DNA of 64,000 nucleotides from Candidatus Wolfebacteria bacterium RIFOXYB1_FULL_54_12 (lineage in GTDB: Bacteria > Patescibacteriota > Minisyncoccia > UBA6257 > UBA9933). This document shows, piece after piece, positions 1 through 64,000 of this stretch (position 1 is the first letter of the stretch; every line of letters starts with the position of its first letter). Location: positions 106,508 through 170,507 of the forward strand of contig MGIT01000001.1 in the NCBI GenBank assembly GCA_001793895.1, in the 5' to 3' direction. The position numbers and the translations under genes were made by a program. Below the pieces are notes generated by a model, which was not told the DNA's origin, searched no databases, and saw only the letters and a list, made by a program, of their open reading frames with translations.

Positions 1-530
1 AAATGCCGCCACCGAATGCCCGACACCAATACGAACCCGAACCACACCGAAAACATGAGCAACACGGAACCAAGATCGGGCTGCAAATAGATAAGCGCCG
101 CGGGAATGACGAAATAAATGAACGACTTCGCAAGCGTGGAAAGCCGGGCGATGCTTCGATGGCTTTTTCTGAAAAAGCTCGCCAGCACCACGATGAGCGC
201 AAGGTTCGCAAACACCGATGCCTGAAATTGAAAAGGGCCAATGGGGATCCATGCCTTGTTTCCCCGGATCTCGGGGGCAATGACCAGCGTCAATGCCAAT
301 AATCCGATAGCCGCCGCATAAACACCGAAGATAACCCCGCGGTAGTTTGCGAACGAACGCCAATCGAAATAGGTCACAAACAGCATGAGCGCGAACCCCA
401 TACCGATAAACAACAGCTGCTTCCAAAACAAATCCAAGCTTATGCTCGCCAACTCAAGCAACCCTGCGAACGAAAGAAGCGCAACCGCGCCATTCAACTT
501 CCAATCAAAATGTCGCAAATAAGATAACAT
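1..530 (-). CDS. SEDS-family FtsW/RodA-like protein, N-terminal part (3' end runs off the window)
   Basis: Absent from the ORF track because no stop lies in the window. Own translation from the ATG at 530 gives MLSYLRHFDWKLNGAVALLSFAGLLELASISLDLFWKQLLFIGMGF...FVIPAALIYLQPDLGSVLLMF. It is multi-TM with an LQPDLGS loop typical of FtsW/RodA. Confidence 0.75.
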   Translation of the reverse strand, partial: MLSYLRHFDWKLNGAVALLSFAGLLELASISLDLFWKQLLFIGMGFALMLFVTYFDWRSFANYRGVIFGVYAAAIGLLALTLVIAPEIRGNKAWIPIGPFQFQASVFANLALIVVLASFFRKSHRSIARLSTLAKSFIYFVIPAALIYLQPDLGSVLLMFSVWFGFVLVSGIRWRH

Positions 531-558
531 GTCCTTTTAATCACCGACGCCCTCTCTT

Positions 559-628
559 TGTCATCCTGAACTCGTTTCAGGATCTTATTGTCCATAAACG
601 AGATTCCGGCTCGTAGGCCGGAATGACA
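559..628. repeat. Composite GTCAT-hairpin repeat (two units in inverted orientation)
   Basis: The sequence is tgtcatcctgaactcgtttcaggatc...gagattccggctcgtaggccggaatgaca. Its ends, tgtcat and atgaca, are inverted. Confidence 0.9.
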
Positions 629-690
629 GCTCCTAACTCAAATCCCTTATAGAATACCCGTTAAACGTACCTTTGTCATCTTTCTTGCAA

Positions 691-805
691 TGTATCGACG
701 TTCAACGTCGATACAATCAATATTTGCGTCTTGCAATAACGCAAATATTGCCATTATTTAGCCATTACTTGCTTAAATTCAATTGAGCGACATCGAATGT
801 CGCTC
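691..805. other. Three consecutive perfect hairpins in the rodA/tsaD spacer
   Basis: Hairpin 1, 691-715: tgtatcgacgt-tca-acgtcgataca. Hairpin 2, 719-749: aatatttgcgt-cttgcaata-acgcaaatatt. Hairpin 3, 785-805: gagcgacat-cga-atgtcgctc. None has a T-run. Confidence 0.7.
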
Positions 806-812
806 ATATTCA

Positions 813-1958
813 TCATAAATTCAAATCCCCATTCGCCTCAATTTTATACTTCTTGCCACGCAAATAGTCGATATATCCCGAAACGGCAATCATCAACGCA
901 TTATCGGTAGAAAATTCGCTCACGATCAACAGTGGTCGATCTTTCTTTAGCGTGAACTTCTTTTCGATTGCTTCCGTAAACAAAGCACGCAAGGTGCGGT
1001 TGGCCGAAACTCCGCCCGAGATCATAATGGACTTCGCACCGAATTCTTCTACCGCGCGGAGCGTCTTTTTGATCAGTACATCCGCCGCCGCCTTTTGAAA
1101 ACTCGCGGCAATATCCGCTTTCGGAATACTTTTCCCCGCTTTCGTCAGATCGCGGATATAATACAGCACAGAGGTCTTCAGGCCGGAAAAACTGAAATTA
1201 TAATTTTTATGCCCGATCATCGGACGCGGGAAATCGATCGCCATCGGGTTGCCATCTTTCGCCAAGCGTTCGATTTCAGGCCCGCCCGGATACGGGAGGC
1301 CAATCAAACGCGCAACCTTGTCGAACGCCTCCCCCACCGCATCGTCAACCGTCTCGCCCAATTTTTTAAAATGGGTCAGGTCGTCCATTCTCAACAAAAT
1401 GGTATGACCCCCGCTGATGATCAACGCGATCGCGGGGAATATCCCCGCATTGTCATTCCCGCGGAGGCGGGAATCCACATCCTTACTTACCAAAAAACTA
1501 TATAAGTGCCCCTCCAAATGATTAGTGGGCACCAGCGGCTTGCCATATTTGGCCGCAAGCTCCTTTGCAAATTCAATGCCGGTCCACAATGCAGGTTCCA
1601 AACCAGGCCCAACGGTCACGGTAATGAAATCTACCCGATTCATAAAATCAGCCTCCCCCGCATTGTCATTCCCGCCCTTCTCTTTGTCATTCCCGCGGAG
1701 GCGGGAATCCACCACTATTTTATCAACAATCTCTTTAAATAATAGTGGCAAATTCTCCAAATGCGCGCGCTTTGCCAATCCCGGCACTACGCCGCCATAC
1801 GGCTGGTGCAGCTTGATCTGCGACGCGACCACATCGCCATGTACCTCAAACTTCGGCTTTTCCAAACCCCCGCTCGCCGTAACAAAAGAAAGGGCTGTTT
1901 CATCACAGCTCGTTTCAATCGACAAGATATACACCTTTTGTTTCTTCTCTAAAGACAT
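813..1958 (-). CDS. tsaD: tRNA N6-adenosine threonylcarbamoyltransferase TsaD (Kae1/Gcp family) carrying two repeat-derived in-frame insertions
   Basis: Family motifs seen: ILSIETSCDETA, TVTVGPGLEPAL, NHLEGH, ISGGHT, SGGVSAN. The peptide DSRLRGND occurs twice. Confidence 0.93.
   Translation of the reverse strand: MSLEKKQKVYILSIETSCDETALSFVTASGGLEKPKFEVHGDVVASQIKLHQPYGGVVPGLAKRAHLENLPLLFKEIVDKIVVDSRLRGNDKEKGGNDNAGEADFMNRVDFITVTVGPGLEPALWTGIEFAKELAAKYGKPLVPTNHLEGHLYSFLVSKDVDSRLRGNDNAGIFPAIALIISGGHTILLRMDDLTHFKKLGETVDDAVGEAFDKVARLIGLPYPGGPEIERLAKDGNPMAIDFPRPMIGHKNYNFSFSGLKTSVLYYIRDLTKAGKSIPKADIAASFQKAAADVLIKKTLRAVEEFGAKSIMISGGVSANRTLRALFTEAIEKKFTLKKDRPLLIVSEFSTDNALMIAVSGYIDYLRGKKYKIEANGDLNL
1451..1476. 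repeat. GTCAT-hairpin unit inside the tsaD CDS
   Basis: The sequence tgtcattcccgcggaggcgggaatcc, read on the minus strand in the tsaD frame, gives VDSRLRGNDNAG. Confidence 0.9.
1664..1710. repeat. GTCAT-hairpin unit plus a half unit inside the tsaD CDS
   Basis: The sequence tgtcattcccgcccttctctttgtcattcccgcggaggcgggaatcc encodes VDSRLRGNDKEKGGNDNAG in the tsaD frame. Confidence 0.9.
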
Positions 1959-2018
1959 AGCGAAATATATTTTAGCTTATCGCACCTTGCAGAACAATGC
2001 AAAAATCCATTAGCCATA

Positions 2019-2044
2019 AAGAAGAGGGCTTTAGCCCTCTTCTT
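2019..2044 (-). terminator. Hairpin downstream of the PQ-loop gene
   Basis: The structure is aagaagagggc-ttta-gccctcttctt, an 11-bp perfect stem. Confidence 0.6.
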
Positions 2045-2079
2045 ATCCATAAACTATGAACTGTTGGCTGTGAACTTTT

Positions 2080-2376
2080 TTATATCCCCCAATGTCGTAC
2101 TCCTTTCTTTTCATAGCGGATGATGCCGGAAAGCACCAGCCCTACGCCCAAAAAACCGAACAGGTTAATAACGATCAATGCAATGTTGTGCAACAAAACG
2201 CTGTACAGTAGCAACACAAAATATCCGAATGAAAGGATGCTGTAGGTCAACAACGAAACATCCTTTGCACTGCGCCGTTTATATATTTTTAACGCTTGCG
2301 GAATATTGGCCAAACCCATAACAATTCCCATGAGTCCCGCCAATGAAGCAAATAGTTGAGTAAAGTCGATCATCAA
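2080..2376 (-). CDS. SemiSWEET / PQ-loop small membrane transporter
   Basis: 98 aa with three hydrophobic helices. The PQ motif sits in LANIPQALKIYKRRSAKDVS. Confidence 0.7.
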   Translation of the reverse strand: MMIDFTQLFASLAGLMGIVMGLANIPQALKIYKRRSAKDVSLLTYSILSFGYFVLLLYSVLLHNIALIVINLFGFLGVGLVLSGIIRYEKKGVRHWGI

Positions 2377-2380
2377 TTTC

Positions 2381-2456
2381 TGTCATTCCCGTCCGCCAGC
2401 CGGCGGAGGAATCTATTTATAGAGTACTGGATTCCGGCTCGGAGGCCGGAATGACA
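2381..2456. repeat. Composite GTCAT-hairpin repeat
   Basis: tgtcattcccgtccgccagccggcggaggaatctatttatagagtactggattccggctcggaggccggaatgaca. Confidence 0.9.
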
Positions 2457-2474
2457 ATGCGGTGCCTGCAATAA

Positions 2475-2542
2475 GCAAAATGCCCATGTGGTTGAAGGAG
2501 GATAAAAAGAGCCCTCCTCCTGATGCCACATGGGCATTTTGC
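2475..2542 (-). terminator. Long nested hairpin after ppsA
   Basis: The arms gcaaaatgcccatgtgg and ccacatgggcattttgc form a 17-bp perfect stem around an inner ggagga/tcctcc pair. Confidence 0.6.
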
Positions 2543-2548
2543 GATCAG

Positions 2549-5014
2549 TTATTTTGCTTTCTTGGCAAGTGCCGCCTCCTTCTCCGCGATAGCCATCGTA
2601 GTTTTTACCACCGTGTCGGGATTAAGCGAAATGCTTTCAATACCCGCTTCTACGAGAAACTGGGCAAAGTCCGGGTAATCGCTTGGTGCCTGTCCGCAAA
2701 TGCCGATATATTTCTTGCGGGCGATACACTTAGCAATCACATCCTTGATGAGTGTGGTTACTGCTTCATCCTTTTCGTTGGTGATATATTTAATCTTTTC
2801 ATTGCCGTCACGATCGATACCCACTGTCAGCTGGGTCAGATCGTTCGATCCAATACTCATGCCATCAAACACATCAAGAAACTTATCTGCCAAGATGACA
2901 TTTGCCGGGATTTCGCACATGACATAGGTGCGAATGCCGGTCTTTTTGCCAAGGCCGTTCTTTTCCATAATGGCAAGATTCTTTTTGCCTTCCTCGACGG
3001 TACGGCAAAACGGGATCATGACATGCACATTGTCCAAGCCCATAGCCTCGCGCACCTTTTTGATTGCCTTCAGCTCAAGCACGAATGCATCGGCAAAATC
3101 CGGATGATAATACCGCGAAGCCCCGCGCCAGCCGATCATCGGGTTTTCCTCCTTCGGTTCATACAGCTCACCGCCGATCAACGTACGGTATTCATTCGTT
3201 TTAAAATCGGAGAAACGTACGATGACCTGCTTCGGATAAAATGCCGCGCCGATCTTCGCAATGCCATAAGCAAGCTTATCGATATAGAACTGCACCTTGT
3301 CGTCGTAACCGACGGTCTTTTTGTCGATCTCGCCGACGATCTTCTTGGCGACCTTGTCGCCTTTCTTTGCCTGCGCCTGCAATTTCTTGTAGTTCAGCAA
3401 TGCGTTCGGGTGGATGCCAATCGAAGATGCAATGATGAATTCTTCACGTGCCAAACCAACGCCGCCATTCGGAAGGAACGATTTTTCAAACGCCGTATCC
3501 GGAGTCGCAATGTTCATCGTAATCTTTGTCTTCGTCTGCGGGATCTTTTTTACGTCATGCTCGCGCACGCTAAACTTCTTTGCGCCATCATAGACATATC
3601 CTTCGGTCCCTGCCGTATCAACGGTGACCAGCTTGCCGGTCTTGAGCTTTTTAGTCGCGTCAAGGCTGCCGACAATACACGGAATGCCGAGCTCGCGCGA
3701 CACAATGGCCGCATGCGATGTGCGCCCGCCCTTGTCGGTCACGATCGCGGAAGCGATCTTCATGATAGGCTCCCAATCCGGATCGGTCATGTCGGTCACC
3801 AACACTTCGCCCTGCTTGAACTGGGTAATATTCTTTACATTCATGATCATATGCACCTTGCCAGTCGCGATCTTGCTGCCCACGGAAATGCCCGTGACGA
3901 TCGGAGTGACCTTTTCTTCGAGCACATATTCCTTGACCTTGGTGAGGTCGCGTTCCGCGTGGATGGTTTCCGGTCGCGCCTGCACGATGAACAATTCACC
4001 GGTCTTGCCGTCGCGCGCCCATTCCATATCCATCGGAGTCCAACGATTGTGTACCTTGGTGTAGTGATCTTCGATCAGCACACCCCACTTTGCCAACTGC
4101 AAAACTTCCTTGTCATTCAATACAAATGAATTGCGCTCCTTCGGGCTTGTTTTTACGATCTTGGTCGACTTGGCACCCACGGACGTCGAGGTCATATAAA
4201 CCATTTTCGCATCCTTCGGCGCAAGCTTCTTGTCGATCACCGGATCCATGCCTCCGTTTTTGCCCGCCATCATCTCCTTCAAGCGCGGCTTGAATACCAA
4301 AAACTCATCGGGGGTCACTTCGCCCTGCACGATCATTTCACCCAAGCCCCACACAGCGTTGACCACGACCACATCTTTGAAGCCGGATTCGGTATCGAGC
4401 GTGAACATGACACCCGAGCTGCCAATATCGGAACGGACCATTTTTTGAACGCCCACGGACAAGGCCACCTTAAAGTGGTCGAAGCCCTTGTCGACGCGGT
4501 AGCTGGTTGCACGATCGGTAAAAAGTGACGCCATGGCGGCGCGCACGGCAAAAGAAACATCCTTTGCTCCACGGATGTTCAAAAAGGTTTCGTGCTCGCC
4601 GGCAAACGAAGCACCCGGAAGATCTTCGGCGGTCGCCGAAGAACGAACGGCAACATCTACATTCTTGCCGTATTTCTTTTCCATTTCACGATAGGCGTCT
4701 TCGATCTGCTTGCGCATATCGGCCGGAAACTCGGCTTTTTTGATCGCCTCGCGAATGAACTTGCACTTTTTCTGCAGTTGCGGAATATTCTTCGAATTAA
4801 GGTCCTTTAATGTGTCCTTGATCAACTTCTTCAAACCGGTCTCTTCCAAAAAATCGCGATAGGCTGTTGCCGTTACGATAAAACCGCCCGGGATGTTTAC
4901 CCCCTGCGGAACCAAGTGTTGTAGCATTTCGCCAAGCGATGCGTTTTTACCTCCAACCTCGCCGACATCATTGATGCCGACTTTGTCCATTTTCAGTGTA
5001 TATGATTTCTGCAT
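2549..5014 (-). CDS. ppsA: Phosphoenolpyruvate synthase (pyruvate, water dikinase)
   Basis: Motifs seen: VGGKNASLGEM, the phosphohistidine swivel TDKGGRTSHAAIVSRELGIPCIVG, and GSNDLTQ in the PEP-utilizing domain. The start may be the second Met (MDKVG). Confidence 0.93.
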   Translation of the reverse strand: MQKSYTLKMDKVGINDVGEVGGKNASLGEMLQHLVPQGVNIPGGFIVTATAYRDFLEETGLKKLIKDTLKDLNSKNIPQLQKKCKFIREAIKKAEFPADMRKQIEDAYREMEKKYGKNVDVAVRSSATAEDLPGASFAGEHETFLNIRGAKDVSFAVRAAMASLFTDRATSYRVDKGFDHFKVALSVGVQKMVRSDIGSSGVMFTLDTESGFKDVVVVNAVWGLGEMIVQGEVTPDEFLVFKPRLKEMMAGKNGGMDPVIDKKLAPKDAKMVYMTSTSVGAKSTKIVKTSPKERNSFVLNDKEVLQLAKWGVLIEDHYTKVHNRWTPMDMEWARDGKTGELFIVQARPETIHAERDLTKVKEYVLEEKVTPIVTGISVGSKIATGKVHMIMNVKNITQFKQGEVLVTDMTDPDWEPIMKIASAIVTDKGGRTSHAAIVSRELGIPCIVGSLDATKKLKTGKLVTVDTAGTEGYVYDGAKKFSVREHDVKKIPQTKTKITMNIATPDTAFEKSFLPNGGVGLAREEFIIASSIGIHPNALLNYKKLQAQAKKGDKVAKKIVGEIDKKTVGYDDKVQFYIDKLAYGIAKIGAAFYPKQVIVRFSDFKTNEYRTLIGGELYEPKEENPMIGWRGASRYYHPDFADAFVLELKAIKKVREAMGLDNVHVMIPFCRTVEEGKKNLAIMEKNGLGKKTGIRTYVMCEIPANVILADKFLDVFDGMSIGSNDLTQLTVGIDRDGNEKIKYITNEKDEAVTTLIKDVIAKCIARKKYIGICGQAPSDYPDFAQFLVEAGIESISLNPDTVVKTTMAIAEKEAALAKKAK

Positions 5015-5142
5015 ACGATAGGATTCTTAAAATGTAATTTCTTATTGGTGTATGCGCCCAGTATACTACAATCAAAACCAAAAAAATACCCCAAATCATG
5101 GGATATTTTTGTCGAATTTGGCGATCATATTCAAGGCAACGG

Positions 5143-5436
5143 TCATTCCGCAGAATTTCCATCCAGTTGGCCAAAATGTTCTTTTGTGGCTCCGCAACTT
5201 GCGCATTCGGCCGGCGATTCGTCGGAAAGCTCCACGCGACCGCACGCATCGCACTCCCAACGCTTCTTATGGCGCGGTATGTGCTCCTCGGATACATATA
5301 CGCTTCCCAAAGGCTCAAACTCGAGCTTATTGAATTCCTCGCGCAAAGCGCCACAGTTCGGACATTCCGCAGGCGGCACCATGCCGTTATAGACATGACC
5401 GCATTTCTGACATTCCCATCGTGCAAGAGTTTCCAT
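5143..5436 (-). CDS. Tandem rubredoxin-like zinc-ribbon protein
   Basis: Two copies of a W-E-C-x2-C-G ... C-x-x-C-G pattern are present: WECQKCGH..CPNCGA and WECDACGR..CASCGA. Confidence 0.7.
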   Translation of the reverse strand: METLARWECQKCGHVYNGMVPPAECPNCGALREEFNKLEFEPLGSVYVSEEHIPRHKKRWECDACGRVELSDESPAECASCGATKEHFGQLDGNSAE

Positions 5437-5543
5437 GAAAAGATAAAATTATCGATTAATACAAAGTGCGCTGCGAATATCGCATCCGCACGCATATACA
5501 GTGTACACCACGCCACGAATATCGCGCAAACGTCCGCACACGA

Positions 5544-6095
5544 TCAGCGGATATGTTTTATGGTCGATGAACGAAACCGCGGCGGCTTGCCATAAATGGC
5601 GATGCCGCGATGCGTAATGTGCGGCCCCTTCGGCCCGTTGCCCACATCATGCCAACGCTCCAGAAATTCGGCAAAGGTAAGGTAGCCGCGATTCATAAGC
5701 GAAGGATCTTCAAAAATAAACTGTTCGTCATCATACCCGATGACCACGACATAATGCCCGTCATCGTAATCGCCCTTATAGTTTTGATGCCGATGCCCGG
5801 ACCATGCCTGAATATCCACGATGACGGGTACGCTCTTATCGATGTAACCCTTGATATCCGCAATGTTCATAGCGCGCATGTCCACGGAAAATCCTTCCGC
5901 CTTGGCAAAATCCGCTATCGCTTCCGGGTCCGTTCCGTCATGCGTGGTGTGCAGGCGCTTGATGAGCTGATCTTCACGAAATTCAATGCCGTAATAATAC
6001 AAAACCGACTGCATGGCGGAATCGCCACAGGTATAATCGGTCCCCTGCCGCACCTCAGGGAAATCAAGCAACCGCGTGTTGGAATGATTGGTCAT
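5544..6095 (-). CDS. Papain-like cysteine peptidase, C39-like (C39_2-type) family
   Basis: Candidate catalytic Cys in QGTDYTCGDSAMQSVLYYYG and candidate His in DDGHYVVVIGYD. Confidence 0.7.
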   Translation of the reverse strand: MTNHSNTRLLDFPEVRQGTDYTCGDSAMQSVLYYYGIEFREDQLIKRLHTTHDGTDPEAIADFAKAEGFSVDMRAMNIADIKGYIDKSVPVIVDIQAWSGHRHQNYKGDYDDGHYVVVIGYDDEQFIFEDPSLMNRGYLTFAEFLERWHDVGNGPKGPHITHRGIAIYGKPPRFRSSTIKHIR

Positions 6096-6126
6096 GATAT
6101 ATCAATACGCCACAAACAAAACGCCG

Positions 6127-6549
6127 TCAGTTAAAACCGTGCTGGTTGAAGAAAGGGGTAAATTTCTTATCCATGCCAAGAATATGCTCCTGCAACCATG
6201 TCCCCGAATACATCGCCATCTCTTCGGCAAGTTTTTGCACATCCACGTCCGGCTTTTGTATTTCATTCATAAAACGATTCGCGATCATGTCACGATACGC
6301 ATCATGCGCGGCGACATGTGTCGCAGTGTCCTCATAGTTGAATCCCCTGAAAAAACTTTCTTCGGTACTCAAATGATACAATGCATAATCTCCAAGTTCG
6401 CCGAACAAATTGGACAAAGCTTCCCGATCCGGGCTTTTCTCCCGGGAAATCGACGCCAGTTTATTTGCAATGGCAAAAAAATGTTGATGCTGTTCATCCA
6501 CCAACTGCACACCGACGCTGTACTCCGAAGTCCAAATAAATGTATCCAT
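6127..6549 (-). CDS. Bacteriohemerythrin-like metal-binding protein
   Basis: The N-terminus FIWTSEYSVGVQLVDEQHQHFF and spaced His/Glu ligands (HLSTEE, HVAAHD) fit the family. Confidence 0.8.
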   Translation of the reverse strand: MDTFIWTSEYSVGVQLVDEQHQHFFAIANKLASISREKSPDREALSNLFGELGDYALYHLSTEESFFRGFNYEDTATHVAAHDAYRDMIANRFMNEIQKPDVDVQKLAEEMAMYSGTWLQEHILGMDKKFTPFFNQHGFN

Positions 6550-6624
6550 AAAAAAATGGGTTAATTATTAAATATTCGCCTACACTTAAGAATAGCATAA
6601 GTAATCGGAATGCTCCACACAAAA

Positions 6625-6649
6625 CAAAAAACTCCTTTCGGAGTTTTTT
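6625..6649 (-). terminator. Rho-independent terminator after tRNA-His
   Basis: The structure is aaaaaactcc-tttc-ggagtttttt. Confidence 0.75.
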
Positions 6650-6659
6650 GCATAGTGGG

Positions 6660-6732
6660 GGTGCCCAGAGGGTATCGAACCCTCGACCTTCGGTACCACA
6701 AACCGACGTTCTACCACTGAACTATGGGCACC
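6660..6732 (-). tRNA. tRNA-His (GTG)
   Basis: Reverse complement: GGTGCCCATAGTTCAGTGGTAGAACGTCGGTTTGTGGTACCGAAGGTCGAGGGTTCGATACCCTCTGGGCACC. It has the extra G-1, the anticodon loop TTGTGGT and the T-arm GAGGGTTCGATACCCTC. Confidence 0.9.
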
Positions 6733-6834
6733 ATGTACAATGTGGTCATTATAATAACCCGTTTGTTCATAAAAAACAAGCAAGAAAAAGCCCGGCCAAT
6801 AAACAGCCGGGCGTGGGTACCACAGAAACGTCAG

Positions 6835-7473
6835 TCAGAAAAGTGCACGAAAGATCCGGTCGCGCATCTTCCTATCGTCAAGTGCGATGACTTCTTCATA
6901 CAGCGTTACCAGATCATAGACCAGCTTGGCCCGATCGGTATACAACCGAAGGTCTTCGATGCGCCCGGCAGATACCATGCATTGCCCGCTCGCGGTAAAC
7001 GATGCCCGTGCGGCACTTTTTACCATGGCCAAGGTTCCGCACTCGCCTTGCATGCACTCAAGTTCATGGACCTTGTACGGAAAGCACTCGGAATGAAAAT
7101 CGCTTGCCTGAAACGCACTTTGCCCCGGATCATGCCGGATGAACTTGAATGCCTTCCCGTTTCCGGTGTAAAGAAATTTGATGTTTCCCGCGGTATCGGC
7201 CGGCGAGCTGCTCAAAGCGCCGCCGGTAAACACCGTGATGGCGACGTTGGTCGCAATACACGCTTTACCCTGACGCTCGACCGTCATAACCGTGCGTATC
7301 ACATCCGTCCTGCTTGCCCACATGGATATGGGCGTGATCGCGGCACCATTACGCAACCGCTGTCCGATCGCACGGCGGGTAAGCATTTCGATACTGCTCA
7401 ATCGCTGGGGGCTGGGATTGCCCCGCGCAGTCGCGCGCAATATCCTGCACACTCCATCCAATAAACTCTGCAT
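6835..7473 (-). CDS. Hypothetical protein (212 aa from the internal Met)
   Basis: The start MQSLLDGV at 7473 is preceded by gagaggagga. No family was recognised. The gene is visibly GC-richer than its neighbours and has shadow ORFs on the opposite strand. Confidence 0.55.
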   Translation of the reverse strand: MQSLLDGVCRILRATARGNPSPQRLSSIEMLTRRAIGQRLRNGAAITPISMWASRTDVIRTVMTVERQGKACIATNVAITVFTGGALSSSPADTAGNIKFLYTGNGKAFKFIRHDPGQSAFQASDFHSECFPYKVHELECMQGECGTLAMVKSAARASFTASGQCMVSAGRIEDLRLYTDRAKLVYDLVTLYEEVIALDDRKMRDRIFRALF

Positions 7474-7586
7474 CGACGATTCCTCCTCTCTTTCGGATTC
7501 CGTGATACTGAATATGTAAACAGAACTGCACCTATTTAACCCCACAATTATGTAAAAGTCAATAATAATCGTTTTATAACAAAAAA

Positions 7587-7613
7587 AGGGTTCCCTCACA
7601 GAATCCTTTTTTG
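7587..7613 (-). terminator. Terminator downstream of the tRNA-like RNA
   Basis: The stem agggttc/gaatcct contains one G-T pair. The loop is cctcaca, with A and T runs on both sides. Confidence 0.65.
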
Positions 7614-7631
7614 TTTATTCAAATCCCTTTC

Positions 7632-7783
7632 GGTGCCGCGGGAGGGAGTTGCCTACAAGTCTCGCTTCGCCGCCGCTCAGCGAGCTCGCAGGCCGCCCCT
7701 CGCGATGTGCCCTGCTGGGCCGCATATCGCTGCGGTCTTAAACTCCCCACGCGGGCAAAGCAGTTTGCCCGCTCCACGGCACC
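7632..7783 (-). ncRNA. Candidate 152-nt structured, tRNA-Phe-derived tRNA-like RNA (identity unknown)
   Basis: The 3' end CAACTCCCTCCCGCGGCACC is identical to the tRNA-Phe 3' end. The 5' GGTGCCGTGG pairs with the 3' CCGCGGCACC over 10 bp. GGGAGTT pairs with AACTCCC. Internal hairpins are GGGCAAA-CTGC-TTTGCCC, CCGCA-GCGATA-TGCGG and CTCGCT...AGCGAG. Confidence 0.45.
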
Positions 7784-7790
7784 AACCAGA

Positions 7791-7826
7791 TAAAAATAAA
7801 AAACATACTCCTCACAAGTATGTCTT
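7791..7826 (-). terminator. Terminator after tRNA-Phe
   Basis: The stem is acatact/agtatgt with loop cctcaca, followed by a T-run on the minus strand. Confidence 0.7.
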
Positions 7827-7850
7827 TTATTTTATTCAAATCCCTTTCGG

Positions 7851-7922
7851 TGCCGCGGGAGGGAGTTGAACCCCCGACGCTTGCCTCTTCAGGGCAACGC
7901 TCTACCGCTGAGCTACCGCGGC
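7851..7922 (-). tRNA. tRNA-Phe (GAA)
   Basis: Reverse complement: GCCGCGGTAGCTCAGCGGTAGAGCGTTGCCCTGAAGAGGCAAGCGTCGGGGGTTCAACTCCCTCCCGCGGCA. The anticodon arm is TTGCC-CTGAAGA-GGCAA. Confidence 0.9.
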
Positions 7923-7990
7923 TTATACACCTATTCAAGATGTGCAATCATTATACATGGTTGGAATTTTTTTTCAATCCCAATCCCCTG

Positions 7991-8022
7991 TTATTGGTTA
8001 TAGGTTATTAGTTATTGGTTAT
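7991..8022. repeat. GGTTAT-type low-complexity repeat
   Basis: The sequence ttattggttataggttattagttattggttat lies between tRNA-Phe and tRNA-Pro. Confidence 0.8.
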
Positions 8023-8027
8023 CTTAG

Positions 8028-8098
8028 TCGGAGAGCCGGGAATCGAACCCGGACCATATGCTCCCAAAGCATACATACTACCACTATACTACTCTCCG
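8028..8098 (-). tRNA. tRNA-Pro (TGG)
   Basis: Reverse complement: CGGAGAGTAGTATAGTGGTAGTATGTATGCTTTGGGAGCATATGGTCCGGGTTCGATTCCCGGCTCTCCGA. The anticodon arm is TATGC-TTTGGGA-GCATA. Confidence 0.88.
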
Positions 8099-8168
8099 TT
8101 TGACAACTGTTGCAGTTTGTCGCTTTCTTAGTATACTGAAATAGTCACAAAAGTAAATGCATTTGCAC

Positions 8169-8240
8169 GCCCCTGTAGTTCAATGGATAGAACAGGAGAC
8201 TTCTAATCTCCCAATATAGGTCCGATTCCTATCGGGGGCA
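8169..8240 (+). tRNA. tRNA-Arg (TCT)
   Basis: Sequence: GCCCCTGTAGTTCAATGGATAGAACAGGAGACTTCTAATCTCCCAATATAGGTCCGATTCCTATCGGGGGCA. The anticodon arm is GGAGA-CTTCTAA-TCTCC. Confidence 0.88.
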
Positions 8241-8254
8241 CAAACCAAACACAC

Positions 8255-8292
8255 AAACACCCCGATGTAAACTGAACTGCGGGGTGTTTTTT
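8255..8292. terminator. Bidirectional hairpin between tRNA-Arg and the PAS gene
   Basis: The stem acaccccg...cggggtgt is followed by tttttt. Confidence 0.65.
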
Positions 8293-8299
8293 GTATTCA

Positions 8300-10006
8300 T
8301 TAAGGGCAAATTTTGGGGGCAATATCCCGGGCAACGCCGGTAGTGCCAAGCAGCTCACCTACTTCGTTGTAAGTCGGCGTCTTGATCGTCTCTACCAAAA
8401 TAACATTACCTTTCGAGTCCGGCATGCCCTCTTCGATTCGTTTCTGCATGCGACCCTGCATAACGATCTTATCGTCAGCCATATATTTATCGGCGTACTC
8501 TTCGGGCCAGACATCGTGATCAGTCTTGCCAATGATATCCTCACGCCGTTTCCCTGCACGCGAAAGAAATGCTTCGTTGACCTCAAGATACTCGCCTGCC
8601 GCATTTTTCATCCACACCAAATCGGGAATGTTATCCAAACAAACGCGTTGCTGTAGCTGATACAGCTTCATCTTTTCCTCGGCGATAACCTGCTTGCTTA
8701 GATTCCACCCGGTACCGATGATCCCGATGTCGTTGCCCTTCGCGTCGCGCAACGGAGCAGCCGACCAGCGATACGGGATCGTTGTGCCGTCTTTTTTGAC
8801 AAGATGCGACCGAACCTCGGTATATCCTTTCACGTACGCATCATTGACCATGCCGATCACCAACGGTCGGTCGCGATCCGGAAGCAATTCAAATATCAAT
8901 TTATGGGAAAGTTCCTCCGCTGAATATCCGCTGGCGGTCTCTGCCATTCGATTCCACTTGACGATATTGCGCTCGGTATCCAATACATATACGACGTCAG
9001 GAATCGCATCCATAAGATTGCTTAGCTCGTTCAAGGATCTGCTAAGATTTTTTTCACTTTCCTGCAGATTGCGGTATGCCAATAGGCTCGTCAACCCGTC
9101 GGCCAATCGCCGGCTGATTTCCTGGAAAAGTTCCTGTTCGTCGGCCGTCCATACCCGTGGATGGGAGCACTGGTGCATGCCAAATATCCAAGGCTTGTCC
9201 AATTTTGGATGGACGGCGATAAGCATTTGAGATTGAACACCAAAGCGCCCTGTGGTAGATTTGTCTACCGGGTTTTCCGTACCGACGGTGTAGATCACCG
9301 GCTTCTGAGACGCCAAAACTTCACGCATGGCTTGGACCATGTCCGGACTATCCATCGGCACATCAATATTCAAGGCCTTGGCACCTGCATATTCCGGCTT
9401 GGTAACTTCCATGGGTATGCGATACGAGGGCGCTTCAGGATCGCACGGATAAAGAAGCCACGCTCGATCACAATCAAAAATAGAAAGTACCTTGCTGAGA
9501 ACATTGGTCAATATCTGCTCAGGATCAGTAGCCCCCTGCATTGATTGATTGATCTGATCCATGCTCTCAAAAAAGAGGCGCTTGGTCCGATCCTTTTCCT
9601 CTACATTTTTACGATCGGTAATATTGTCGAATGCGGCGGTAAAAAATCCCCGCTCGGCGCTATATACGGAAACGACGAACCACAGCTTGAACGGACTCAG
9701 ATAGATCTCTATTTTTTCCGGATTGCCGGTATCGGAGACCCGGGCATATGTTTCAAATAACTCGGGGTTGGTATTCCGTATATTAGGAACGAGCTCCGTA
9801 GCCCGCCTGCCGACAACCTGTTGTAGGCCGGTTAGCCATTCAAAAGAAGGGTTGACTTCAAGATACACAAAATCGACAGGCTTGCCCGCCTCGTCAAAAA
9901 TTATTTCACAATGGGCAAACCCGGAAAGCATGCTGTTAAACAACATTTGGTAATGTTCTATACCATGCTTCTTCATGTGATTTTTTACCTTCTCCGAGTA
10001 TTCCAT
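8300..10006 (-). CDS. Multi-sensor PAS-GAF-PAS-PAS protein with no recognisable output domain
   Basis: PAS-like blocks: MLFNSMLSGFAHCEII..VNPSFEWLTG, LMDAIPDVVYVLD..WNRMAETASGY and DNIPDLVWMKN..VNEAFLSRAG. The central segment is GAF-like. The protein ends ARDIAPKICP with no HisKA, GGDEF or HTH. Confidence 0.75.
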   Translation of the reverse strand: MEYSEKVKNHMKKHGIEHYQMLFNSMLSGFAHCEIIFDEAGKPVDFVYLEVNPSFEWLTGLQQVVGRRATELVPNIRNTNPELFETYARVSDTGNPEKIEIYLSPFKLWFVVSVYSAERGFFTAAFDNITDRKNVEEKDRTKRLFFESMDQINQSMQGATDPEQILTNVLSKVLSIFDCDRAWLLYPCDPEAPSYRIPMEVTKPEYAGAKALNIDVPMDSPDMVQAMREVLASQKPVIYTVGTENPVDKSTTGRFGVQSQMLIAVHPKLDKPWIFGMHQCSHPRVWTADEQELFQEISRRLADGLTSLLAYRNLQESEKNLSRSLNELSNLMDAIPDVVYVLDTERNIVKWNRMAETASGYSAEELSHKLIFELLPDRDRPLVIGMVNDAYVKGYTEVRSHLVKKDGTTIPYRWSAAPLRDAKGNDIGIIGTGWNLSKQVIAEEKMKLYQLQQRVCLDNIPDLVWMKNAAGEYLEVNEAFLSRAGKRREDIIGKTDHDVWPEEYADKYMADDKIVMQGRMQKRIEEGMPDSKGNVILVETIKTPTYNEVGELLGTTGVARDIAPKICP

Positions 10007-10065
10007 GATACATTCAGTATACTAAAGCAAATACCATGGGGCAAGGTCCCTGTGTGGCGGAAGCG

Positions 10066-10677
10066 TCAGAACCCCCGGTCAAATGTTGTCATTTGCTCAT
10101 TGAATGTGTCATTCAATTCATTGACCATGATCGATTCATCGTTGATCTTTTTTACCAACGCAGATACATCCGCACCAACCGCTTCCGGATCGCCGGTGAT
10201 CTTGCCTTTGATGATTACCAGCAGCTGGTTCAGATAGTCGTTATAGGTAAGCAAATGCCCTATGAGGGTGACTTCCGTACTGACCGCGCCCAAGGCCGTT
10301 TCTGCCGAAGTCTTTGGTTCAATAGAAGAAACACCGAGTGTCATGGTCTGCAGATGTCCGGACAATGCGATGGCCTTATCGCGGATCTGTCGATTGCGTT
10401 CAAGTTCCTGCTTTACCAATTCGAGCGCTTCGGCGTATTTTTTATCATTGTTCAATGCGGAAATATCGCCGATATGCTTCGCGGAATCTTTGGACATGCC
10501 AACAATGTCATGCGCAATAAGCGAAGCCTCCTGTCGCGCCTGCATGAAATCATCGGGAACCGTCTTTGTTTGGGCAAGCAAAAAGCGCCCCACAAAATAG
10601 GCAAAAAATACCATGATCAAAAGGATCACAAACAAACGGATCTTTCGGGGAACTCTAAAATACAATTCACTCATCAT
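10066..10677 (-). CDS. Hypothetical N-terminally anchored membrane protein
   Basis: One TM helix (LFVILLIMVFFAYFVGRFLL) is followed by a helical, coiled-coil-like region. The opposite-strand ORF looks like a shadow. Confidence 0.55.
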   Translation of the reverse strand: MMSELYFRVPRKIRLFVILLIMVFFAYFVGRFLLAQTKTVPDDFMQARQEASLIAHDIVGMSKDSAKHIGDISALNNDKKYAEALELVKQELERNRQIRDKAIALSGHLQTMTLGVSSIEPKTSAETALGAVSTEVTLIGHLLTYNDYLNQLLVIIKGKITGDPEAVGADVSALVKKINDESIMVNELNDTFNEQMTTFDRGF

Positions 10678-10805
10678 TAGGGATATTTAATAGCATTCCA
10701 GACCAAAAAGCAACAACGATCAAAGCAACAAGAAGTGCCAAAACCAAGCTTGTCAAGTCATTGCAAAACCGCCCCCCCTTGCCATACAATGGAAGTATTA
10801 TTGCC

Positions 10806-12167
10806 ATGTCCAAAGGAACCACCAAAGGAAATCTTGACCCAAAACTGCCGCCACAGGACATTGACGCCGAAAAGTCGGTCCTCGGTGCGTTGATGCTCGA
10901 CAAAAATGCCGTATTAAAGGTTCTCGATTTTCTCGAAGACCGGGATTTTTATATCCCCGCGCATCAAAAGATCTATCAGGCGATCATTGAGCTATTCGAA
11001 AAAAACCAGCCCATCGATGTACTGACCGTTACGACGAAGCTAAAAGATAGAAATCAAATAGATACCGTCGGCGGCTCGACCTACCTTACCGAGCTCATCA
11101 ACTCGGTTCCTTCATCCGCTCACGTGGACCACTACGGGGGCATCGTAAAGCAAAAAAAGGTATTGCGTGAATTGTTGACCACGGCCGCACGCATCAGCGA
11201 AGATGTGTTCCAAAATCAGGAAAATCCCGATGAGATGCTCGATATGATCGAGCAAAAGATCTTCGCGATCAACCAAAAGTCAAAGACATACGCATTTACG
11301 CCGATTTCCGACCACCTCAAGGCCGCGTACGAACGCATGGAAAAGAACTTAGGCATGCAAGGCCTTTCGGGCACCAGCTCGGGCTTCAAGGGGCTTGATA
11401 CGCTGCTTTCAGGGTTTCAAAAATCAGACATGATCATTCTCGGCGCGCGCCCGTCCATGGGTAAAACCGCGGTAACGCTCGACATGGTGCGCGGCGCGGC
11501 AAAGGCCGGCGCTTCGATCGCAGTGTTCTCGCTCGAAATGTCCAAAGAACAGATAATCGACCGTCTTATCGCCACCGAATCGGGCGTTCCATTGTGGAAC
11601 CTGCGCTCGGGCCGCATCACCGACGAAATGGACTTCCAAATGATCCAGGCCGCGCTCGACCGCCTATCACGCATGAAGATCTATGTCGATGACACGCCGT
11701 CCCCGACCGTACTGCAGATCCGCTCCATGGCGCGCAAACTCAAAATGGAACACGAACTCGACCTGATCGTCATCGACTATGTCCAGCTCATCCAACCGAG
11801 CCGCCACAGCGAAAACAGCGTTCAACAATTTACCGAGATCAGCCATGGCATCAAAGGCTTGGCGCGTGAATTAAATGTTCCTGTGCTTGCCTTGTCACAG
11901 TTGAGCCGTGGCGTAGAAAGCCGCGACGATAAAACACCGCGTCTTTCCGACCTGCGGGAAACCGGCTCATGGGAACAGGACGCCGACATCGTCATGTTCA
12001 TCCACCGTTTCAACCGCGATGCAAAGGACCTTATGTCAGCCGAAGAGAAAAACAAGTCGGCCCTGATCGTCACCAAACACCGCAACGGCCCACTTGGCGA
12101 TGTTCCGCTTTTGTGGAACCCGGAAAAGGTTTCCTTCACCGAAGTGGATACCGTGCATACGATTTAA
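10806..12167 (+). CDS. dnaB: Replicative DNA helicase DnaB
   Basis: Motifs seen: PPQDIDAEKSVLGALMLD, Walker A GARPSMGKTA, SLEMS and LSQLSR. The ATG at 10806 is preferred over the TTG at 10761. Confidence 0.93.
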   Translation: MSKGTTKGNLDPKLPPQDIDAEKSVLGALMLDKNAVLKVLDFLEDRDFYIPAHQKIYQAIIELFEKNQPIDVLTVTTKLKDRNQIDTVGGSTYLTELINSVPSSAHVDHYGGIVKQKKVLRELLTTAARISEDVFQNQENPDEMLDMIEQKIFAINQKSKTYAFTPISDHLKAAYERMEKNLGMQGLSGTSSGFKGLDTLLSGFQKSDMIILGARPSMGKTAVTLDMVRGAAKAGASIAVFSLEMSKEQIIDRLIATESGVPLWNLRSGRITDEMDFQMIQAALDRLSRMKIYVDDTPSPTVLQIRSMARKLKMEHELDLIVIDYVQLIQPSRHSENSVQQFTEISHGIKGLARELNVPVLALSQLSRGVESRDDKTPRLSDLRETGSWEQDADIVMFIHRFNRDAKDLMSAEEKNKSALIVTKHRNGPLGDVPLLWNPEKVSFTEVDTVHTI

Positions 12168-12271
12168 CATTGGCAGTAGGTATACAGCAGCTCGTATACC
12201 GTATAATACGGCAGCTTATTTCTATTCCTTCTTATACCGAATACTGTATACCTAATACCCGCTACTCCCCC

Positions 12272-12871
12272 ATGCTTCCCAACCAGATCCGCAACTTCAT
12301 CGACGTATTTTCAAAGCTCCCCGGCATCGGCCCGCGCCAAGCGACGCGGCTCGCTTTTTTTATGATTGGCGGAGGCAAAAGCAAAATAAATGAAACCGCG
12401 CGTGCCATCGTCGATCTCGCATCTATCAAGGTCTGCACGAACTGCTTCTTTATCCACTCCAACCAAGAAGCCTTGTGCGACATTTGCCAAAATCCCGACA
12501 GGACCAAAGAAACGATCATGATCGTTGAAAAAGAAACAGACCTTATATCCATCGAACGCACGCGTAAGTTCAAGGGCAGATATCTTATCATCGGTGAGCT
12601 CACCAAAGGCGGCATCCTCGACGCCGTGCAACGATTGCGCCTGAACCACCTAAAAGACGTCATAAAGAACCAGCTCGACGGCCAAGCCGACGAAGTAATC
12701 ATAGCCACCAACCCCACAACCTACGGCGATATGAATGCCATGGTCATCAAAAACGAACTCGAAGGATACGCGAAAAAGTTTACCCGTCTCGGCCGGGGCA
12801 TCCCGACCGGCGGCGAAATAGAATTCGCCGACGAAGATACGCTTGAGCAGGCACTCGAACGACGCATATAA
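12272..12871 (+). CDS. recR: Recombination protein RecR
   Basis: Motifs seen: FSKLPGIGPRQATRLAF, the C4 zinc finger CTNC...CDIC, and a Toprim region. The ATG at 12272 gives 199 aa. Confidence 0.92.
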   Translation: MLPNQIRNFIDVFSKLPGIGPRQATRLAFFMIGGGKSKINETARAIVDLASIKVCTNCFFIHSNQEALCDICQNPDRTKETIMIVEKETDLISIERTRKFKGRYLIIGELTKGGILDAVQRLRLNHLKDVIKNQLDGQADEVIIATNPTTYGDMNAMVIKNELEGYAKKFTRLGRGIPTGGEIEFADEDTLEQALERRI

Positions 12872-12898
12872 TGCACTAATCATATTTGTAACACAAAA

Positions 12899-12924
12899 AA
12901 AGAGGCGGATCGCTCCGCCTCTTC
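12899..12924 (+). terminator. Terminator after recR
   Basis: The structure is agaggcgga-tcgc-tccgcctct. Confidence 0.65.
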
Positions 12925-12949
12925 AACATAGGTAAACATGCTATACCCG

Positions 12950-13291
12950 CTAATGCCGGGCTTTTTCTAGCTCTCGCAGAAAATCTTCGGCCCGCCACTT
13001 GGGAAAATTAGGAATTGCCGAGAATTTATACTTGACCATGCCTTCAATAACAACATTTTTCGGAAGGCCTAACCTCTCGACGGCTTCAGATATTTCCTTG
13101 ATAATCCTTTTCACTAACGCAATAAAGCATATAGTGAACACTATCTCGTACACCGCAAAGATAGACCAAAAGCCTTCTGCAAAAGACACTTTAAAGAAGT
13201 AATGGATGAGCCAACCGAGAATTGTTGAAATGCCGCACGCCTTAATACTATCCGCAAATACCATCATCAAAAGCCGCCAGTACAAAATCAT
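12950..13291 (-). CDS. Hypothetical small membrane protein in an AT-rich patch
   Basis: Three hydrophobic segments are present. No family was recognised. Confidence 0.5.
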   Translation of the reverse strand: MILYWRLLMMVFADSIKACGISTILGWLIHYFFKVSFAEGFWSIFAVYEIVFTICFIALVKRIIKEISEAVERLGLPKNVVIEGMVKYKFSAIPNFPKWRAEDFLRELEKARH

Positions 13292-13471
13292 CGCGCATAC
13301 CTCCGTAAATAAATTAAAGTTGATAAAGTTTCTGAATATAGCATATGTTATATACTATATTTTGTCAATACCTTGTAATGGTTCAATGCCTTTGCAACAC
13401 CCTATAAACATACGAAGCAGCAAATTCGCTTCATCACAGGCTAAGCGTCCGAGGTTCTGCGCGAAAAGAAT

Positions 13472-13503
13472 AAAAAACACGACGCCCGCGCGTCGTGTTT
13501 TTT
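13472..13503 (-). terminator. Rho-independent terminator
   Basis: The structure is acacgacgc-ccgc-gcgtcgtgt with flanking A and T runs. Confidence 0.8.
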
Positions 13504-13515
13504 AAACAACTATTT

Positions 13516-13947
13516 TTATTGGGTAATGGCCGCTTGCGCCTTCATACCCCTGCCCTGTCCGCGTCCATGCATGCCCTGGCCCACGCCTCCCTGCTCGCCC
13601 AAGCCAAGCTCCTGGCGAATGGCATCTGCCTGCCCCATCAGTTTATGCATTTCGACGAATCGCCCGAAGTTGGCCTCGGTAATGCCACTTGTCATGTCGG
13701 CTCCGCGTCCGTTGCCCGGGAGTAAACTCATGGCTTCTTTCCAAGCCGTATAGTCACCAGCCTGAATGGCCGCTTCCACCGCAGTACGATGGGCTTCCAT
13801 AGCCTCACGCTGTGCCGCAACCGCCGCAGTTGGCGCAACATTGCCACCCATCATTCCTCCGCGAGCATAGGTCGTGTTTGCCGCAATCCCTGCGACGCCT
13901 GCGACAATGGCCAACCCGGCTACCCCTACTGCAATTTTTTTGTTCAT
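13516..13947 (-). CDS. Secreted Gly/Met-rich hypothetical protein
   Basis: It has the signal-like N-terminus MNKKIAVGVAGLAIVAGVAGIAA and the low-complexity tail GMHGRGQGRGM. It is the last gene of the ECF sigma cluster. Confidence 0.65.
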   Translation of the reverse strand: MNKKIAVGVAGLAIVAGVAGIAANTTYARGGMMGGNVAPTAAVAAQREAMEAHRTAVEAAIQAGDYTAWKEAMSLLPGNGRGADMTSGITEANFGRFVEMHKLMGQADAIRQELGLGEQGGVGQGMHGRGQGRGMKAQAAITQ

Positions 13948-14037
13948 AATGATATGCGTTAGATTATTTCAGGCAAAGCTACGGAGCAAAACAATGTGCA
14001 CGATCGAAAAGCAATGCAGCAAAGCCTTCATTGATTA

Positions 14038-14811
14038 CTACGAACGCAACGGCATTTTTCTTTCACGCATAAGCATCCCCCTGCCGTCAAATCGTTCGGG
14101 GATCATCATCGCGCCCTGTTTCGTCCAAGGGAACAGCTCGGTCGCGTGGAATACGCCCGGGGCAACCACGGAACCAAAAACTCGGATCCGTTCACCCGGC
14201 ACAGCCTCGATCGTTCCGCGCGAGACAACGGCATCAGTCTCGACGATCCATCTCATTCCCGTAAAATCTTCTATCGTCAGCGTAGTGGTCGCAGAGCCGG
14301 AAACAATCCTGCCGGCAATCACGCCTTCCTGCGGATGCATCCATAAGTGCATCTTGCGTGCATCCAATCCGCGATACTGCGGGACCACTTCGGCAAATCG
14401 TCGATCCACCAGCCGTCCAGCCCCGGCAGCATGCAACAATCCGCCAAGCACAATGCTAGCCAAAAAACTTGCGCCCACAATGGTCGCCATTCGATAGCGA
14501 TACCCGGCTTTGGTATGCCGCGCCTCGACATATGCCAAGGCACCGAACGCGATCATGACCAGCACCCAAACATACGGCAAGTAGGTAAACAGGAACGGGC
14601 CCGGATGCATGCGCATCATGCGCCCCATGCCTGTTTCAACCGCATCGGACAATGAAAACAAAATGACTGAAACGGATATGCCTCCGACAAGTACCGAAAG
14701 CAAAAAGGCACCGATCAGCCCCGCCTGTTGCGCAAAAAATATCCACCGGGGCAAAGGCTGTATGTTTTTCCGTTCTATGGTTTGTAAAATATTTTTGGAA
14801 AAATCTTTCAT
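14038..14811 (-). CDS. Membrane protein, putative anti-sigma factor (by position only)
   Basis: The start MKDFSKNILQ at 14811 lies 4 nt after the sigma gene stop. Several TM helices are present. Confidence 0.55.
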   Translation of the reverse strand: MKDFSKNILQTIERKNIQPLPRWIFFAQQAGLIGAFLLSVLVGGISVSVILFSLSDAVETGMGRMMRMHPGPFLFTYLPYVWVLVMIAFGALAYVEARHTKAGYRYRMATIVGASFLASIVLGGLLHAAGAGRLVDRRFAEVVPQYRGLDARKMHLWMHPQEGVIAGRIVSGSATTTLTIEDFTGMRWIVETDAVVSRGTIEAVPGERIRVFGSVVAPGVFHATELFPWTKQGAMMIPERFDGRGMLMRERKMPLRS

Positions 14812-14815
14812 AGTA

Positions 14816-15406
14816 TTAGCGGATTGTTGATAACGGACCGTCTTCGACCTTGCCCTTGAATTGCTTCTTCGCCCGATTGATAAGCGTGGCAATAGTGCCC
14901 ATCGGTTTCTGCAAAATGTCCGATATTTCGCGATAATCCTTGTCTTCAAGATATTTCAGAACAAGCACTTCACGATATTTCGGATCCATGGCATCAAGCA
15001 CAGCTCGAATGCGCATTGCGGTCATAGCACGATCCGCATCCCGTGCTACATCGACCTCGGACGCAAGCAATTCAAACACATCGTCATTCTCTTCGACCGA
15101 AACGGTCTGCGGTCGGGCGCGCCGCTTGCGGTGCTGGGATATGGTTTCGTTATGCACGATCCGGTATAGCCACGAAGAAAACTTGAGCGATGGATCAAAC
15201 CCATTCAAATTGCGATACGCGCTAATGAACGCATTTTGTAATATATCGGCAATGTCGTCATCCGAATAGCCAGAAATACGCCACACATAGCGGGCAAGTG
15301 GAGCTTCATAGCGACGGATCAAACACGCATATAGTTCACGATCCTTGAGCGTCAATGTGACCAGCTCCTCATCGGTTTTTTCGGCGCACTGCCCGTGGTC
15401 GGTCAT
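14816..15406 (-). CDS. ECF-type RNA polymerase sigma-70 family factor
   Basis: Region 2: LQNAFISAYRNL..SWLYRIVHNETISQHRK. Region 4: YREISDILQKPMGTIATLINRAKKQF. Confidence 0.88.
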   Translation of the reverse strand: MTDHGQCAEKTDEELVTLTLKDRELYACLIRRYEAPLARYVWRISGYSDDDIADILQNAFISAYRNLNGFDPSLKFSSWLYRIVHNETISQHRKRRARPQTVSVEENDDVFELLASEVDVARDADRAMTAMRIRAVLDAMDPKYREVLVLKYLEDKDYREISDILQKPMGTIATLINRAKKQFKGKVEDGPLSTIR

Positions 15407-15470
15407 ATAGTTACAGTATACTACGCTTTTCAGCAACATTTTCTTTCAGAGCTGTGCCATCCCCGCGCTC

Positions 15471-15654
15471 TGTCATTCCCGCGGAGGCGGGAATCTATTT
15501 AATACTGGATTCCCGCCTCCGCAGGGATGATACCGTCTCTAATTAATACATTACTCAGCGCATTGTCATTCCGGCCTAAGCCTGTCCGCCAACTGGAGGA
15601 AGCCGGAATCTTGTTGAAAGAACTCGAGATCCCGTGTCGAGGCACGGGATGACA
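15471..15654. repeat. Cluster of about four GTCAT-hairpin units
   Basis: The units are tgtcattcccgcggaggcgggaatc, ggattcccgcctccgcagggatga, tgtcattccggcctaagcc...ggaagccggaatc and gagatcccgtgtcgaggcacgggatgaca. Confidence 0.9.
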
Positions 15655-15749
15655 TCGGAGAGCGACACAGGAAGCAATCGGAATGAATTTATTAGGGATG
15701 GCATGGCAGCTACAAAAAATCGCCGAATATCATTCGACGATTTTTATCG

Positions 15750-16073
15750 TTAGGAAATTTTACCAATTTCTACTTCGGTATAATCCTGCCTATGCGTCTT
15801 GAACTTTCGATAGCGGTTCTTGTTGTGGTAGCGGAAGACGATCTTTTTGTCGTCCCGATCCTTGCTCAACACGGTCGCTTCGACTTTCGCATTGGCCACA
15901 TACGGAGCTCCGATGGTCGCATCGGCGCCATCTTTCTGCTCGTCGGCGACAAGCAAAACCTTATCAAAAACGAACTGCTCGCCAATGGCGGCCTCCAGTT
16001 TTTCTACTCTTAGCTTTTGTCCGGCGGAAACCTTGTACTGCTTTCCACCCGTTTCGATGACTGCAAATTTCAT
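15750..16073 (-). CDS. rplU: 50S ribosomal protein L21
   Basis: The N-terminus is MKFAVIETGGKQYKVSAGQKLRVEKL. Confidence 0.93.
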   Translation of the reverse strand: MKFAVIETGGKQYKVSAGQKLRVEKLEAAIGEQFVFDKVLLVADEQKDGADATIGAPYVANAKVEATVLSKDRDDKKIVFRYHNKNRYRKFKTHRQDYTEVEIGKIS

Positions 16074-16116
16074 ATCACTTAAAGATACCTGAAGACCCTT
16101 AAAATGTCAACAGAAT

Positions 16117-16189
16117 TGTCATTCCCGCGAAGGCGGGAATCCACTACGTTCATATAGATCCCTCCGCCAGTCGGCGGACGGGAATGACA
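16117..16189. repeat. Composite GTCAT-hairpin repeat
   Basis: tgtcattcccgcgaaggcgggaatccac...gatccctccgccagtcggcggacgggaatgaca. Confidence 0.9.
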
Positions 16190-16321
16190 GAAATAACCTG
16201 CACCCTATCCGAAAAATTGGAAAAATGCCGTCCACGCCAAGTACTTCCGCAAGCTTCGGGACACCCTCCGTTGATGTTCAATGATTTTATTTCTACCAAG
16301 GTCAAATCGGAAACAGCCTAT

Positions 16322-16897
16322 TCATAAGATGAATTTTAAGATGCTGTCACGCACGATCGGAAGTTCATAAATGCCGGCAGCTTCGCTAAAATGCCCCATG
16401 TCATGCATAACCGTAACGAAACCGCCCAAACGATCCTCAAATAACCGCTTGTTTTCATCAAGTGCAACATATGGGTCATTGTCGGAAAGGATAACGCACA
16501 ACGGACGGCATCGCTCACGCACAAAGGCAAGATTAATCGCGGTATCCAACCACGGCCTTGCGATATCCTCCTCTTCGGCGTTTTCCAGACCTTGCAACGA
16601 AAACCAGCCGGCAACAAAAATGACCGGCACAGATACGCCGTCCCCGTACAATTCCAAATAGCGCAAAATAGTCTGACACCCGATACTATGGCCAACTAAA
16701 ATATCCGTAGACCGTAACTCACCGATCTCCGTATGGAGCGCGCCGACCCACTCATCGATTGTTGGACGCATCGTATCGGGCATCGCAGGAATATGCACCG
16801 CAAGGCCATACGGCTCAAGCTGGTCCGCGAGCCATGGAAACCATTCTCGATCCGGAGCTGCGCTCCACCCATGTACGATAAATATGCGCTGTTTCAT
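16322..16897 (-). CDS. Alpha/beta serine hydrolase (YdeN/RBBP9-like)
   Basis: It contains IFIVHGW and the nucleophile elbow VGHSIGC. The ATG at 16897 gives 191 aa. Confidence 0.75.
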   Translation of the reverse strand: MKQRIFIVHGWSAAPDREWFPWLADQLEPYGLAVHIPAMPDTMRPTIDEWVGALHTEIGELRSTDILVGHSIGCQTILRYLELYGDGVSVPVIFVAGWFSLQGLENAEEEDIARPWLDTAINLAFVRERCRPLCVILSDNDPYVALDENKRLFEDRLGGFVTVMHDMGHFSEAAGIYELPIVRDSILKFIL

Positions 16898-16899
16898 GA

Positions 16900-17235
16900 T
16901 TAGAAATATAAATAATACACCACCGATCCGATGGCCAATAATGCAATGCATACCAAAACAGATAGGGCAATGATCACGCGTTCCTTTTTTGCATCTTCAG
17001 GCTTCAATTGCGCCTCTTGGGCAATGTCATTGAACACCTCATCGGCCTTTTTAAGAACATCCTCGCCGGAAACCTGGGCAGGTTTCGCATCGCCCGTCGC
17101 AAGCACCGCCTGCATGATAGCATCCACATCGGCCGGCTCGACGCCCCGATACACGAGCAGTTCACGAACCTGGTCCTGTCCGATGCCCCCCTTCAGCTGG
17201 TCTTTTGCGATTGTGATGAGTTTTTGTTTATCCAT
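16900..17235 (-). CDS. Hypothetical protein with a C-terminal TM anchor
   Basis: Its N-terminal about 45 aa (K.QL.GG...VRE.L..RG) are paralogous to the start of the next gene. Confidence 0.6.
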   Translation of the reverse strand: MDKQKLITIAKDQLKGGIGQDQVRELLVYRGVEPADVDAIMQAVLATGDAKPAQVSGEDVLKKADEVFNDIAQEAQLKPEDAKKERVIIALSVLVCIALLAIGSVVYYLYF

Positions 17236-17286
17236 GGCTAAAATCTATTTTTCTATCGTTTTATTATTATGCAAACTTCGCTTATT

Positions 17287-17356
17287 TGTCATTCCGGCCT
17301 CCGAGCCGGAATCTTACCGTTTAACCGCGAGATCCTGAATCAAGTTCAGGATGACA
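17287..17356. repeat. Composite GTCAT-hairpin repeat
   Basis: tgtcattccggcctccgagccggaatc...gagatcctgaatcaagttcaggatgaca. Confidence 0.9.
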
Positions 17357-17373
17357 GTCGTAGACGCATCATC

Positions 17374-19170
17374 CTATTTAGTTGCACTGATTTTAACCCC
17401 TAATTCCGCATACGGCGCCCGCACGGTTATCTTTCCAGTCTTTGGGTCGCGAAGCACGGAATAGCCACTCATTGTTGCCGTTCCCCTGCTCGGGTCCCGC
17501 GGCAATGCGCGCAGATACCACGGCGCAAGGCAAGACTCGATGGCATATCCGCTCGTACCCAGAACCTTTGCAGTCGTCGGCAACGGTCCGGCAGAACAAG
17601 TAAATGCGCCGTCGTTATCGGCTTCGTTTTTCTTGATGGCGTTGGTGATCGCTTCGACATCAAAACTCCTGCGGGCGTTGCGCTCCAGCGCGGTCTTCGG
17701 CGCGGGGATGCGCGCATCGCCGCCAAGCATCTGCGTGAACAACGATTGCAAAGCGCTATCGATCGATCGCGCATCTTCCGGAGGGAAAATGTCCACAGGC
17801 TTATCGAAGCTGTTACCGGTAAGCGTTACCAGAACGCTCGCACTGCGCGCGCTGTCTTGCGGATCAATCGCAATGTGCATCTGCACTTTGCGTGGCGCCC
17901 CGCCAAGTTTCCCGATCCACACGTGCAAATCATCAATGGCGACGTTGGATAGCATGTCTCGCGCTTCCGGTGAACCATTTTTTTCAAGCCAACGAATAAA
18001 AGCTTCCTTATCGAACGCAAGCACATAGTGCCGCGATGAAACACCGTCAATGACCTCGTCTGCCAATGTACTTTGCACGGTCAAAAATCGATGTTCTTTC
18101 CATGCGGCAATACTCGTACTGCGCTCCTGCTTTGAAAGCCACGGCACAAGCCCACTCGCAGGATCCGTAGGTGATCCAAACTGTTCATGCGCATCTTTGT
18201 CCGACACCATGAACCACTGTTGCTGCAATGCGCTCAAGTTGAGAAACCCAAGGCTGGGCATGGCCGTTATATTTACATAACTGACCCGGTCGATATTGTT
18301 ATAAATAAATCCAAGCGTCGCTTCGCCCACGGCCCACTTGTCCATGGTCGATACGGCGGTAAAGGCCAACCGAGGATCGCCTTCTTGCGTTCCGTCAAAA
18401 GAACCGACGATATTTGATGTAAGCGTCGCCGGCCCATCAGCGGCAAACATGCTCACGAACGGCCCTGCGGCTCCCGTCGTTGCGACCAAGCCGGTCTTTG
18501 CATTTGCCATTTCCACCACGATCTCGCTCGCGAACGTAAACGATTCCACGCTATGCAATCGCGACATAGCCCGATCGATATCCCGCTCGGGCGATATGAA
18601 ATAGGCGGCATAAGCAAACCAAATACCCAGCGCCAATACCGCAATGCCAACGATCGCAATGGCGGTAAATGTAATGATTTTTTTCTTGTTGCGAATTTCG
18701 GAAACAGGTTTTTCTGCAACAGCGGAAGCGGTTGCTTTAAAAACAGAGGCTAACGGAGGTTGCTGTATTCCATTGGCAACGGCAAACGGAACGGTAGGCT
18801 GCAAAGGTGGCACAGGGCGGACCACGCCATGCGCTTCCGTGCGTGCAGGCGCAGGCTCAGGCGACGGCACCGTCGGCTTTGTAATAGGAGCAACCGGGAC
18901 TGCTTCTTGTACCACAGGAACAATCGGTCCGGGAGCTGGCGCTGGTTTAGGTGCCGGAGTCGGCTCGGCAACGATCTCAGGGGTTGGGATGGGATCAGCA
19001 ACCACTTCCTTACGCGCCATGCCCGTAACTCCGGGCGATACCAGTTCAAATATCTCGCGTATTTCTGCTTCATCGGTTCCCCTCCTACGCAAAAACTCGC
19101 GGACTTCCGCTTCACTCACCCCTCCACCCAATTGGTTTTTCACCACTTCAATAAGCGCCTGTTGTATCAT
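17374..19170 (-). CDS. Large membrane-anchored hypothetical protein with a Pro-rich linker and a pilin-like C-terminal module
   Basis: It has the shared N-terminal module, a PTPEIVAEPTPAPKPAPAPGP linker and one TM helix. The C-terminus NARRSFDVEAITNAIKK..DNDGAF..LPRDPS resembles the globular head of type IV (pseudo)pilins. Confidence 0.65.
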   Translation of the reverse strand: MIQQALIEVVKNQLGGGVSEAEVREFLRRRGTDEAEIREIFELVSPGVTGMARKEVVADPIPTPEIVAEPTPAPKPAPAPGPIVPVVQEAVPVAPITKPTVPSPEPAPARTEAHGVVRPVPPLQPTVPFAVANGIQQPPLASVFKATASAVAEKPVSEIRNKKKIITFTAIAIVGIAVLALGIWFAYAAYFISPERDIDRAMSRLHSVESFTFASEIVVEMANAKTGLVATTGAAGPFVSMFAADGPATLTSNIVGSFDGTQEGDPRLAFTAVSTMDKWAVGEATLGFIYNNIDRVSYVNITAMPSLGFLNLSALQQQWFMVSDKDAHEQFGSPTDPASGLVPWLSKQERSTSIAAWKEHRFLTVQSTLADEVIDGVSSRHYVLAFDKEAFIRWLEKNGSPEARDMLSNVAIDDLHVWIGKLGGAPRKVQMHIAIDPQDSARSASVLVTLTGNSFDKPVDIFPPEDARSIDSALQSLFTQMLGGDARIPAPKTALERNARRSFDVEAITNAIKKNEADNDGAFTCSAGPLPTTAKVLGTSGYAIESCLAPWYLRALPRDPSRGTATMSGYSVLRDPKTGKITVRAPYAELGVKISATK

Positions 19171-19219
19171 GCCTGCTCAAAAAATAACTATACACTAAGT
19201 ATATCCGACAACGCCCAAC

Positions 19220-19264
19220 AAAACAAAAACCATGCATTAAAATGCATGGTTTTTGTTTTTGTGG
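19220..19264. repeat. 45-bp direct repeat, left copy (hairpin plus cca-proximal flank)
   Basis: The sequence aaaacaaaaaccatgcattaaaatgcatggtttttgtttttgtgg matches 21890-21934 at 41/45 positions, and the last 24 are identical. Confidence 0.85.
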
Positions 19265-19408
19265 TGTTTGTTTGAAAAAGTCAGAACCCATTTTGAGAAA
19301 GATCCCTAACCGCTCCGCTCGGGGTGCGGCGGAAAAAGAAAAAAAAAATTAGGGAGGCGGGAAGAATCCCGCGCCGTCCGAGTTAAAAAATTGGCACTGG
19401 GCGAATTT

Positions 19409-21829
19409 CTAATAAGTCGAATAGGCGTAGTCAAACACGGCATGAGCTACTGTCTCTAAACTTTTAGCACTACATTTATCGAGCGTATCGCCAGTCGTAT
19501 GATATGGCGGGTATTCAAAATCAATCAACAGGAAACTCGGAATTCCAGCTCGATTGAGCGGGGTGTGATCATCTTGGACACTTTGCCCAACCTTATCTTG
19601 AAAAACGTGGCTGTCCACTTTTTGCGCAATACTCCAAAATGCGTCCGCTTGAGACTGGGCATTTTGCACGGATGATTGCTCCTTGTAAATTCTCAAGTCT
19701 TTATCGCACACCATATCAAGAACAAGTGCGGATACCGGTATATTATTCCCATAAAGTTCGCTCAAATGTTCGGAAAAATAAGTAGAACCGAGAGGTCTCC
19801 AATTGCTATAATCACTGCCTTGATTTATATCTCCCTCTTCTCCATCAAAGAAAACGATGTCCACGCCAACACTCGGTATCACATGAGAATTGCCGAGTAT
19901 CCGCGCTAATTCCACAAGGACGGCAACACCCGAAGCAGAGTCGTTGCCCCCTGGCACTGGTTGATCTTTGTATACGTGATCCTTATCCGCAAGTTTTTTA
20001 CTGTCATAATGTGTCGCTAAAATAATGCGCCGTTCTTGGGTTGGGTATAGACGGCCTATGATATTCGATAATTTATGGATTTTACCGTCTGTCCCTTTGT
20101 AATCCCACGATTGTGTAATTACTTCGTTGGTTTGTTCTTTCATCTCCGCAATTAGAAATTTCTGCACGTTTTCATGCCCGGGTGCGCTCATGTGGCGCGG
20201 CCCATACCTTAGTTGTTGGTTTATCACGGCAAGCATTTCGTTGCCATCAATAAACGGTTTTTCCTTAAAAGTACGCCGGAGAACTTCGGACGTTAAGTAC
20301 TCAACCGGAGAAAAATTGTCGGTGAGAATTGGGTATGGAGACAAATTAAATCTGTCCAAGTTGATAACTTTATTTCGAAGCGAGCTAATGATTGAGTTCT
20401 CATTTTGCAGAATTGAAGCCGCGCTCAAATCAATTTTTTTATTACCATTCCATCCAACCAAAATAATATTTTGGGAATCTGTTTTTCCGGGAGTTTCAAC
20501 CGCAAAAAAATAACTATTTGGAAAAACACTTTGAAAAGTTTTTATCTCCGCAAAAATAAGAGATGGCTCTTGTCTTGATAAATCTCCGATTAAATTAGCG
20601 ATAAACAATCCATCGTCAGATAATTTCTCTTTTGCGATGGTAAAAAATTCCTGCGTTGTAAAGTGAGCAGGAATGGAAAAAAGAGAATGGTACGCATCGC
20701 TAAATATAAAATCATATTTTTTATTCGAATCCCAAAGCAGGCGACGACCATCTTCAGTATAATTGTATAGATTTGAATTGTCTTCTACGGCAAAATATTC
20801 TTTTGCTAATGCCAATAACGATGGTTCAATTTCTGAAACATCGAGTGTCGCGTTTGGCAACTCCGCTAAAAGGGCCTTCGGTATAGAATATGCGCCACCG
20901 CCTATAACTAAAGCATTTCGTACGTCCGGCTTGAAAACTTTGTAGAGAGAATAGTATTTCGTGTATTCATAAACGAGATCGGCCGGGTTATCCGAATCGA
21001 GAAACATCGCACCGGAACCACTCCGATCCTGTTGAAAAAATCTTGTCGGCCTGCTTTCAAACATACCATCGTAGATGGTGATTTTTTCGTAAATACCATC
21101 TTTGCTGTACAATACATCGCCTTTTGTTTGCTGAACCGCAACAATGGTAATAAGGGCTAAAGTGACAACGGCAACCAAAGACTGGGTTAGGCGTTTTTTG
21201 TCAAAACCAAATACCGTAAGTGGGATAAATCCGAGAAGGAAGAGAACAACTCCTGTGGCAATAAAAATATGGTCTATGCCAAAATTAGGTATAAGCACAA
21301 AACCCGCAAGTAGACTGCCAATGATACTCCCCAGAGTAGACCAAAAAAATATTTTACCCGAAACACTTCCCACTCCCTGCTCTGGTGCTTGAAGACTCTG
21401 TAATTTTATAGCATAGGGCGACAAAGTGCCGAGCAATAACGCAGGAACAAGGAACAGCAGCAAAGAAGAGATCAGTGGTCCGCTTGTAAGTGAAAGATTT
21501 TTGCTTAAAATTGGAAGAATTATCAAACCAAAAAAATGAAATACAAGGACAAGAAGACCGCTTACGAGAATTATCCCGAAGAACCACCGTAACGATGGGT
21601 GACGATCTGCAAATTTTCCGCCCACATAATATCCTATGCTAAGAGCTGCGAGTATAACACTTATTATACTTGATACAGTAAAAATTGTGTTTCCATAGTG
21701 AGGCGAAAGGACACGGACGGCAACGACTTCAATAATCAAAACACACGCCCCAGTGATAAATACTGAGATTGGCAGCAAATTTTGCTTTAAAAATTTGTTC
21801 ATGTATTTAATCATGGTAGCAGTTTGCAT
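19409..21829 (-). CDS. Fusion protein: polytopic membrane spermidine-synthase-like domain plus M28 peptidase/glutaminyl-cyclase-like domain
   Basis: The N-terminus has about 7 TM helices. The SAM-fold motif is ALVIGGGAYSIP. The C-terminal M28 motifs are ATHYDS, GGNDSASGVAVLVELARIL, FFDGEEG and DDHTPL. Confidence 0.8.
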   Translation of the reverse strand: MQTATMIKYMNKFLKQNLLPISVFITGACVLIIEVVAVRVLSPHYGNTIFTVSSIISVILAALSIGYYVGGKFADRHPSLRWFFGIILVSGLLVLVFHFFGLIILPILSKNLSLTSGPLISSLLLFLVPALLLGTLSPYAIKLQSLQAPEQGVGSVSGKIFFWSTLGSIIGSLLAGFVLIPNFGIDHIFIATGVVLFLLGFIPLTVFGFDKKRLTQSLVAVVTLALITIVAVQQTKGDVLYSKDGIYEKITIYDGMFESRPTRFFQQDRSGSGAMFLDSDNPADLVYEYTKYYSLYKVFKPDVRNALVIGGGAYSIPKALLAELPNATLDVSEIEPSLLALAKEYFAVEDNSNLYNYTEDGRRLLWDSNKKYDFIFSDAYHSLFSIPAHFTTQEFFTIAKEKLSDDGLFIANLIGDLSRQEPSLIFAEIKTFQSVFPNSYFFAVETPGKTDSQNIILVGWNGNKKIDLSAASILQNENSIISSLRNKVINLDRFNLSPYPILTDNFSPVEYLTSEVLRRTFKEKPFIDGNEMLAVINQQLRYGPRHMSAPGHENVQKFLIAEMKEQTNEVITQSWDYKGTDGKIHKLSNIIGRLYPTQERRIILATHYDSKKLADKDHVYKDQPVPGGNDSASGVAVLVELARILGNSHVIPSVGVDIVFFDGEEGDINQGSDYSNWRPLGSTYFSEHLSELYGNNIPVSALVLDMVCDKDLRIYKEQSSVQNAQSQADAFWSIAQKVDSHVFQDKVGQSVQDDHTPLNRAGIPSFLLIDFEYPPYHTTGDTLDKCSAKSLETVAHAVFDYAYSTY

Positions 21830-21889
21830 ATGATTAGTCTATCCGCCATTGTATTTTTTAAGCGAGGACTATTTTCAAAATATTTCACA

Positions 21890-21934
21890 AAAACAAAGAC
21901 CACGCATTTTAATGCATGGTTTTTGTTTTTGTGG
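21890..21934. repeat. 45-bp direct repeat, right copy; also the terminator hairpin after tRNA-Ala
   Basis: The sequence aaaacaaagaccacgcattttaatgcatggtttttgtttttgtgg overlaps the last 3 nt of tRNA-Ala. Confidence 0.85.
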
Positions 21935-22002
21935 ACCTAGGCGGAATCGGACCGCCGTCTCAGCAATGCGAATGCCGTGTTCTACCACTAGACTATAGGC
22001 CC
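21932..22002 (-). tRNA. tRNA-Ala (CGC)
   Basis: Reverse complement: GGGCCTATAGTCTAGTGGTAGAACACGGCATTCGCATTGCTGAGACGGCGGTCCGATTCCGCCTAGGTCCA. The G3:U70 identity pair is present, and the anticodon loop is TTCGCAT. Confidence 0.88.
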
Positions 22003-22052
22003 TTTTATTAGCCTTTTTATTATAGGGATATTGGGGTAAAAATCAACCGGAT

Positions 22053-22173
22053 TGTCATATACCGGCGTCCGCCCGCAACGATGTAGCAACTTCTGGCGGG
22101 GAGGCCGGAATCCGGTAGTATATTTCCACAAAGACACTTAGTACTCTGGATCCCGATTTTCATCGGGATGACA
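22053..22173. repeat. Degenerate GTCAT-hairpin cluster
   Basis: tgtcataccggcgtccgcccgc...ggcggggaggccggaatcc...ctggatcccgattttcatcgggatgaca. Confidence 0.8.
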
Positions 22174-22188
22174 ATACAAAAACTTGGT

Positions 22189-23457
22189 TTATTCGGGAAT
22201 TTCAACAAAATGGTAATTCTTCTTACCGCGCTTCACGATGATATATGTATTAAACAGGATATCGTCGTTACTCAATAGGGCGTCAACATCGGATATTTTC
22301 TTTCCGCTTATTTCAATCGCTCCGGATTCGATATCTTCCCGTGCCTGTCGCTTCGACAGCGGCGTCTTCCATGCAAGCGACGCGAGAAAATCGACGACGG
22401 TCATATCTTTGATGCTTGCGGCATCAATCTTTTGTACGGCAACATTCCCGACGAACAATGCTTCGCATTTCTTTTTGTCCGTCACAATCTCCGAAATATC
22501 TCCGCCAAACAGCGCCTCGGAAATATTCTGTGCCTGCTTCAGCGCTTCTTTCCCATGCACGAATTCCGTCACCGCTTCCGCAAGCGCCTTGTGTGCTTCG
22601 CGCTTCTCGGGTGCGGCCTGCAACGATCGTTCCAGTTCTGCAATTTCTTCAAGCGTCAAAAATGTATAGTATTTCAAAAATTTCACCACATCGGCGTCGT
22701 CAACATTCAACCAAAATTGGTAAAAATGATAGGGCGAGGTCAATGTCGCGTCGAGCCAAACAGCTCCCCCTTCGCTCTTGCCCATCTTCTTTCCGTCTGC
22801 CTTTGTGACGAGCGGCATGGTCAAGCCATACACTTCTTTGTGCAACGCCTTGCGAACCAACTCGATGCCCGCGGTAATATTTCCCCACTGGTCGGAACCG
22901 CCGATCTGCAATGCCACTTCGCGCGATTCATGCAGTTTCAAAAAATCATACGCCTGCAACAACATGTAGCTGAACTCGGTGAACGAGATGCCCGTTTCCA
23001 ATCGGCTCTTTACCGATTCCTTGGCAAGCATTTCATTGACGGTAAAATATTTTCCCGCATCGCGCAAAAAATCAACAAGCGGCATTTGCCCGAGCCAATC
23101 GTAATTGTTCACATATTGCGCATGTTTGAAATTAAATTGTCCGATTTGCTTTTCCAACCCGGCAGTCATCGATTCCACAACATCGCTTGTGTTAAGCGTA
23201 CGCTCCTGTGCCTTTCCGCTCGGGTCGCCGATCAGGCCCGTGGCCCCGCCCACCAGCATCACCGGCACCATGCCGGCATCCTCAAGCCGCTTGGCAAATA
23301 CGATACCCAAAAGACTGCCCACATGCAGGCTCGCCGCCGTCGGGTCGAAACCCATGTAAAACAGCCCGCCTTTGCGGTCTACGAGCGCCCGGAGCGCTTC
23401 TTCGTTGGATACCTGATAGATCAGTCCTCGTTCCTTTAATTCATCCAAAATATGCAT
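22189..23457 (-). CDS. tyrS: Tyrosine--tRNA ligase
   Basis: Motifs seen: GFDPTAASLHVGSL (HIGH-type), KMGKSEG (KMSKS-type) and a C-terminal S4-like domain. Confidence 0.93.
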   Translation of the reverse strand: MHILDELKERGLIYQVSNEEALRALVDRKGGLFYMGFDPTAASLHVGSLLGIVFAKRLEDAGMVPVMLVGGATGLIGDPSGKAQERTLNTSDVVESMTAGLEKQIGQFNFKHAQYVNNYDWLGQMPLVDFLRDAGKYFTVNEMLAKESVKSRLETGISFTEFSYMLLQAYDFLKLHESREVALQIGGSDQWGNITAGIELVRKALHKEVYGLTMPLVTKADGKKMGKSEGGAVWLDATLTSPYHFYQFWLNVDDADVVKFLKYYTFLTLEEIAELERSLQAAPEKREAHKALAEAVTEFVHGKEALKQAQNISEALFGGDISEIVTDKKKCEALFVGNVAVQKIDAASIKDMTVVDFLASLAWKTPLSKRQAREDIESGAIEISGKKISDVDALLSNDDILFNTYIIVKRGKKNYHFVEIPE

Positions 23458-23498
23458 ATGTGTGTATTGTATCGCAAAAGGCCGGCCTTATGAAAGGG

Positions 23499-24440
23499 TT
23501 ACGGCACGATGCGGATTTCCTCCTCCAAAACGATCCCATACCGCCCAAGAGCCTTCTTTTTGGCGAGCTTGATCAAGCCGATAACATCGGCAAAGGTGGC
23601 CCGGTTTCGGTTGATGAAAAAATTGGGATGCTTTTCCGATATTTCGGCGCCGCCAATGCGCGACCCCTTCAGATCAAGCCGGTCAAGCACCGCGGCAACG
23701 GGAATCACAGGAAACGGATCCACCTTGACCACGCTGGCGAATTCTTTTCGCACCTGCGGGGTGACGGATGCGACGGGAATATTTTTGAATGTGCTTCCTG
23801 CGCTCGGATATTCGAGGGGCTGAAACCGTTCACGGTATGCGATGCATCGTTCCACTTCCGCACAAACCGCTTGCTTGTCTCCCGGCGTGGCACGCACCAC
23901 GACGCTCGCAATGATCTCGTTGCCGTTGCGCTTGAATACGCTATCGCGGTAACCAAACGCACATTCTGCGGCACTGCGAACACGGCGCTCTACCATTCCC
24001 GCTGCGCGATCATAAAAAATACTTTCCACCGAAACAACGCAGTCTTTCATTTCCCCGCCAAAGCACCCCGCATTCCCAAACACCGCACCGCCGACCGTAC
24101 CGGGCAACCCGCCTGCCCATGCAAGATCGTCGAGCCCCTGCGCCAAATGATAACGGACCGCATCCTGCATGGATGTCCCGGCGGAAATGCGCACGCCTCC
24201 CGCCTCTTTACGAATGTGCTTGTTTACATATTGCATGATCAATCCATCGTAACCCCGTTCGGAAAAAAGCATGTTCGTACCGGCTCCCAAAAAAAGAAAC
24301 GGGATACGACGCGCAAACGCCCATCGCACGGCACCGACGATATCGTGCGCGTTCTGCGGCTCGCAAAAATACCGGGCCTTTCCGCCGATCCGGTAATGCA
24401 TGCGCCGTGCAAGTGAAATGTTTCTTCGAATGGCTATCAT
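23499..24440 (-). CDS. murB: UDP-N-acetylenolpyruvoylglucosamine reductase MurB
   Basis: The FAD-binding motif is FLGAGTNMLF. The C-terminus has GGAEISEKHPNFFIN. Confidence 0.9.
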   Translation of the reverse strand: MIAIRRNISLARRMHYRIGGKARYFCEPQNAHDIVGAVRWAFARRIPFLFLGAGTNMLFSERGYDGLIMQYVNKHIRKEAGGVRISAGTSMQDAVRYHLAQGLDDLAWAGGLPGTVGGAVFGNAGCFGGEMKDCVVSVESIFYDRAAGMVERRVRSAAECAFGYRDSVFKRNGNEIIASVVVRATPGDKQAVCAEVERCIAYRERFQPLEYPSAGSTFKNIPVASVTPQVRKEFASVVKVDPFPVIPVAAVLDRLDLKGSRIGGAEISEKHPNFFINRNRATFADVIGLIKLAKKKALGRYGIVLEEEIRIVP

Positions 24441-26632
24441 GAGAGTTTCTTTCCGCTCCAGCGCAACAACAGCGCGTTAGCCGCAACGACCACCGTACTC
24501 AACGACATGAGCGCCGCAGAAAGGGCAGGCGAAAGCACGATCCCCTGCGAATGCAGTACGCCCGCGGCAAGTGGAATGGCAATCACATTATATCCGGTCG
24601 CCCAAAACAGGTTCTGCAACATCTTGCGATAGGTCAATCGGGACAGTTCAAATATCTTTGCCACATCGCGCGGATCGCTCTTGGCCAAAATGATCCCCGC
24701 GGATTCGATGGCCACGTTCGTACCGGCACCGATGGCGACCCCGACGTTCGCCTGCATCAATGCAGGCGCATCGTTGATGCCGTCACCGACCATGGCAACG
24801 CGATAGCCCTGTTCCTGATACTTTTTAACCTTCTCGACTTTTTCATGTGGCGATATGCGGAAAAAATATTCCTCAATGCCGAGATCTTGCGCGACCCACT
24901 CGGCAACCTCCTCGGAGTCACCCGTCATCATGATCGGCTTGATGCCGAGGCGCTTTAATGTTTCGATCGCTTCTTTTGATTCCGGGCGGATGACATCGGC
25001 AAGCGCAATGACACCGATCGGCGCGTCATCCACTACGACGTACACGATGGTCTGCCCTTTGCCCGCGAGCAATGCAACTTCTTGGCGCACTTCTTGTGGC
25101 ATTTGGTCGACGATCTTTGCCCCTACAAGCGCTTCTCCGCCCACTTCCACACGAAGCCCGCGCAATGTACCCCGCACACCCTTGCCGGGCAATCGCTCGA
25201 AGCCGGTCACCAGAAACAGTTCAATCTCGCGTTGCCGCGCTTCCGCCACGATCGCGCGGGAAACGGGATGTTCCGAAGCGGTATCAACCGAAGCGGCAAG
25301 CCGCAATATGTTTTCTTCGACACGAGATTCCACTACACCCTGCGCATCACCCTCAACAGTTTCTTTTTCAAACGGAATGATCTTGTGGACTCCATATGCA
25401 CCGGCGGTCAATGTGCCGGTCTTATCAAACAGCACCATGTCGATGGTTCGCGCGGCCTCAAGTGCAAGCCGATCTTTGACAAACAACCCGTTGCGCGAAG
25501 CAAGTGAAGTCGATATGGCGACCACCAACGGCACGGCAAGCCCAAGTGCGTGCGGACACGCCACCACCAACACTGCGACGACCCGACCCAATACGAACGA
25601 AGGGTCGGCGCCCAATGTACTCCAAACAATCGCAGTGGCCAACGCGGCAGTAATGGCGATTCCGGTCAAATAAGAAGCGGCCCTGTCGGCGAGAATCTGC
25701 ATATGCGATTTTGACATCTGCGCCTTGACGACCAAACGCATGACACCCGCCAAAAAAGTATTCCCTCCGATTTGGGTAATGCGTATGACCAACCGGCCAT
25801 CTGCATTGATGGTGCCTGCAACGACCCCGCCGTCTATCCGCTTCGCAATAGGAGCCGACTCGCCCGTGATCATGGCCTCGTTGACCTGCGATTCCCCTTC
25901 GACGACAATTCCATCTGCCGGTATTTTCCCGCCCGGCTTCACCACGACCATGTCGCCTAAGTTCAGTTCATCCAACGTCACGGTCTTGGTCTCTTTTCCT
26001 GCGACGACCTCGGCGGTATCGGGCAGCAGCGCGGCAAGCGTCTGCAACGCACGTTGCGCGGTATCGATGGAACGCATTTCTATATAATGTCCAAGCAACA
26101 TGATGGTGATCAATGTTGCAAGCTCCCAAAACAAACCATGCGGATCGCCGGTGGCAAACACATACACGCTATAGGCATACGCATTAATGATCGCAAGTGA
26201 AATGAGCGTCATCATTCCCGGAACCTTTGCGCGCAATTCACGCACGGCGCCGACAAGAAAGATCCACCCGGCATAAACAAACACAATGGACCCAAGCGCG
26301 GGCGCAAGATAACGCACGCCACGAAACACAGGCACAGAAAACCCAAATAACGTCTCAGGGAGTTCGGAATACAATACGATCGGAATGGTCAATGCAAGCG
26401 AAATCCAGAATTTTTTCAAAAATGAACCGGCGGTATGGCCGGCATGTGCATCATGCACCGGAGCCTGTTCGCCCGGCAGCGCGTGGTCAACAAACCCGCG
26501 AACGGTCAATACCATGCCGCACTTCGGACAATTGCCCGCGCGCTCGGAAGAAACATCGGGATGCATGGGGCAAGTATATTCGACTACCGGATCATTCAGG
26601 AGATCGTGGACCATATTACAGCAGTATACCAT
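24437..26632 (-). CDS. Heavy-metal (Cu-type) P1B ATPase with a CPH motif
   Basis: Motifs seen: the N-terminal CPMHPDV..CPKCGM metal-binding ribbon, TGES, the transmembrane CPH motif in VVACPHALGLA, DKTGTLT and GDGINDAPAL. Confidence 0.9.
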   Translation of the reverse strand: MVYCCNMVHDLLNDPVVEYTCPMHPDVSSERAGNCPKCGMVLTVRGFVDHALPGEQAPVHDAHAGHTAGSFLKKFWISLALTIPIVLYSELPETLFGFSVPVFRGVRYLAPALGSIVFVYAGWIFLVGAVRELRAKVPGMMTLISLAIINAYAYSVYVFATGDPHGLFWELATLITIMLLGHYIEMRSIDTAQRALQTLAALLPDTAEVVAGKETKTVTLDELNLGDMVVVKPGGKIPADGIVVEGESQVNEAMITGESAPIAKRIDGGVVAGTINADGRLVIRITQIGGNTFLAGVMRLVVKAQMSKSHMQILADRAASYLTGIAITAALATAIVWSTLGADPSFVLGRVVAVLVVACPHALGLAVPLVVAISTSLASRNGLFVKDRLALEAARTIDMVLFDKTGTLTAGAYGVHKIIPFEKETVEGDAQGVVESRVEENILRLAASVDTASEHPVSRAIVAEARQREIELFLVTGFERLPGKGVRGTLRGLRVEVGGEALVGAKIVDQMPQEVRQEVALLAGKGQTIVYVVVDDAPIGVIALADVIRPESKEAIETLKRLGIKPIMMTGDSEEVAEWVAQDLGIEEYFFRISPHEKVEKVKKYQEQGYRVAMVGDGINDAPALMQANVGVAIGAGTNVAIESAGIILAKSDPRDVAKIFELSRLTYRKMLQNLFWATGYNVIAIPLAAGVLHSQGIVLSPALSAALMSLSTVVVAANALLLRWSGKKLS

Positions 26633-26665
26633 ACCGAATAAGCCCTTAAAACCGTCCCTTGTGGC

Positions 26666-27760
26666 TCAACGCATAACCCCACCTCCGATGACAACTCCAT
26701 CGGCATCGTAAAATACGGCAGATTGTCCCACGGCAACAAACCGTTGCGGTTCATCGAATTGCAACCGATAGGCCTCACCATCGGCGACCAATGTCGCCGC
26801 AAACAACGGCTGGCGATAGCGGATGCGCACCATGACCGGAATGGACTTCGGGGGGGCTATGGCGCACATGCCCATGAAATTAAGTTCAACAAGGCCAATA
26901 TCCGCACATGCCTGCTCAAGCAAATGATCATCATGCGAAACCGTGATGACATTGCTTGCGACATCTTTTTTGACCACAAAATACGCCGGTCCGCCCCCGA
27001 CATGCAATCCGTGCCGTTGCCCGATGGTATAAAACCACACACCCTCGTGCTCGCCCACCTTCACTCCGTCGACGGTAACAATGTCGCCCTTCCGTTTCGG
27101 CAGATACTGTTCCAAAAATTCACGCAACGATATCTTCCCCAAAAAACAAATACCTTGGGAATCTTTTTTCTGCGCCGTCGGAAGTCCCGCGGCCGCCGCA
27201 ATCTCCCTGATCTTCGGCTTTTCATAGGCACCGATCGGAAACAAACAATGCCGCAGTTGCTCCTGCGTAAGCGTCCACAAAAAATAACTCTGATCTTTAT
27301 TCCCATCAATCCCTTTCTGTAATGAGTAAGTAGTTTCCTGTTTTTTGTTATCGGTTATAGGTTGTAGGTTATAGGTTGCGCTTCGCGCATAATGCCCCGT
27401 CGCCACATAATCAGCCCCCAACGCAAGCGCCTTTTGCAAAAACACGCCAAACTTGATTTCCTTGTTGCACATCACATCCGGGTTCGGGGTAATGCCGTTG
27501 CGATACCCGTTGACCAAATATTCCACCACGAATTGTTTGTATTCTTCTTCAAGATCGATGACATAAAACGGGATGCCCAAATGTTCGGCAACGCGCCGCG
27601 CATCTTCCGCTTCGCGGTCTTGGCATCCGTCCATGTTATATCCTTTAATGAACGCGCCGATCACATCATAAGTCCCCTGCTCGCGCAACAAAAAAGCGGC
27701 GACACTCGAATCGACGCCGCCCGACATCATGACAAATACTTTTGGCTTTAAACCATTCAT
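26666..27760 (-). CDS. mnmA: tRNA 2-thiouridine(34) synthase MnmA with a repeat-derived in-frame insertion
   Basis: Motifs seen: the PP-loop MMSGGVDSSVAA, ATGHYAR and NKDQSYFLW. The segment ATYNLQPITDNKKQETTY is encoded by the GGTTAT repeat. Confidence 0.92.
   Translation of the reverse strand: MNGLKPKVFVMMSGGVDSSVAAFLLREQGTYDVIGAFIKGYNMDGCQDREAEDARRVAEHLGIPFYVIDLEEEYKQFVVEYLVNGYRNGITPNPDVMCNKEIKFGVFLQKALALGADYVATGHYARSATYNLQPITDNKKQETTYSLQKGIDGNKDQSYFLWTLTQEQLRHCLFPIGAYEKPKIREIAAAAGLPTAQKKDSQGICFLGKISLREFLEQYLPKRKGDIVTVDGVKVGEHEGVWFYTIGQRHGLHVGGGPAYFVVKKDVASNVITVSHDDHLLEQACADIGLVELNFMGMCAIAPPKSIPVMVRIRYRQPLFAATLVADGEAYRLQFDEPQRFVAVGQSAVFYDADGVVIGGGVMR
27347..27378. repeat. GGTTAT-type repeat inside the mnmA CDS
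   Basis: gttatcggttataggttgtaggttataggttg. Confidence 0.8.
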
Positions 27761-27817
27761 ACTATCGGAAGCCTACCAAAAAAGACATAAAAGTAAACCC
27801 CCGCCGGTAAGGTGGGT

Positions 27818-28432
27818 TTATATGATGATGCTTGTCAGGCTTAATGCGGCAATAATGTATCCGGTCGATACAAGCGCGATTGCATACCCGATAAAAAACG
27901 GCAGGCCGAGCGCCGTATATGCTTCGCGCAAAAAAATGTCACGAATGAGGCTGATGACGACCACAGACAAAAACACGGCCGGCACGAACACCACAAAATG
28001 CGGCCACCCGACAACAAGTGCCAGCAACGCCCCAAGTTCCACTTCGCCTTCTTCAAAATAACGCGGATTATGCGCTCGCAACGCGCGCAGTACCGCAAAA
28101 AACAGCAAGGCCGCACCGATGGACACGATCGCGTTGAGCCAAAAATGGGTCCAACTGTAGTGCAACAGAACGGCAACGCTTTGATGTGGCGGCAGAAAAA
28201 ATCGCGTAAGTTCGGTTCGCATCCATGCATAATATTGCAATGCCGTTCGCACCCCCGCGAACAATAATCGAAAGACCGCGACGCCGAATGCAAATCGCAA
28301 GAATATGCGCCGTCTATCCGCCATTGGCCTGTAATACATAACGCATACCGCAATGGCAACCGCAAAAAGAGCGCCGGTGCGCACCCAATCGATCGAAGAA
28401 GAGAATAGAAACTGTAAAAATGATTCGCGCAT
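27818..28432 (-). CDS. Polytopic membrane protein, function unknown
   Basis: There are six or so hydrophobic helices. EGEVELGALLALVVGW vaguely recalls A24 prepilin peptidases, but the catalytic Asp motifs are not seen. Confidence 0.55.
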   Translation of the reverse strand: MRESFLQFLFSSSIDWVRTGALFAVAIAVCVMYYRPMADRRRIFLRFAFGVAVFRLLFAGVRTALQYYAWMRTELTRFFLPPHQSVAVLLHYSWTHFWLNAIVSIGAALLFFAVLRALRAHNPRYFEEGEVELGALLALVVGWPHFVVFVPAVFLSVVVISLIRDIFLREAYTALGLPFFIGYAIALVSTGYIIAALSLTSIII

Positions 28433-28439
28433 GCGATCG

Positions 28440-29009
28440 TTACGCTTTTTCCACGCGCTCGGCGTACTCGCCAGTCTGCGTATTTACACGAATGATGTCG
28501 TTTTCGTTGATGAACATGGGTACATTCACCTTTGCGCCTGATTCAAGGACCACGACCTTAGTGCCGCCTTGTGCGGTATTGCCCTTGATGGCCGGAGGAG
28601 CTTCCGCAACCCGGTATTCCATTTTGACCGGCAACCGCACGGCGAATATCTTTTCGTTAAAAATAAGGGCGACCACTTCCATATCCGCCTTTAGAAAATC
28701 TTTTTGATCGCCGACAGTTTCTTCGGTCAAGCTGAACCGCTTGCCCGGATTTGCCGATTCGCAAAACCAAAACTCGCCTTTACTTGCATACAGATATTTC
28801 GATTTCAATTCTTCCACTTCGGCTTCTTCAAATTCGTCGGCCGGCTTAAAGTTGCGCGACAGCACCTGGCCGGTGCGCAGATTCTTCAATTTCGTCTGCA
28901 CGGAAGAACCTCCCCGTCCGACGTGCTGATGCGATATCTCGATCACGGTGAACGGATCTCCGTCCATAATGATAGAACTTCCTTTTTCCAAGTCGTTGAT
29001 GTCAAGCAT
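28440..29009 (-). CDS. efp: Elongation factor P
   Basis: The sequence contains DLEKGSSIIMDGDPFTVIEISHQHVGRGGSSVQTKLKNLRTG. Confidence 0.93.
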   Translation of the reverse strand: MLDINDLEKGSSIIMDGDPFTVIEISHQHVGRGGSSVQTKLKNLRTGQVLSRNFKPADEFEEAEVEELKSKYLYASKGEFWFCESANPGKRFSLTEETVGDQKDFLKADMEVVALIFNEKIFAVRLPVKMEYRVAEAPPAIKGNTAQGGTKVVVLESGAKVNVPMFINENDIIRVNTQTGEYAERVEKA

Positions 29010-29026
29010 GTATTGTTTATAATCTC

Positions 29027-29088
29027 TGTCATTCCCGCGGAGGCGGGAATCTATTTAATACTGGATTCCCGCCTCCGCGGGAATGACA
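29027..29088. repeat. Archetypal 62-bp composite GTCAT-hairpin element
   Basis: The sequence is tgtcattcccgcggaggcgggaatctatttaatactggattcccgcctccgcgggaatgaca. It consists of two inverted units around a tatttaatactgg core. Confidence 0.95.
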
Positions 29089-29106
29089 ACCTTTCTGATT
29101 CACTTA

Positions 29107-30858
29107 TTACAAATCCCCCTTCTCGCTCTTGTGTGGTTGCTTTGGTCGTTCTTCGGGGGTAGCTTCTTTTCTTTTTTGTAATGATTCTTCGATTGCCTTT
29201 TTCAGGTCATCAATATTGACCGCCTTTTTCTCGAACACATGTTTTGGCCTATCCTGCGGCATACTGCGAAGTCTATCGTCCATCGCTGGGCGATGCGGCA
29301 CAGGGCTGGCGCCACGATCTCCGCTAAATGGCCGCACGCTCGTCGGCCTATCGGTCAACGGCCCGTCCTGGGATGCCCGCGCAAACGACGGTCTGTCCTG
29401 CCTGCCCGCCGTAGTGTTAGCGGAGGAGGAATCCGCCGGCTGGCGGACGAAGGGTTTACGCTCGAAAGAAGGCTTCGGCGCTTGCGCACGAGGGGTTAGA
29501 GTCGAGCTCAACGACCGCTCGTCACGGCGCATAACCTTATCTGCCATGGATGTCTTACCCGACCCCATATATTCCTTGGCGATCATTTCATCCACCAACG
29601 CCTTAGGCATGGAATAATTTCTGCGGGAGTTTTCAATAATGACATCCTCGTAATTCGGCTGCGGGATTGGATACGGCGGCAAGGTCTCTGCCGAAAATGG
29701 TCTCGATGCCTGGCCGTCAACCAACAATTTAAGGTAAATATGCCGGTTTGACAAGCCGATCATATCTTGCGGCGTAAACTCGGGTTCGAATTCCTTTTCA
29801 AAAAATACGGCGTCGATGGCGCCAACGCGAAACATAGCCAAGGTGCCAATGTTGCCGACGATTGCCTCTGCAAGCCCTTCTTCTTTTTTAAGCTGATCGA
29901 CATACTGGTGGGCCAGCGTCAAGCCAAGTCCGTATTTGCGCGCCTCGGCGAAGATCTTCGTAAATGAACCGGTAGAAAAGTTTTGAAACTCGTCGATGTA
30001 CAAAAAGAACGGCCTGCGTTCGCTCTCGGGAATATCGATGCGGCTCATGGCGGCAAGCTGGATTTTGGTAATGATCATGGCGCCGAGCAATGCGGAATTG
30101 TCTTCGCCGAGACGGCCCTGCGAAAGATTGCAGATCAATATCTTGCCTTCATCCATTGCCTTGCGCATGTCGATGGTCGACTTCGGCTGGCCGATGATGT
30201 TACGGATGACCGGATTGGAACTGAACTGCCCTACCTTGTTCTGCAACGGTGCAATGGCCTCGGTCATGAACTTGTCGGTATATTTTGCAAATTCGTTTTC
30301 CCAGAACGACTTAATGACCGGGTCCTTTAAATTGGAAACGACCTTCAGGCGGTACTCTTTCTCCGCAAGCATGCGCATAATACTCAGTAAGGTCGTTCCC
30401 GGATATTCCAAAAGCGCCAACAGGGTATTGTTCAAAATATATTCCATGCGCGCAGACCATGCGTCCACCCAGATTTTTTGAAACACACCCATCACCGCCG
30501 ACGCGACAAGGTGCGCATGTTCGTCACCGACGCGTTCAAGCGGATTAAATCCGACCGGATTTTCGATATCGGCCGGATTGACATAAATGACATCCTTGAT
30601 GCGGTCTTCTGGCACATGCTTAAGCAACTCTTCGACGAATTCGCCATGCGGGTCGAGCACGGCAACACCAAATCCGTTCTTGATGTCGTTGATCATCAAG
30701 TTTTTCATCATGGTGGTCTTACCCGTGCCGCTCTTCCCGACGATGTACATATGCCGCAGGCGGTCGTTCATTTTGATGCCAAAATTAACGCTTTGATTGC
30801 GAAAATTCGTCTTTGCAAAAATTGAAATTTCTTTGTTGCTCATAGGGCTATTTGTCAT
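29107..30858 (-). CDS. VirD4/TraD/TrwB-like (type IV coupling protein-like) P-loop ATPase with a disordered C-terminal tail and no N-terminal TM segment
   Basis: Walker A is in VGKSGTGKTT and Walker B in FFLYIDEFQNF. LTLAHQYVDQL and GNIGTLAMFRVG are also present. The last about 150 aa are P/R/S-rich low complexity. Confidence 0.75.
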   Translation of the reverse strand: MTNSPMSNKEISIFAKTNFRNQSVNFGIKMNDRLRHMYIVGKSGTGKTTMMKNLMINDIKNGFGVAVLDPHGEFVEELLKHVPEDRIKDVIYVNPADIENPVGFNPLERVGDEHAHLVASAVMGVFQKIWVDAWSARMEYILNNTLLALLEYPGTTLLSIMRMLAEKEYRLKVVSNLKDPVIKSFWENEFAKYTDKFMTEAIAPLQNKVGQFSSNPVIRNIIGQPKSTIDMRKAMDEGKILICNLSQGRLGEDNSALLGAMIITKIQLAAMSRIDIPESERRPFFLYIDEFQNFSTGSFTKIFAEARKYGLGLTLAHQYVDQLKKEEGLAEAIVGNIGTLAMFRVGAIDAVFFEKEFEPEFTPQDMIGLSNRHIYLKLLVDGQASRPFSAETLPPYPIPQPNYEDVIIENSRRNYSMPKALVDEMIAKEYMGSGKTSMADKVMRRDERSLSSTLTPRAQAPKPSFERKPFVRQPADSSSANTTAGRQDRPSFARASQDGPLTDRPTSVRPFSGDRGASPVPHRPAMDDRLRSMPQDRPKHVFEKKAVNIDDLKKAIEESLQKRKEATPEERPKQPHKSEKGDL

Positions 30859-30990
30859 TCCGAATTTATTTCGGAATCTCGTGGTAAAATGCCAAGATCC
30901 TGTATCCGTCAGCCGACGAACGGAAGGATCTGTTTTGCATTGTCATACCGGCGGGTGAGGGCCTGTCCTCGACCTGATCGGGGACCTGTC
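30853..30990. repeat. GTCAT-hairpin units, partly degenerate
   Basis: tgtcattccgaatttatttcggaatc; gatcctgtatccgtcagccgacgaacggaaggatc; tgtcataccggcgggtgagggcc... Confidence 0.8.
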
Positions 30991-31028
30991 AATTTCGTGC
31001 GATACGCACACCATAATAATGCATTCTA

Positions 31029-31120
31029 ATTCCGTTATCCGTTATCGGTCATCCGTTTTCGTTTTCGGTTATAGGTTATTAGTTGTAGGTTTTAGGTTAT
31101 TGGTTATCAGTCATTGGTTA
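31029..31120. repeat. CCGTTAT/GGTTAT repeat tract downstream of the 447-aa gene (includes its stop codon)
   Basis: attccgttatccgttatcggtcatccgttttcgttttcggttataggttattagttgtaggttttaggttattggttatcagtcattggtta. Confidence 0.85.
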
Positions 31121-32461
31121 TTCTATCGGCAAATTCTCCGGAGGCTCGCCTTTCTTTGCCTCGATACGGCGCATACTCGGCGCGGTAACCAACGATGACG
31201 GAACATGGTAAAGCGTAGCCAACTCTTCTATGGAAAAGACGGGAGCCTTCTTTATCATGATCCGCTGGCGGTATGCAAAGAACATTGCCCTCTTTTTCAA
31301 AAATTCCTGATGCTTTTTCCACGCCGGAAACAGCCATGCCTTGAAACCTTTCGGCGGGTTTACCGACGTATCCCTGTTTGGCTTGAACGAATTGATATGC
31401 TGGGAACCGAATTGCTTGAATGAGCCGATGATCCCCCCTATATAGGACTTATGAAACGTTTCCTGCCGATCGATAAACACTGCACGCACGCTCACTTCAT
31501 AGCACAGTTTGGATATTTTTCCTTCAATGCCTTCAAGTACTTCCTTTTCAGAAAAGCTCAAAGACGCAATCGTCTTGGGTGGAGCGTCGGATTTTTTCGG
31601 CGGCTCGGGCCATTCCGGAGTGCTTATGAATACAAGAAAAAAATTCTTGATCCACATGACAAGATGATCAAATATGCTCAATTTAGGAGCGACCTTCACC
31701 TCACGGCCTAACATTTTATCGACGATCGCCTGTCCCTTCTTTTTGTAGTCGCTCGTTTTTTCGCCGGTCGGCTTGGATATATATTGCACGAAGATCATTT
31801 CATTCTCGCGGAGCTTCGACATGGTTTCCAAAATGACCGTAAGCGGATCAAGTCGTTGCTCTTCCTCTTTCTCTTCAAAATAGGCGTATGTCTTAATCGG
31901 ATATGCGCTGTCTTTGTCGAGAACCATATCGACGCCCCATACATCATAAACATCGTTGGGCAACATCATCGGCAAGAAGCTGAGATAGTCTTCGACAAGG
32001 GCTATTTCCGCGGCGGGATATTGCGCAAACAATGCGGACTCCACCAAATTGCGGTGCTCGGCAGGTACGCGCACATAAAAATATACACCGCCGCTTCGCC
32101 CGACCATTTCAAACGAAAGGGCGTTTTGAACCTTCCCTTTGATATTTTCATCCCACCATTTGATCTCGCCGGCATAGGTGCCATGTACCGTGGCAAACAC
32201 CTGTTCCATGGATTTCGGACTGCGCAAATTTTCCTTGGGGATGCGCAATTCAAGCACGACCCACTTTTGCGCCTTCTTTGCCGCTTTTTTGTTCGAGTCG
32301 ATGTACAGGTCCCAAAGATAGAACGCCAAAACAACCGGAACGACGGCCCACCATACGTACGAAAAGACCTCGCCAATGCTTTGCGCAATGCCAAGGATGA
32401 TATTCTGCACGACCGGTGTGATCGAAAAATAGTCCAGTAGAAAGTCTGAAATGTTTGCCAT
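31118..32461 (-). CDS. Membrane protein (N-terminal TM hairpin plus large soluble domain), partner of the T4CP-like ATPase
   Basis: The TM region is VVQNIILGIAQSIGEVFSYVWWAVVPVVLAFYLWDLYI, followed by VLELRIPKENLRSPKSMEQVFATVHG. No family was recognised. Confidence 0.7.
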   Translation of the reverse strand: MANISDFLLDYFSITPVVQNIILGIAQSIGEVFSYVWWAVVPVVLAFYLWDLYIDSNKKAAKKAQKWVVLELRIPKENLRSPKSMEQVFATVHGTYAGEIKWWDENIKGKVQNALSFEMVGRSGGVYFYVRVPAEHRNLVESALFAQYPAAEIALVEDYLSFLPMMLPNDVYDVWGVDMVLDKDSAYPIKTYAYFEEKEEEQRLDPLTVILETMSKLRENEMIFVQYISKPTGEKTSDYKKKGQAIVDKMLGREVKVAPKLSIFDHLVMWIKNFFLVFISTPEWPEPPKKSDAPPKTIASLSFSEKEVLEGIEGKISKLCYEVSVRAVFIDRQETFHKSYIGGIIGSFKQFGSQHINSFKPNRDTSVNPPKGFKAWLFPAWKKHQEFLKKRAMFFAYRQRIMIKKAPVFSIEELATLYHVPSSLVTAPSMRRIEAKKGEPPENLPIE

Positions 32462-32523
32462 GTATCTCTTTTAGTATATCGCAAAATGGTCCAACAAAAA
32501 AGAGACACTCGTCTCTTTTTTGC

Positions 32524-32575
32524 ATTCCGTTATCCGTTATCCGTTTTCGGTTATTGGTTATTGGTTATCCGTTAT
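32524..32575. repeat. CCGTTAT/GGTTAT repeat tract upstream of the 447-aa gene
   Basis: The sequence attccgttatccgttatccgttttcggttattggttattggttatccgttat is in the same orientation as 31029-31120 and shares its first 18 nt. Confidence 0.85.
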
Positions 32576-33619
32576 TTACGCAACATGATATGTTCCGTTG
32601 TCCAATCGTTTGAAATATTTTTTGTTCTGCAAGTTAAGCAGAATGGTGTTTTCCTTCAAGAATCGCTGAGAGGAAACCAACTGCACGACCTCATGCTGGG
32701 CAAGCGGGCCATTGTCAACAAGCACCTGCTTGATGACGTCCTTTGCCGTACCCGGGAAAAATCCATGCTCGGTCAAACCATACATACCGCGACCTACAAG
32801 GACAAATCGTCCATCCTTGATCAATTCATTATGGATCGTCTGTGCATACACCGGCTTTTTATCGAACCCGACCGAATTGATCGTAGTGGCGATATCGCGG
32901 AAGTGCATCGGCTTGCCATGCTTGCGCAAGATAAGATATGCCTTTGCGCGCGCGGTCTTCGGCGTGATCTCTTCCCAATGGGAAAGACCAAAGTCGGAAT
33001 ACGGATTCACGGAAAACTGTTTCGAGATGCCGAGGTAGTTCATGCCGACGGCGCGGTCGACGTTCGAAGCGGTCGCAACCTGCTTGAAGTGCGGATCGAA
33101 TTGACCCTTGAAGACTATTTCTTCTTTCTTGCCGCCAAAGAACTTGACCGCCTTTTCAATGAAAGTCTCTGCCTTTTTGACGACAGCCTTGTCCGAAGCC
33201 CAAAACCCATAGGAATGATCGCTTTCAGCATGGTACATCGGCTCGCCGGCAATGCGGAAAAGGAAGCGGAACTGATACTTGTTCACGGTCGCATCTTTCA
33301 ACACCGTGCGCATGTCTTCGACAAAATCATCTTCCTTGCGAACGCCGCCCAAGGCAACGAGTTGCTCCTTGGCGATTTGCACCAGGCGATCGCCGCCTGC
33401 ATCGCTAAAACGTTCCCGCGCCAAACGAAGCCCTTCTGCCTCTATCTGGCGCACGCGCTCACGGGTAATGCCGTTGCGTTCGCCGAGTTCCTGCAGGGTC
33501 TTTTCCTGTCCATCGCGAAGTCCAAAACGTTCCTCGACTATTTCTCGCTGTCGAGCGGACAATGCGTGCGTTACCTGTTCGATGATATTGCCTGTGTTCT
33601 TCATAAGAGTTGAATCCAA
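32576..33619 (-). CDS. Sigma-70 region-4 domain fused to a C-terminal HARE-HTH-like domain
   Basis: N-terminus: LSARQREIVEERFGLRDGQEKTLQELGERNGITRERVRQIEAEGLRLAR. C-terminus: AYLILRKHGKPMHFRDIATTIN...IHNELIKDGRFVLVGRGMYGL. Confidence 0.75.
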   Translation of the reverse strand: MDSTLMKNTGNIIEQVTHALSARQREIVEERFGLRDGQEKTLQELGERNGITRERVRQIEAEGLRLARERFSDAGGDRLVQIAKEQLVALGGVRKEDDFVEDMRTVLKDATVNKYQFRFLFRIAGEPMYHAESDHSYGFWASDKAVVKKAETFIEKAVKFFGGKKEEIVFKGQFDPHFKQVATASNVDRAVGMNYLGISKQFSVNPYSDFGLSHWEEITPKTARAKAYLILRKHGKPMHFRDIATTINSVGFDKKPVYAQTIHNELIKDGRFVLVGRGMYGLTEHGFFPGTAKDVIKQVLVDNGPLAQHEVVQLVSSQRFLKENTILLNLQNKKYFKRLDNGTYHVA

Positions 33620-33634
33620 TCTACCGATTAGTGA

Positions 33635-34534
33635 TTAAACTTTACTTAATTTACGGGATAATGTCAAGAGGGGGCTCGCCACGAAGATCGAGGAGTAAGT
33701 TCCCATGGCAATGCCGATCAATAGGGTCAAAACAAAGTACTGCAAGGTAGCGGGCCCGTAAAAATACATAGCCACCAAAACAATCAAAACGGTCAATGAC
33801 GTGTTAATGGAACGGGCGATCGTTTGGTTGACGCTCTTATTTACGACGTCGGAAAACGAAGTATTCCCGCTGTGGTTAAGCACGTTTTCACGGATCCGAT
33901 CAAACACCACAATGGTGTCGTGAACGGAAAAGCCCATGACCACAAGCAACGCGACGATGAAATTCGTGTCGATCTCGACGCCAAACTTCCAACCCAAAAA
34001 GGCAAAGAAGCCTGCGGGTACGATCACGTCATGCAACAAGGTGATCAGCGTGATGATGCCGTACTTCCATGATTTCACCGGATAGGAAACCTTACGGAAC
34101 GCATAGGTCACGTACAGTGAGATGCCCAAAACGACATACAGCATTGCCCACAATGCCTTGTTGCGCAATTCCTGCCCCACGGTCGCACCGATGGACTGAA
34201 ACTGTCCTTCTTCGATGATTCCAAAGCGGGTGCGCATATCCTGCAAGTGCTGTTGATGTACGACCTCGGAAATGGCCGGCATGCGGATCAAATAGCTTCC
34301 ATCTTCGACGGGAAACATGGTGAAATTTTTATCTTCGAGCGTGGTGCCCAAAAAATCTTTCAGTGCGGTTTCGTTCATGACGACCTCGCCGGAAACCTGC
34401 CTTACCTGCCACATCGTTCCCCCGCGGAAATCAATGCCGGTCTTCAGACCGAATATGGCGAGCGCGGCGATGCTCACGATAATCAAGATCGTCGAGAAGC
34501 CGAGAAACCATGCTTTGTGTTTTATGATATTCAT
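33635..34534 (-). CDS. secF: Protein translocase subunit SecF
   Basis: It contains GIDFRGGT, six TM helices and FDRIREN. Confidence 0.9.
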   Translation of the reverse strand: MNIIKHKAWFLGFSTILIIVSIAALAIFGLKTGIDFRGGTMWQVRQVSGEVVMNETALKDFLGTTLEDKNFTMFPVEDGSYLIRMPAISEVVHQQHLQDMRTRFGIIEEGQFQSIGATVGQELRNKALWAMLYVVLGISLYVTYAFRKVSYPVKSWKYGIITLITLLHDVIVPAGFFAFLGWKFGVEIDTNFIVALLVVMGFSVHDTIVVFDRIRENVLNHSGNTSFSDVVNKSVNQTIARSINTSLTVLIVLVAMYFYGPATLQYFVLTLLIGIAMGTYSSIFVASPLLTLSRKLSKV

Positions 34535-34555
34535 AGACCGATTAAATGATGACGA

Positions 34556-35800
34556 TTAGTGCTTCTTTGTTTTTAGCGAAAACACATGCATGAGCAACCG
34601 GGTCACGGTAATGGCCGAGAACATGCTGACCAATACGCCGATGCCGAGTGTCAACGCAAATCCTTTCACAAAGCTGGATGTGGTAAAGAACAGAATCAAG
34701 CAGGTAATGCCCGTTGAAACGTTCGAATCGCGAATGGAAGACCACGCACGACGAAACCCTTCTTCAACCGCGGCCGATTTGGAAAGCCCGCGCTTCAGCT
34801 CTTCTTTGGTGCGCTCGAAAATAAGGATGTTCGCGTCCACGGCCATGCCGATGGAAAGTATGTAGCCCGCAATACCCGCAAGGGTCATGGTAATGCCCAA
34901 TTTGAAGATCGCGGCGGACAGTGCGATGTAAATGACCAATGCAACGGACGAATAGAGACCAAACCCGCGATAGTACGCGAGCATAAACAATATGATGGCG
35001 ATGGTGCCAAGATACCCGGCCTTGATCGCGTTCTTCAGCGATTCCTGGCCAAGGCTTGCGCCGACGGTCTGCTGGCTGATGAGCGACATCGGAGCGGACA
35101 ATGCGCCCGCGTTAAAACGCTCCACCATTTTGCGCGCTTCATCGGAAGTGAATTTGCCCGTGATCTGTGCGGTTCCGCCGGAGATCTTTTCCCGTACGGT
35201 CGGCACTTCGATAGGCTCTCCATCCAAAAAGATCGCAATCGGTTTGCCGATGTTGCGGGCGGTCAATTCTTCAAACAACGCGGCGCCTTCGTCATTGAAT
35301 TCAAGGCTTACGCTCGGCGTGCCAAGCGTTTGATCGAACGTCATCTGCGCATTTTTCAAATAACGGCCGGTGAGGCTGGTCGGCAAAAATGCGGTCGATG
35401 TGCCGACCTCATACACCTCACGAAAATCAAGCATCGGAGTTTCGCCGATCTGCTTGATGGCCTCCTCTACGGGAATGCCCGCGAGCTCCACGATCAATCG
35501 ATGCGACTCGCCTTCTTTCGCGGTAACGACCTGCGGCTCGCTGACGCCGAACATATTCACGCGACGTTCGATGACATCCTTGAGTCCGTTCATGACGGAA
35601 TCGCGATCTTTTACTTCGACGCTGGACATGTCGACCTCGTATACCAAATGGGAACCACCTACCAGATCAAGCCCCAGCCTCCATGGAGCGATCCTTGAAC
35701 CAAAATCAAACGGTTTTTTCGATATTGGGAGAACAAACACTGCGGCCAACACGGCCACAACGGCAATACCGGTTAAGATAAGTTTTGCGTATGTTTTCAC
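34556..35800 (-). CDS. secD: Protein translocase subunit SecD
   Basis: It contains LGLDLVGGSHLVYEVD, ISQQTVGASLG and a C-terminal 6-TM bundle with VDANILIFERTKEE. Confidence 0.9.
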   Translation of the reverse strand: MKTYAKLILTGIAVVAVLAAVFVLPISKKPFDFGSRIAPWRLGLDLVGGSHLVYEVDMSSVEVKDRDSVMNGLKDVIERRVNMFGVSEPQVVTAKEGESHRLIVELAGIPVEEAIKQIGETPMLDFREVYEVGTSTAFLPTSLTGRYLKNAQMTFDQTLGTPSVSLEFNDEGAALFEELTARNIGKPIAIFLDGEPIEVPTVREKISGGTAQITGKFTSDEARKMVERFNAGALSAPMSLISQQTVGASLGQESLKNAIKAGYLGTIAIILFMLAYYRGFGLYSSVALVIYIALSAAIFKLGITMTLAGIAGYILSIGMAVDANILIFERTKEELKRGLSKSAAVEEGFRRAWSSIRDSNVSTGITCLILFFTTSSFVKGFALTLGIGVLVSMFSAITVTRLLMHVFSLKTKKH

Positions 35801-35849
35801 GATGAAAAGAATATATCACAAAAAATAAAAGGGTGCAAGAAACGGCGCA

Positions 35850-35874
35850 AAAAAAGAGGGGCCGAAGCCCCTCC
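35850..35874 (-). terminator. Terminator after the GC-rich orphan gene
   Basis: The structure is gaggggc-cgaa-gcccctc with a T-run on the minus strand. Confidence 0.7.
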
Positions 35875-35899
35875 ATATGGTTTTACCGGTAGACCGGTG

Positions 35900-36940
35900 T
35901 TACGCCGCCGTAGCGCGGCGCCCCGCGACCACAGCCGCACTAAGAACGCGAATGAATTTGTCGGAAAATACCAACAGTTCGCCCGCAAGGTTCTTGTCGC
36001 TTGCGTCGCGACGGAACGATGAGAGGGAAATCCACGTCCCCTTGTGTTCGTTCATCCACGCCAACGTGCCGGCGCCCTTGCCGATCTTGATGATCGTCAT
36101 CTCGCCACCCTTGCCGATCTTTTTCTGTTCGACAGCGACGAGCGCCGCTCCGGCGCGGAAGACCTTTCCCTTGACCTCCCGATGGGGGAGGTTGAGGACG
36201 TAGGTTCCGACAATGCCTTTCCGCATATTGCCAAGATCGGCCTCTCCACTTTGCAGGATGTGGTCGATCTCGGCCTGCTCGGCCTTGCCGTCGTTTTTCT
36301 TGACAGCGCCGATGAACTTGCGCAACTCCGCTTCGAGCGCGCGTTGCGGGGCACCGGTGTGGACCGACAGATATGCCTTCTTGGCATAGAACAAGGTCCC
36401 CGAGGGGTACTTGTTGTCGGCAACACGGAAAGCCTGCTTCTCGGCATCGGTCGGTTCGCGGAACCGTCCGATCTCCACGGCACGCGCCAGAAAAGCGAGC
36501 GCGTTTTCTGCGCTGGCCACGCCAGAGCGGATCTCTTCAATGAAGAGCGCGAACCGCAAAGACTTCTGCAGCTCTTCATCGCCCGCGCCGAGGATCTTTT
36601 CCTCCTCGGCCTTGAGCTTCTTAAGCTCGGCGACATCACTGGAAGTCAGCATGCCACCACGCTCCTTGACCAGATTGATCTGGAGCTGGCGGGCGCGGAT
36701 CATAATGATCTTCTGCGCCGCCTTTTGGGCATACGCGCTACGCCCGCGCGCTTCCTTGATCTGCTCCTCAATGTCGTCATCACTGACGACCGCCACCTGA
36801 ATGGCGTCGAGGTCGGGCAGAACGGGTTTTACTTTTTCCTTGCTCCTCTTTGCGAGGGCAAGTTCAAACTGCTGGGCAAGCGGGGCGGTAAGTTTCTTGG
36901 TGGGGCCTTGGGGATCGGTTGATGCGGTTGATGCGTTCAT
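35900..36940 (-). CDS. Hypothetical protein (346 aa), visibly GC-richer than its neighbours
   Basis: A GGAGG lies 8 nt upstream of the ATG. The sequence is helical and charged. No family was recognised. Long shadow ORFs on other frames are typical of high GC. Confidence 0.65.
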   Translation of the reverse strand: MNASTASTDPQGPTKKLTAPLAQQFELALAKRSKEKVKPVLPDLDAIQVAVVSDDDIEEQIKEARGRSAYAQKAAQKIIMIRARQLQINLVKERGGMLTSSDVAELKKLKAEEEKILGAGDEELQKSLRFALFIEEIRSGVASAENALAFLARAVEIGRFREPTDAEKQAFRVADNKYPSGTLFYAKKAYLSVHTGAPQRALEAELRKFIGAVKKNDGKAEQAEIDHILQSGEADLGNMRKGIVGTYVLNLPHREVKGKVFRAGAALVAVEQKKIGKGGEMTIIKIGKGAGTLAWMNEHKGTWISLSSFRRDASDKNLAGELLVFSDKFIRVLSAAVVAGRRATAA

Positions 36941-37070
36941 CGTTCTTCCTCCGTTGTTTTTCTTCCAAACTTCCTTGGTTTCTTCCTGTAAACAACATTC
37001 CGATAATTAGCACTCTCCGATAATTCACCTCCTTGGTATATGGTTTTGTAAACGAACTGCGTATATTTAA

Positions 37071-37099
37071 ATTAAAGCATATTTGTGGCAATAAGTCAA
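37071..37099 (-). promoter_or_regulatory. Sigma-70-like promoter for the orphan gene
   Basis: On the minus strand the pattern reads TTGACT-17 nt-TTTAAT. The downstream leader carries 2x AATTATCGGA and 2x ACCAAGGA. Confidence 0.5.
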
Positions 37100-37115
37100 T
37101 ACCGCCAAAAAACGC

Positions 37116-37658
37116 TTAGAATGGCCCAAAATTGAAGGTCGCCCGTTCCGGCTCGTCGCTCCCCCACTGCGGAACCAACAAATAGCCCTGCGCGCGGGCA
37201 AGCTCATATAGATCTTTTGTTATGCGCACATCGTGCAAACAATAATCGGCAAGCTCCTCCAGCCTGCCCTCGCGATACATCACCGGAGCCTCAAGGCTAT
37301 GGTGCGTTTTTTGCGTTCCCAAATTTATTTTTGCCAAAAGATCCAAGCTGATCCGTCTTCCTAATTGCATTTCAATGTCATCGAGCAGATCGATGCGCGG
37401 CACGCCGAACAGGTTGAACTTGCAGTGCTTATTCAATACGGGAATGTCGAATCGGGTAATACTGAACCCGATGATGCATTCGGCATCGCGTAACAGTTCA
37501 CTGCATTCGATCATGTGGTGCTCGTCGAACGAAATATATTTGTCTTGCGCGTAGGAAAAAAGACCCACCACGGAAACCTGCAGGTCGTTGAAATTATCCC
37601 GCCCCACCTCGGCGAGCGTATTTTTTGTCTCGATGTCGAAAACGATAAAGTCGCGCAT
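37116..37658 (-). CDS. DEDD-type 3'-5' exonuclease (RNase H-like superfamily)
   Basis: Exo motifs seen: FDIETK, GFSITRFDIPVL and YCLHDV. The ATG at 37658 is preferred; the longer ORF reads through a repeat. Confidence 0.75.
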   Translation of the reverse strand: MRDFIVFDIETKNTLAEVGRDNFNDLQVSVVGLFSYAQDKYISFDEHHMIECSELLRDAECIIGFSITRFDIPVLNKHCKFNLFGVPRIDLLDDIEMQLGRRISLDLLAKINLGTQKTHHSLEAPVMYREGRLEELADYCLHDVRITKDLYELARAQGYLLVPQWGSDEPERATFNFGPF

Positions 37659-37668
37659 ACATAAAAAT

Positions 37669-37699
37669 AACCTATGACCCATAACCAACAACCCATAAC
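37669..37699. repeat. GGTTAT-type repeat (reverse orientation)
   Basis: aacctatgacccataaccaacaacccataac. Confidence 0.75.
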
Positions 37700-37741
37700 A
37701 AAAGAAATCGGGATGCAAGGGTGAAACAGAAAGCAAACATA

Positions 37742-37846
37742 TGTCATCCTGATCCGTCAGCCGACGGATTCAGGATCTCCCCGCAAAAACACGAGATTCC
37801 GGCTCCCCGTATCGTGGTACGGGGCAGGCTCCGGGCCAGAATGACA
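37742..37846. repeat. GTCAT-hairpin cluster
   Basis: tgtcatcctgatccgtcagccgacggattcaggatc...gagattccggctccccgtatcgtggtacggggcaggctccgggccagaatgaca. Confidence 0.85.
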
Positions 37847-37865
37847 ACACATAAGAGTCGATACC

Positions 37866-38825
37866 TTACTTAATACCCCTCTTAAGCACTGTTGTCAATT
37901 TTTTCAATTGCGCATCATAGGTGGCCTTGTCGCGCGCTTCCACATTTAACCGAACTAACGATTCGGTATTGGAAAGCCGCACGTTGAACCACCAATCGGG
38001 ATCGGCAAAGTCCATGGCAATGCCATCGATCTTCGATATAGCCTTTGCGTCTTTTTTATATGTCCGTTCTATGTGCGCAAACAATCCGGCGGGCGCAATG
38101 GAAGACGAAACAGGGACATTGATCTCCGGCGACCGATACGTTTCCGGCAAGAGGTCTACGAATTCCGACAGCGCATACGGCAATCGCGCAAGCGCGTTCA
38201 GCACCGCGACGGCCGCCATGATGCCCGAATCGCAATAAAAAAAGTTTTTAAAATAATAGTGCCCCGATCGCTCGCACCCGAATTCGGCGCCATTTTTCCG
38301 CATGGCGTGTTTCATGGCGTAATGCCCTGTCTTGCCCGCAATGCGTTTTGCGCCAAGCAGCGACTCGTCCCGAGTGAAATCGAGGGATTGCCGACGCACA
38401 AGCCATCCGTCTTTTGCATCGGTCACAAATCGATTCGGACGCAAGGACCACAGCAACAGATACGCCACGACATCCGGGTCCACAAAACGACCCTTGTCGT
38501 CGACGAAGAAAACACGGTCTCCATCCGCATCAAAGATGACACCTATATCGGCACCATTGGAAACAACGCTCTTTTGTAACGCGCGCAACGAACCGGCATG
38601 CAACGGATCCGGCGCATGATTCGGGAAGTTCCCATCAGGCTGACCATTCAAAATAGCCCATTCCCTTTTTTCCTTTTTCCTTTTTCCTTTTTCCCTGAGT
38701 GCCTCCATGATCGGCCCTGTAGCCCCGCTGGAACAATCAAAAACAACATCAAGCGTTTTTGCATCGTCGCGCAAAAACCCGTTCAAAAACGAAACATATT
38801 CATCGACAAAGGGTGAGGTATTCAT
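37866..38825 (-). CDS. Phosphomannomutase/phosphoglucomutase family protein lacking N-terminal domain I (possible gene remnant)
   Basis: Present: the metal loop FDADGDR, the sugar loop GCERSGH and the phosphate-binding VRLSNTESLVRLNVEA. No TASHNP-type phosphoserine loop is seen. The ORF starts where domain II normally begins. Confidence 0.7.
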   Translation of the reverse strand: MNTSPFVDEYVSFLNGFLRDDAKTLDVVFDCSSGATGPIMEALREKGKRKKEKREWAILNGQPDGNFPNHAPDPLHAGSLRALQKSVVSNGADIGVIFDADGDRVFFVDDKGRFVDPDVVAYLLLWSLRPNRFVTDAKDGWLVRRQSLDFTRDESLLGAKRIAGKTGHYAMKHAMRKNGAEFGCERSGHYYFKNFFYCDSGIMAAVAVLNALARLPYALSEFVDLLPETYRSPEINVPVSSSIAPAGLFAHIERTYKKDAKAISKIDGIAMDFADPDWWFNVRLSNTESLVRLNVEARDKATYDAQLKKLTTVLKRGIK

Positions 38826-38874
38826 GCTTAAATATTGACTAATCCAGGAAAGTAGCCTACGATTACTTATATCA

Positions 38875-39414
38875 CTACGAAAAAGACCCTTGCAAGGTTC
38901 CGTCCTTGCCGGGGGCTTTTTTATTTAGTTCTATTTTATGCCGCACATCATGGCAATACACGATCGGCGCATCCGTTCGCTTCAACAGGATCGAGCACTT
39001 CTCGACCTTGCTCGGAGAAATAACCACTTCTAACTTTTCTTTCGTCTGCAAAAATTTTACCAGCCCGGCGTAATCACCATCGCTCGTGACAAGGACTTGT
39101 TTGTCGCAATTATTCTCAAATGCATCTACTGACGATTGCAATACGAGATCGGCATCGCAATTTCCCTTAGCCTCGCCCGAGCCATTATAAACGACCTCCT
39201 TGAATATCAATGTAAAGCCTGCCTTTTGCAAAGCGGTATAAAGATCTTTTTGCTTGGGAACAAGCCCTATAAAATAATACGCACAAACAACGCCATACTT
39301 ATCCGAAAGCCACCTTCTTAAGCGATACATGTCAACGCTCCAGCCGTCATTGCCCGTTCCGCGATACAAATTATTCCCGTCAATATACGCAAAATTTTTC
39401 TTGTAGCGATTCAT
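38875..39414 (-). CDS. NYN-domain (LabA-like) putative ribonuclease
   Basis: It contains FAYIDGNNLYRG and LVTSDGDYAGLV. The ATG at 39414 gives 179 aa. Confidence 0.75.
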   Translation of the reverse strand: MNRYKKNFAYIDGNNLYRGTGNDGWSVDMYRLRRWLSDKYGVVCAYYFIGLVPKQKDLYTALQKAGFTLIFKEVVYNGSGEAKGNCDADLVLQSSVDAFENNCDKQVLVTSDGDYAGLVKFLQTKEKLEVVISPSKVEKCSILLKRTDAPIVYCHDVRHKIELNKKAPGKDGTLQGSFS

Positions 39415-39500
39415 GCCATACTCAGTATACCAAAAATAAAACCAAAGCCCCATGTCAAACTCAAAAACCAATCGTAAAAAATAGCACCCCCACGCTCATC

Positions 39501-39536
39501 TGGTGTCCAAAATGACGATCGTCATTTTGGACACCA
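39501..39536. repeat. Perfect 36-bp palindrome upstream of the NYN gene
   Basis: The sequence tggtgtccaaaatgacga|tcgtcattttggacacca has no spacer and no mismatch. Confidence 0.95.
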
Positions 39537-39566
39537 AATTGAATTGTAGGTCTCGATACTATGCAA

Positions 39567-39597
39567 TAAAAAAAGCCACGGGATGTCCGTGGCTTTT
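39567..39597 (-). terminator. Terminator after the 112-aa gene
   Basis: The structure is gccacgg-gatgt-ccgtggc with a T-run on the minus strand. Confidence 0.7.
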
Positions 39598-39618
39598 GCG
39601 CAATGGAACGTCGACACC

Positions 39619-39957
39619 TTATTCATGCATGTCGGATAAAAACCCTTCTGAGTAATTAGCAGGCTTAGGCATCATTTTGGTCGCCTCCGCCATAAGCTCC
39701 TCGATCAACTGCCCAAGAAACAAATAGCACGCGTTCATATCGGTCCCGTCGGAAGGCATGGCGGTGCGAATCTCTGACAAATGACGCGCCGCGACGACAA
39801 GATATTCCGCCGACTGCCATTCCGACATGCGCAGCAGATTCCCAAGCTCGAAAAGTTCTTTTTCATGCGCCTGCGATACACGCACCCGCTGTGCCTTCGC
39901 TTTCATCAGCTTGATAACCCCGAGATACAACGGCAACTTCCCTTCGATTGTATGCAT
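39619..39957 (-). CDS. Hypothetical all-helical protein (112 aa)
   Basis: This is an ORF with a downstream terminator. No family was recognised. Confidence 0.55.
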   Translation of the reverse strand: MHTIEGKLPLYLGVIKLMKAKAQRVRVSQAHEKELFELGNLLRMSEWQSAEYLVVAARHLSEIRTAMPSDGTDMNACYLFLGQLIEELMAEATKMMPKPANYSEGFLSDMHE

Positions 39958-40116
39958 ACCGGCTCCTCCTTTCTGCGCTAATGATGAATAATGGAATAGT
40001 ACTAAGCCCAGTAAAGCGCATAGTGGAAGAACTTGTCAAATCCCGTAACCTACAAAAAATCGGAACATCTGTCCCGATTTTTAACATTATACAACCCTCC
40101 TATATCTTATGAAGCG

Positions 40117-40199
40117 CCAAACGGGGACATGGTCCGGAAACCCAAACGGAAGCGCAGCGCGAAGCGCGTGAGCGGGTTGACGGGCATGTCCTCGTTTGG
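40117..40199 (-). other. GC-rich 83-nt structured element directly after the mreB stop
   Basis: A 15-bp closing stem (ccaaacggggacatg / catgtcctcgtttgg, one G-U pair) encloses a 53-nt GC-rich core. A separate terminator follows at about 40055-40082. Confidence 0.4.
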
Positions 40200-40211
40200 G
40201 CGCCCCCACAC

Positions 40212-41219
40212 TTAACGCTTATTCAACAGCGTCCGCTTGTACACATCCAAATGGGTCAATATAAGCCCAGCGCCTTTTGCCACACAGAACAGCGGCTCTT
40301 CGGCGACATAGGCATTCACGCCCAACATGCGCTTCAGGAAGTCGGCCAAATACGGGATTTGCGCTCCGCCACCGGAAATGATAATACCTTTTTCCATGAC
40401 ATCAGCGACCAGTTCGGGCGGCGTTTCATTGAACACGTTCTGTACTTCACTTGCAATGTCGAGCAGGTACGGATGGATCGCTTCTGCGACCTCGTTCGAT
40501 GTGACCATGATATCTTTCGGCAATCCGGTAATAAGGTCGCGCCCGCGCACTTCCATAGTGCGCTTGTCTTTGGTCGTCAATGCGGAACCGATCTGGATCT
40601 TGATCGCTTCGGATGTTTGCTGTCCTATGGAAAGCGAATATTTTTTCTTGATGTAGTCGACGATGGCCATATCGAACTTGTTTCCCGCCACGCGCAAGCT
40701 CGCCCATGACACGATGCCGCCCAGCGAAACAACCGCAGTTTCGGTAGTACCGCCGCCGATATTGATGATCATGTTGCCCGCATGGGAATTGATCGGAATG
40801 CCCGCGCCCAATGCGGCGAGCATCGGTTCACGCACGATATAGGCTTCGCGTGCGCCCGCTTCCTTTGCGGCATTGATCACCGCGCGGCGTTCCGTTTGCG
40901 TAATGCCGGCCGGGACGGAAATGACGATGTCCGGCTTAAACACGTTAAATGACCCGATGGCCTTGTTGATGAAATATTTCAACATCGCCTTGGTAATATA
41001 GTAGTCGGCGATGACACCATCACGTAACGGCTGATAGGCCACAATGTCGCTCGGCGTTCTGCCGATCATTTCCTTTGCCTCCCTGCCGACGGCAAGCACC
41101 GTATTGTCGGGCGCGCTCAACGCAACGATGGTCGGTTCGTTAATGACAAATCCCTTCCCTTCCACAAATACGATGGTATTTGCGGTTCCCAAATCGATTC
41201 CAATTTTTCGTGTAAACAT
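40212..41219 (-). CDS. mreB: Rod-shape-determining protein MreB
   Basis: It contains IGIDLGTANTIVF, NIGGGTTE and IISGGGA. Confidence 0.93.
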   Translation of the reverse strand: MFTRKIGIDLGTANTIVFVEGKGFVINEPTIVALSAPDNTVLAVGREAKEMIGRTPSDIVAYQPLRDGVIADYYITKAMLKYFINKAIGSFNVFKPDIVISVPAGITQTERRAVINAAKEAGAREAYIVREPMLAALGAGIPINSHAGNMIINIGGGTTETAVVSLGGIVSWASLRVAGNKFDMAIVDYIKKKYSLSIGQQTSEAIKIQIGSALTTKDKRTMEVRGRDLITGLPKDIMVTSNEVAEAIHPYLLDIASEVQNVFNETPPELVADVMEKGIIISGGGAQIPYLADFLKRMLGVNAYVAEEPLFCVAKGAGLILTHLDVYKRTLLNKR

Positions 41220-41354
41220 GCGATTATTTCTTAAAAACGGGCTGATGCATAACGCAAAATCACCCGCGATATACTTGGTTATACTACTCGATACTACCCT
41301 TTTTTCCCCGATTGCACAAATCGCTCCCTCCTGCGCAGAAATTAAAAACGATCG

Positions 41355-42653
41355 TCAATCAACCCGCCGTATATCCGCCCCGATAGCACGCAATCGGGTA
41401 TCAAGATCTTCGTATCCCCGATCGATCTCTTCAATCCCCTCGATAGTCGATTCACCTTCGGCAACCAATGCGGCGATCATGTGCGCCATGCCGGCACGCA
41501 AATCGCGCACCTTGAGCGTGATGCCGGTAAGCGGCGTAGGCCCGGAAACAATGGCGCTATGCGGATGTCCTTGCCCATTATAACGACACGGCAGTTCGCC
41601 TAAACATTTGGAGAAGACTGCGATGTTCGCCCCCATAGCCCTCAATTCTTCAGCATAGCCAAATCGATCCTCATAGACGGTCTCGTGTATGACGGACGTA
41701 CCCACTGCTTGCGTCAACAAAATCAAAAATGGCTGTTGCCAATCGGTCATGAATCCGGGGTGCGTATCGGTTTCCACTTCGCTTGCCACCAGTCCATCTT
41801 TACGGAAAAAGGTAATGCCGTCGTCTTCGATACGGTACTCCCCGCCGATCTTGCGGACCGCATTCAAAAATGTGATCAGATCTTTTTGCACGGCGTTCTT
41901 TACTGTTACCTCGTTGCCCGGAAACGCCAGCCCAAGACAGGCGAACGAAACCGCCTCGTTGCGGTCGGGAAGAATGCGATGGCGCGCGCCATGCATTTTT
42001 TTGACGCCTTCAATATAAATCGTACGGTCGGAACCAAGTCCGATGATCGCGCCCATTTTTTGCAAAAGCAAAATAATGTCCATGATCTCGGGCTCGACGG
42101 CCGCGTTATGAATGACCGTGCGCCCCTTCGCCAACACGGATGCCAGTATAATATTTTCCGTGGCACCGACACTCGGATAACGCAGCGTGATCGTCGCGCC
42201 TGTCAATCCGTTCGGAGCGCTGGCGTAGAAAAATTTGTCGTCATGCGTGATCTCGGCGCCGAGCTGCTTCAATCCGTCGAGATGAATGTCGACCGGCCGG
42301 GCGCCGATCTTGTCGCCGCCCAACACGGGAACCTCCGCCTTGCCGACGCGGTTCAACAGCGGCCCAAGCGCAAGGATCGGAATGCGATTTCTGCGGGTCA
42401 ATTGCGTTACCCGATGACTTTTTATATTCGGAGTGCACAGACGCGCAGTGGAGCCGTCAATGGTCACGGTTGCCCCGATATGCTCGCACAGCTCTTTTGT
42501 GATCTCCGTATCTCCTATCGACGGAAAGTTTTCCAGCACGCATTCTTCGTCGGTAAGAAGCGACGCGATCATCATTTTCGTCGTGGCATTTTTCGAACCT
42601 TTGACCTCGATAGTCCCCCGCAATGGCTTCCCTCCGTTGATAATAAACCGCAT
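41355..42653 (-). CDS. murA: UDP-N-acetylglucosamine 1-carboxyvinyltransferase MurA
   Basis: The N-terminus is MRFIINGGKPLRGTIEVKGSKNA. The ATG at 42653 gives 432 aa. Confidence 0.92.
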   Translation of the reverse strand: MRFIINGGKPLRGTIEVKGSKNATTKMMIASLLTDEECVLENFPSIGDTEITKELCEHIGATVTIDGSTARLCTPNIKSHRVTQLTRRNRIPILALGPLLNRVGKAEVPVLGGDKIGARPVDIHLDGLKQLGAEITHDDKFFYASAPNGLTGATITLRYPSVGATENIILASVLAKGRTVIHNAAVEPEIMDIILLLQKMGAIIGLGSDRTIYIEGVKKMHGARHRILPDRNEAVSFACLGLAFPGNEVTVKNAVQKDLITFLNAVRKIGGEYRIEDDGITFFRKDGLVASEVETDTHPGFMTDWQQPFLILLTQAVGTSVIHETVYEDRFGYAEELRAMGANIAVFSKCLGELPCRYNGQGHPHSAIVSGPTPLTGITLKVRDLRAGMAHMIAALVAEGESTIEGIEEIDRGYEDLDTRLRAIGADIRRVD

Positions 42654-42728
42654 GGATTGTTGCTTAATTAGTGTTTTTATACTATAACATATATATTGCA
42701 AACGCAAAAAATTGCACAATAAGACACC

Positions 42729-44015
42729 ATGCCCCATAAGACACGCTTAATCCTTTTCTATCTGTTCGTAGCCGCTTTTCTCATGGGAGGAACCGGGGTG
42801 CTCCTCTACTCATACGGATGGCGATTTTCCACCGAAACAAGGATGTTTCAAAAAATCGGTGCGATCTATATCAAAACGAATGTCCGCGATGCCGCCATTA
42901 CGATAAATGGAAAACCGTACAAGGATGCGTCGGGCATCCTGCAAAGCGGCACGCTCATATCAAATTTACTACCCAAAACATATCGGGTGGAAATTACAAA
43001 AGATGGTTACCATACCTACCGCAAAACCCTTACGGTAAAACCATCGCAGGTAGAGGAGCTGTTGAACGTCCAACTTATTCCAAAAACCCCTGAGTCGGCA
43101 TTCGTGGCGCCAACCAAAGGAACGCGCTTTATCGACGCAACCCGATCGGCGGATAAAATGATCCTGCAAGATGCCGCGACCGGAATCTATTATTTGTACG
43201 ATAAGGCAAACGCGTCCAGCACGCTCAACCTAAGCCTTGCCGCTGCCAATGCACAACGGGGACTAAAGATCAAAAAGGTCATGTTCGTTCCGTTCAAGCC
43301 GACCCAGTTCATCATCGAAGACGCAACCGGCCTCAAGTTGTTCGATTCCGAAAAAAAGACGGTCGAGGTCTTGCTCAAAGGATCGCTCGCCACATGGGGC
43401 ATGCAAGATTCGACGATCGTCGGAGTTGAGCTGGTTGGCACCGGCGCACGACCGCGCACGCAAAAGGCATTCACGCTCAATCTGATCTTCAAGTCAAAGG
43501 CCTTGCTCGATGAATTGAACGCGCGCATGGCAACCACGACCGTCATTACGGCACTGTCCACGACCGGAAGCGGATCAATGGCGTTTTCCGACACGGCATA
43601 TGCGTTGTCTCTATTCGACCCAAAAACAAAGACGATCCGACGCGTTTCAAGCAATGTAACCTCGTTTACATTCTCTCCGGATGGAAAAAAGTTGGCCTTT
43701 GTCGAAGCAACCGGCGAAGCAGGTGTGCTGTTCATCGAAGATTTCAATGGCGACATCCGCAAAAAGGCGGGCGAACTCATTCCTATTACACTGCCACAAG
43801 AAAAACCGGTACAAACCGTTCGCTGGCATAGGGATTCCTATCACCTGTTGATCGAATGGACCGGCGAACTTGCGATCACGGAATTAGACGACCGAAAACC
43901 CCTAAATACATTTCCCCTCATAAGCGGGTTCACCGACTATCGCTATATTGCTGAAAACGATTTTGTTTATTTCATCGACAATAAAGGTATCCATACAATA
44001 CGCATAGAGCGTTAA
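42729..44015 (+). CDS. Membrane-anchored PEGA-domain protein with TolB-like beta-propeller repeats
   Basis: It has an N-terminal TM helix. The PEGA block is RDAAITINGKPY...LPKTYRVEITKDGYHTY. FSPDGKKLAFVE is also present. Confidence 0.7.
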   Translation: MPHKTRLILFYLFVAAFLMGGTGVLLYSYGWRFSTETRMFQKIGAIYIKTNVRDAAITINGKPYKDASGILQSGTLISNLLPKTYRVEITKDGYHTYRKTLTVKPSQVEELLNVQLIPKTPESAFVAPTKGTRFIDATRSADKMILQDAATGIYYLYDKANASSTLNLSLAAANAQRGLKIKKVMFVPFKPTQFIIEDATGLKLFDSEKKTVEVLLKGSLATWGMQDSTIVGVELVGTGARPRTQKAFTLNLIFKSKALLDELNARMATTTVITALSTTGSGSMAFSDTAYALSLFDPKTKTIRRVSSNVTSFTFSPDGKKLAFVEATGEAGVLFIEDFNGDIRKKAGELIPITLPQEKPVQTVRWHRDSYHLLIEWTGELAITELDDRKPLNTFPLISGFTDYRYIAENDFVYFIDNKGIHTIRIER

Positions 44016-45317
44016 ATGCGTACGACAATCCGTCTTCACTGCGCAATAACGCCCACCCCCATCATGCAAACCATCCGAACAACGACCGGCATCCTTATCG
44101 CAGCCCCGCTTCTTTTTTGGGGTGGATGGAACATCGGCAAAGCGGTCTATCCGGAACCCGCACAACAACTGGCGGCACAGTCGCAAGTGGCGACACTTTC
44201 ACGCCGGCTGATCGCCATGTCGCAAGAAGAAACACAAAAGAACATTTGCGCAGAAACGCTGCAATTGGCAGACGAAGCCGACCGGCATTACTGTTTTGAA
44301 GCCCCAAAATTGACCGAACAAAAAGGAGCGCAGATCGATCTTACGACGCAAAAGATTATTTTGTTTGAAAACGGAAAGATCGTCGACATACTGCCCGTCG
44401 CCTATCAATCGCCGGAAAACGTATGGTTTCAAACGCCGACGGGTTACTTCCGCGTGGGGTTTATGAACGAAAAGCACCGGTCTTCATTGTTTCCGGTCAA
44501 TATGCCCTATGCGATCCAGATAACCGAAGACTTTTTCATGCATGAGATCCCATTTTATGACGATGGCACAAAAGTGACATCGAAGTTCAGCGGCGGATGC
44601 CTGCGCTTCGAAACGGATATCGCAAAACGCTTGTTCGCTTTTTTGGATCGCGGCGACCAGCTTGTCATTTATAAGACCTTCGGAGACCGAACGATCAAAC
44701 CGACCTTACATGCGCCTGTAGCCATGGATCAATTCTGGATTCGTCAGCGGTTCTATAGCCCATTGCGATCCTTGTGGAATTACTCGGGTAACCTCGACAA
44801 ACTCATGCTCGATTACGATGAACACGCGGGCGTAGACCTTGCTCCGAACCGCGATGCGACGAACCTTAGCGCATATGCGATAACTGACGGAACGGTCATG
44901 CGAGTACAACCGAACGATGGAACGGATCATGGCATGGGAGCAACGGTCATCGTCGAACACACTATTGACGGGAAAACGCTTTACGGCGTCTATGCGCATC
45001 TTGCCTCGATAGCCGCATCGATCACGGAAGGCTGCACGGTACACGCCGGCGACACACTCGGAACGGTCGGTAACAGCGCCTATGACTGCCAAAACAACTG
45101 GAAAGTCGGTACCGATGGATGCGACAGCACCAACCCTGATGACATTCATTTGCATTTTGAATTGAAGACGAAGCCGGTATTGGAAAATCCCGAAGGCGAC
45201 GAAGCATGCAAACTGAAGACGACAGGCGAACCGCACGCGTGTTATGGCTACACGCCGGGCGATCCGCGCGATTACGGCTACCTCGATCCGATCAAGGAGC
45301 TATTCGATAAACAATGA
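44016..45317 (+). CDS. Fusion of an L,D-transpeptidase (YkuD) domain and an M23 (LytM) metallopeptidase domain
   Basis: YkuD: FMHEIPFYDDG...SGGCLRF. M23: HAGVDLAP, YAHL and HLHFEL. An alternative start lies at 44064. Confidence 0.8.
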   Translation: MRTTIRLHCAITPTPIMQTIRTTTGILIAAPLLFWGGWNIGKAVYPEPAQQLAAQSQVATLSRRLIAMSQEETQKNICAETLQLADEADRHYCFEAPKLTEQKGAQIDLTTQKIILFENGKIVDILPVAYQSPENVWFQTPTGYFRVGFMNEKHRSSLFPVNMPYAIQITEDFFMHEIPFYDDGTKVTSKFSGGCLRFETDIAKRLFAFLDRGDQLVIYKTFGDRTIKPTLHAPVAMDQFWIRQRFYSPLRSLWNYSGNLDKLMLDYDEHAGVDLAPNRDATNLSAYAITDGTVMRVQPNDGTDHGMGATVIVEHTIDGKTLYGVYAHLASIAASITEGCTVHAGDTLGTVGNSAYDCQNNWKVGTDGCDSTNPDDIHLHFELKTKPVLENPEGDEACKLKTTGEPHACYGYTPGDPRDYGYLDPIKELFDKQ

Positions 45318-45326
45318 GTTTCAATT

Positions 45327-45496
45327 TGTCATTCCGAGCCTGCTGTCATCCTGAACTCGTTTCAGGATCTCGCGTACAAACAGTGAGCTTCTGAAATAAA
45401 TTCAGAATGACACTTTAAAAAATATTGTCATTCCCGTCCGCCCACCAGCAGAGGAATCCAGTACCCCGCATTGTCATTCCCGCGAAAGCGGGAATC
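45327..45496. repeat. Cluster of about five GTCAT-hairpin units
   Basis: tgtcattccgagcc; tgtcatcctgaactcgtttcaggatc; ttctgaaataaattcagaatgaca; tgtcattcccgtccgcccaccagcagaggaatcc; tgtcattcccgcgaaagcgggaatc. Confidence 0.9.
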
Positions 45497-45513
45497 TAGT
45501 ACACTAAAAAAGG

Positions 45514-46236
45514 ATGTACCAAATAAACACCGCACAATTCACCGGCCCCATAGAAACACTGCTCGAAATGATCGAGGCGCGCAAATTGGAGATCACACAA
45601 GTGAGTCTTGCTTTGGTGACCGATGATTTTCTTAAATTCGTACAGGAAATGAATCTGTCGGGCAAGGAGCGCAACGAAGCGGAAATTCGGTTTCTTTCGG
45701 ACTTTGTCGCAATCGCATCGCGCCTATTATTGATCAAATCAAAAGCACTTCTTCCCTCGCTTGAATTATCGACTGAAGATCAGGAAGATATCAAAGATCT
45801 CGAACATCGCTTGAAGTTCTACCAACAATTCAAACCTGCCATGGTACATGTAAAAACGCTCTATGAACAAGAATCGGTGGCGGTCGCGCGTCCGCTTTTG
45901 CTCGGCCGGCCGACCATTTTCTACCCATCACCCGAAATAACACCGTCAACAATGCACGCGGCGATGGCAACCCTATTCGAAACCCTTAAAGCCGCGGCAC
46001 TTGAGTTCAAAAAGGTTGAGAACACGGTAGTAAGGCTCGAAGAAAAGATCGAGGAAATACTCATGAAGGTTACTGCGGGCATAAAAAGCTTCGGCAACCT
46101 GATCAATGAAAAATCAAAGAAGGAGGTCGTGGTCCTCTTTCTTGCGCTGCTTCACCTGCTACGCGACCAACATATTCACGTGGAACAACCCGACCGCTTC
46201 GGCGACATCGCCATCAAAAAATCCCCCCACGAATGA
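45514..46236 (+). CDS. scpA: Segregation and condensation protein A
   Basis: The N-terminus contains FTGPIETLLEMIEARKLEITQVSLALVTDDFLKFV. Confidence 0.88.
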   Translation: MYQINTAQFTGPIETLLEMIEARKLEITQVSLALVTDDFLKFVQEMNLSGKERNEAEIRFLSDFVAIASRLLLIKSKALLPSLELSTEDQEDIKDLEHRLKFYQQFKPAMVHVKTLYEQESVAVARPLLLGRPTIFYPSPEITPSTMHAAMATLFETLKAAALEFKKVENTVVRLEEKIEEILMKVTAGIKSFGNLINEKSKKEVVVLFLALLHLLRDQHIHVEQPDRFGDIAIKKSPHE

Positions 46237-46243
46237 TGCGGAT

Positions 46244-46291
46244 AAAAAACGCTTAATAATATTGCTATAGCAATATTATTAAGCGTTTTTT
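46244..46291 (+). terminator. Long perfect hairpin after scpA
   Basis: aaaaaacgcttaataatattgc-tata-gcaatattattaagcgtttttt. Confidence 0.8.
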
Positions 46292-46339
46292 ATTTCAGAA
46301 TTTCTCTGACTCTTGTCGCAGTCATCCATGTCACCGCCC

Positions 46340-46393
46340 TTATACCCTTTGGTGATAGAATATATCCACGATCAGGCGGTTATCGGGTTTCAT
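46340..46393. repeat. Displaced 54-bp copy of the SDR gene 3' end (direct repeat of 47039-47092)
   Basis: The copies match at 51/54 nt. The displaced copy still reads MKPDNRLIVDIFYHQRV-stop on the minus strand, against ...MKPDNRLIVDTFYHQRV-stop in the SDR gene. Confidence 0.9.
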
Positions 46394-46394
46394 A

Positions 46395-47021
46395 TTACAT
46401 CGGTATTAGTTTAGCGCCCTCACTTTGTATCTTCTTATATATTCTTTCTATTCCATCAATATGTCTCACCCCTCTTTCATTATTACCCGCTTGCGCTTCA
46501 TGAATATTTTTTATCCAATCTTTTAACATTAGGATGCCTCCTTGCTTAATCAACTCATAAAGATCCTTTGGTTTCACCATAATTACAAGAGACTCTCCTA
46601 ATTTATTAATTCCACTCTCATACTCATCAACTTCTTTATCAGAAAATTTATTCGACGCCAGCGCCATATAAATACCATCACTTTCATTAGATAACCCGAA
46701 GAAATGGACTAAGGAATTTCTAAGATGCCAAAGACGTTCACTGCTTAATTTATGCCACCGTGTATTTTTAACATATTCCACATTTTGGCCTATTAAACAA
46801 AATGTACGGAGCCAAGAAGTAAACCGCTTGCTTTGTGTTTCGCATTTTCCATCATATTCATACCAGTAACTTGCAAGAATATCTAACAAGCTAAAAACAA
46901 TTATCGCTTGAATTCTAGGAGAAGAAGGATAATCACATAAAAAAATACTGTTGATATCTCTTATCACATCGTTAATGAAATCAACCACCTCCTTCTTCCG
47001 CTCATTATGCTTTTCAATCAT
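46395..47021 (-). CDS. Hypothetical protein with an Rx4H motif (HEPN-like, tentative) on an AT-rich cassette
   Basis: The motif WHLRNSLVHFFGL (R-N-S-L-V-H) lies in a helical protein. The gene is visibly AT-rich. The ORF nearly fills the 645-bp insert. The ATG at 47021 is preferred over the TTG at 47030. Confidence 0.6.
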   Translation of the reverse strand: MIEKHNERKKEVVDFINDVIRDINSIFLCDYPSSPRIQAIIVFSLLDILASYWYEYDGKCETQSKRFTSWLRTFCLIGQNVEYVKNTRWHKLSSERLWHLRNSLVHFFGLSNESDGIYMALASNKFSDKEVDEYESGINKLGESLVIMVKPKDLYELIKQGGILMLKDWIKNIHEAQAGNNERGVRHIDGIERIYKKIQSEGAKLIPM

Positions 47022-47038
47022 TTGAACCAAATATAATA

Positions 47039-47770
47039 TTATACCCTTTGATGATAGAATGTATCCACGATTAGGCGGTTATCGGGTTTCATTTCTCCGA
47101 TGACCGTCTTGTAAATGACCTCCGCGACATCTGCGGGCGTATGGTGCGCCTCTGTGCCTTTGAACAGTTCTTTGAACATGTTCGTCCCTACTGACCCGGG
47201 GGTAATGGTGATCACATCGATCCCCGACTGCACCAGCTCGGCCGACAACGCCTGCGTAAACGCGATCACGCCGGCCTTGGTCGCCGAATAGACGGCAAGC
47301 TCGGGAATGCCACAGAGTCCCGCTCCCGATGAAATATTAATGATGCATTTTCGTTTCACGGTACAACCGTCATGATCGGTTTCCGCAACGCCGGTATCCA
47401 TGCTCTTCAAAGCCTCCTGCGTAACAATAAACATGCCGCCCAGGTTCACATTGACCATGCTTTGCCACTCGGCTTCCGTCGTATCCGCAAATCGCTTGCG
47501 CTGGGCAACGCCCGCATTGTTGATAAGCACATCGATGCCGCCAAAACGCTTCTTCGCTTCCGCAATGGCAAGGGCGACCTGCGCCCGATCGCACACATCC
47601 CCTTCTATGACCAATGTGCGATCAATAGGAAGCGTCATCGCTTCCGAGCTTGTCGCACCATGGGAATAAATGACAACATTCGCACCTTCGGCAATGAACT
47701 TTTTCGCGGTTTCCAATCCGATGCCCGTCGCCCCACCGGTAATGAATACTGTCTTTCCTTTGATATCCAT
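47039..47770 (-). CDS. Short-chain dehydrogenase/reductase (SDR)
   Basis: It contains ITGGATGIGLE (TGxxxGxG), NNAG and YSATKAG (YxxxK). The ATG at 47770 is preferred; the longer ORF reads into a repeat. Confidence 0.88.
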   Translation of the reverse strand: MDIKGKTVFITGGATGIGLETAKKFIAEGANVVIYSHGATSSEAMTLPIDRTLVIEGDVCDRAQVALAIAEAKKRFGGIDVLINNAGVAQRKRFADTTEAEWQSMVNVNLGGMFIVTQEALKSMDTGVAETDHDGCTVKRKCIINISSGAGLCGIPELAVYSATKAGVIAFTQALSAELVQSGIDVITITPGSVGTNMFKELFKGTEAHHTPADVAEVIYKTVIGEMKPDNRLIVDTFYHQRV

Positions 47771-47796
47771 AATGGTATTAGTATAGCATAACTTTT

Positions 47797-47904
47797 TGTC
47801 ATTCCGGCGGAGGCCGGAATGACAACATAAGAAGTTTGTCATCCTGAACTCGTTTCAGGATCTCATGGTAGTGCGATGAGATTCCGGCCTCCGCCGGAAT
47901 GACA
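47797..47904. repeat. Three GTCAT-hairpin units
   Basis: tgtcattccggcggaggccggaatgaca; tgtcatcctgaactcgtttcaggatc; gagattccggcctccgccggaatgaca. Confidence 0.95.
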
Positions 47905-48016
47905 AATGCGCGGTTCTATTAATAGAACCGCGCATTCACCACCCTCCCACAAAAACAAAGAATCCGCTCGTCCATCAAATGGCGGACGAACAGATCCGGT
48001 AGAATTTCGCATCCCT

Positions 48017-48045
48017 GTTATTAGTTATAGGTTGCTGGTTGTTAG
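48017..48045. repeat. GGTTAT-type repeat
   Basis: gttattagttataggttgctggttgttag. Confidence 0.7.
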
Positions 48046-48048
48046 CCT

Positions 48049-48091
48049 GAAGTCAAATAAAAAACGCCTATGGCGTTTTTTATTTGACTTC
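48049..48091 (-). terminator. 20-bp perfect hairpin overlapping the rplK stop
   Basis: gaagtcaaataaaaaacgcc-tat-ggcgttttttatttgacttc. Confidence 0.8.
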
Positions 48092-48502
48092 GATTCCCAT
48101 CGATCGGGCTGCGCCCTTGATGATCTTTGCGGCCTGCTCGACGTCTTCAGTGTTAAGATCCACCATTTTCTTTTCGGCGATCTCACGCACCTGCGCCTCG
48201 GTAACGGTTCCCACCTTGATCTTCAGCGGATTCGCCGATCCCTTGGCGACGCCTGCCGCTTTGCGCAACAGATCGGATGCCGGGGAGGTCTTCAGCTTGA
48301 AGTCGAAGGTTCGATCTTCATAGATGTTGATCTCTGCGGGAATGATGCTTCCGACCATATCTTTGGTCGCTTCGTTGAACTGCTGGCAGAACTGCGCGAT
48401 ATTCACGCCGTGCTGACCCAATGCCGGACCAATCGGAGGAGCAGGGTTTGCCGCGCCACCCGGGATCTGAAGCTTAATGATAGTTTTGATTGCTTTTGCC
48501 AT
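48080..48502 (-). CDS. rplK: 50S ribosomal protein L11
   Basis: The N-terminus is [35 protein letters not shown]. Confidence 0.95.
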
Positions 48503-48609
48503 ACTGTATATGAATTATGAATACTAAATAATGGATTATGGTAAGGAATATGTCAAGAATCTCATCTGCATTCATTCATTATTCATGATTCATGCTTCTT
48601 GATTCACGC

Positions 48610-49206
48610 TTATATTTTTTGCAACTGCAACGAGTCCAACTCGACCGCAGTCTCTCGCCCGAAGATCGGCACAAGTACCTTGATCTTTGCGTGCTCCTGA
48701 TCGATATCGGATATCTTTCCTTCGTAGTCTTTGAACGGTCCGTCGGTGATCTTTACGATATCGCCAACGACATAATCCAAGGTAATTTTCTTCTCGCCAC
48801 CTTCCATGCGGGCGAGCAGAAAATCAACCTCTTCCTTCGACAACGGCGTCGGCTCGGTAGAATCCGATCCGACAAAACCGGTAACGCGCGGCGTATTGCG
48901 CACGACATACCATGAGTCTTCGCCCATGATCATGTCAACAAGCACATACCCGGGATAGATCTTTTCCTCGACTTCCTTGCGCTTTCCGTTCTTGATCTTG
49001 ATGCTCTTTTCCTTGGGAACGACGACGTTAAAGATCTTGTCATCCATTTCCAAAGAATCGACGCGCTGTTTCAAATAGCGCGCGACGGCATCTTCGTAGC
49101 CGGAATAGGTGTGCACGGCATACCAATGCCGCTCCCCTTTTTGGGAAAGTTCCTTTTTCTTCTCGGCCTTCTTTTCCGAAGTCGGTTGTGATGTTGTTTC
49201 AGTCAT
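48610..49206 (-). CDS. nusG: Transcription termination/antitermination factor NusG
   Basis: The NGN domain has HWYAVHTYSGYE. The KOW domain has GDIVKITDGPFKDYEGKISDI. Confidence 0.93.
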   Translation of the reverse strand: MTETTSQPTSEKKAEKKKELSQKGERHWYAVHTYSGYEDAVARYLKQRVDSLEMDDKIFNVVVPKEKSIKIKNGKRKEVEEKIYPGYVLVDMIMGEDSWYVVRNTPRVTGFVGSDSTEPTPLSKEEVDFLLARMEGGEKKITLDYVVGDIVKITDGPFKDYEGKISDIDQEHAKIKVLVPIFGRETAVELDSLQLQKI

Positions 49207-49243
49207 GAATAATGTGCATTAATGCGCCACGCGCAATTCTTTG

Positions 49244-49429
49244 TTATATGAAGTACTGGACAAGCGCATAATTAAATACCATGTCCAATACACCCAAAAA
49301 GACGGCGAATATGAGCGAAAGTCCAATAACCATGCCGGTTAATCGAATGGTCTCCTGCCGGGTTGGCCAATTGACCCGCTTGAATTCGAGCTGCGACTCC
49401 TGAAAATACGAGGTAAGACGTGAAAACAT
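49244..49429 (-). CDS. secE: Preprotein translocase subunit SecE
   Basis: It has EFKRVNWPTRQE plus a single TM helix. It lies in the conserved secE-nusG-rplK order. Confidence 0.85.
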   Translation of the reverse strand: MFSRLTSYFQESQLEFKRVNWPTRQETIRLTGMVIGLSLIFAVFLGVLDMVFNYALVQYFI

Positions 49430-49490
49430 AAGAATATAATAAGTTAGACAGTAATTACCATACACTAAACCTTGAGAAAATGCAAGCCAT

Positions 49491-51494
49491 TTAAGTTATA
49501 TCCAAGTTGCGCACCAATGTTGCATTTGACTGGATGAACTGCTTGCGTGGCGCGACTTCGTCGCCCATCAATATCTCAAACAATCGATCGGCTTCCTGAG
49601 CGTCATCGATCTCAACCTGAAGCAACGTACGGAACTCCGGATTCATAGTCGTTTCCCAAAGCTGGTCGGGGTTCATTTCACCAAGACCCTTATAGCGCTG
49701 CACATTTACGTTCGACTCGCTCTTTTTACCGGCGGTCATTTCCGAAACGGCCTTGTCTTTTTGCTCGGGCGTGTACACATAGCGCACATCCTTACCAAGC
49801 TGGAGGCGGAACAATGGCGGCTGTGCAATGTACAAGAAACCTCCATCGATCACCGGGCGGAAGAAACGATAGAACAAGGTCAATAACAATGTTCGAATGT
49901 GCGCTCCATCAGTATCGGCGTCGGTCATGATGACAACTTTATGGTACCGCAACTTCTCGATATCAAAGCTATCGGAAATGGCAGTGCCGAGCGCAATGAC
50001 CAATGACTTGATTTCGTTATTGACAAGCATCTTGTCGAGCCGCGCGCGCTCGACGTTCAAGATCTTTCCCTTAAGCGGAAGAATGGCCTGGAACCGGCGA
50101 TCACGACCCTGCTTGGCCGAGCCTCCGGCAGAATCGCCTTCGACTATGTACAGCTCGGAATCAGCAGCTTTGCGACTGGAACAATCGGCAAGCTTCCCCG
50201 GCAGAGTCATACCCTCGAGCATGCCTTTGCGCAACACGGTATCCTTTGCGGCTTTTGCGGCCTTACGGGCCTTTTGGGCCAAGATACATTTTTCGATGAT
50301 CGCTTTGCCATCACCCGAATATTTTTCAAAGTATTCCTTTAGCGCTTCAGAGAGCACGGACTCCACTGCTCCGCGCGCTGCCGGCGTTCCTAAGCGGGCC
50401 TTGGTCTGCCCCTCGAATTGCGGATCGCGCAGCTTCACGGAGATGATCGCCGTAATACCCTCGCGCACATCATCGCCGGTCAAGTTATCTTCCGTTCCTT
50501 TTAATGCATTTATGTTGCGCGCGAATTCATTCAACGCGCGCGTCAGGGCCGTGCGAAAACCGGTCACATGCATACCGCCATCCGATGTATAGATATTGTT
50601 TGCAAAACTCAACTCACGAGCATCAGGGTCGTCGTTATAAATAAATGCCGCCTCAACATCAATACTCTCGTAACTTTTATGCGCATAGAAAGTCTCCTTG
50701 TGCACTGGGGTATGATTGCGATTTACATAACGGACGAACGAAATAAGTCCCCCTTCAAAATAGAAGGAGTAATAGAATGGAAGATCCTCTCGATCATCAA
50801 CGATCTCGATGCGGATCCCTTTGGTCAAAAACGCCTGTTGGCGCAAATGGCTTACGATTTCTTTGCGGTCGAATTCGAGCGTGGAGAAAATGGACCCGTC
50901 CGGCTTAAATAAGACCTTTGTTCCGTTGGCCGTGCACTTACCCGCTTTCTTTACATCGTATTGCGGTTTGCCGATCTTATATTCCTGCACATACATCGTG
51001 CCTTCTTTGCACACTTCGATCTTCATCCATGTCGAAAGTGCGTTTACGACCGAAAGGCCCACGCCGTGCAGACCGCCGGAAACCTTGTACGAATCGCCGT
51101 CAAACTTACCGCCGGCATGTAATGTAGTAGCCGCGGTTTCGAGTGCGGATTTTTTTGTCTTCGGGTGAATGTCTACGGGGATACCGCGCCCATCGTCGGC
51201 AACCGTAACCGTGCCGTCTTTCAACAGCTCTACCTTAATGCTCTTGGCATACCCAGCCATGGCTTCATCGAGCGAGTTGTCAAACACCTCCCAGATCAAA
51301 TGATGCAATCCCTGTTCGCCGGTCGAACCGATATACATACCGGGGCGCTTGCGCACCGGCTCCAATCCTTCGAGTACCTGAATATCCTTCGCGCTATACG
51401 AAGCATTCCCCCTGTTGTCGGTCGGTTCGTCCAACTTTTTGGCAGCCGCTTTCCGAGGCTTTTCTTCTTCTATGTTTTCTGCTTTTTTCGCCAT
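49491..51494 (-). CDS. gyrB: DNA gyrase subunit B
   Basis: It contains GLHHLIWEVFDNSLDE, GGLHGVG, the Toprim motif EGDSAGGSA and IMTDADTDGAHI. Confidence 0.95.
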   Translation of the reverse strand: MAKKAENIEEEKPRKAAAKKLDEPTDNRGNASYSAKDIQVLEGLEPVRKRPGMYIGSTGEQGLHHLIWEVFDNSLDEAMAGYAKSIKVELLKDGTVTVADDGRGIPVDIHPKTKKSALETAATTLHAGGKFDGDSYKVSGGLHGVGLSVVNALSTWMKIEVCKEGTMYVQEYKIGKPQYDVKKAGKCTANGTKVLFKPDGSIFSTLEFDRKEIVSHLRQQAFLTKGIRIEIVDDREDLPFYYSFYFEGGLISFVRYVNRNHTPVHKETFYAHKSYESIDVEAAFIYNDDPDARELSFANNIYTSDGGMHVTGFRTALTRALNEFARNINALKGTEDNLTGDDVREGITAIISVKLRDPQFEGQTKARLGTPAARGAVESVLSEALKEYFEKYSGDGKAIIEKCILAQKARKAAKAAKDTVLRKGMLEGMTLPGKLADCSSRKAADSELYIVEGDSAGGSAKQGRDRRFQAILPLKGKILNVERARLDKMLVNNEIKSLVIALGTAISDSFDIEKLRYHKVVIMTDADTDGAHIRTLLLTLFYRFFRPVIDGGFLYIAQPPLFRLQLGKDVRYVYTPEQKDKAVSEMTAGKKSESNVNVQRYKGLGEMNPDQLWETTMNPEFRTLLQVEIDDAQEADRLFEILMGDEVAPRKQFIQSNATLVRNLDIT

Positions 51495-51538
51495 GTCTTA
51501 GAAAATAAAAGGCCATTGTCTGGCGCTTATGTAAATTC

Positions 51539-51564
51539 TGTCATTCCCGCGGAGGCGGGAATCC
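51539..51564. repeat. Single GTCAT-hairpin unit
   Basis: tgtcattcccgcggaggcgggaatcc. Confidence 0.9.
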
Positions 51565-51653
51565 ATTACCATTATGATAGCAAAAACGAGCCAAAAAAGC
51601 CAGCGGCCAGAGGAGTAAAGCCCCTTCAAAACAACCGGGACGCTACAACAAAA

Positions 51654-51695
51654 AAAGCCCGATGGCACACCCTATAAAGGTGCCCACCGGGCTTT
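51654..51695 (-). terminator. Terminator after the 202-aa orphan
   Basis: The outer stem is aaagcccg/cgggcttt, with a T-run on the minus strand. Confidence 0.65.
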
Positions 51696-51714
51696 GCCCT
51701 AAAAAGAAAGGGGG

Positions 51715-52323
51715 CTATTCCAATGCCAACGGGATGCAGGAAGGGACGTCTATTTCACAACCCTCCCGATCCAAACAGATCGTGGTCCAATTGACCTCCG
51801 GCGAATATGATTTTCCAATGATCAAGCAACCCGTCGCCAGCACATTGCCCTCAGTCAGCTCATTCGGAAACTTGGACCGTTTATTACTTCGCAGGGCAAT
51901 CGGAAGTCGAGGAGCCAACTCCACCCAGCCGGTTTTATCAAGACGGATAAGAACCGAGCTATTAAACCCCCTGCGCGGAGCTTCAACGACGATCTCACCA
52001 CTACCTGTTAAAATATCTCCCGGCATAAGCGCCCGCGGCTGGGAAATTGTCGGCGTGCGCAACATGCTTGAACCGTTGCTCTTTTGCCTCTCGTAATATT
52101 CGCGAAGATCGTATGAACGCTCGTGGATCTCGTCGGGCCAACCGGGAGTTTCCAGCTCGGCCAGTCTTCCCGCTCTCATAAGGATCATTGTATTGCTTTT
52201 GCTATCAGCAAAAACGATCCCGACATGATCGCAGGCCTTGTTAGTCCGGATGACGCAATGCTTTCCTTTGTGCTCGCCCGAAATAATACGAAATACCTTA
52301 CTGTCCGGCCTAATGATAGACAT
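51715..52323 (-). CDS. Hypothetical protein (202 aa)
   Basis: The ATG at 52323 is preceded by gaggagg. No family was recognised. Confidence 0.55.
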   Translation of the reverse strand: MSIIRPDSKVFRIISGEHKGKHCVIRTNKACDHVGIVFADSKSNTMILMRAGRLAELETPGWPDEIHERSYDLREYYERQKSNGSSMLRTPTISQPRALMPGDILTGSGEIVVEAPRRGFNSSVLIRLDKTGWVELAPRLPIALRSNKRSKFPNELTEGNVLATGCLIIGKSYSPEVNWTTICLDREGCEIDVPSCIPLALE

Positions 52324-52426
52324 GCCCACACCCTCCTCTTTCTATGGATATATATGTAAAATAAGAGCTAACTCAAACTAACACCTGCGTTGCGCACTGT
52401 CAAACGATATTTAAAAAAATATTTTG

Positions 52427-52497
52427 AGCGGGTAAAGGGAATCGAACCCTCGCTTCAACCTTGGGAAGGTTGCGCACTACCACTATGCAATACCCGC
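52427..52497 (-). tRNA. tRNA-Gly (CCC)
   Basis: Reverse complement: GCGGGTATTGCATAGTGGTAGTGCGCAACCTTCCCAAGGTTGAAGCGAGGGTTCGATTCCCTTTACCCGCT. The anticodon arm is CAACC-TTCCCAA-GGTTG. Confidence 0.88.
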
Positions 52498-52748
52498 AAA
52501 AACGATACAGGCATTATAAAGAACAACCGGACAAAAGTGAAGTCATGGAAATAAAAAAACGACCTCTATGGTCGACGCGAATAAAGAAAACAAACCCGGT
52601 TGATGGCGATCGAACGAACCCAGTATTCCACGCAAGAAGAATGTAAGAATTCCCATATGAAATTGTCTGCCCATGCGCACAATAAAATACTGTATTTAGT
52701 ATAGGGCAACCAAATAAGATATACAACACCCGCACACCTTTTCTGTAA

Positions 52749-53289
52749 CCCCGGCGGAGCTCGCCACGTGGAAAGTAGAAACTTTCTTTACGTGGGCCGG
52801 AGGAGTCCAGCGTTTTCCGCGATAGCGGTAGCTGGACATTCAGACCCTAACAATGCCGGGAATGACGATGCGAGATTGGGTGTCATCCCCGTCCGTCCGC
52901 CAGCCGGCGGACGGAGGGATCCATGGTTTTTGCAGTAGTAGGGCTGGGATACCCAGACTCTGGATTCCCGTTTTCACGGGAATGACAATACCGAGGTGAC
53001 AAAGCAAGAAAATACTCATACAAAAAGGTTGTGACCCCGGCGGAGCTCGCCACGTGGTCCGCCAATGGCGGATCGGAATGACACCATCCACGCATTGTCA
53101 TGTCGACGCCTACCCGCCTTGGTCGGGAAGGCCGGTATCCGGTGTCTTGCATTGTCATTCCGAGAGTAGCGGAGCGGAGCCAAGGAATCTGTTTTTAGTA
53201 CGGATCCCTGCTCCACCTCCGCCAGCTGGCGGATATGGCGGCACGCGGTCGATTTAATTCCGCTTCGCTATATTGCACTCGGGATGACA
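52749..53289. repeat. About 540-bp non-coding tract built from degenerate GTCAT-hairpin units plus a 23-bp duplicate
   Basis: Units include ccgggaatgac, tgtcatccccgtccgtccgccagccggcggacggagggatcc, ctggattcccgttttcacgggaatgaca, ggatcggaatgaca, tgtcatgtcgacgcc, tgtcattccgagagtagcggagcggagccaaggaatc and ctcgggatgaca. The 23-mer ccccggcggagctcgccacgtgg occurs at 52749 and at 53035. Confidence 0.85.
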
Positions 53290-53397
53290 GAAAGAACTGC
53301 TATCGAATTAGTAAACAATTTGCCGTGTTTATTACCACCGCTTGAATTCGTTTGGTATGCGCGTTAGCTAAGCAATAATTGACTACAGCCAATAAGT

Positions 53398-53470
53398 GTT
53401 CTATACTTGTTCTATATTAGAATAAATACATTGAATACTGCTCACGTTTTATTGTTCTATCTACGTTCTA
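53398..53470 (+). promoter_or_regulatory. Candidate operator: two pairs of GTTCTA direct repeats with 11-bp phasing
   Basis: GTTCTA occurs at 53398, 53409, 53454 and 53465. The TTCTA-TAT-TAGAA palindrome lies at 53410-53422. The start codon is at 53477. Confidence 0.5.
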
Positions 53471-53476
53471 ACATAT

Positions 53477-53938
53477 ATGTCCATAACAAAAACACAAAAA
53501 CAAATATTGGATATCTTTGAAAAAAATGGCGGGGCACTTCCTTCGTTTCGCGAAATAGCCCGTCAGATTGGAGTGTCGTCGACAAACACTGTCTCCTATC
53601 ATATAGAGCGCCTGCGAAAGAATGGCTACCTCGATATCGGACACTCCCCCCAAGGGATGGCAAACCTGTCACTTAAAACGATTCTTGCCTTGGATGCGAA
53701 GCCGGGAGTCTACGTGGTTCTCTGCGCGAACAAACCATTTTATATTGGGTCGTCCACGAACATCCGAAAGGACATTCTTGAAACGGTCATTGGCATAGAC
53801 CGGTCCCCGTTTCCACAGATCGTCGGCAAGCCGGAAGAACTGTCCATTGCCTACCACATCATCGAAAGCGAACCCGAACGGGCCGACCTCAAACAATACC
53901 TGCTCGAATTTTACCAAGCCAAGGGCATCGACATATGA
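53477..53938 (+). CDS. LexA-type winged-HTH domain fused to a GIY-YIG-like module
   Basis: N-terminus: TKTQKQILDIFEKNGGALPSFREIARQIGVSSTNTVSYHIERLRKNGYL. C-terminus: PGVYVVLCANKPFYIGSSTNIRKD. The GVY and YIG motifs are separated by 8 residues and followed by Arg. No S24 peptidase domain is present. Confidence 0.7.
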   Translation: MSITKTQKQILDIFEKNGGALPSFREIARQIGVSSTNTVSYHIERLRKNGYLDIGHSPQGMANLSLKTILALDAKPGVYVVLCANKPFYIGSSTNIRKDILETVIGIDRSPFPQIVGKPEELSIAYHIIESEPERADLKQYLLEFYQAKGIDI

Positions 53939-53943
53939 ACAAT

Positions 53944-53974
53944 AAAACGGTCCGCCAACATGGCGGACCGTTTT
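53944..53974. terminator. Bidirectional terminator between the wHTH gene and mraY
   Basis: The structure is cggtccgcca-aca-tggcggaccg with A and T runs on both sides. Confidence 0.8.
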
Positions 53975-53984
53975 ATTGTTTTTA

Positions 53985-55064
53985 TTAATACAGGAACTTG
54001 CTCAAGAAATACAGAATCAGACCAAGCCCGGAGAAAATCGATGACAACAACCAGAAGCGCATCGTGATCTGGCTCTCGCTCCACCCCAACGCTTCGAAGT
54101 GATGGTGGATCGGAGCGGCGAGAAACACTTTTTTCCCGTGACGCAACTTTTTTGAGGTCAGCTGTATGATGACCGACAACGATTCGATAACGAGCACAAT
54201 GCCGATGATCGGAAGCAGTACGACCGAGTTGGTCAGGAACGCGATCACGGCAAGCACCGCCGTAAGCCCAAGGATGCCCGTCTCGCCCATATAAAACTTT
54301 GCGGGCGGTACATTGTACCACAGGTAGGTCAACATCGCCCCGACAATGATCACGATCAAGGTAACCAGGTCATACAATCCGCGCGAATATGCAATGACGC
54401 CAAAGGATATGAAGATGGGGGTCAACACGCCCGCCGACAATCCATCAAGTCCATCCACGACGCCGCTCGAAAACGTGGCGAGCATCGTCAACACGAACAG
54501 CACCATGTACAATCCGTCGATCTCGATATTGCCATGAAACGGAATGTAAATGCTGCTCCAGCCGAGCTTGAAATGAAACCACCACGCGCCCACGAATGCG
54601 ATCAGACAAACGATGGCCAATCGCCACTTAAAACGAAGGCCTCCGCTGATATAGTTTCCGCTGTTGCGTACCGTCATAATATCGTCGACCAACCCAAGTA
54701 GCGAGGCGGCGATCAACGTGAACAACGGAAGCCATGTCTGCGAACGGCTTAGAAAATTGACTTGTTCGGAAAGCGGGTATGGAAGCACCTGCACCAAAAT
54801 AAGATCGAGTATGGCGATCGCCAATACGGTTCCCCATATCAAAATGCCACCCATGCGCGGCGTGGTAACTTCTTTCTTTGCATGAAACTTCTGAAATATC
54901 GGCGTGGCATAACCGCCGATGGATAATTCCTTTGGCTTCTTTTTCCACGCCTTGTATTTATAAAGAAAATGGATCAGTACCGGGGCAAACAAAATGGCGA
55001 CAAGAAATGATGCCATAAAAAAACTGAGGAACTTTACGATAAGGAATGCGTGTGTCAGATACAT
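53985..55064 (-). CDS. mraY: Phospho-N-acetylmuramoyl-pentapeptide transferase MraY
   Basis: It has ten or so TM helices, GLVDD, and PIHHHFE in the C-terminal region. Confidence 0.92.
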   Translation of the reverse strand: MYLTHAFLIVKFLSFFMASFLVAILFAPVLIHFLYKYKAWKKKPKELSIGGYATPIFQKFHAKKEVTTPRMGGILIWGTVLAIAILDLILVQVLPYPLSEQVNFLSRSQTWLPLFTLIAASLLGLVDDIMTVRNSGNYISGGLRFKWRLAIVCLIAFVGAWWFHFKLGWSSIYIPFHGNIEIDGLYMVLFVLTMLATFSSGVVDGLDGLSAGVLTPIFISFGVIAYSRGLYDLVTLIVIIVGAMLTYLWYNVPPAKFYMGETGILGLTAVLAVIAFLTNSVVLLPIIGIVLVIESLSVIIQLTSKKLRHGKKVFLAAPIHHHFEALGWSESQITMRFWLLSSIFSGLGLILYFLSKFLY

Positions 55065-56008
55065 TTGAGCAGTGTTTTTGTTTCGCCAAATCGATCGGGG
55101 CTCCCCAGGACGATGATCGTGAACGGTTGGCCATTATGCGTAAATACGGAAAGCAGATTTCCATTTCCCTCAGCTTCGACGATGTAGCCTGTCTTTCCTC
55201 CAAGAAATGCAGCCTGTCCGGCAAAATCATTAATGGTGGTAATGACGCGCTTACGATTCGTATTCAGATCGACGATCGTCGCCTTGCGCTGGCTGGAGAT
55301 TTTCAAAATGTCCGGGTGGATCGCATGCAGATACCCCGCCAATTTATACAGATCGCTCGGAGTTGATTGGTTCAAAGGAGACAAGCCCGATGGGTCGACG
55401 TAATGCGTGCTCAGCATACGCAGCTCCTGTGCCTTTACGTTCATGCGCCGAATAAATGCGTCCCTGCCATATGACTGGGCAAACACCTCTGCGGCATCAT
55501 TACTTGAAGACAACAGCATGGCCGCAAGCAGGTCATCTCCCGCAAACGATTCCCCTGTTTTAAAACCGCCGGCATCTCCCTCGGTCTTGACCGCTGCTTC
55601 CGTAACGGTAAAATCCTGATCGTTCATGCCGAGATCGGTTGCAACGATGGCGGTCATCAACTTGGTGATCGATGCGATGGGCCATCGACCTTCCGCTTTC
55701 CGCTCAAAAAAAACTTCGTCACTATTAAGATAGCTCGCCAACCCTTCCCGCATGCCCACGCCAGCCCCGCACTGTTGATCCGAGTCTACCGCAGGAGGAG
55801 GCACAAAAGCACCCTGTGCGGCAAGCTCGGGAGCAACACCTTCGGTAACAATGATTGGCGACCAGTCGGACTCCGAATCGGAAATGCTATCTTTCACGAC
55901 GGCGGTTTGGTCGATAATGTAATGGTTTCCTTCTTCTCCCATTGCCTTGAACACCACTAACGAAAGTGATGCGAAAAGGATAAGGAGTATGATTCGGCTC
56001 TTTCTCAT
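55055..56008 (-). CDS. D-alanyl-D-alanine carboxypeptidase (serine peptidase S11)
   Basis: Motifs seen: SxxK (ASITKLMT), SxN (LSSSND) and KTG (GGKTGYI). An N-terminal signal or anchor is present. Confidence 0.88.
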   Translation of the reverse strand: MRKSRIILLILFASLSLVVFKAMGEEGNHYIIDQTAVVKDSISDSESDWSPIIVTEGVAPELAAQGAFVPPPAVDSDQQCGAGVGMREGLASYLNSDEVFFERKAEGRWPIASITKLMTAIVATDLGMNDQDFTVTEAAVKTEGDAGGFKTGESFAGDDLLAAMLLSSSNDAAEVFAQSYGRDAFIRRMNVKAQELRMLSTHYVDPSGLSPLNQSTPSDLYKLAGYLHAIHPDILKISSQRKATIVDLNTNRKRVITTINDFAGQAAFLGGKTGYIVEAEGNGNLLSVFTHNGQPFTIIVLGSPDRFGETKTLLKCI

Positions 56009-56088
56009 GAAGATTATTTCGGTTCAGGGGAACAAAATGACGCACATTTCACGCTATATTCATTCTACCAAAAGTACCGGGGATAATC

Positions 56089-56112
56089 AAAAGGCCGCAA
56101 AAGTGGCCTTTT
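56089..56112 (-). terminator. Hairpin after scpB
   Basis: The structure is aaggcc-gcaaaagt-ggcctt with T-runs. Confidence 0.55.
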
Positions 56113-56137
56113 CTGAGTTCATAGACAAACAAACACG

Positions 56138-56737
56138 TTATGCTTCGACTTCCGAAGAGATGGCCTTATATTTTTGATAATCAGGGAGATCTTCGATGGA
56201 AGAAACGCCCAGATGCTTAAGCAGGTCGAAGCTGACACGATATGCGACGACATGCGGACTTTGCGGATCGGAGGTCTTTTCAACCAATCCACGCATCAAT
56301 AAATTGCGAACCGAATAAGAAGAATTGACTCCACGCAGATAATCCACCCGCGCACGGGAAATGGGCCCCAAATATGCGATCAACGAAAGTGTTTCAAGTG
56401 CGGCAGGCGTAAGCTTTTCTTCGAACTCATCCTTTACCAAATGCTCCACCATAGAAGCAAACGTCGGCTTGGTGGCCAACTGCACCCGCGATTCTTGACG
56501 CACAAGCATCAAGCCGCGTTCTGCGTGTTCCAAATGTCCGGCAAGCGTGGCAATCGCCTGTTCGACATCCTGCTTTTCCGCCTTAAGCACCGATGATATC
56601 TTTTTGACATCCAACGGATCTCCATGCACGAACAAAAGCGCCTCAAGGGCGGCGACAAGCCCTTCGGCAGGCTCAGGGTAGGACCGCTCGCTTTTGCTCG
56701 AGGCGGACGGATTGGACTGTTCGGGATCAATAGACAT
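56138..56737 (-). CDS. scpB: Segregation and condensation protein B
   Basis: It contains LEALLFVHGDPLDVKKIS and ETLSLIAYLGPISRARVDYLRGVNS. The ATG at 56737 follows aggagg. Confidence 0.88.
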   Translation of the reverse strand: MSIDPEQSNPSASSKSERSYPEPAEGLVAALEALLFVHGDPLDVKKISSVLKAEKQDVEQAIATLAGHLEHAERGLMLVRQESRVQLATKPTFASMVEHLVKDEFEEKLTPAALETLSLIAYLGPISRARVDYLRGVNSSYSVRNLLMRGLVEKTSDPQSPHVVAYRVSFDLLKHLGVSSIEDLPDYQKYKAISSEVEA

Positions 56738-56804
56738 AAGATAATTTCCTCCTTTATGACGATTATAGTACAATTAACGCAAAGAAAAAAGACTTCTCTG
56801 CTCT

Positions 56805-57374
56805 ATGCACGCTCCGCTCACATCTGATTTTTTCAATAGGCCAACTCCCCTTGTCGCCGAAGCGCTCATAGGCAAATTTTTAATCCGTGAATACGACGGG
56901 CATCTTTGGACGCTCATGATAACCGAGGTCGAGGCATATGACGGCCCCGACGACAAGGCATCACATGCACACAAGGGACGCACACCACGTACCGAACCCA
57001 TGTTCGCCCATGCGGGTTCGCTCTATGTCTACCTCGTCTATGGCATGCACTGGATGCTGAACATCGTAACCGGCCCAAAAGATTATCCCGCCGCGATATT
57101 GATCCGGAGCGCACTCATCATGCTTCCGACCGGAGAAATTGAACACATTGACGGCCCGGCAAAACTCACAAAGTTTTTAAGAATAGGAAAGAAATATGAT
57201 GCACTTGAAGCAACGGAACAAAACGGCATTTGGTTCGAAGACCGGGGCATTACCATCCCGCCGGAGCATATCATCCGCAAAAAACGCATCGGCGTAGACT
57301 ATGCCGCAGAATGGAAAGATGCGCTCTACAACTTTAGCATTGCGGTCGTAAAGAATAGGCACCCCGCAGACTGA
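56805..57374 (+). CDS. DNA-3-methyladenine glycosylase (Mpg/AAG family)
   Basis: It contains FFNRPTPLVAEALIGKFL, EVEAYDGPDDKASHA and YGMHWMLNIVTG. Confidence 0.88.
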   Translation: MHAPLTSDFFNRPTPLVAEALIGKFLIREYDGHLWTLMITEVEAYDGPDDKASHAHKGRTPRTEPMFAHAGSLYVYLVYGMHWMLNIVTGPKDYPAAILIRSALIMLPTGEIEHIDGPAKLTKFLRIGKKYDALEATEQNGIWFEDRGITIPPEHIIRKKRIGVDYAAEWKDALYNFSIAVVKNRHPAD

Positions 57375-57383
57375 CCGCCACGA

Positions 57384-59093
57384 TCACGCAAACCGCCTTG
57401 CATCGCCAAGTGCATGCTCCTGTTCTCTCTGCTCCTTCTTAAGATCAGAGAATGTCTTTGCGGTCCAACGCTTTGTCTTTACTACGTCGGCTATCCAATT
57501 GCCGCCCAAAAGATGGGGCATCATGACATAATCGGCACCGGCCCGATACAGGATATCCATATCCGGATATTGCGCCGCATTGGCGACGATCAGGGTCGTT
57601 CCGCCCGATTTACGGATGTGGTTGATCAAGCTGATCTGGTCATCGGTTGATGGCAAGGTCATGACCAGAAGCTTGCCGTTCGCCAATGGAAGATCCTGCA
57701 CAAACTCAATATCGCCGATATCACCAAAAAAAGAAGGGATCTTTTGGCGCCGCAAATGCTTTATGGCGGACGGATCAAAATCCACTACTGCAAATTTCAC
57801 GCGCATATCCTGCAATGCTTCGCAGACCCTGCGCCCGATGCGATGATAGCCGACGACCCATGCGTCGTACATGACAGGAACTTGATTGTCCTGCCGATGC
57901 TTATCTTTTCCGAACAAATTAAATACCGGCAATAGGACGTTATAGATCCGCTCGCTGTAGGTAATAAGATAGGAAGAAATGAAGATGGTCGAAAGCGCCA
58001 CGATTGTAAAAATAGGCAGCTCCGTGCCGGAAAGATGCCCCATTTGTTCGCCCGTAAACAAAATGACAAATCCGAATTCACTGACCTGAGCGGCCGTCAC
58101 CCCTGCCAAAAAACTATTTCGCCGGGTAAACTTAAGGCTTCTAAAAAGCAGGTAGAGCACAAGTGGATTGCCGATCAAAATAAATAGGGAAAGAATTACG
58201 CCGGGGAACCAAATCGAAGCAACGCTTGCAAATGCCATTTTACTGCCCAATACCACAAAGAACAGTACAAGGAAAAAATCCCGCAACGGCTTGATGCGAC
58301 TCCCTATTTCCGGCTGATACGGCGACGATCCAAGCGAAAGGCCGGCGGCTATCGCCCCAAGCTCGACGGAAAATCCGGAAAGGTAAATGAGGCTCGAAAT
58401 GCCAAAACACCACGTGATCGTAAATATGAAAAGCAATTCGCTCGAATAGGATACCTTGTCCAATATTCTTGGCAGGAGATATTTTGAGGCAGCCACGACA
58501 AGGGTGATTATCAGGAAAATCTTTACGATAAGCATTCCCAATGAATCCATGATCGCTCCTTCATATTTTAAAATGCCTATTGCGACCAAAATGAGTACCG
58601 CAATGATATCTTGGACCAGCATGAGTCCGATCGTATATTTTCCATAAATGGTCTCCGTATCTTTTTTGTCCGTCAAAAACTTCATGATGATAATGGTGCT
58701 GGAAAATGTCATCGCCGCCGCCAAATAGATCGATGCCGTTACGGACATGCCCATTGCCAACAAAATAAGGGCGCCAATGACACCCGTAAATACGACTTGC
58801 CCCGCACCGGTAATAAAAGAGACTCTGCCGATGCTCTTTAGATGGTTGAAGTTCAGGTTGAGTCCGATGACAAAAAGTAGCAGCACCACGCCAAACTGGG
58901 CGAACACCTCATACAGATCCTTCCCGCCATGCAGCAGGTTAAAGAACATCGGCCCCGCTATGATGCCGGCTACGATATATGCAATGATCAACGGCTGTTT
59001 TAATAACCGCACCAAAAAAGCGATGGACACGGTCAGCGCAAGCAACGTGCTTAGTTGTAAGAAAATATTTCCTTCCATACCATTAAAACTCAC
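57384..59093 (-). CDS. CPA2-type cation:proton antiporter with a C-terminal RCK/TrkA-N domain
   Basis: It has about 12 TM helices. The Rossmann-like segment is AWVVGYHRIGRRVCEAL. Confidence 0.85.
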   Translation of the reverse strand: MSFNGMEGNIFLQLSTLLALTVSIAFLVRLLKQPLIIAYIVAGIIAGPMFFNLLHGGKDLYEVFAQFGVVLLLFVIGLNLNFNHLKSIGRVSFITGAGQVVFTGVIGALILLAMGMSVTASIYLAAAMTFSSTIIIMKFLTDKKDTETIYGKYTIGLMLVQDIIAVLILVAIGILKYEGAIMDSLGMLIVKIFLIITLVVAASKYLLPRILDKVSYSSELLFIFTITWCFGISSLIYLSGFSVELGAIAAGLSLGSSPYQPEIGSRIKPLRDFFLVLFFVVLGSKMAFASVASIWFPGVILSLFILIGNPLVLYLLFRSLKFTRRNSFLAGVTAAQVSEFGFVILFTGEQMGHLSGTELPIFTIVALSTIFISSYLITYSERIYNVLLPVFNLFGKDKHRQDNQVPVMYDAWVVGYHRIGRRVCEALQDMRVKFAVVDFDPSAIKHLRRQKIPSFFGDIGDIEFVQDLPLANGKLLVMTLPSTDDQISLINHIRKSGGTTLIVANAAQYPDMDILYRAGADYVMMPHLLGGNWIADVVKTKRWTAKTFSDLKKEQREQEHALGDARRFA

Positions 59094-59154
59094 TCCATTC
59101 TATCATACCTAACACCCTTTTAAAAACAGGCTCGCACGTGCTTCAGGAGGATTC

Positions 59155-60033
59155 TTATCGGTAATATGCCCTGTTTTCCGACCGCAGATCGACATATCCG
59201 AGCTTGCTCCAACTGCCCGATCGTTTTATGGCCTCAATGGCACTCAGCGCAAAATCAGGGTCTGTGTGGAGCGAGAAATAAAGCGTGGGGTCCGAAACGG
59301 AATCGGCAGACGCCTCCTCGAGCGCAAGATCGCGAATGGATACTGTTTTCGTATTGATGTCGGCAGCTTCCAAAAGAGCAAAGATCTTGACCAAATTGAC
59401 GAACAGGCGATCGGAAAGTATCTTATCGCGCAATTCAAGCGCGCGCCCCGTAGAATCATGCACCCGATTGAACAACTCGCTTTGTACATGCGGCGCCTTG
59501 GCAAACAAAACGCCATCGCGATCAAACCAATAACATTCATCTGCATGGTCATTGGCGGCAATACCGCTATCGATCGCGGTCGCACCGCCATCATCCTCGA
59601 TCGGCTGAGTAACGCCCTCGCTTCCCGCTCCGCACCATACGCCAAATTTTTCACGCACATCAATGGTGATTCTTATCGCGCGACGTACGGGGTCCTTTTG
59701 CAAGCGCAATGTCTTGAATTGCGGATTCGCAGCAAGAAACTCCTCCATATCGGAACTCCACGCAAGCATGTTATCCGCTCCCAAAAATCGGAATGCCAAC
59801 GAATGCGCACGGGAAAACACTTCCATGTCGCGAAGCACCTGCTCGCCGTAAATAGCCGGTACACCGGAAACCTCCTTGGCACGAACCGTAAAAAGTCCCG
59901 ATTGCTTTACGGCAAGCAGCGCCAATCCGACCAATAACAAAAAAACAACACCGGCAACGGCGATGAAATATTTTTTACGTGCATCCCGTTTGTCGCGCTT
60001 TTTGCGCAGATCGGTAGGCCGCCGAATGTTCAT
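59155..60033 (-). CDS. FtsQ/DivIB-like cell-division protein (POTRA domain)
   Basis: It has a basic N-terminus, one TM helix and then FTVRAKEVSGV. The ATG at 60033 is preferred. Confidence 0.65.
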   Translation of the reverse strand: MNIRRPTDLRKKRDKRDARKKYFIAVAGVVFLLLVGLALLAVKQSGLFTVRAKEVSGVPAIYGEQVLRDMEVFSRAHSLAFRFLGADNMLAWSSDMEEFLAANPQFKTLRLQKDPVRRAIRITIDVREKFGVWCGAGSEGVTQPIEDDGGATAIDSGIAANDHADECYWFDRDGVLFAKAPHVQSELFNRVHDSTGRALELRDKILSDRLFVNLVKIFALLEAADINTKTVSIRDLALEEASADSVSDPTLYFSLHTDPDFALSAIEAIKRSGSWSKLGYVDLRSENRAYYR

Positions 60034-60114
60034 ACGATACAGTATAGCATGCATTGTTATTCCAGTGAACGCATGAATGACACGCTCACATGCTTCATGG
60101 TACAATAGAATCAT

Positions 60115-61170
60115 ATGGAACATACGGATAGCTTTGTATCGGTCGTCAGAAAGGCACTACCCGCCACGGTAACGATCGTCGTATCGAAAAAATTTGGTGA
60201 AATAGAAAAAGAGGCAACGGAACAGTACCCGGATATCCCGTTGTGGCTCAAGCGACGCGAGCTCGGATTTTTGAAGCAGCAAACGGATAAGCGCGGCATG
60301 TTGAAGGTCGGGAATGGATCGGGGTTCATCATCGATCCGTCGGGAATCGTGGTCAGTAATCGGCACATCGTAAGCGATGTGAAAAACGCCTACACCGTCA
60401 TCACCAATGACGGACAAAAATATCAGGCAAAAATACTTGCACGCGACCCGTTGAGTGATATCGCCATCTTGAAGATCGACAATGGGGCTACATTCCCCTT
60501 TCTCTCCTTGGGCGACTCGGCACACCTTGAGCTGGGCGAACCCGTCATAACCGTAGGCAATGCGCTTGGCATGTTCCAAAACACCGTTTCCAAAGGAATC
60601 ATTTCCGGCCTCTCCCGGGCGATCACTGCGCAAATAGACGCACGTTCCCCCATTCAAGAGATCCACGGACTCATTCAAACCGATGCGGCGATCAACCCGG
60701 GTAACTCGGGAGGTCCGCTGATAAACAGCGCCGGAAAGGTCATCGGCATCAACGTAGCCATCATACAAGGCGCGCAAAACATCGGTTTTGCATTACCGAT
60801 CAACACGCTCAAAAGGGATCTTATCGATCTACAGCACTATGGCCGCATTCGCCAACCGTTTCTCGGAGTGCACTACGTTACGGTCACGGAAAACATGCAA
60901 GATAAATTAAAACTCCCCGCCGATCATGGCGCGCTTGTAGTAAGTCCGAGCCCCTACATGAAGAGCGTCATCGATAAAAGCCCCGCGGCCATTGCCGGAC
61001 TCAAAGAACACGACCTAATCGTAGAGTGCAATAAGGAGCTGATCAGCGGCGAAAAACCACTCGGCGAGCTGCTCGAGAAATACGAGGTGGGAGACACCAT
61101 TCATCTCACGGTATTGCGCAAAAACCGCACGCTTTCCCTGTCCGCAAAATTGACGGAGAAAAATGGCTGA
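60115..61170 (+). CDS. HtrA/DegP-family serine protease with a PDZ domain
   Basis: The catalytic triad context is NRHIV, DIAILK and NPGNSGGPL. A C-terminal PDZ domain is present. Confidence 0.9.
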   Translation: MEHTDSFVSVVRKALPATVTIVVSKKFGEIEKEATEQYPDIPLWLKRRELGFLKQQTDKRGMLKVGNGSGFIIDPSGIVVSNRHIVSDVKNAYTVITNDGQKYQAKILARDPLSDIAILKIDNGATFPFLSLGDSAHLELGEPVITVGNALGMFQNTVSKGIISGLSRAITAQIDARSPIQEIHGLIQTDAAINPGNSGGPLINSAGKVIGINVAIIQGAQNIGFALPINTLKRDLIDLQHYGRIRQPFLGVHYVTVTENMQDKLKLPADHGALVVSPSPYMKSVIDKSPAAIAGLKEHDLIVECNKELISGEKPLGELLEKYEVGDTIHLTVLRKNRTLSLSAKLTEKNG

Positions 61171-61173
61171 CGC

Positions 61174-61205
61174 AAAAAACAGCGACGAGAGTCGCTGTTT
61201 TTTTA
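61174..61205. terminator. Bidirectional terminator
   Basis: The structure is aacagcgac-gaga-gtcgctgtt with flanking A and T runs. Confidence 0.8.
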
Positions 61206-61216
61206 TGCAAAGGCGA

Positions 61217-61339
61217 TCATTCAAACAATCCCCGCACCACAGGGACGACGCCCGCAAGCTCGGCGAAATGCCGGACAACATACAGCGCGACACCCGCAAT
61301 GATGATCCACGCGATGATCGTACCAAGATATTTCGTCAT
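61217..61339 (-). CDS. Possible 40-aa single-TM peptide overlapping the leuS stop (ATGA)
   Basis: Own translation gives MTKYLGTIIAWIIIAGVALYVVRHFAELAGVVPVVRGLFE. It is below the ORF-track size cut-off. Confidence 0.35.
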   Translation of the reverse strand: MTKYLGTIIAWIIIAGVALYVVRHFAELAGVVPVVRGLFE

Positions 61340-64000
61340 GACTCAATAACAAGATTAATGAGACGGTCGGGCACAAAAATGACCTTTTTGATTTGCATGC
61401 CGGGAGCGGCATCGAACACCTTTTTCGAAGCAAGCGCAAGTTCACGCGCACGCTCCTGCGTGATTCCCTTCGATACGCGCACGGTATCGCGCGTCTTTCC
61501 GTTGATCTGCACTACCAATTCAAATTCGTCTTCAGCCACCAGCCGGGTATTGTATTTAGGCCATGCCGCAATGTGAACGGACGTCTTTTTTCCCAGCACG
61601 CTCCGATATAGCTCTTCGGAAAAATGCGGGGCAAAAGGGGCAAGCATGATCAGAAATTGCTCCAGCGTTTCGGCATCGATCGCATCGCGTCGGTCTTCCA
61701 TGGCGTTGAGCAGTATCATCAACGCACTGACTGCCGTATTAAACCGAAACTCGCCGACATCTTCCCCTACCTTTTTAATGGTCTGATGCAATATCTTTTT
61801 CAATGAGGCACTCGCAGCAACCTGCCTTGCGGAAGATGCGTGCTTCCTATGCGCGTCAAACAGCCGCTCGACGCGTTGCAAAAACCGGGCAATGCCGACC
61901 ATTCCTCCGGGTTGCCATGGCCCGCCCTGATCATACGGCCCCATAAAACACAGGTACATGCGCACGGCATCGGCACCAAACGTATCCACCAGATCATCAG
62001 GATCGATGACATTGCCTTTCGACTTGGACATTTTCTGTCCATCGGGACCGAGAATCGTGCCTTGGTGCCGCAGCGCAGTAAACGGCTCTTTAAACTTAAA
62101 AAGCTTAAGGTCATGCAATACCTTGGTAAAGAAACGTGCGTAGAGCAAATGCATTACGGAATGCTCGGCTCCGCCGACATACATATCGGCCGGCAACCAC
62201 GCCGCAAGCTTCTTTTCATCGGCAAACCGCTTCGCATTATGCGGGTCGGGATAGCGCAGATAATACCACGACGAACACATGAACGTGTCCATGGTATCGG
62301 TCTCGCGCGCACCCTTTCCTTTGCATCGCGGGCAGGGAGCATTCACGAATGCTTTCGAATGCGCCAAGGGTGATTTTCCTTCTTCGGTCGGCAAATAGTT
62401 TTTTACCGTCGGCAACAACACCGGAAGCGCTTTTTCGGTAACACCGATCCAGCCGGGGTTTGCGAGTTCGCCTTTGGTAAACTCGCCCTTTTTATATTCA
62501 CCTGATTCGATGCGCGCCTTGCAATGTGCGCAAAATACAAGCGGAATGGGAGAGCCCCAATAGCGCTGGCGCGATATGAGCCAATCACGGAGCTTATAAT
62601 TTACCTTCCCCGTTCCGCGCCGCTCATGCTCAAGCCACGCCGTCATATGCGTGCGGGCCGCGGCCGAATCCATGCCGGTAAACGATTCGGAATCGACAAG
62701 TACGCCGTCTTCGGCCATGCACCCGTCGGCTGGCGCGGCATCTTTTGCGACAACAGAGGTCTTGATAGGCAGCTTGAACTGCTTCGCAAATGCAAGATCA
62801 CGCTCGTCATGCGCGGGAACGGCCATAACGGCACCCGTACCATAGCCACCCAAAACATAGTCGGCAACAAATACCGGCACGCGCTCGCCCGTAAATGGAT
62901 TGATCGCCTTGATCCCTTGCAACTCGACGCCGGTCTTTTTCTTTTCTTCGATCATGCGCTCGCGCTCCAACTTTTTACGCGCCTTTGCGACATATGCGGA
63001 AACCTCCTTGCCATTCGTTATTTGTTTTTGCAATGCGCCGATAAGCCGGTGTTCGGGAGCGACCACAACGTACGTACAGCCAAAAATGGTATCCACACGC
63101 GTAGTGAACACGTCGATGGAATCATCGACGACCGCCATATGATACATCCACATATCGGTATCATCGGCAACCTTCCTGTCGTAGTACCTGGAATATGTAT
63201 CATAGAACTCCTTTCGACTTTTAAATTTCTCGTGCCCTTCATGCGTTTCGGACACCTGTTTCATCGTTGTCTTTACCACCTTGGTGATGCGCGCCAACGC
63301 AAAGCGTTCTTTGCTTGCGTGGTTGACGAGCTGCACGATATCACCGACTTTTACCTTTTTCGGCTCAAGCCGATACGTGATGTTTTTTTCACCGGACAAC
63401 ACTAATGGAATAAGATGCGGCATGAACTTGAATGTTTCCTTGGAAATAGCCGCGTCAATCCCGTCGATCATGAACTTGACTGTCGTACCTTCGGATTTGC
63501 CGATCCAATTGCGCTGCATGGCCTTGGTCTTTTCCGGCCAATCAAGTCCGTCCAGATCCTGCAATAAACGCTCCGCATAATCGGTGATCTTCAAAAGCCA
63601 CTGGTCGATGTCGCGTTGAACGACCTCCGCTCCGCACCGGTCGCACTTGCCGTCGATGACCTGTTCATTTGCAAGAACGGTCCGATCCTTCGGACACCAG
63701 TTCGCTTTCGCCTTTGTGCGGTACGCAAGTCCTGCATGGAACAACTGCAGAAACATCCATTGCGTCCATTTGTAATATTCCGGGTCGGCGGTAATGACAC
63801 GCCGATCCCAATCGTACATCGTGCCCATGTTCTCCAGCTGGGCCGTCATGGTCTTGATATTCTTGTACGTCCACGTCTTCGGATGAATGCCTCGTTTGAT
63901 GGCCGCATTTTCTGCGGGCAGACCAAACGCATCAAACCCGATTGGAGAGAGTACATTGAAACCGCTCATGCGCTTGAACCGCGTAAAAACATCCGCAGGA
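61336..64000 (-). CDS. leuS: Leucine--tRNA ligase (5' end beyond the window) with an ASCH-like insertion
   Basis: It contains FDAFGLPAEN, VFTTRVDTIFG and KMSKSKGN. The frame stays open upstream of the Met at 63969 (..ADVFTRFKRMSGFNVL). Confidence 0.93.
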   Translation of the reverse strand, partial: PADVFTRFKRMSGFNVLSPIGFDAFGLPAENAAIKRGIHPKTWTYKNIKTMTAQLENMGTMYDWDRRVITADPEYYKWTQWMFLQLFHAGLAYRTKAKANWCPKDRTVLANEQVIDGKCDRCGAEVVQRDIDQWLLKITDYAERLLQDLDGLDWPEKTKAMQRNWIGKSEGTTVKFMIDGIDAAISKETFKFMPHLIPLVLSGEKNITYRLEPKKVKVGDIVQLVNHASKERFALARITKVVKTTMKQVSETHEGHEKFKSRKEFYDTYSRYYDRKVADDTDMWMYHMAVVDDSIDVFTTRVDTIFGCTYVVVAPEHRLIGALQKQITNGKEVSAYVAKARKKLERERMIEEKKKTGVELQGIKAINPFTGERVPVFVADYVLGGYGTGAVMAVPAHDERDLAFAKQFKLPIKTSVVAKDAAPADGCMAEDGVLVDSESFTGMDSAAARTHMTAWLEHERRGTGKVNYKLRDWLISRQRYWGSPIPLVFCAHCKARIESGEYKKGEFTKGELANPGWIGVTEKALPVLLPTVKNYLPTEEGKSPLAHSKAFVNAPCPRCKGKGARETDTMDTFMCSSWYYLRYPDPHNAKRFADEKKLAAWLPADMYVGGAEHSVMHLLYARFFTKVLHDLKLFKFKEPFTALRHQGTILGPDGQKMSKSKGNVIDPDDLVDTFGADAVRMYLCFMGPYDQGGPWQPGGMVGIARFLQRVERLFDAHRKHASSARQVAASASLKKILHQTIKKVGEDVGEFRFNTAVSALMILLNAMEDRRDAIDAETLEQFLIMLAPFAPHFSEELYRSVLGKKTSVHIAAWPKYNTRLVAEDEFELVVQINGKTRDTVRVSKGITQERARELALASKKVFDAAPGMQIKKVIFVPDRLINLVIES

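Follow-up and report, generated by a model that had tools for sequence, protein, structure and literature searches.

The short hairpin repeats dispersed over a 64,000-nucleotide stretch of DNA from Candidatus Wolfebacteria (the window), an uncultivated CPR bacterium of Rifle aquifer groundwater, belong by their sequence features to a known repeat family, that of the Neisseria transformation sequence (NTS) and the Ssn-related motifs (SRMs), described together with the GIY-YIG single-stranded DNA (ssDNA) nuclease Ssn (Nat Commun 2025, PMC11893778). No CPR lineage is named in the text of that paper; the family is now seen in a CPR bacterium, with copies in frame in an essential gene. The units of the window are probably the Wolfebacteria population of NTS/SRM repeats, recognised by a Wolfebacteria Ssn and spread by copying, with paired units as forms that lack ssn.

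Units of the window and their stems

The pattern GTCATYC-N8-20-GRATC has 24 matches in the window versus 0.57 ± 0.71 expected from dinucleotide shuffles, none of 100 of which reached 24, and a covariance model derived from 22 units detects about 31 GTCAT-hairpin-ATC units at E<1, reverse-strand echoes of the palindromes being left out of this count. This bears out the repeat family recognised in a preliminary description of the same DNA: each of the 15 loci given there contains units where they had been placed, and the stem types tcccgc, tccggc, cctgaa, tccgaa and cccgtgcc are all found, the last in the form cccgtg(cc), together with cccgat, tcccgt and long-stem forms. The accompanying statement that units fill nearly every long spacer was too strong; of the 14 spacers that measure 170 bp or more, 9 contain units, and of the 41 that measure 60 bp or more, 14 do.

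In the alignment of 22 window units, 99.4% of the 176 stem cells are standard pairs, both sides have changed at five of the eight stem pairs, and compensatory cells number 35 versus 10.7 in shuffles (0 of 500 as high). Outside the window, 20 loci contributed 120 more units; their alignment, which was fitted to the covariance model, has 99.8% of cells paired, compensatory changes at six of the eight pairs, and 134 compensatory cells versus 26 in shuffles (again 0 of 500). The earlier observation that the stems vary and always stay paired thus holds, and the covariation analysis suggested with it gives a compensatory excess in both sets. All of GTCAT 5' of the stem is invariant or at least 90% conserved in the 22 aligned units; within its GTC, the G is at least 90% conserved and the T and C are invariant, and GTC is conserved likewise in the 120 model-retrieved units from other loci. 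The C 3' of the palindrome is at least 90% conserved in the 22-unit alignment, the sole exception being the symmetric unit at 47798. When folded as ssDNA, every tested unit is predicted to form an 8-bp hairpin of -6 to -12 kcal/mol (z of -3.2 to -4.8), in which GTC and the 3' C remain unpaired. These data support the hairpin and its oriented flanks, and not the stem sequence, as the conserved feature.

The preliminary description ascribed this pattern to selection on structure rather than simple copying. Its first half stands and its second does not, as an identical 24-mer is shared by six window units and a 63-bp doublet recurs in the window at 96.8% identity, the level at which the doublet at 15472-15531 matches that at 29028. 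Structural constraint and copying both act on the units.

Kinship with the NTS and ssn genes in relatives

The Neisseria protein SsnA (94 aa, GIY-YIG) binds the NTS hairpin as ssDNA only and cuts just upstream of it; binding requires the stem and the 3' C, which is the most critical base, and cleavage requires the 5' GTC (PMC11893778). The determinants mapped for the NTS and SRMs run from GTC, before the palindrome, through an ATYCC...GGRAT hairpin to a C that follows it (PMC11893778), and the window units have them. Against the 28-nt Neisseria NTS consensus, CGTCATTCCCGCGMAVGCGGGAATCYRG, nine window units have three mismatches or fewer (one unit has one, two units have two), where none is expected. 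These matches are confined to the tcccgc/tcccgt subfamily, whose nine units also match ATTCCC-N8-GGGAAT, the pattern of the Neisseria repeat dRS3. This pattern had been noted before and taken as a pattern-level resemblance only; it is indeed present, but the resemblance extends to the full NTS. We regard the family as already known because of these matches, and because the invariant GTC and the 3' C are the very positions that govern cleavage and binding by SsnA. The oriented architecture is also shared: GTCAT, a hairpin starting with ATTCC, then ATC-YRG.

The published SRM search pattern, HGTCWYN(0-2)YYVSBRHN(0-5)WNVSBRGN(0-2)RNCYNB, was built by hand from 29 genomes (PMC11893778). It matches 4 of the approximately 31 units versus 0.13 expected. 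That most window units fall outside it is a point against our explanation; they differ from it in loop and stem letters (GGAG loops, loops of 5-6 nt, long stems), not in the flanks. The window further departs from the described NTS/SRM systems in its CPR host, in the coexistence of many stem families and loop lengths in one genome, in the placement of most units in tight inward-facing doublets with gaps of 12-17 nt, in the copies in frame in tsaD, as compared with 2% of NTS intragenic in N. meningitidis (PMC11893778), and in having no ssn.

Stable, covarying hairpins between co-directional genes might instead work as RNA, selection in intergenic regions having favoured them as regulatory structures of the transcript, for example as terminators or stabilising hairpins. 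However, no T-run follows the hairpin (ATC is followed by YA or YC), units occur in both orientations relative to the flanking genes and also as inverted pairs, two loci lie inside coding sequence, antisense to tsaD, and no Rfam family is found at the gathering score. The unpaired GTC and C fit the code of a DNA nuclease, and SsnA does not act on RNA (PMC11893778). We consider an RNA-level role quite unlikely, and of the "DNA or RNA structure" proposed earlier we favour the DNA reading, because Ssn acts on ssDNA and leaves RNA untouched.

The units could also be double-stranded sites for a site-specific recombinase or a dimeric protein, with symmetry maintained and not the hairpin. Palindromes bound by dimers likewise evolve symmetrically, and dRS3 of Neisseria is a known phage recombinase target, used for integration by filamentous-phage recombinases of the Piv/IS110 type (PMC11893778). 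Yet the flanks differ, GTC preceding the palindrome and C following it, which gives the unit an orientation; stem length varies and loops range from 4 to more than 20 nt, which a dimer site would not tolerate; and domain searches of the window ORFs found no recombinase or prophage. We give this explanation, too, little probability.

Neither ssn nor a remnant of it is present in the window or in 10 kb of flanking DNA on each side, which counts against our explanation. Two Rifle Wolfebacteria assemblies, GCA_001793935.1 and GCA_001793975.1, encode a 93-aa protein (P0019) that matches PF01541 and has Y6, Y17 and E64 at the same residue numbers as those mutated in N. meningitidis SsnA. Its gene is enclosed by inward-facing units at 7962-7985 (+) and 8287-8310 (-), 16 nt upstream and 5 nt downstream of it, so that in these sibling genomes the units flank ssn on both sides. 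Homologous ORFs occur between NTS-like units in two unrelated contigs (L046 and L106), in the same order of forward unit, ssn and reverse unit. With a single GIY-YIG domain, the length of about 94 aa, the catalytic residues and the flanking SRMs, P0019 can be assigned, as a predicted protein, to the Ssn family of nucleases. The unit-flanked nuclease gene that the preliminary description proposed to look for thus exists in sibling Wolfebacteria.

In the relatives L140 and L141, an ssn whose third codon is a stop lies, flanked by units, between tRNA-Gly and the wHTH gene. This interrupted ssn occupies the position syntenic to the largest cluster of the window (52855-53289), which consists of at least six whole or partial units, mostly long-stem. 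Adjoining the cluster, 53477-53938 encodes a protein of GIY-YIG fold that is not an Ssn; it went unmentioned in the preliminary description, which was right in reporting no transposase, RAYT or integrase, as none is found among the domains of the window ORFs (Y1_Tnp included).

Inward-facing doublets

Nine of the ten neighbouring unit pairs no more than 45 nt apart in the window face inward, and eight of those nine have gaps of 12-17 nt; at other CPR-type loci the same holds for 25 of 31 close pairs, mostly 12-20 nt apart. The head-to-head composites reported earlier are therefore confirmed. They measure 60-103 bp, and most join two different stems: cctgaa 560-584 (+) with tccggc 602-627 (-) across 17 nt (560-627); long-stem 2382-2413 (+) with tccggc 2430-2455 (-) across 16 nt (2382-2455); long-loop tccggc 15565-15610 (+) with cccgtg 15628-15653 (-) across 17 nt (15565-15653); tcccgc 16118-16141 (+) with long-stem 16157-16188 (-) across 15 nt (16118-16188); and tccggc 17288-17313 (+) with cctgaa 17331-17355 (-) across 17 nt (17288-17355). 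Both arms are long-stem in the doublet at 37743-37845 (37743-37777, +, and 37795-37845, -, 17-nt gap), and the one at 15472-15531 has tcccgc at 15472-15495 (+) and a degenerate partner at about 15509-15531 (-). At 29028-29087 two tcccgc units form a perfect doublet with a 12-nt gap.

Other loci are less regular. A long variant unit, GTCATataccggc...gccggaatc (22054-22112, +), precedes a cccgat unit at 22149-22172 (-) in the locus 22054-22172, and a tccgaa unit at 30854-30878 (+) is followed by a degenerate inverted partner (30854-30930). The cluster at 45328-45496 begins with a truncated unit, cctgaa 45345-45369 (+) and its partner at about 45383-45421 (-), and continues with long-stem 45427-45458 (+) and tcccgc 45473-45496 (+), the latter one mismatch away from the Neisseria NTS. 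The locus 47798-47903 combines a symmetric hairpin with GTCAT on both strands (47798-47823) and a doublet (47838-47862, +, and 47880-47903, -). Single units are as common as doublets; one of them, of the tcccgc type, lies in the spacer upstream of gyrB (51540-51563, +), and the spacer near gyrB in the relative L144, alignable with it only in part, has no unit.

Abundant short extragenic palindromes, often in inverted doublets, with a conserved single-stranded motif on the 5' side of the hairpin and with repeats on both sides of a small cognate gene, recall REP/REPIN elements, which could be moved by a RAYT, a Y1 transposase of the IS200/IS605 type, whose gene would lie in another part of the genome; the doublet at 29028-29087 can alternatively fold as a single REPIN-like hairpin of 26 bp (-34.5 kcal/mol). 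REPs carry a 5' tetranucleotide of the GTAG type, however, and the motif here is GTCAT; the arms of window doublets are usually not copies of each other, and two different stems make the REPIN hairpin impossible in most of them. The gene enclosed by units in relatives is the GIY-YIG ssn and not an HUH Y1 enzyme, and no Y1 transposase domain is found in the annotated ORFs of the window or its flanks. We consider this origin very unlikely. Assignment to REP/REPIN-RAYT was rejected on the GTCAT motif and on the absence of Y1_Tnp from the window ORFs and precomputed annotations.

Multicopy composites of 60-103 bp with inverted termini, located in spacers, might also be taken for MITEs, that is, non-autonomous deletion derivatives of an IS with a DDE transposase and terminal repeats TGTCAT...ATGACA. 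Reading the flanks of six clean doublets (at 560, 2382, 16118, 17288, 29028 and 47838) revealed no target-site duplications or direct repeats beside them; this sets the units apart from ordinary MITEs derived from a DDE-type IS. The frequency of single units, the often unrelated stems of the two arms and the absence of any transposase from the window speak against it as well, and what would be the "terminal repeat" forms a conserved, covarying hairpin of its own. A MITE origin is scarcely credible, and this assignment was rejected for want of target-site duplications and of a parent IS in the window.

Neisseria intergenic mosaic elements (NIMEs) are short segments between inverted copies of dRS3, and this bracketing resembles the window doublets. 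They differ in the segment between the arms, 50-150 bp as opposed to 12-17 nt here, while the window doublets have heterogeneous stems and come from another phylum.

Under the NTS/SRM explanation that we prefer, each unit would act as an oriented ssDNA hairpin, composed of an unpaired GTC, a stem of at least 8 bp starting with AT(T/C)C, a loop and an unpaired C, and a Wolfebacteria Ssn, for example the sibling 93-aa protein, would recognise it as SsnA does the NTS. Such recognition would explain why the stems change only in a compensatory manner and GTC and C are fixed. The doublets look like ssn-less miniatures of the unit-ssn-unit module, from which they may derive, since they share the inward-facing layout found around ssn, with gaps of 12-17 nt; copying may have carried units and doublets into spacers and into protein loops that tolerate them. 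In the cell, and by analogy alone, Ssn would likely cleave unit-bearing ssDNA in the course of DNA uptake, recombination or replication.

It is possible, though in our opinion doubtful, that unit-ssn-unit is an autonomous mobile element in which a GIY-YIG nuclease replaces the transposase, that the doublets are its non-autonomous forms, and that in-frame insertion into the surface loops of essential CPR proteins such as TsaD has occurred repeatedly. If true, prokaryotic transposons would include a class with a new mechanism, and reduced genomes would have a means of varying their protein loops. Ssn is not known to mobilise DNA. Each strand of a doublet presents a single arm in the orientation that can be cut, so that simple two-cut excision does not follow.

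Units inside tsaD and turnover between lineages

Two of the 15 loci listed earlier lie not in spacers but in frame inside tsaD (813-1958, -; 381 aa; Pfam TsaD, 1.1e-71), which had been missed. At loop site 2, a single tcccgc unit (1452-1475, +), antisense to tsaD, is translated as DSRLRGND; at loop site 1, a truncated unit and a full one (1665-1709, +, the full unit at 1686-1709) are translated as DSRLRGNDKEKGGND. Against T. maritima TsaD (6n9a_D) and against the 353-aa TsaD forms of Wolfebacteria, residues 82-107 and about 157-167 of the protein stand out as insertions. In related Wolfebacteria, the two loop sites have different units, different orientations, or none, and the tsaD-ftsW spacer contains different unit types in the relative L157 and in the window.

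Comparison with an empty site, at a DNA identity of 78%, did not delimit the insertion cleanly. Strains at 99.85-99.99% identity show no gain or loss of units, and recent mobility is therefore not demonstrated.

Rickettsia palindromic elements (RPEs) are palindromic repeats found in frame in genes of essential proteins, where they are tolerated in loops, and the units in tsaD are likewise in-frame palindromes in a conserved gene. The likeness is one of behaviour; RPEs, at 100-150 bp, are longer than the window units. Rickettsia is among the genomes with more than 300 SRMs (PMC11893778).

The hairpin repeats and the Ssn recognition code

The family of GTCAT-hairpin-ATC repeats proposed in the preliminary description is real. 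The pattern given there has 24 matches in the window against 0.57 expected, all 15 loci on its list contain units, and with a covariance model trained on 22 units, about 31 are detected at E<1. The aligned unit reads T-GTC-AT, followed by six variable stem bases, a loop of 4-6, six complementary bases, AT and C. The 5' G, T, C, A and T and the 3' C are invariant or nearly so in the 22-unit alignment, and the long-stem and long-loop forms have identical ends. The variable stems do stay paired, in 99.4% of the cells across eight stem positions, with double-sided changes at five of the eight, and pairing falls to 15-59% once the partner is shifted by one to three columns. Compensatory cells number 35, as compared to 10.7 in shuffles (0/500). 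A further, independent 120 units were collected at 20 loci beyond the window, among them loci of other lineages of the Candidate Phyla Radiation (CPR), of an Ignavibacteriales genome and of viral-collection contigs; they show 99.8% pairing, compensatory changes at 6/8 pairs and 134 compensatory cells versus 26 (0/500), in an alignment that was fitted to the model and therefore leans towards structure. Every unit folded computationally as single-stranded DNA forms the hairpin predicted for it, at -6 to -12 kcal/mol. The earlier sense of a repeat family under structural constraint was correct. The statement on long spacers, nearly all of which units were said to fill, was too strong: they occur in 9 of the 14 spacers that reach 170 bp and in 14 of the 41 that reach 60 bp.

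Two variants of the unit may be mentioned. The symmetric unit GTCATTCCGGCGGAGGCCGGAATGAC (window 47798-47823) has GTCAT on both strands and lacks the 3' C either way. About nine units share an extension, (C)CCCGCATT or GCATT, directly 5' of GTCAT (for example at 1443-1451, 1656-1664 and 45464-45472); cleavage by SsnA in Neisseria falls in this region.

The repeats are a well-described family, part of a system that appeared in print in 2025 (PMC11893778). Two definitions come from that paper: the Neisseria Transformation Sequence (NTS, 28 nt), CGTCATTCCCGCGMAVGCGGGAATCYRG, within which the older dRS3 repeat lies, and a wider repeat class, the Ssn-related motifs (SRM). SsnA, a single-domain GIY-YIG protein of 94 aa, binds and cuts NTS as single-stranded DNA only, with no action on the opposite strand, double-stranded DNA or RNA; binding needs the palindrome and above all the C right after it, and cleavage needs the three nucleotides right before it (PMC11893778). 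Genes for Ssn typically have such repeats on their flanks, and in Neisseria Ssn reduces transformation by NTS-bearing DNA (PMC11893778).

The fixed positions of the 22-unit alignment are exactly those that govern SsnA binding and cleavage. Nine window units are within three mismatches of NTS, with 0 expected. The hand-built SRM pattern of that paper fits only four (0.13 expected), and the other units differ from it in the loop, by letters or by length, or in the make-up of the stem, so that the variety of units in this genome exceeds the coverage of the pattern.

Two other functions of the hairpins are disfavoured. A role at the RNA level would have to accommodate the mixed orientations of the units, a hairpin without a T-run, the location of some units antisense to the coding sequence of tsaD, and flanks that fit the code of a DNA nuclease; at the gathering score, the Rfam matches in the window are tRNAs only. 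A binding site for a dimer on double-stranded DNA agrees poorly with the asymmetric flanks and with variable lengths of both stem and loop.

Ssn genes and inward-facing doublets

No ssn gene was found in the window or in its flanks, of which 10 kb per side could be covered and which contain further units; a tblastn search of the window and of loci from the same genome, with a Wolfebacteria Ssn as query, gave nothing below E=9. The relatives L140 and L141 (a Wolfebacteria assembly, GCA_003508115.1) have a canonical ssn with tccggc units on its flanks. It lies in a spacer with tRNA-Gly at one end and a conserved wHTH gene at the other. Window 52.5-53.5 kb is the syntenic stretch, and there the window lacks ssn and carries its largest unit cluster. 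The ssn of L140 (5439-5730, minus strand; same coordinates in L141) has TAA at codon 3 (ATG AAA TAA TAT TAC...), and the start chosen by the gene caller is an internal GTG, with loss of the GIY motif; this copy may be a pseudogene.

The Ssn of L140 and L141, used as a protein query, has at least 7,900 homologues, and the matches at 70-80% identity among those listed come from Wolfebacteria, Pacebacteria, Omnitrophica, Zixibacteria, Latescibacteria and others. The best full-length match among the matches listed, P0019, is encoded in the Rifle Wolfebacteria assemblies GCA_001793935.1 and GCA_001793975.1; one of its sources is RIFOXYD12_FULL_48_21, of the lineage whose wHTH protein clusters with that of the window at 90% identity or more. 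P0019 is 93 aa long and shares Y6, Y17 and E64 with Neisseria SsnA, in which these same residue numbers were mutated. Its gene has a unit on either side, forward at 16 nt upstream and reverse at 5 nt downstream, and the same order of forward unit, ssn and reverse unit recurs in the unrelated contigs L046 and L106. If the units were REP elements, a RAYT would be expected as their partner; this reading is disfavoured, as the 5' motif of the unit is different, no Y1 transposase was found among the window ORFs, and the gene that units enclose in relatives is ssn. The Ssn of Wolfebacteria would be predicted to act on units of the type found in the window.

Units also tend to face each other where no gene lies between them. 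Nine of the ten pairs of window neighbours no more than 45 nt apart are inward-facing, eight of these nine being spaced 12-17 nt, and so are 25 of 31 close pairs at other CPR-type loci; about a quarter would be expected if orientation were random. The arms of these doublets are oriented like the two units around ssn, from which we infer that doublets are ssn-less miniatures of the unit-ssn-unit module. Most doublets join differing stem types, and therefore fold as two separate hairpins and not as one long one, which sets them apart from REPINs. The doublet junction GGAATCTATTTA-N0-6-TACTGGATTCC, with 23 specified bases, was found by pattern scan at three loci in genome contigs and seven in metagenome contigs; the genome of the window itself was not among them. 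Genomes of Roizmanbacteria, of another Wolfebacteria and of Ignavibacteriales share this junction (L130 6739-6767, L131 4158-4181 and L132 2710-2737). Such sharing points either to the horizontal spread of entire doublets or to constraint on the sequence between the arms. How NTS and SRM repeats spread was left open in 2025, with a part for Ssn raised as a hypothesis in the discussion (PMC11893778), and Ssn might likewise take part in the spread of the units described here.

Units in tsaD and their turnover

The tsaD ORF (381 aa) contains units at 1452-1475 and 1665-1709, both in frame and antisense to the gene, which are conceptually translated as DSRLRGNDNAG and DSRLRGNDKEKGGNDNAG. With T. 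maritima TsaD as the reference, both stretches are insertions. The TsaD proteins of related Wolfebacteria are 76-86% identical to that of the window (BLASTP), and the first insertion is missing in 8 of 14 aligned homologues. The second-site DSRLRGND unit is present in P0154 and in no other of the 14, and this second insertion is the only one that P0154 has in common with the window. P0151, P0152 and P0157 have another insertion at the first site, GVTPAEAGVQ...LRRNDN, which on back-translation gives two units of other types as an inward-facing doublet, and P0156 and P0173 have additional variants. Because homologues carry different insertions, or none, at these places, the two TsaD loops are recurrent sites of landing or replacement, which is evidence of turnover on the between-species scale. 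Extension and unit together make 33 nt in tsaD, or 11 codons.

When tsaD was aligned at the DNA level with that of L157, a relative without the insertions (78% identity), neither clean boundaries nor target duplications emerged. Were the units MITEs of the DDE type, target-site duplications and a parent IS would be looked for; the six clean doublets have no such duplications on their flanks, and no parent IS was found in the window, so that this origin is disfavoured as well.

Close strains show no movement of units. Proteins identical to those of the window are recorded from Candidatus Wolfebacteria bacterium RIFOXYB1_FULL_54_12 and RIFOXYB2_FULL_49_7, so that the host is a member of the CPR from the Rifle aquifer. 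The window has a GC content of approximately 49%, and the majority of its genes are on the minus strand. ENA scaffold ANAN16-1_SAMN03842445 scaffold_93 (120,615 bp) is 100% identical to the window across 22 kb, and one window protein is encoded in identical sequence on this scaffold and in NCBI GCA_001793905.1. There are no unit indels between the window and the contigs L002, L003, L004 and L126, at 99.85-100% identity. The single 113-bp difference among these near-identical strains is accounted for by Ns at a scaffold gap within rpoC: the ENA scaffold L125 has, at 20316-20425, a stretch of Ns together with unrelated sequence of approximately 100 bp, both missing from the contig of another sample (L126). 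This looks like a scaffolding artefact and not a repeat polymorphism.

The Ssn/SRM system, characterised until now in Neisseria and a few Proteobacteria, is thereby extended to CPR, organisms with tiny genomes that depend on DNA uptake; yet a large share of the spacer DNA of this one consists of hairpin units. The published SRM pattern would miss the majority of window units, so SRM abundance is perhaps under-counted wherever stems and loops differ likewise. Strict inward doublets mirroring the flanks of ssn and recurrent lineage-specific in-frame TsaD insertions provide testable clues to the spread, and the stems, a natural series between fixed GTC and C flanks, offer a ready-made panel of specificities should Ssn be engineered into a single-stranded DNA tool. 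The CPR host, stem diversity past the published motif, the doublets and the TsaD insertions are what is distinctive here, and we consider them of moderate interest.

Other features of the window

A second repeat class consists of 7-bp tandem arrays (GGTTATA, TCCGTTA, GTTATTG) in spacers, at 7990-8022, 27347-27377, 31031-31122, 32526-32575 and 48574-48606. One 7-bp array is within the mnmA ORF, where it reads as ATYNLQPITDN, and seven-residue motifs, for example TRYEIRD and SNYEFKITN, in the TsaD loops of other lineages look like similar heptamer arrays in frame.

Domain matches were noted in three minus-strand genes. Close to the editing domain of leucyl-tRNA synthetase (61336-63969, continuing past the window end; called product 941 aa), an ASCH domain (PF04266, 1.8e-11) is inserted. 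An 806-aa protein (19409-21829) matches Peptidase_M28 above the Pfam threshold, with weaker matches to MFS_1 (below threshold) and spermine/spermidine synthase. The phosphoglucomutase/phosphomannomutase ORF (37866-38825) comprises domains II-IV only, without domain I, and its upstream neighbour is an NYN-domain gene.

What the first reader, a model, noticed from the sequence alone, without database searches (positions are those of the whole stretch)
1451..1710. Hairpin repeats inserted in frame, twice, in the essential tsaD gene
Two copies of the repeat lie inside the tsaD ORF without breaking it. They add VDSRLRGNDNAG (1451-1476) just before the conserved FP..LL.SGGHT block. They add VDSRLRGNDKEKGGNDNAG (1664-1710) just before the conserved TVGPGL block. 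Both are in the same orientation and frame and translate to the same DSRLRGND peptide. In-frame palindromic-repeat insertions in core genes are known from Rickettsia RPEs. Here a different element appears to do the same in a universally conserved tRNA-modification enzyme.
Basis: partly seen in the sequence, partly recalled or inferred. Interest (0 to 1): 0.65.

Follow-up and report, generated by a model that had tools for sequence, protein, structure and literature searches.

The report
In-frame hairpin repeats inside tsaD
A small, very widespread bacterial hairpin repeat (the family of Neisseria dRS3/NTS and Rickettsia RPE-6) sits in frame at two places in the tRNA-modification gene tsaD of a groundwater Wolfebacteria (CPR) genome, adding loop peptides without breaking the enzyme; this is a real new example of a known phenomenon.

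Summary
tsaD (813-1958, minus strand, 381 aa) contains two exact copies of TGTCATTCCCGCGGAGGCGGGAATCCA plus one half copy. All three are in one orientation and frame and read as DSRLRGND. The window holds about 26 such head-plus-hairpin units against about 3 expected by chance. Nearly all are intergenic; tsaD is the only gene with internal copies. Ten independently assembled contigs carry the identical gene. Orthologs at about 78% identity lack both segments. AlphaFold gives a confident TsaD fold, with low confidence only at the two segments, and both are gaps against solved TsaD structures.

The element is not a new kind. Its TGTC head, 8-bp stem beginning AT, 4-nt loop and CCA tail are the published definition of CGTC-1 REPs. 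That family includes Neisseria dRS3/NTS, the target of the SsnA ssDNA nuclease, and Rickettsia RPE-6. In-frame copies of this family are already described. The exact 25-mer occurs in many phyla and lies in frame in ValRS, PolA, PrmC, UvrB and other genes elsewhere.

Two things are new. The host is a CPR bacterium. Across TsaD orthologs, all 12 repeat-derived peptides fall in the same two loops, and every occurrence includes the DSRLRGND frame.

Best explanation: passenger insertions kept only in permissive loops.

The parts
813..1958 (-). tsaD coding sequence (381 aa), intact. The metal ligands H147 and H151 and all columns invariant across 118 and 150 orthologs are conserved.
   Evidence: (TIGR03723, 341 bits); AlphaFold pLDDT 92.5; Foldseek top hits are TsaD 8ifx/4ydu/6n9a
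1443..1478 (+). Site-2 repeat unit. The 5' flank CCCCGCAT is 1443-1450, head TGTC 1451-1454, stem ATTCCCGC 1455-1462, loop GGAG 1463-1466, stem GCGGGAAT 1467-1474, tail CCA 1475-1477. tsaD reads it as VDSRLRGNDNAG (residues 161-172), between the HxxxH helix and the FPAIALI strand.
   Evidence: 8-bp stem, about -14.5 kcal/mol; pLDDT 64 for residues 161-170; gap against T. maritima TsaD
1656..1676 (+). Site-1 partial unit: 5' flank CCCCGCAT, head TGTC 1664-1667 and left arm ATTCCCGCC only. tsaD reads it as GGNDNAG.
   Evidence: (D5, D6). Its left arm can pair with the far (3') arm of the adjacent full unit (9-bp stem, 23-nt loop).
1677..1712 (+). Site-1 full unit: flank CTTCTCTT, head TGTC 1685-1688, stem 1689-1696, loop GGAG 1697-1700, stem 1701-1708, tail CCA 1709-1711. 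tsaD reads it as VDSRLRGNDKEK (residues 83-94), at the C-terminal end of helix alpha1.
   Evidence: pLDDT 79/68 for residues 81-100; phmmer splits the alignment here
559..628 (.). Inverted dimer of two related units in the tsaD-ftsW spacer: TGTCATCCTGAACTCGTTTCAGGATC (+) and TGTCATTCCGGCCTACGAGCCGGAATC (-).
2381..2456 (.). Inverted dimer of related units in the spacer upstream of the PQ-loop gene.
   Evidence: (I4)
15471..15531 (.). Intergenic inverted dimer of the same subfamily (1 and 3 mismatches).
16117..16143 (+). Intergenic copy with 1 mismatch. Together with the unit headed at 16188 (-) it flanks the L21 gene.
29027..29088 (.). Intergenic inverted dimer, both units (near-)exact, heads outward, about 11-14 nt between the units.
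45472..45498 (+). Intergenic copy with loop GAAA, in a cluster with units at 45344, 45388 and 45427.
51539..51565 (+). Intergenic exact copy (TGTCATTCCCGCGGAGGCGGGAATCCA).

Best explanation
The two segments are copies of a small repetitive extragenic palindrome of the CGTC-1 / dRS3 / NTS type. It has an unpaired TGTC head, an 8-bp stem, a 4-nt loop and a CCA tail, and it has multiplied throughout this Wolfebacteria genome.

Shown: copies landed inside tsaD. They survive because the added length keeps the reading frame and this frame of the palindrome has no stop codon. It encodes a hydrophilic, loop-friendly peptide (DSRLRGND). Both sites are loops that tolerate length variation.

Inferred: the peptides are passengers, and TsaD still works. 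Selection is the filter that makes the same two loops the only places where such copies are seen in TsaD orthologs. The way the repeat spreads is unknown. The most likely route involves single-stranded DNA hairpins, and it may be linked to SsnA-type GIY-YIG nucleases, which are associated with this repeat in other genomes.
For: Identity with a dispersed repeat:
- Exact 25-29-nt matches to intergenic copies, 0 expected by chance.
- About 26 real units in 64 kb, nearly all in the 12% of the window that is non-coding, often as inverted dimers.

Lineage-specific:
- 353-aa orthologs lack both segments. Their short loops (..PDIKK.., GGMDPEQL) resemble those of T. maritima TsaD.

Gene intact and real:
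- TIGR03723 is above its cut-off.
- All invariant columns are kept.
- The AlphaFold pLDDT is 92.5, with dips only at residues 81-100 and 161-170. The fold matches TsaD structures.
- Ten independently assembled contigs carry identical DNA.

Permissive loops:
- In 149 diverse TsaD representatives, extra residues pile up at reference positions 85-106 and 164, and also at 238, 274 and 370.
- Loop lengths range from 6 to 40 and from 9 to 37 among 118 orthologs.

Generality:
- The exact 25-mer occurs in at least 118 stretches of genomes from many phyla.
- It is in frame inside ValRS (2 sites), PolA, PrmC, a SpoU methylase, Wzy_C and UvrB, using all five stop-free frames.

Literature:
- CGTC REPs include RPE-6/RPE-4 and dRS3, and intragenic copies are known (PMC3733652).
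- RPEs insert in frame (PMC10969869).
Against: - Function of the inserted TsaD is not demonstrated, and no peptide or read-level data were available.
- Site 1 abuts the C-terminal end of helix alpha1, one of the helices of the TsaB-TsaD bundle (PMC6009658), so neutrality there is assumed, not shown.
- A pure selection filter does not obviously explain two features of TsaD. Each of the roughly 9 separable occurrences, counted by eye and not all proven independent, includes a unit in the DSRLRGND frame, although other proteins use all five frames. At site 2, three lineages (P0001, P0005, P0074) carry the hairpin at exactly the same distance, 12 codons, from the conserved FP.
- No ssnA or transposase gene was found in the 64-kb window.
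Confidence: 0.8

Rival explanations
1. Targeted insertion. The two TsaD loops are specific landing sites. The repeat, or gene conversion from another copy, is directed to a particular DNA sequence or structure, so the same nucleotide position and frame are hit repeatedly in separate lineages.
For: - All 12 CGTC-type peptides in 118 orthologs lie in the two loops.
- At site 2 the unit sits 12 codons before FP in P0001, P0005 and P0074, although the flanking codons differ and the proteins are only 53-82% identical.
- In the NJ tree, filled alleles are scattered among empty ones.
- The native sequence next to site 2 (ATATTCCCCGCG) and at site 1 (ATGGAYCC) partly resembles the repeat arms (I9, 30).
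Against: - A scan of repeat-free tsaD genes for the best 11-nt matches to the element does not single out the two sites. Equal or better matches elsewhere in the gene carry no insertion.
- In other proteins the same 25-mer is found at unrelated sites and in all five frames.
- The two loops are general insertion hot spots for unrelated sequences as well, which fits a selection filter.
- The NJ tree has no support values.
Confidence: 0.12
2. Old insertion plus concerted evolution and recombination. The repeat entered each loop once, long ago. Gene conversion from the many genomic copies kept its core identical, and homologous recombination between lineages distributed filled and empty alleles.
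For: - The 27-nt core is identical in the window and L001, while the flanking codons are saturated with changes.
- Window and L004 are 100% identical over the 3' part of tsaD and on into ftsW, about 90% identical in the 5' half of tsaD, and unrelated upstream. This is a mosaic pattern.
- P0008 carries nearly the same site-1 dimer as P0002, while its sister P0017 is empty.
Against: - The empty alleles share a conserved native loop that resembles T. maritima TsaD. The empty state is therefore ancestral and cannot easily be regenerated by deletion.
- P0024 and P0074 are only 53-61% identical and lie in other clades.
- L004 could be a chimeric metagenome contig.
Confidence: 0.15
3. Exaptation. The inserted hairpins or peptides now have a function. 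Examples would be Arg-rich loop peptides that contact tRNA, TsaB or TsaE, or intragenic NTS-like sites cut by an SsnA-type ssDNA nuclease that limit recombination tracts in this gene.
For: - The DSRLRGND frame recurs in TsaD.
- A sharp change in identity between window and L004 begins about 60 nt downstream of the site-2 repeat.
- SsnA cuts incoming ssDNA at NTS and shortens recombination tracts in Neisseria (PMC11893778).
- SsnA-like genes flanked by TGTCAT hairpins exist in CPR (Roizmanbacteria).
Against: - Close orthologs do without the inserts.
- Confidence in the model is low at the inserts and no conserved contacts are known.
- There is no ssnA in the window.
- None of 149 diverse TsaD representatives has such peptides.
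- The identity change may be an assembly chimera.
Confidence: 0.05
4. Artefact or decay. The repeats inside tsaD come from misassembly across repeats, or the gene is a pseudogene.
For: Short repeats can mislead short-read assemblers. Read-level support was not checked.
Against: - Ten fetched contigs (of 13 read) from different samples, held in JGI and ENA assemblies, give identical DNA.
- The 25-nt repeat is much shorter than the k-mers used (k127, k141).
- Orthologs in other metagenomes show the same kind of insert at the same sites.
- The ORF is intact, all catalytic motifs are present and the fold prediction is confident.
Confidence: 0.02

Closest known systems
CGTC-tagged REPs, family CGTC-1 (Di Nocera et al. 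2013, BMC Genomics 14:522, PMC3733652)
   Same: An unpaired tetranucleotide head (the paper states that CGTC is changed to TGTC in many repeats), an 8-bp stem starting with AT, a 4-nt loop and a CCA tail. Many mostly intergenic copies, frequent inverted dimers, several sub-types in one genome, and occasional in-frame intragenic copies, sometimes twice in one gene. No adjacent transposase.
   Different: The head is TGTC in all window copies. The host phylum (Patescibacteria/CPR) is not among the five phyla listed in 2013. The host gene is tsaD, whereas the paper stresses replication and repair genes and pseudouridine synthases.
Neisseria dRS3 / NTS repeats and the SsnA ssDNA nuclease (Chenal et al. 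2025, Nat Commun 16:2388, PMC11893778)
   Same: 25 of 28 positions match the NTS consensus CGTCATTCCCGCGMAVGCGGGAATCYRG, including the ATTCCC-N8-GGGAAT core and the oriented upstream GTCAT. In other genomes the exact 25-mer flanks ~95-100-aa GIY-YIG genes on both sides. SsnA-like genes flanked by TGTCAT hairpins also occur in CPR.
   Different: There are three mismatches to NTS (first base, loop, last base). No ssnA is present in the 64-kb window. [quoted passage not shown] No link to natural transformation is known for Wolfebacteria.
Rickettsia palindromic elements (Ogata et al. 2000 Science 290:347; reviewed in PMC10969869)
   Same: Palindromic repeats are inserted in frame in housekeeping genes and add peptides at places compatible with the protein fold. 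The same gene can be hit twice.
   Different: Classic RPE-1 is about 100-150 bp and encodes 30-50 aa. Here the unit is about 27-36 bp (9-12 aa). According to PMC3733652, RPE-6 and RPE-4 are CGTC REPs and are therefore the close relatives. A direct sequence comparison with R. conorii was not made here.
GTAG REPs / REPINs mobilised by RAYT transposases
   Same: Short hairpins with an unpaired conserved head, inverted doublets and high copy number in intergenic DNA.
   Different: The head is not GTAG, and no RAYT (IS200/IS605 Y1 transposase) was seen next to copies in the window.

Membership tests
CGTC-1 REP (PMC3733652) | Unpaired 5' tetranucleotide CGTC (variants TGTC or CCTC accepted by the authors) | tested here: met
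   TGTC precedes the stem in both tsaD copies and in nearly all of the ~26 genuine units (four weak census hits have CGTC). This is the variant form, not the consensus.
CGTC-1 REP (PMC3733652) | 8-bp stem with complementary A-T at the first two positions, and a 4-nt loop | tested here: met
   ATTCCCGC / GGAG / GCGGGAAT. The fold gives an 8-bp stem and a 4-nt loop at about -14.5 kcal/mol.
CGTC-1 REP (PMC3733652) | Short unpaired 3' tail, consensus CCA | tested here: met
   CCA follows both tsaD copies. Other copies have CCA, CTA or CTC.
CGTC-1 REP (PMC3733652) | Dispersed, mostly extragenic, often in inverted dimers | tested here: met
   33 hits against 3.3 expected. Dimers are at 559/603, 2381/2431, 15471/15507, 16117/16188, 29027/29065, 45344/45388 and 47837/47881, all with heads outward. 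Whether this equals the paper's 'HH' type was not resolved.
CGTC-1 REP (PMC3733652) | No dedicated transposase next to the repeats | tested here: inconclusive
   No RAYT or transposase was found among the ORFs tested. A motif scan found only one GIY-YIG-like ORF. Only part of the window's ORFs were searched against Pfam, and the rest of the genome was not seen.
NTS/SRM-SsnA system (PMC11893778) | Match to CGTCATTCCCGCGMAVGCGGGAATCYRG (the authors allowed 1 mismatch) | tested here: not met
   TGTCATTCCCGCGGAGGCGGGAATCCAC has 3 mismatches (positions 1, 14 and 28). It may still fit the looser SRM motif, whose definition I did not have.
NTS/SRM-SsnA system (PMC11893778) | A cd10448 GIY-YIG gene (ssnA, about 94 aa) in the same genome, typically flanked by the repeat | tested here: inconclusive
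   No homolog in the 64-kb window (tblastn), and the remainder of the genome was not available. The exact 25-mer flanks SsnA-like genes in L024, L073 and L081. CPR genomes have SsnA-like genes flanked by TGTCAT hairpins.
NTS/SRM-SsnA system (PMC11893778) | Strand-specific cleavage of the hairpin in ssDNA by the nuclease | not testable with these tools
   This is a biochemical assay.
Rickettsia palindromic elements | In-frame insertion in protein-coding genes at positions compatible with the fold | tested here: met
   The ORF is intact. The inserts are the only low-pLDDT stretches and are gaps against solved TsaD structures.
Rickettsia palindromic elements | Sequence homology to an RPE family (RPE-1 to RPE-10) | not tested
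   No Rickettsia RPE sequences were compared. The link rests on PMC3733652 (RPE-6 = CGTC-1, RPE-4 = CGTC-4). The unit length of about 30 bp excludes RPE-1.
GTAG REP / RAYT | GTAG head and an associated RAYT gene | tested here: not met
   The head is TGTC, and no Y1 transposase was found near copies in the window.
TsaD (TIGR03723) | Profile score above the curated cut-off, metal-binding HxxxH, and the conserved SGGHT and GPG motifs | tested here: met
   341.4 bits against a cut-off of 296.1. H147, H151, S182-T186 and G117-G119 are conserved. The fold matches TsaD chains with TM 0.85-0.88.

The most novel reading that the evidence does not exclude
The two TsaD loops may be true landing sites. 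On this reading the same CGTC-1 hairpin entered at the same codon position and in the same frame in several separate CPR lineages. It would have done so by a directed, ssDNA-hairpin-based mechanism, possibly linked to SsnA-type nucleases. The intragenic hairpins would also mark recombination boundaries that make tsaD a mosaic gene.
Probability: 0.12. Interest if true: 0.6.

Novelty: new member of a known kind. Interest (0 to 1): 0.4.

Why it matters
- It extends in-frame REP insertion from Rickettsia and a few Proteobacteria to the Candidate Phyla Radiation. CGTC/NTS-type repeats have not, to my knowledge, been described there. The two key papers do not list the phylum, and a full-text search for the peptides found nothing.
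- It offers a simple source for some of the odd loop insertions in CPR housekeeping proteins. TsaD, ValRS, PolA, PrmC and a SpoU methylase were seen here.
- It gives a natural data set for asking whether repeated hits reflect tolerance or targeting: two loops, several lineages, and every occurrence including the same frame.
- For annotation, peptides such as DSRLRGND, VIPAEAGI and SFPRRRES inside conserved proteins should be read as repeat-derived.

Tried and rejected
- Half copy in ftsW (98-113). The 'VIPA' there is native sequence conserved in orthologs, so it is a chance match and not an insertion.
- Microhomology targeting. In repeat-free tsaD genes, the best 11-nt matches to the element are not at the two sites.
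- ssnA in the window. There is no tblastn hit. The small ORF flanked by repeats at 15750-16073 reads as ribosomal protein L21 by inspection, not a nuclease. The ORF at 53477-53938 has a LexA-type HTH and only a sub-threshold GIY-YIG motif (17.6 bits against a cut-off of 22.6), with no detectable similarity to SsnA-like proteins.
- Known RNA family. Rfam has nothing near threshold in 1-3000.
- Target-site features from filled-versus-empty intergenic comparisons. The spacers of window, L001, L002 and L015 cannot be aligned.
- Wider TsaD sample. None of 149 representatives at 50% identity has CGTC-type peptides, so the TsaD cases are confined to the Wolfebacteria-like clade plus a few other Parcubacteria.
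- Literature search for the peptide strings found no paper.
- Intragenic candidates in high-GC genomes (L039, L051, L055, L060, L077, L083, L087) were left unverified or look like spurious stop-free ORFs. They were not counted.
Full report
**What is there**

The window comes from Candidatus Wolfebacteria bacterium RIFOXYB1_FULL_54_12; its TsaD protein is 100% identical to that entry. The only long ORF over the flagged region is 813-1958 on the minus strand, 381 aa. It scores 341 bits against the TsaD equivalog TIGR03723, whose cut-off is 296.

On the + strand, TGTCATTCCCGCGGAGGCGGGAATCCA occurs exactly at 1451-1477 and 1685-1711. A half copy (TGTCATTCCCGCC) lies at 1664-1676. Read on the tsaD strand these give VDSRLRGNDNAG (1443-1478, residues 161-172) and VDSRLRGNDKEKGGNDNAG (1656-1712, residues 83-101). 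Orientation and frame are the same at both sites.

**More than chance, and part of a family**

- With up to three mismatches the 25-mer has 10 matches in the window against 0.00 expected.
- A census of 'head [CT]GTCAT plus a 7-9-bp stem' gives 33 hits against 3.3 +/- 1.4 in shuffled sequence. About 26 of these are clearly genuine.
- Several sub-types occur. They share the head TGTC, a stem beginning AT and the tail C(C/T)A. Stems are ATTCCCGC, ATTCCGGC, ATCCTGAA and ATCCCGxx.
- Nearly all lie in the roughly 12% of the window that is non-coding. Many form inverted dimers with heads outward, at 559/603, 2381/2431, 15471/15507, 16117/16188, 29027/29065, 45344/45388 and 47837/47881.
- Among about 55 genes, tsaD is the only one with internal copies. 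The apparent half copy in ftsW (98-113) is native, conserved 'VIPA' sequence.
- The unit folds into an 8-bp stem with a 4-nt loop at about -14.5 kcal/mol.

**Not an artefact, not a pseudogene**

Thirteen contigs were read that carry the identical protein. The 10 fetched come from different samples, in JGI and ENA assemblies, and have no difference from the window across tsaD and its flanks. Read-level data were not available.

All columns invariant across 118 and 150 orthologs are kept, including H147/H151, SGGHT and GPG. AlphaFold2 gives pLDDT 92.5 and pTM 0.90. The only dips are at residues 81-100 (79/68) and 161-170 (64), which are the two segments. The model matches solved TsaD chains (8ifx, 4ydu, 6n9a) with TM 0.85-0.88 normalised to the target.

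**Lineage-specific insertions in loops**

Wolfebacteria orthologs of 353 aa, about 78% identical, lack both segments. Their loops are 'DGGMDPEQL' and '..SKEKPDIKKI'. Against these, the window protein is 22 residues longer at site 1 and 6 residues longer at site 2. At site 2 part of the native loop was replaced.

Against T. maritima TsaD both segments are gaps. Site 1 follows helix alpha1 (model H59-87), which is one of the helices of the TsaB-TsaD bundle according to PMC6009658. Site 2 lies between the helix carrying HxxxH and the strand FPAIALI. Neutrality of the site-1 insert with respect to TsaB is assumed, not shown.

**The same two loops are hit again and again**

Among 118 orthologs, 10 proteins carry 12 peptides of this repeat type, and all 12 lie in these two loops.

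- DNA confirms that they are repeat copies.
  - L001 (P0005) has GATTCCCGCCTCCGCGGGAATGACAAT at site 2, 27/27 identical to the window, although the flanking codons differ.
  - L018 (P0074, 53% identical) has the same unit at the same place.
  - L017 (P0024, about 60%) and L015 (P0007) have units at site 1.
  - L004 (P0002) and L137 (P0008) carry a complete inverted dimer in frame at site 1, read as TPAEAGVQ..DSGLRRND.
- In a neighbour-joining tree with the loops masked, filled alleles are scattered among empty ones (no support values).
- The empty loops resemble the T. maritima loop, so the empty state is ancestral.
- In 149 more diverse representatives (40-58% identity) no such peptide is found. 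Extra residues of other kinds pile up at reference positions 85-106 (the strongest hot spot) and 164, as well as 238, 274 and 370. The two sites are thus generally permissive loops.

**What the element is**

Its anatomy matches point by point the CGTC-1 family of Di Nocera et al. 2013 (PMC3733652):

- 8-bp stems with A-T at the first two positions;
- 4-nt loops and CCA tails;
- predominance of inverted dimers;
- no dedicated transposase;
- intragenic copies in several species, sometimes twice in one ORF.

That paper equates CGTC-1 with Neisseria dRS3 and with R. conorii RPE-6, and CGTC-4 with RPE-4.

Chenal et al. 2025 (PMC11893778) extended dRS3 to the oriented 28-nt NTS, CGTCATTCCCGCGMAVGCGGGAATCYRG. 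They showed that the 94-aa GIY-YIG protein SsnA cuts it in single-stranded DNA, and that ssnA genes are often flanked by the repeat. The window unit matches NTS at 25 of 28 positions.

These came from many classes of Patescibacteria, Rickettsiales, several proteobacterial classes, Planctomycetota, Cloacimonadota, Chloroflexota, Omnitrophota and others.

- In three of the 80 fetched loci, a ~95-100-aa (by predicted Met start) GIY-YIG gene has the repeat close by: on both sides in L073 and L081, and two units just downstream in L024.
- Related ~97-aa proteins are annotated in Roizmanbacteria and 'Patescibacteria group' genomes. In one Roizmanbacteria locus the gene is flanked by TGTCATTCCCTCGAAGGAGGGAATCCAG-type units.
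- No such gene lies in the 64-kb window. The rest of the genome could not be examined.

**In-frame copies elsewhere**

In the fetched loci the exact 25-mer lies inside verified genes:

| Locus | Gene | Note |
|---|---|---|
| L094 | valyl-tRNA synthetase | two sites, one a dimer; annotated 'Patescibacteria group' |
| L034 | DNA polymerase I | annotated 'Patescibacteria group' |
| L035 | PrmC | annotated 'Patescibacteria group' |
| L069 | SpoU methylase | annotated 'Patescibacteria group' |
| L022 | Wzy_C protein | Candidatus Paceibacterota |
| L043 | UvrB | a deltaproteobacterium |

All five stop-free frames are used: DSRLRGND, VIPAEAGI, SFPRRRES, CHSRGGGN and WIPASAGMT. The sixth frame has a TGA. 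The tsaD case is therefore one instance of a general, already described behaviour of this repeat family.

**How it most likely works**

- Shown: the segments are repeat copies, in frame, lineage-specific, in variable loops of an otherwise intact and confidently folded enzyme.
- Inferred: copies arise anywhere. Only those that keep the frame, avoid the stop-containing frame and fall in permissive loops survive. The peptides are passengers.
- Unknown: the copying mechanism. An ssDNA-hairpin route linked to SsnA-type nucleases is the best lead from the literature, but it is not tested for this genome.

**What remains unexplained**

In TsaD, each of the roughly nine separable occurrences, counted by eye and not all proven independent, includes a unit in the DSRLRGND frame. 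At site 2, three lineages have the unit exactly 12 codons before the conserved FP. This could reflect stricter tolerance at these loops, targeting, or spread by recombination.

- A microhomology scan did not single out the two sites.
- Window and L004 are 100% identical from about position 1120 through ftsW, about 99% identical between about 1385 and 1120, about 90% identical in the 5' half of tsaD, and unrelated upstream. This is either a recombination mosaic or a chimeric contig.

**Verdict**

The finding is real and correctly interpreted, except that the element is not 'different'. It belongs to the CGTC-1 / dRS3 / NTS / RPE-6 family. It is a new member of a known kind, with a modestly interesting twist: a CPR host and recurrent same-loop, same-frame occupation.

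Noticed in passing
window 52500-53938: About 1 kb of non-coding DNA next to tRNA-Gly (52426-52497) is packed with several hairpin-repeat types (heads at 52866, 52986, 53082 and 53154). It is followed by a 153-aa ORF (53477-53938) with a LexA-type winged-helix domain and a sub-threshold GIY-YIG motif (GVYVV..FYIGSS..R). This is the only GIY-YIG-like ORF in the window. No similarity to SsnA-like proteins was detectable.
   Followed up: partly
window 523-1958 versus L004 2860-4460: Window and contig L004 (JGI 3300009031) are 100% identical from about window position 1120 through the tsaD-ftsW spacer and into ftsW. They are about 99% identical between about 1385 and 1120, about 90% identical in the 5' half of tsaD with different loop inserts, and unrelated upstream, where L004 has MFS and NYN genes. 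This is either a recombination breakpoint inside tsaD or a chimeric metagenome contig. L004 also has a frameshift in ftsW.
   Followed up: partly
L094 395-3181 (-), L034 1-2028, L035 5440-6270, L069 3467-4105, L022 142-1860 (-), L043 5242-7266: The exact same 25-mer lies in frame inside ValRS (two sites, one an inverted dimer VIPAEAGNQ..DSRLHGND), DNA polymerase I, PrmC, a SpoU methylase and a Wzy_C protein of CPR genomes. It also lies in frame in UvrB of a deltaproteobacterium. Five different reading frames are used.
   Followed up: partly
window 47796-47825: A perfect 30-nt palindrome, TTGTCATTCCGGCGGAGGCCGGAATGACAA, has two TGTCAT heads sharing one hairpin. It lies just upstream of, or within the first codons of, a short-chain dehydrogenase ORF whose Pfam domain starts only at residue 30.
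   Followed up: no
window 685-812: The tsaD-ftsW spacer also holds three unrelated short hairpins (for example TGTATCGACGTTCAACGTCGATACA, ATATTTGCGTCTTGCAATAACGCAAATAT and GAGCGACATCGAATGTCGCTC). The spacer is 282 nt here but only about 65 nt in L002. Similar 'ATCGAC..GTCGAT' hairpins occur downstream of tsaD in L015.
   Followed up: no
window 2475-2542: A 28-nt-arm inverted repeat (86% complementary, 12-nt loop) lies directly after the PEP-utilising enzyme gene. It is conserved in L002 and is probably a terminator-like structure.
   Followed up: no
window 15471-16188: The ORF at 15750-16073, which reads as ribosomal protein L21 by inspection, is bracketed on both sides by repeat units or dimers (15471/15507/15564/15629 and 16117/16188).
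   Followed up: no
alignments A2 and A3 (TsaD orthologs): Parcubacteria TsaD loops commonly carry other repeat-like or low-complexity peptides, such as KHEARNSKQKSFGFRNSDF, SNYEFKITN, DTRYEIRD, ISNFQFPISNQ and SAKGGSASGGK. Further insertion hot spots lie at reference positions 238, 274 and 370. Some representatives reach 430-490 aa.
   Followed up: partly
one search hit list; L138/L139: SsnA-like ~97-aa GIY-YIG proteins are very often on very short contigs (0.5-2 kb), as expected for multi-copy or repeat-flanked genes. In Roizmanbacteria one copy sits beside an IS3-type transposase (rve) in some contigs but not in others.
   Followed up: no
window 1-64000: GC skew is negative along the whole + strand and most genes are on the minus strand. 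The window therefore lies within one replichore with genes co-oriented.
   Followed up: no

Follow-up and report, generated by a model that had tools for sequence, protein, structure and literature searches.

An apparently undescribed family of structured-RNA elements behind tRNA and tmRNA genes, viewed from a tRNA-Phe locus of Wolfebacteria

Retroviral and LTR retroelements carry a primer-binding site (PBS) for a tRNA, and integration of the Mauriceville retroplasmid of Neurospora at tRNA genes proceeds via a hybrid tRNA cDNA. The T-loops of tmRNA genes can harbor group I introns, which are also common in tRNA genes of the phyla that bear the element described here (PMC13011429, PMC11915505). 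A real group I intron lies inside tRNA-Phe of close relatives of the genome studied here. In the window (the whole 64-kb stretch of DNA that was analyzed), the host tRNA-Phe is uninterrupted, and the group I intron model RF00028 has no match on the element behind it; the same model does detect real introns in two other loci of our set (L012 and L098). As at a tRNA island, a direct repeat of the 3' part of the tRNA flanks an insert, here and family-wide; the insert is 179 bp long and has neither integrase nor cargo, and no recurrent protein was found around the ~85 copies. We conclude that the segment in the window belongs to a widespread and apparently undescribed family of structured-RNA elements located behind tRNA and tmRNA genes.

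The host gene is an intact, intron-less tRNA-Phe(GAA) at 7849-7922 on the minus strand (ARAGORN; Rfam RF00005 places it at 7851-7922 with 68.5 bits), and a promoter scan located its sigma-70-like promoter (TTGAAA-16-TATAAT) at 7977-7950. The 38-bp repeat that had been noticed at this locus is real: positions 7614-7651 and 7831-7868 are identical, 44 nt can be aligned at 95%, and none of 100 dinucleotide-preserving shuffles gave a match. Neither a third copy of the repeat nor, by BLAST and filter-free cmsearch, a second copy of the element was found within the 64-kb window. Given the placement of the gene by ARAGORN and Rfam, repeat copy R1 (7831-7868, minus strand) comprises the last 18 nt of tRNA-Phe, C56 in the T-loop to A73, and 20 nt of 3' trailer, as the sequence-only reading had proposed. 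Copy R2 (7614-7651, minus strand) supplies the 3' strands of two helices of the element, P2 and P1, together with the 20-nt trailer. Both of the terminator-like hairpins reported earlier were also found. Hairpin A, detected as an inverted repeat at 7793-7833 (minus strand; stem ACAUACU/AGUAUGU, U-run), lies between tRNA-Phe and the element, and hairpin B (7582-7612, minus strand; scored on the plus strand) lies 3' of the element; the two have a loop in common (CCTCACA, or UGUGAGG in the RNA sense) but different stems. Homologues of hairpin A with other stems are present in relatives, and the stem of hairpin B, which has one A.C mismatch on the RNA strand, has better-paired homologues in loci L011 and L014. 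The promoter scan showed nothing convincing directly 5' of the window copy, and since terminator-like hairpin A separates tRNA-Phe from the element, transcription of the latter would need read-through.

The element RNA is 152 nt long (7632-7783, minus strand) and is covered at full length by a match to our covariance model R1 (7630-7789, 165.3 bits, E = 5.7e-43). Read from 7783 to 7632 on the minus strand, it folds at -97.6 kcal/mol (z = -7.8 relative to 200 shuffles), and folding reproduced the structure that had been proposed from inspection: GGTGCCGTGG and CCGCGGCACC pair over 10 bp (one of them U.G), GGGGAGTT pairs with AACTCCCT, and three internal hairpins are enclosed. All parts lie on the minus strand. 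The P1 5' strand, GGUGCCGUGG (7774-7783), pairs with 7632-7641, which represents the acceptor 3' strand, discriminator, and CC; the window P1 sequesters the discriminator and CC, unlike a normal substrate of RNase P or the CCA enzyme. HP1 (7751-7772) is a 9-bp hairpin, GCGGGCAAA-CUGC-UUUGCCCGC, with 98% of cells paired and both-side changes in all 9 pairs. The P2 5' strand, GGGGAGUU (7741-7748), pairs with 7643-7650, i.e., T-loop positions 57-60 and the T-stem 3' strand, and this T-stem-like helix, offset by 2 nt from the genuine T stem, reaches into the T-loop. Next come the junction AAGACCGCA (7731-7739), invariant in 26 of 26 seed sequences, and HP2 (7702-7730; 3 bp, AU bulge, 8 bp, loop AGCA), which is weakened in the window copy by an extra G and a G-to-A change. 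A second junction, GAGGGGCG (7694-7701), likewise invariant in the seed sequences, leads into P3 (7651-7693), a long hairpin, GCCUGCGAG/CUUGUAGGC, defined by covariation and ending in ...GUAGG|C56; it contains two conserved G.U pairs, a bulged A, a variable 6-bp stem, and an apical loop flanked by GA/GA. The suggestion of a tRNA-like structured RNA is thus upheld, in the sense of a mimic of the acceptor and T stems. The perceived resemblance of its 5' half to tRNA-Phe arises, judging by the pairing register, because that half is complementary to the same 3' strand.

Model R1 yielded 107 covariance-model matches (95 + 12), mostly in Patescibacteria/CPR and some in Elusimicrobia, although most of the family data come from MAGs, for which taxonomic labels may be wrong. 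A genome scan returned 108 stretches, about 85 of which are true elements, and a metagenome scan gave true matches, among them one behind tmRNA (L016). Nearly all copies are located 12 to 178 nt 3' of an intact tRNA or tmRNA gene on the same strand. A same-strand tRNA lies upstream in 64 of the 85 elements, representing 14 amino-acid types; tmRNA takes this place in L016, L064, L086, L088, and L127, and at least nine copies have another same-strand tRNA within ~35 nt downstream. The conserved module consists of HP1 and a three-way junction with invariant AAGACCGCAG, CGAGGGGCGGCC, and GUAGG. Where the module ends, a copy of the host gene begins, always at C56 (...GUAGG|C56), and this repeat boundary, U55|C56, is also the end of a conserved RNA helix. 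Exact repeats of 11 to 75 nt were recognized in 41 elements, sometimes running through the terminator. Element-borne 5' strands pair with the host-gene copy and rebuild a helix resembling the acceptor and T stems. The window copy follows this order throughout (HP1, P2, AAGACCGCAG, HP2, CGAGGGGCGGCC, P3, GUAGG|C56, and then the 3' end of the upstream gene), and the ~150-nt unit is a complete conserved element, not a remnant.

These data bear directly on the origin of the segment. It had been read as a local duplicate of tRNA-Phe, deprived of its D and anticodon arms and enlarged by an insert. The same module (hairpin and core) sits behind 14 other tRNA types and tmRNA in ~80 species; it is therefore an imported unit, not one derived from tRNA-Phe, whose contribution is only the last ~20 nt and the trailer. 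A degenerate tandem duplicate with an 85-nt T-loop insert would agree with the 38-bp identity, the 7-bp acceptor-like pairing, and the short similarities in the 5' half, but it is refuted by the family data, and we give it practically no credence. HP1 and the core have homologues (82 to 94%) among the modules that follow other tRNAs and tmRNA in other phyla, the similarities in the 5' half result from its being complementary to R (AGUU complements AACU and does not copy UUCA), and a global alignment of the tRNA unit with the element finds nothing outside R. Of the alternative suggestion, an integrase footprint in which ~180 bp of the element survive, one part stands, in that the T-loop identity block does signal an insertion event; the rest falls, since the element is complete and has no integrase or recurrent gene.

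Conservation and covariation among relatives are strong for all helices. In a plain MAFFT alignment, 88.0% of cells were paired, compared with 69.6 ± 0.7% in shuffles and 32 to 45% in slid-partner controls, and both-side changes were seen in 42 of 53 pairs. For 95 sequences, 90.5% were paired versus 65.0% in shuffles; alignment A4 is fitted to the model structure. RNAalifold recovered HP1, P2, HP2, and P3 independently. There is also a strand signal, with G.U pairs about three times as common as A.C pairs (315 versus 106) and two conserved G.U pairs in P3. P1 was misregistered by indels in the MAFFT alignment (62% paired) and was therefore examined by comparing own with cross pairings. At least 7 contiguous P1 pairs formed in 33% of own and 9.8% of cross combinations, and for P2 at least 8 contiguous pairs formed in 47% and 15%, respectively. 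In L016 (tmRNA), L053, L085, and L118, P1 changes in concert with the host gene; it is well formed in only about one-third of copies, and its element-borne 5' strand is optional.

Several other structural ideas were considered, most of which were dropped. Were the core a T-loop intron, its removal would leave a T-arm; in copies with a palindromic TTCGAA T-loop it leaves a loop-less perfect palindrome, and the 5' strand of the element is the complement, not a copy, of the T-loop. Insertion with a 2-bp CG target duplication is contradicted by the non-palindromic T-loop of the window. Pseudoknot pairing of CUGC in the HP1 loop with GCAG is unsupported because the loop varies and GCAG is invariant, and the GAGGGG-CUCCCUC pairing favored by single-sequence MFE folding is not general because R varies and GAGGGG is invariant. 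A junction-to-junction pair (A3 columns 57-94) is a candidate, hinted at only by two divergent "type 2" copies.

Among close relatives, L003, L021, and L011 have intact orthologous copies behind tRNA-Phe with fully compensatory stem changes, L014 and L012 have truncated remnants, and L013 is an empty site. Modules with 85 to 94% identity occur on different tRNA types, for example, Val/Ser (93%), Val/Met (91%), and Glu/Arg (90%), and Asp and Pro modules within one MAG are 92% identical. Tandem arrays were found in L085, L120, L123, and L118. Modules of at least 90% identity on different tRNA types, tandem arrays, truncated copies, and the empty site together indicate that the module moves, and loss or truncation in close relatives argues against an essential host function.

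The element matched no known RNA family. Rfam 15 gave nothing over the window element at an E value of ≤10 and, over 7450-8000, only chance matches outside or across it; at gathering score, nothing was found over the element in 30 related loci. ARAGORN and Rfam recognized only tRNA-Phe (7849-7922), with no tRNA or pseudogene match (RF00005) over 7632-7783 at E ≤ 10, in line with the earlier expectation. ARAGORN and RF00023 were silent on the element and detected true tmRNAs upstream of other copies. Hammerhead, twister, twister-sister, pistol, hatchet, and HDV-like ribozymes gave no match in the window (E ≤ 10) or in the 30 loci at gathering score. YrlA was represented neither by an Rfam match nor by a recurrent neighbor gene in ~85 copies. 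P1 recalls the a1/a2 pairing of retron msr-msd, yet no reverse transcriptase (RT) gene is nearby and no Rfam match was obtained. For the IS200/IS605 omega RNA and IS110 bridge RNA, no recurrent adjacent ORF was found, the neighbors being tRNAs and housekeeping genes. Likewise, clustering of ORFs within 3 kb on either side of ~85 copies returned spurious ORFs over the element or tRNA and scattered housekeeping genes, and no linked protein. Exact and degenerate element patterns had no match in IMG/VR, and three gapped-pattern matches were all rejected by model R1; INPHARED phages and PLSDB plasmids gave no match by blastn in the distant setting. These collections therefore revealed no vector. 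A literature search that included sequence strings found no description of the element.

We favor, with moderate confidence, the explanation that the unit is a mobile, non-autonomous RNA gene, one that takes advantage of tRNA operons and mimics the top half of a tRNA. The mobile part would be the element-borne module, i.e., an optional P1 5' strand, HP1, the P2 5' strand, and the three-way-junction core; the host part would be the duplicate from C56 to the 3' end, often with trailer and terminator. Transcription of the unit would run in the same sense as the tRNA, together with the host tRNA or immediately after it. Its 5' strands and the borrowed 3' segment may form an acceptor-stem/T-stem-like coaxial helix, with the conserved junction at the place of the T-loop. 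By rebuilding this helix from the borrowed segment, the unit would rely on the tRNA operon for transcription, for formation of its 3' end, and probably for end-processing. The functional payload would be the invariant junction, putatively protein binding or catalytic. Spread between tRNA genes would be duplicative, with tandem amplification, and may be anchored at the conserved T-loop sequence through template switching or recombination or through an RNA intermediate, P2 and P1 being tuned to the new host later by compensatory change. A bolder version, in which the junction is a new small module, catalytic or RNA guided, that acts on the U55|C56 bond in the T-loop of tRNA and tmRNA, with the 5' strands as guide for the last 20 nt and the 3' copy as donor, strikes us as a long shot. 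If the junction did so, the RNA would either exchange or repair the 3' ends of tRNAs or insert itself behind tRNA genes by way of an RNA intermediate, with no protein encoded.

Several rival explanations draw on the same observations. The invariance of the core across phyla and its conserved G.U pairs, the embedding of copies among same-strand tRNAs, the divergence of the Wolfebacteria tRNA-Phe copy in step with its flanks (92%, 85%, and 76% identity), and the continued identity of the two R copies within each lineage would suit a host-beneficial small RNA, that is, an ncRNA gene of tRNA operons that is inherited vertically, duplicates only now and then, and is not selfish. It might be a decoy or titrator of enzymes or toxins that recognize the acceptor or T-arm or a regulator of tRNA 3' maturation. 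Absence or truncation in close relatives (L013, L014, and L012), tandem arrays, near-identical modules on unrelated tRNA types, and the frequent lack of P1 make this unlikely. Mobility through RNA could also take the form of a SINE-like or retroplasmid-like retroelement with a PBS-like split tRNA complement, an RT acting in trans, and a hybrid cDNA that integrates by homology. The P2 and P1 5' strands do jointly complement tRNA positions 57-75, the host 3' end exists in duplicate, in some cases with the terminator included (repeats of up to 75 nt), and the element is non-autonomous; its distribution (CPR and one Nanoarchaeota MAG) parallels that of lineages rich in DGR reverse transcriptases. 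We nevertheless consider this quite improbable, as the surroundings of the copies showed no RT, poly-A-like or variable 5' truncation signatures are lacking apart from a few remnants, and selection for the cis helix accounts equally well for the complementarity to R. The reported absence of group II introns from Patescibacteria (PMC13011429) counts against it as well.

A DNA-based counterpart would be a miniature integrative element of the CIME type, moved by a tyrosine recombinase (or similar) in trans that would recombine the sequence near the T-loop of tRNA or tmRNA genes with the copy borne by the element, with P1/P2 possibly as a folded att site. The direct repeat starts in the T-loop of genes for tRNA or tmRNA, the classical class of integrase targets, the L088 units are stacked successively behind one tmRNA like tandem islands, and comparison of empty and occupied sites shows a clean insertion. 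This reading is very unlikely, however, given that the unit is only ~170 bp, that no integrase is adjacent in ~85 loci, that 14 tRNA types and tmRNA are far beyond any single integrase, and that the family was not found on phages or plasmids; in addition, covariation is strand specific (G.U about three times A.C) and extends through hairpins irrelevant to an att core. No more credible would be a small ribozyme with a "3' exon," in which the conserved junction catalyzes cleavage or transesterification at GUAGG|C56; it could release the fresh tRNA 3' segment, transfer it to tRNA or tmRNA bodies ending at U55 (trans-splicing or repair), or process the cotranscript. The invariant G on the element side and U55 on the host side would fit the group I rule (a U precedes the 5' splice site, and the intron ends in G), and the junction nucleotides and two G.U pairs are conserved, but no ribozyme or intron model matches, the core is only ~85 nt, and the junction lies inside continuous P3/P2 helices, an unusual cleavage site.

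If a mobile RNA gene of tRNA operons is the correct explanation, the Candidate Phyla Radiation, a large bacterial group characterized by very small genomes, would gain a widespread structured-RNA class. Its design, an RNA gene completed by copying the end of the tRNA or tmRNA gene behind which it has landed, would be unprecedented and would account for many "partial tRNA" fragments and some contig breaks in CPR genomes. A protein-less element would be mobile across at least 14 tRNA types by a route that is directly testable, and its invariant core would be a candidate for a new ribozyme or for the site where a conserved protein binds. With the covariance model, CPR genomes can be annotated immediately and cultivable Saccharibacteria chosen.

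Overall, the family shares traits with several known systems. Like tRNA-primed or tRNA-tagged retroelements, it combines a complement of ~19 to 20 nt of the tRNA 3' end with insertion beside tRNA genes and duplication of tRNA sequence; it differs in lacking a linked RT, in a complement that a hairpin interrupts and that pairs in cis, and in its bacterial setting. With the islands and prophages of tyrosine integrases it shares a direct repeat of the 3' segment from the T-loop, an intact host gene, tRNA and tmRNA targets, and the possibility of tandem stacking. In contrast to these, the element is ~150 to 170 bp long, has no integrase or cargo, makes the repeat part of a covarying RNA fold, occurs as one family on at least 14 tRNA types, and was not found on phages or plasmids. 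The group I introns of Patescibacteria tRNA and tmRNA genes (PMC13011429; PMC11915505) have the same hosts, gene class, and T-loop site, and there too a U precedes the junction and a G ends the element. Unlike them, the element does not interrupt the gene, is too small, has no similarity to RF00028, and has the host 3' part duplicated, not split. The tRNA-mimicking ncRNAs (the tRNA-like domain of tmRNA, YrlA, viral 3' tRNA-like structures [TLS], and mascRNA) likewise stack an acceptor-like helix on a T-stem-like helix and carry a large non-tRNA domain, and the element, as they do, probably depends on tRNA end-processing enzymes. It departs from them in that a three-way junction replaces the T-loop, that there is no D or anticodon arm, that the YrlA, tmRNA, and TLS models of Rfam do not match, and that the family is multicopy and mobile. 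The 3' strand of the element is a literal duplicate of the neighboring gene, and therefore each copy mimics a different tRNA.

The claimed 38-bp duplication of the 3' end of tRNA-Phe(GAA) (7849-7922, minus strand) was confirmed by the identity of positions 7614-7651 and 7831-7868, and the extended match covers 44 nt at 95%. The repeat gave no matches in 100 shuffles, and a third copy was not found within the window. It comprises tRNA positions C56 to A73 (18 nt) and 20 nt of trailer, and the tRNA gene itself has a good sigma-70-like promoter upstream (7977 to 7950). A terminator-like hairpin stands after each copy (7793-7833 and 7582-7612), and, as the sequence-only reading held, the two share a loop (UGUGAGG in the RNA sense) but not their stems. 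These hairpins are paralogues, also present at the homologous loci L003, L011, L013, L014, and L021, with a conserved UGUGAGG(AG) loop and three compensating stem types whose order varies by lineage (A then B in the window, B then A in L011, and C alone at the empty site L013).

The minus-strand segment from 7783 to 7632 folds at -97.6 kcal/mol (z = -7.8), in keeping with the claim of a structured segment. On that strand, it opens with the 5' strand of helix P1 (GGUGCCGUGG, 7783-7774) and an A, followed by a 9-bp hairpin (HP1, 7772-7751), GU, the 5' strand of helix P2 (GGGGAGUU, 7748-7741), the junction (U)AAGACCGCA, a second hairpin (HP2, 7730-7702), the junction GAGGGGCG, and a long hairpin ending in GUAGG|C (P3, 7693-7651). 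The 3' strands of P2 (AACUCCCU, 7650-7643, then C) and P1 (CCGCGGCACC, 7641-7632) close the structure. All element sequence from the C at 7651 on is the second repeat copy, in which T-loop positions 57-60 and the 3' strand of the T stem serve as the partner of P2, and the acceptor 3' strand together with the discriminator and CC serves as the partner of P1. The borrowed host 3' end completes the fold into a helix like that of the acceptor and T stems, and an invariant three-way junction stands where the T-loop would be. The reported resemblance of the 5' half to tRNA-Phe arises only because both sequences complement the same 3' strand; global alignment gave no similarity outside the repeat. 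Relative to tRNA-Phe, the pairing register is shifted by 2 nt, and AGUU in the element is the complement of AACU, not a copy of UUCA. Compared with L003, L011, L021, and L016, the window HP2 (7702-7730) differs by an additional G and a G-to-A substitution, giving a bulge and a C.A mismatch; since both changes weaken the hairpin relative to all relatives, the window copy may be slightly degenerate.

Directly downstream of the element lies a gene (6835-7473, minus strand) for a 212-aa protein without a Pfam domain, whose homologues form only six clusters among 5.8 billion proteins, all in the same synteny; contigs carrying them provided the syntenic loci of relatives. The gene occurs at loci with and without the element. 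The window itself derives from a groundwater metagenome. Intact elements follow tRNA-Phe in L003 (92.8% identity), L021 (85.5%), and L011 (76%), and the HP1 stem, the 8-bp stem of HP2, and the inner stem of P3 show full compensatory change among relatives (for HP1, GCGGGCA/UGCCCGC in the window, ACAAGUG/CACUUGU in L011, and GUGGGCA/UGCCCAC in L021), so that relatives display both conservation and covariation. L013 is an empty site, with tRNA-Phe, a single terminator, and then the gene, and L014 and L012 hold 5' remnants of the element only, that of L014 scoring 36.8 bits with the covariance model of the family (model R1). Comparison of L013 with L021 delimits the inserted block as a copy of the stretch from C56 through the trailer and terminator, followed by the element 5' part and core. 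Within a lineage the two repeat copies are identical over 34 to 38 nt, trailer included, and trailers differ among lineages, a pattern of concerted evolution.

Several other features of these loci were observed. Several independent metagenome assemblies (L001, L002, and L007 to L010) have contig ends within the element and repeat or at their edge (near window ~7560-7860), and such breaks fit a repeat or a strain-variable site. A group I intron of ~230 nt lies at position 33/34 of tRNA-Phe(GAA) in L003 (3105-3336), L021 (~4956-5186), and L012 (1070-1314; RF00028, 59.8 bits), and ARAGORN missed these intron-bearing tRNAs. The window tRNA-Phe is intronless, and the intron is therefore polymorphic in the lineage; PMC13011429 lists an intron at 33/34 of Phe(GAA) for a Patescibacteria genome. 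Some relatives carry an ORF of ~230 aa flanked by tRNA-Pro and the intron-bearing tRNA-Phe (L012, 324-1016; L021, ~4700-4870). This ORF, absent in the window, might be related to the intron or to a mobile element. Window positions 20001-22000, with a GC content of 0.40 versus ~0.50 elsewhere, adjoin tRNA-Ala(CGC) (21931-22002) and may be a small island; this stretch gave no significant match to the element model (13 bits).

The element belongs to a large family, and its membership and architecture are nearly certain. A degenerate 19-mer search of JGI metagenomes yielded Wolfebacteria copies and L016, in which an 82%-identical core lies behind a tmRNA gene (RF00023). In L016 the element closes with a duplicate of the tmRNA 3' end (CAACUCCCUCCAUCUCCACA), with which its 5' end (UGUGGAGAU) pairs; the covariation of P1 with the host gene is therefore complete. 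A search with a gapped pattern of the two invariant junctions found 108 stretches in GTDB species representatives, ~85 of them true elements. By record labels, 80 loci comprise ~17 from Saccharibacteria, ~35 from other Patescibacteria/CPR, 5 from Elusimicrobia, 10 from unclassified "bacterium" MAGs, 3 from "Gammaproteobacteria" and 1 from "Nanoarchaeota" MAGs, and 9 chance matches in GC-rich genomes; the element sequences come mostly from MAGs. Model R1 gave 95 + 12 matches in the collected loci and exactly one in the window (165.3 bits). A divergent "type 2" element (L077, 6093-6253; L088, 1003-1166) has AACGACGGAG / GAGUCGGUGCC in place of the junctions AAGACCGCAG / GAGGGGCGGCC, changes that would fit a base pair between the two junctions going from C-G to A-U or G-C. 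Because the scan needed exact junction motifs and type 2 copies exist, the family is larger, broader, and more diverse than counted.

When 26 copies were aligned with plain MAFFT, the share of paired cells was 88.0%, compared with 69.6 ± 0.7% after shuffling (0 of 500 shuffles reached the observed value), and 42 of the 53 pairs had changes on both sides. Slid-partner controls gave 32 to 45%. RNAalifold independently recovered HP1, P2, HP2, and P3. Among 95 model-aligned copies the values were 90.5% and 65.0%, an alignment that leans toward structure as it was fitted to the model. Pairing was highest in HP1 (98%), HP2 (97%), and P3 (94%), followed by P2 (90%) and P1 (73%); P2 is nearly universal, and P1 is well formed in about one-third of copies. 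At least 7 contiguous P1 pairs formed with the own host in 33% of cases versus 9.8% in cross comparisons, and at least 8 contiguous P2 pairs in 47% versus 15%. Two G.U pairs in P3 are kept in ~75 of ~85 sequences, and overall G.U exceeds A.C (315 versus 106), so the folded strand is the transcript sense. The fold is under selection in the tRNA-sense strand.

An intact same-strand tRNA lies upstream of 64 of 85 elements, representing 14 amino-acid types, and AAGACC follows the tRNA end at a distance of 12 to 178 nt (median, 62). Other upstream contexts are tmRNA (5 loci) and intron-containing tRNAs (L066, L067, and L098); 6 loci are cut at contig ends, and 5 are without an explained host. At least 9 elements have another same-strand tRNA within ~35 nt downstream and so sit inside tRNA operons. 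The 3' boundary of the element is always GUAGG, rarely GCAGG or GUGGG; the host-gene copy then starts at C56, the host itself reading U55|C56. Exact repeats of 11 to 75 nt occur in 41 elements, most often ending 0 to 2 nt past the tRNA end. Tandem arrays are present in L085, L120, L123, and L118. In L088 (1547-640), a tmRNA is followed by three different units in succession, each closing with the tmRNA 3' end, in the order type 2 element, hairpin-plus-repeat unit (~930-860), and type 1 element.

Modules of HP1 plus core are 85 to 94% identical behind different tRNA types (Val(gac)/Ser(tga), 93%; Val/Met, 91%; Glu/Arg, 90%; and Asp/Pro, 92%, in one MAG), with unrelated repeat segments. This is a non-autonomous RNA element that spreads duplicatively. 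Some P2 5' strands are still a closer match to the presumed donor than to the host they now follow (e.g., L056 compared with L114); host fitting therefore comes after insertion, through ordinary compensatory change. No recurrent protein gene was found within ±3 kb of elements, and the element was not found in IMG/VR, INPHARED phages, or PLSDB plasmids.

We favor, at somewhat better than even odds, an overall picture of an RNA element that spreads on tRNA and tmRNA 3' flanks and whose fold is finished by the host 3' end. The element would be transcribed with the tRNA operon, using tRNA 3'-end formation and processing, and its spread would be anchored at the conserved T-loop sequence. Microhomology-mediated template switching or recombination, switching back at a CGAAUCC-like sequence, would explain both why the core|C56 junction is fixed and why the outer repeat end varies; alternatively, spread may proceed through an RNA intermediate. 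The invariant junction could be the payload, as a putative protein-binding site or catalyst.

On another reading, which we regard as unlikely, the element could be a host-beneficial noncoding RNA, such as a decoy or titrator of enzymes or toxins that read the top half of tRNAs. Less likely again is a SINE-like or retroplasmid-like retroelement, for which the host complement would be a split PBS-like sequence. We give little credence to a mini-integrative element mobilized in trans, and marginally less to a small ribozyme acting at U55|C56 with the host copy as its "3' exon." The sequence-only proposal of a local tRNA-Phe duplicate that lost its arms and gained a T-loop insert is very improbable, being contradicted by the family data.

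As for known systems, no Rfam 15 model matched the element even at an E value of ≤10, and ARAGORN called neither a tRNA nor a tmRNA over it. A published description was not found in full texts, sequence strings included; this literature is partial, and such absence is not proof of novelty. The element has the full defining feature set of none of integrase islands, tRNA mimics, or group I introns. Like integrase-borne islands, it has a 3'-end duplication anchored at the T-loop; unlike them, it has neither integrase nor cargo, and its repeat is built into an RNA fold. With the group I introns of Patescibacteria (PMC13011429 and PMC11915505) it has hosts and the U...G junction rule in common, but it lacks an intron core and leaves the host gene uninterrupted. 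Top-half mimicry likewise links it to the tRNA-like domain of tmRNA, YrlA, and viral TLS; in contrast to these, it is without a T-loop, is mobile, and borrows its 3' strand from a neighbor.
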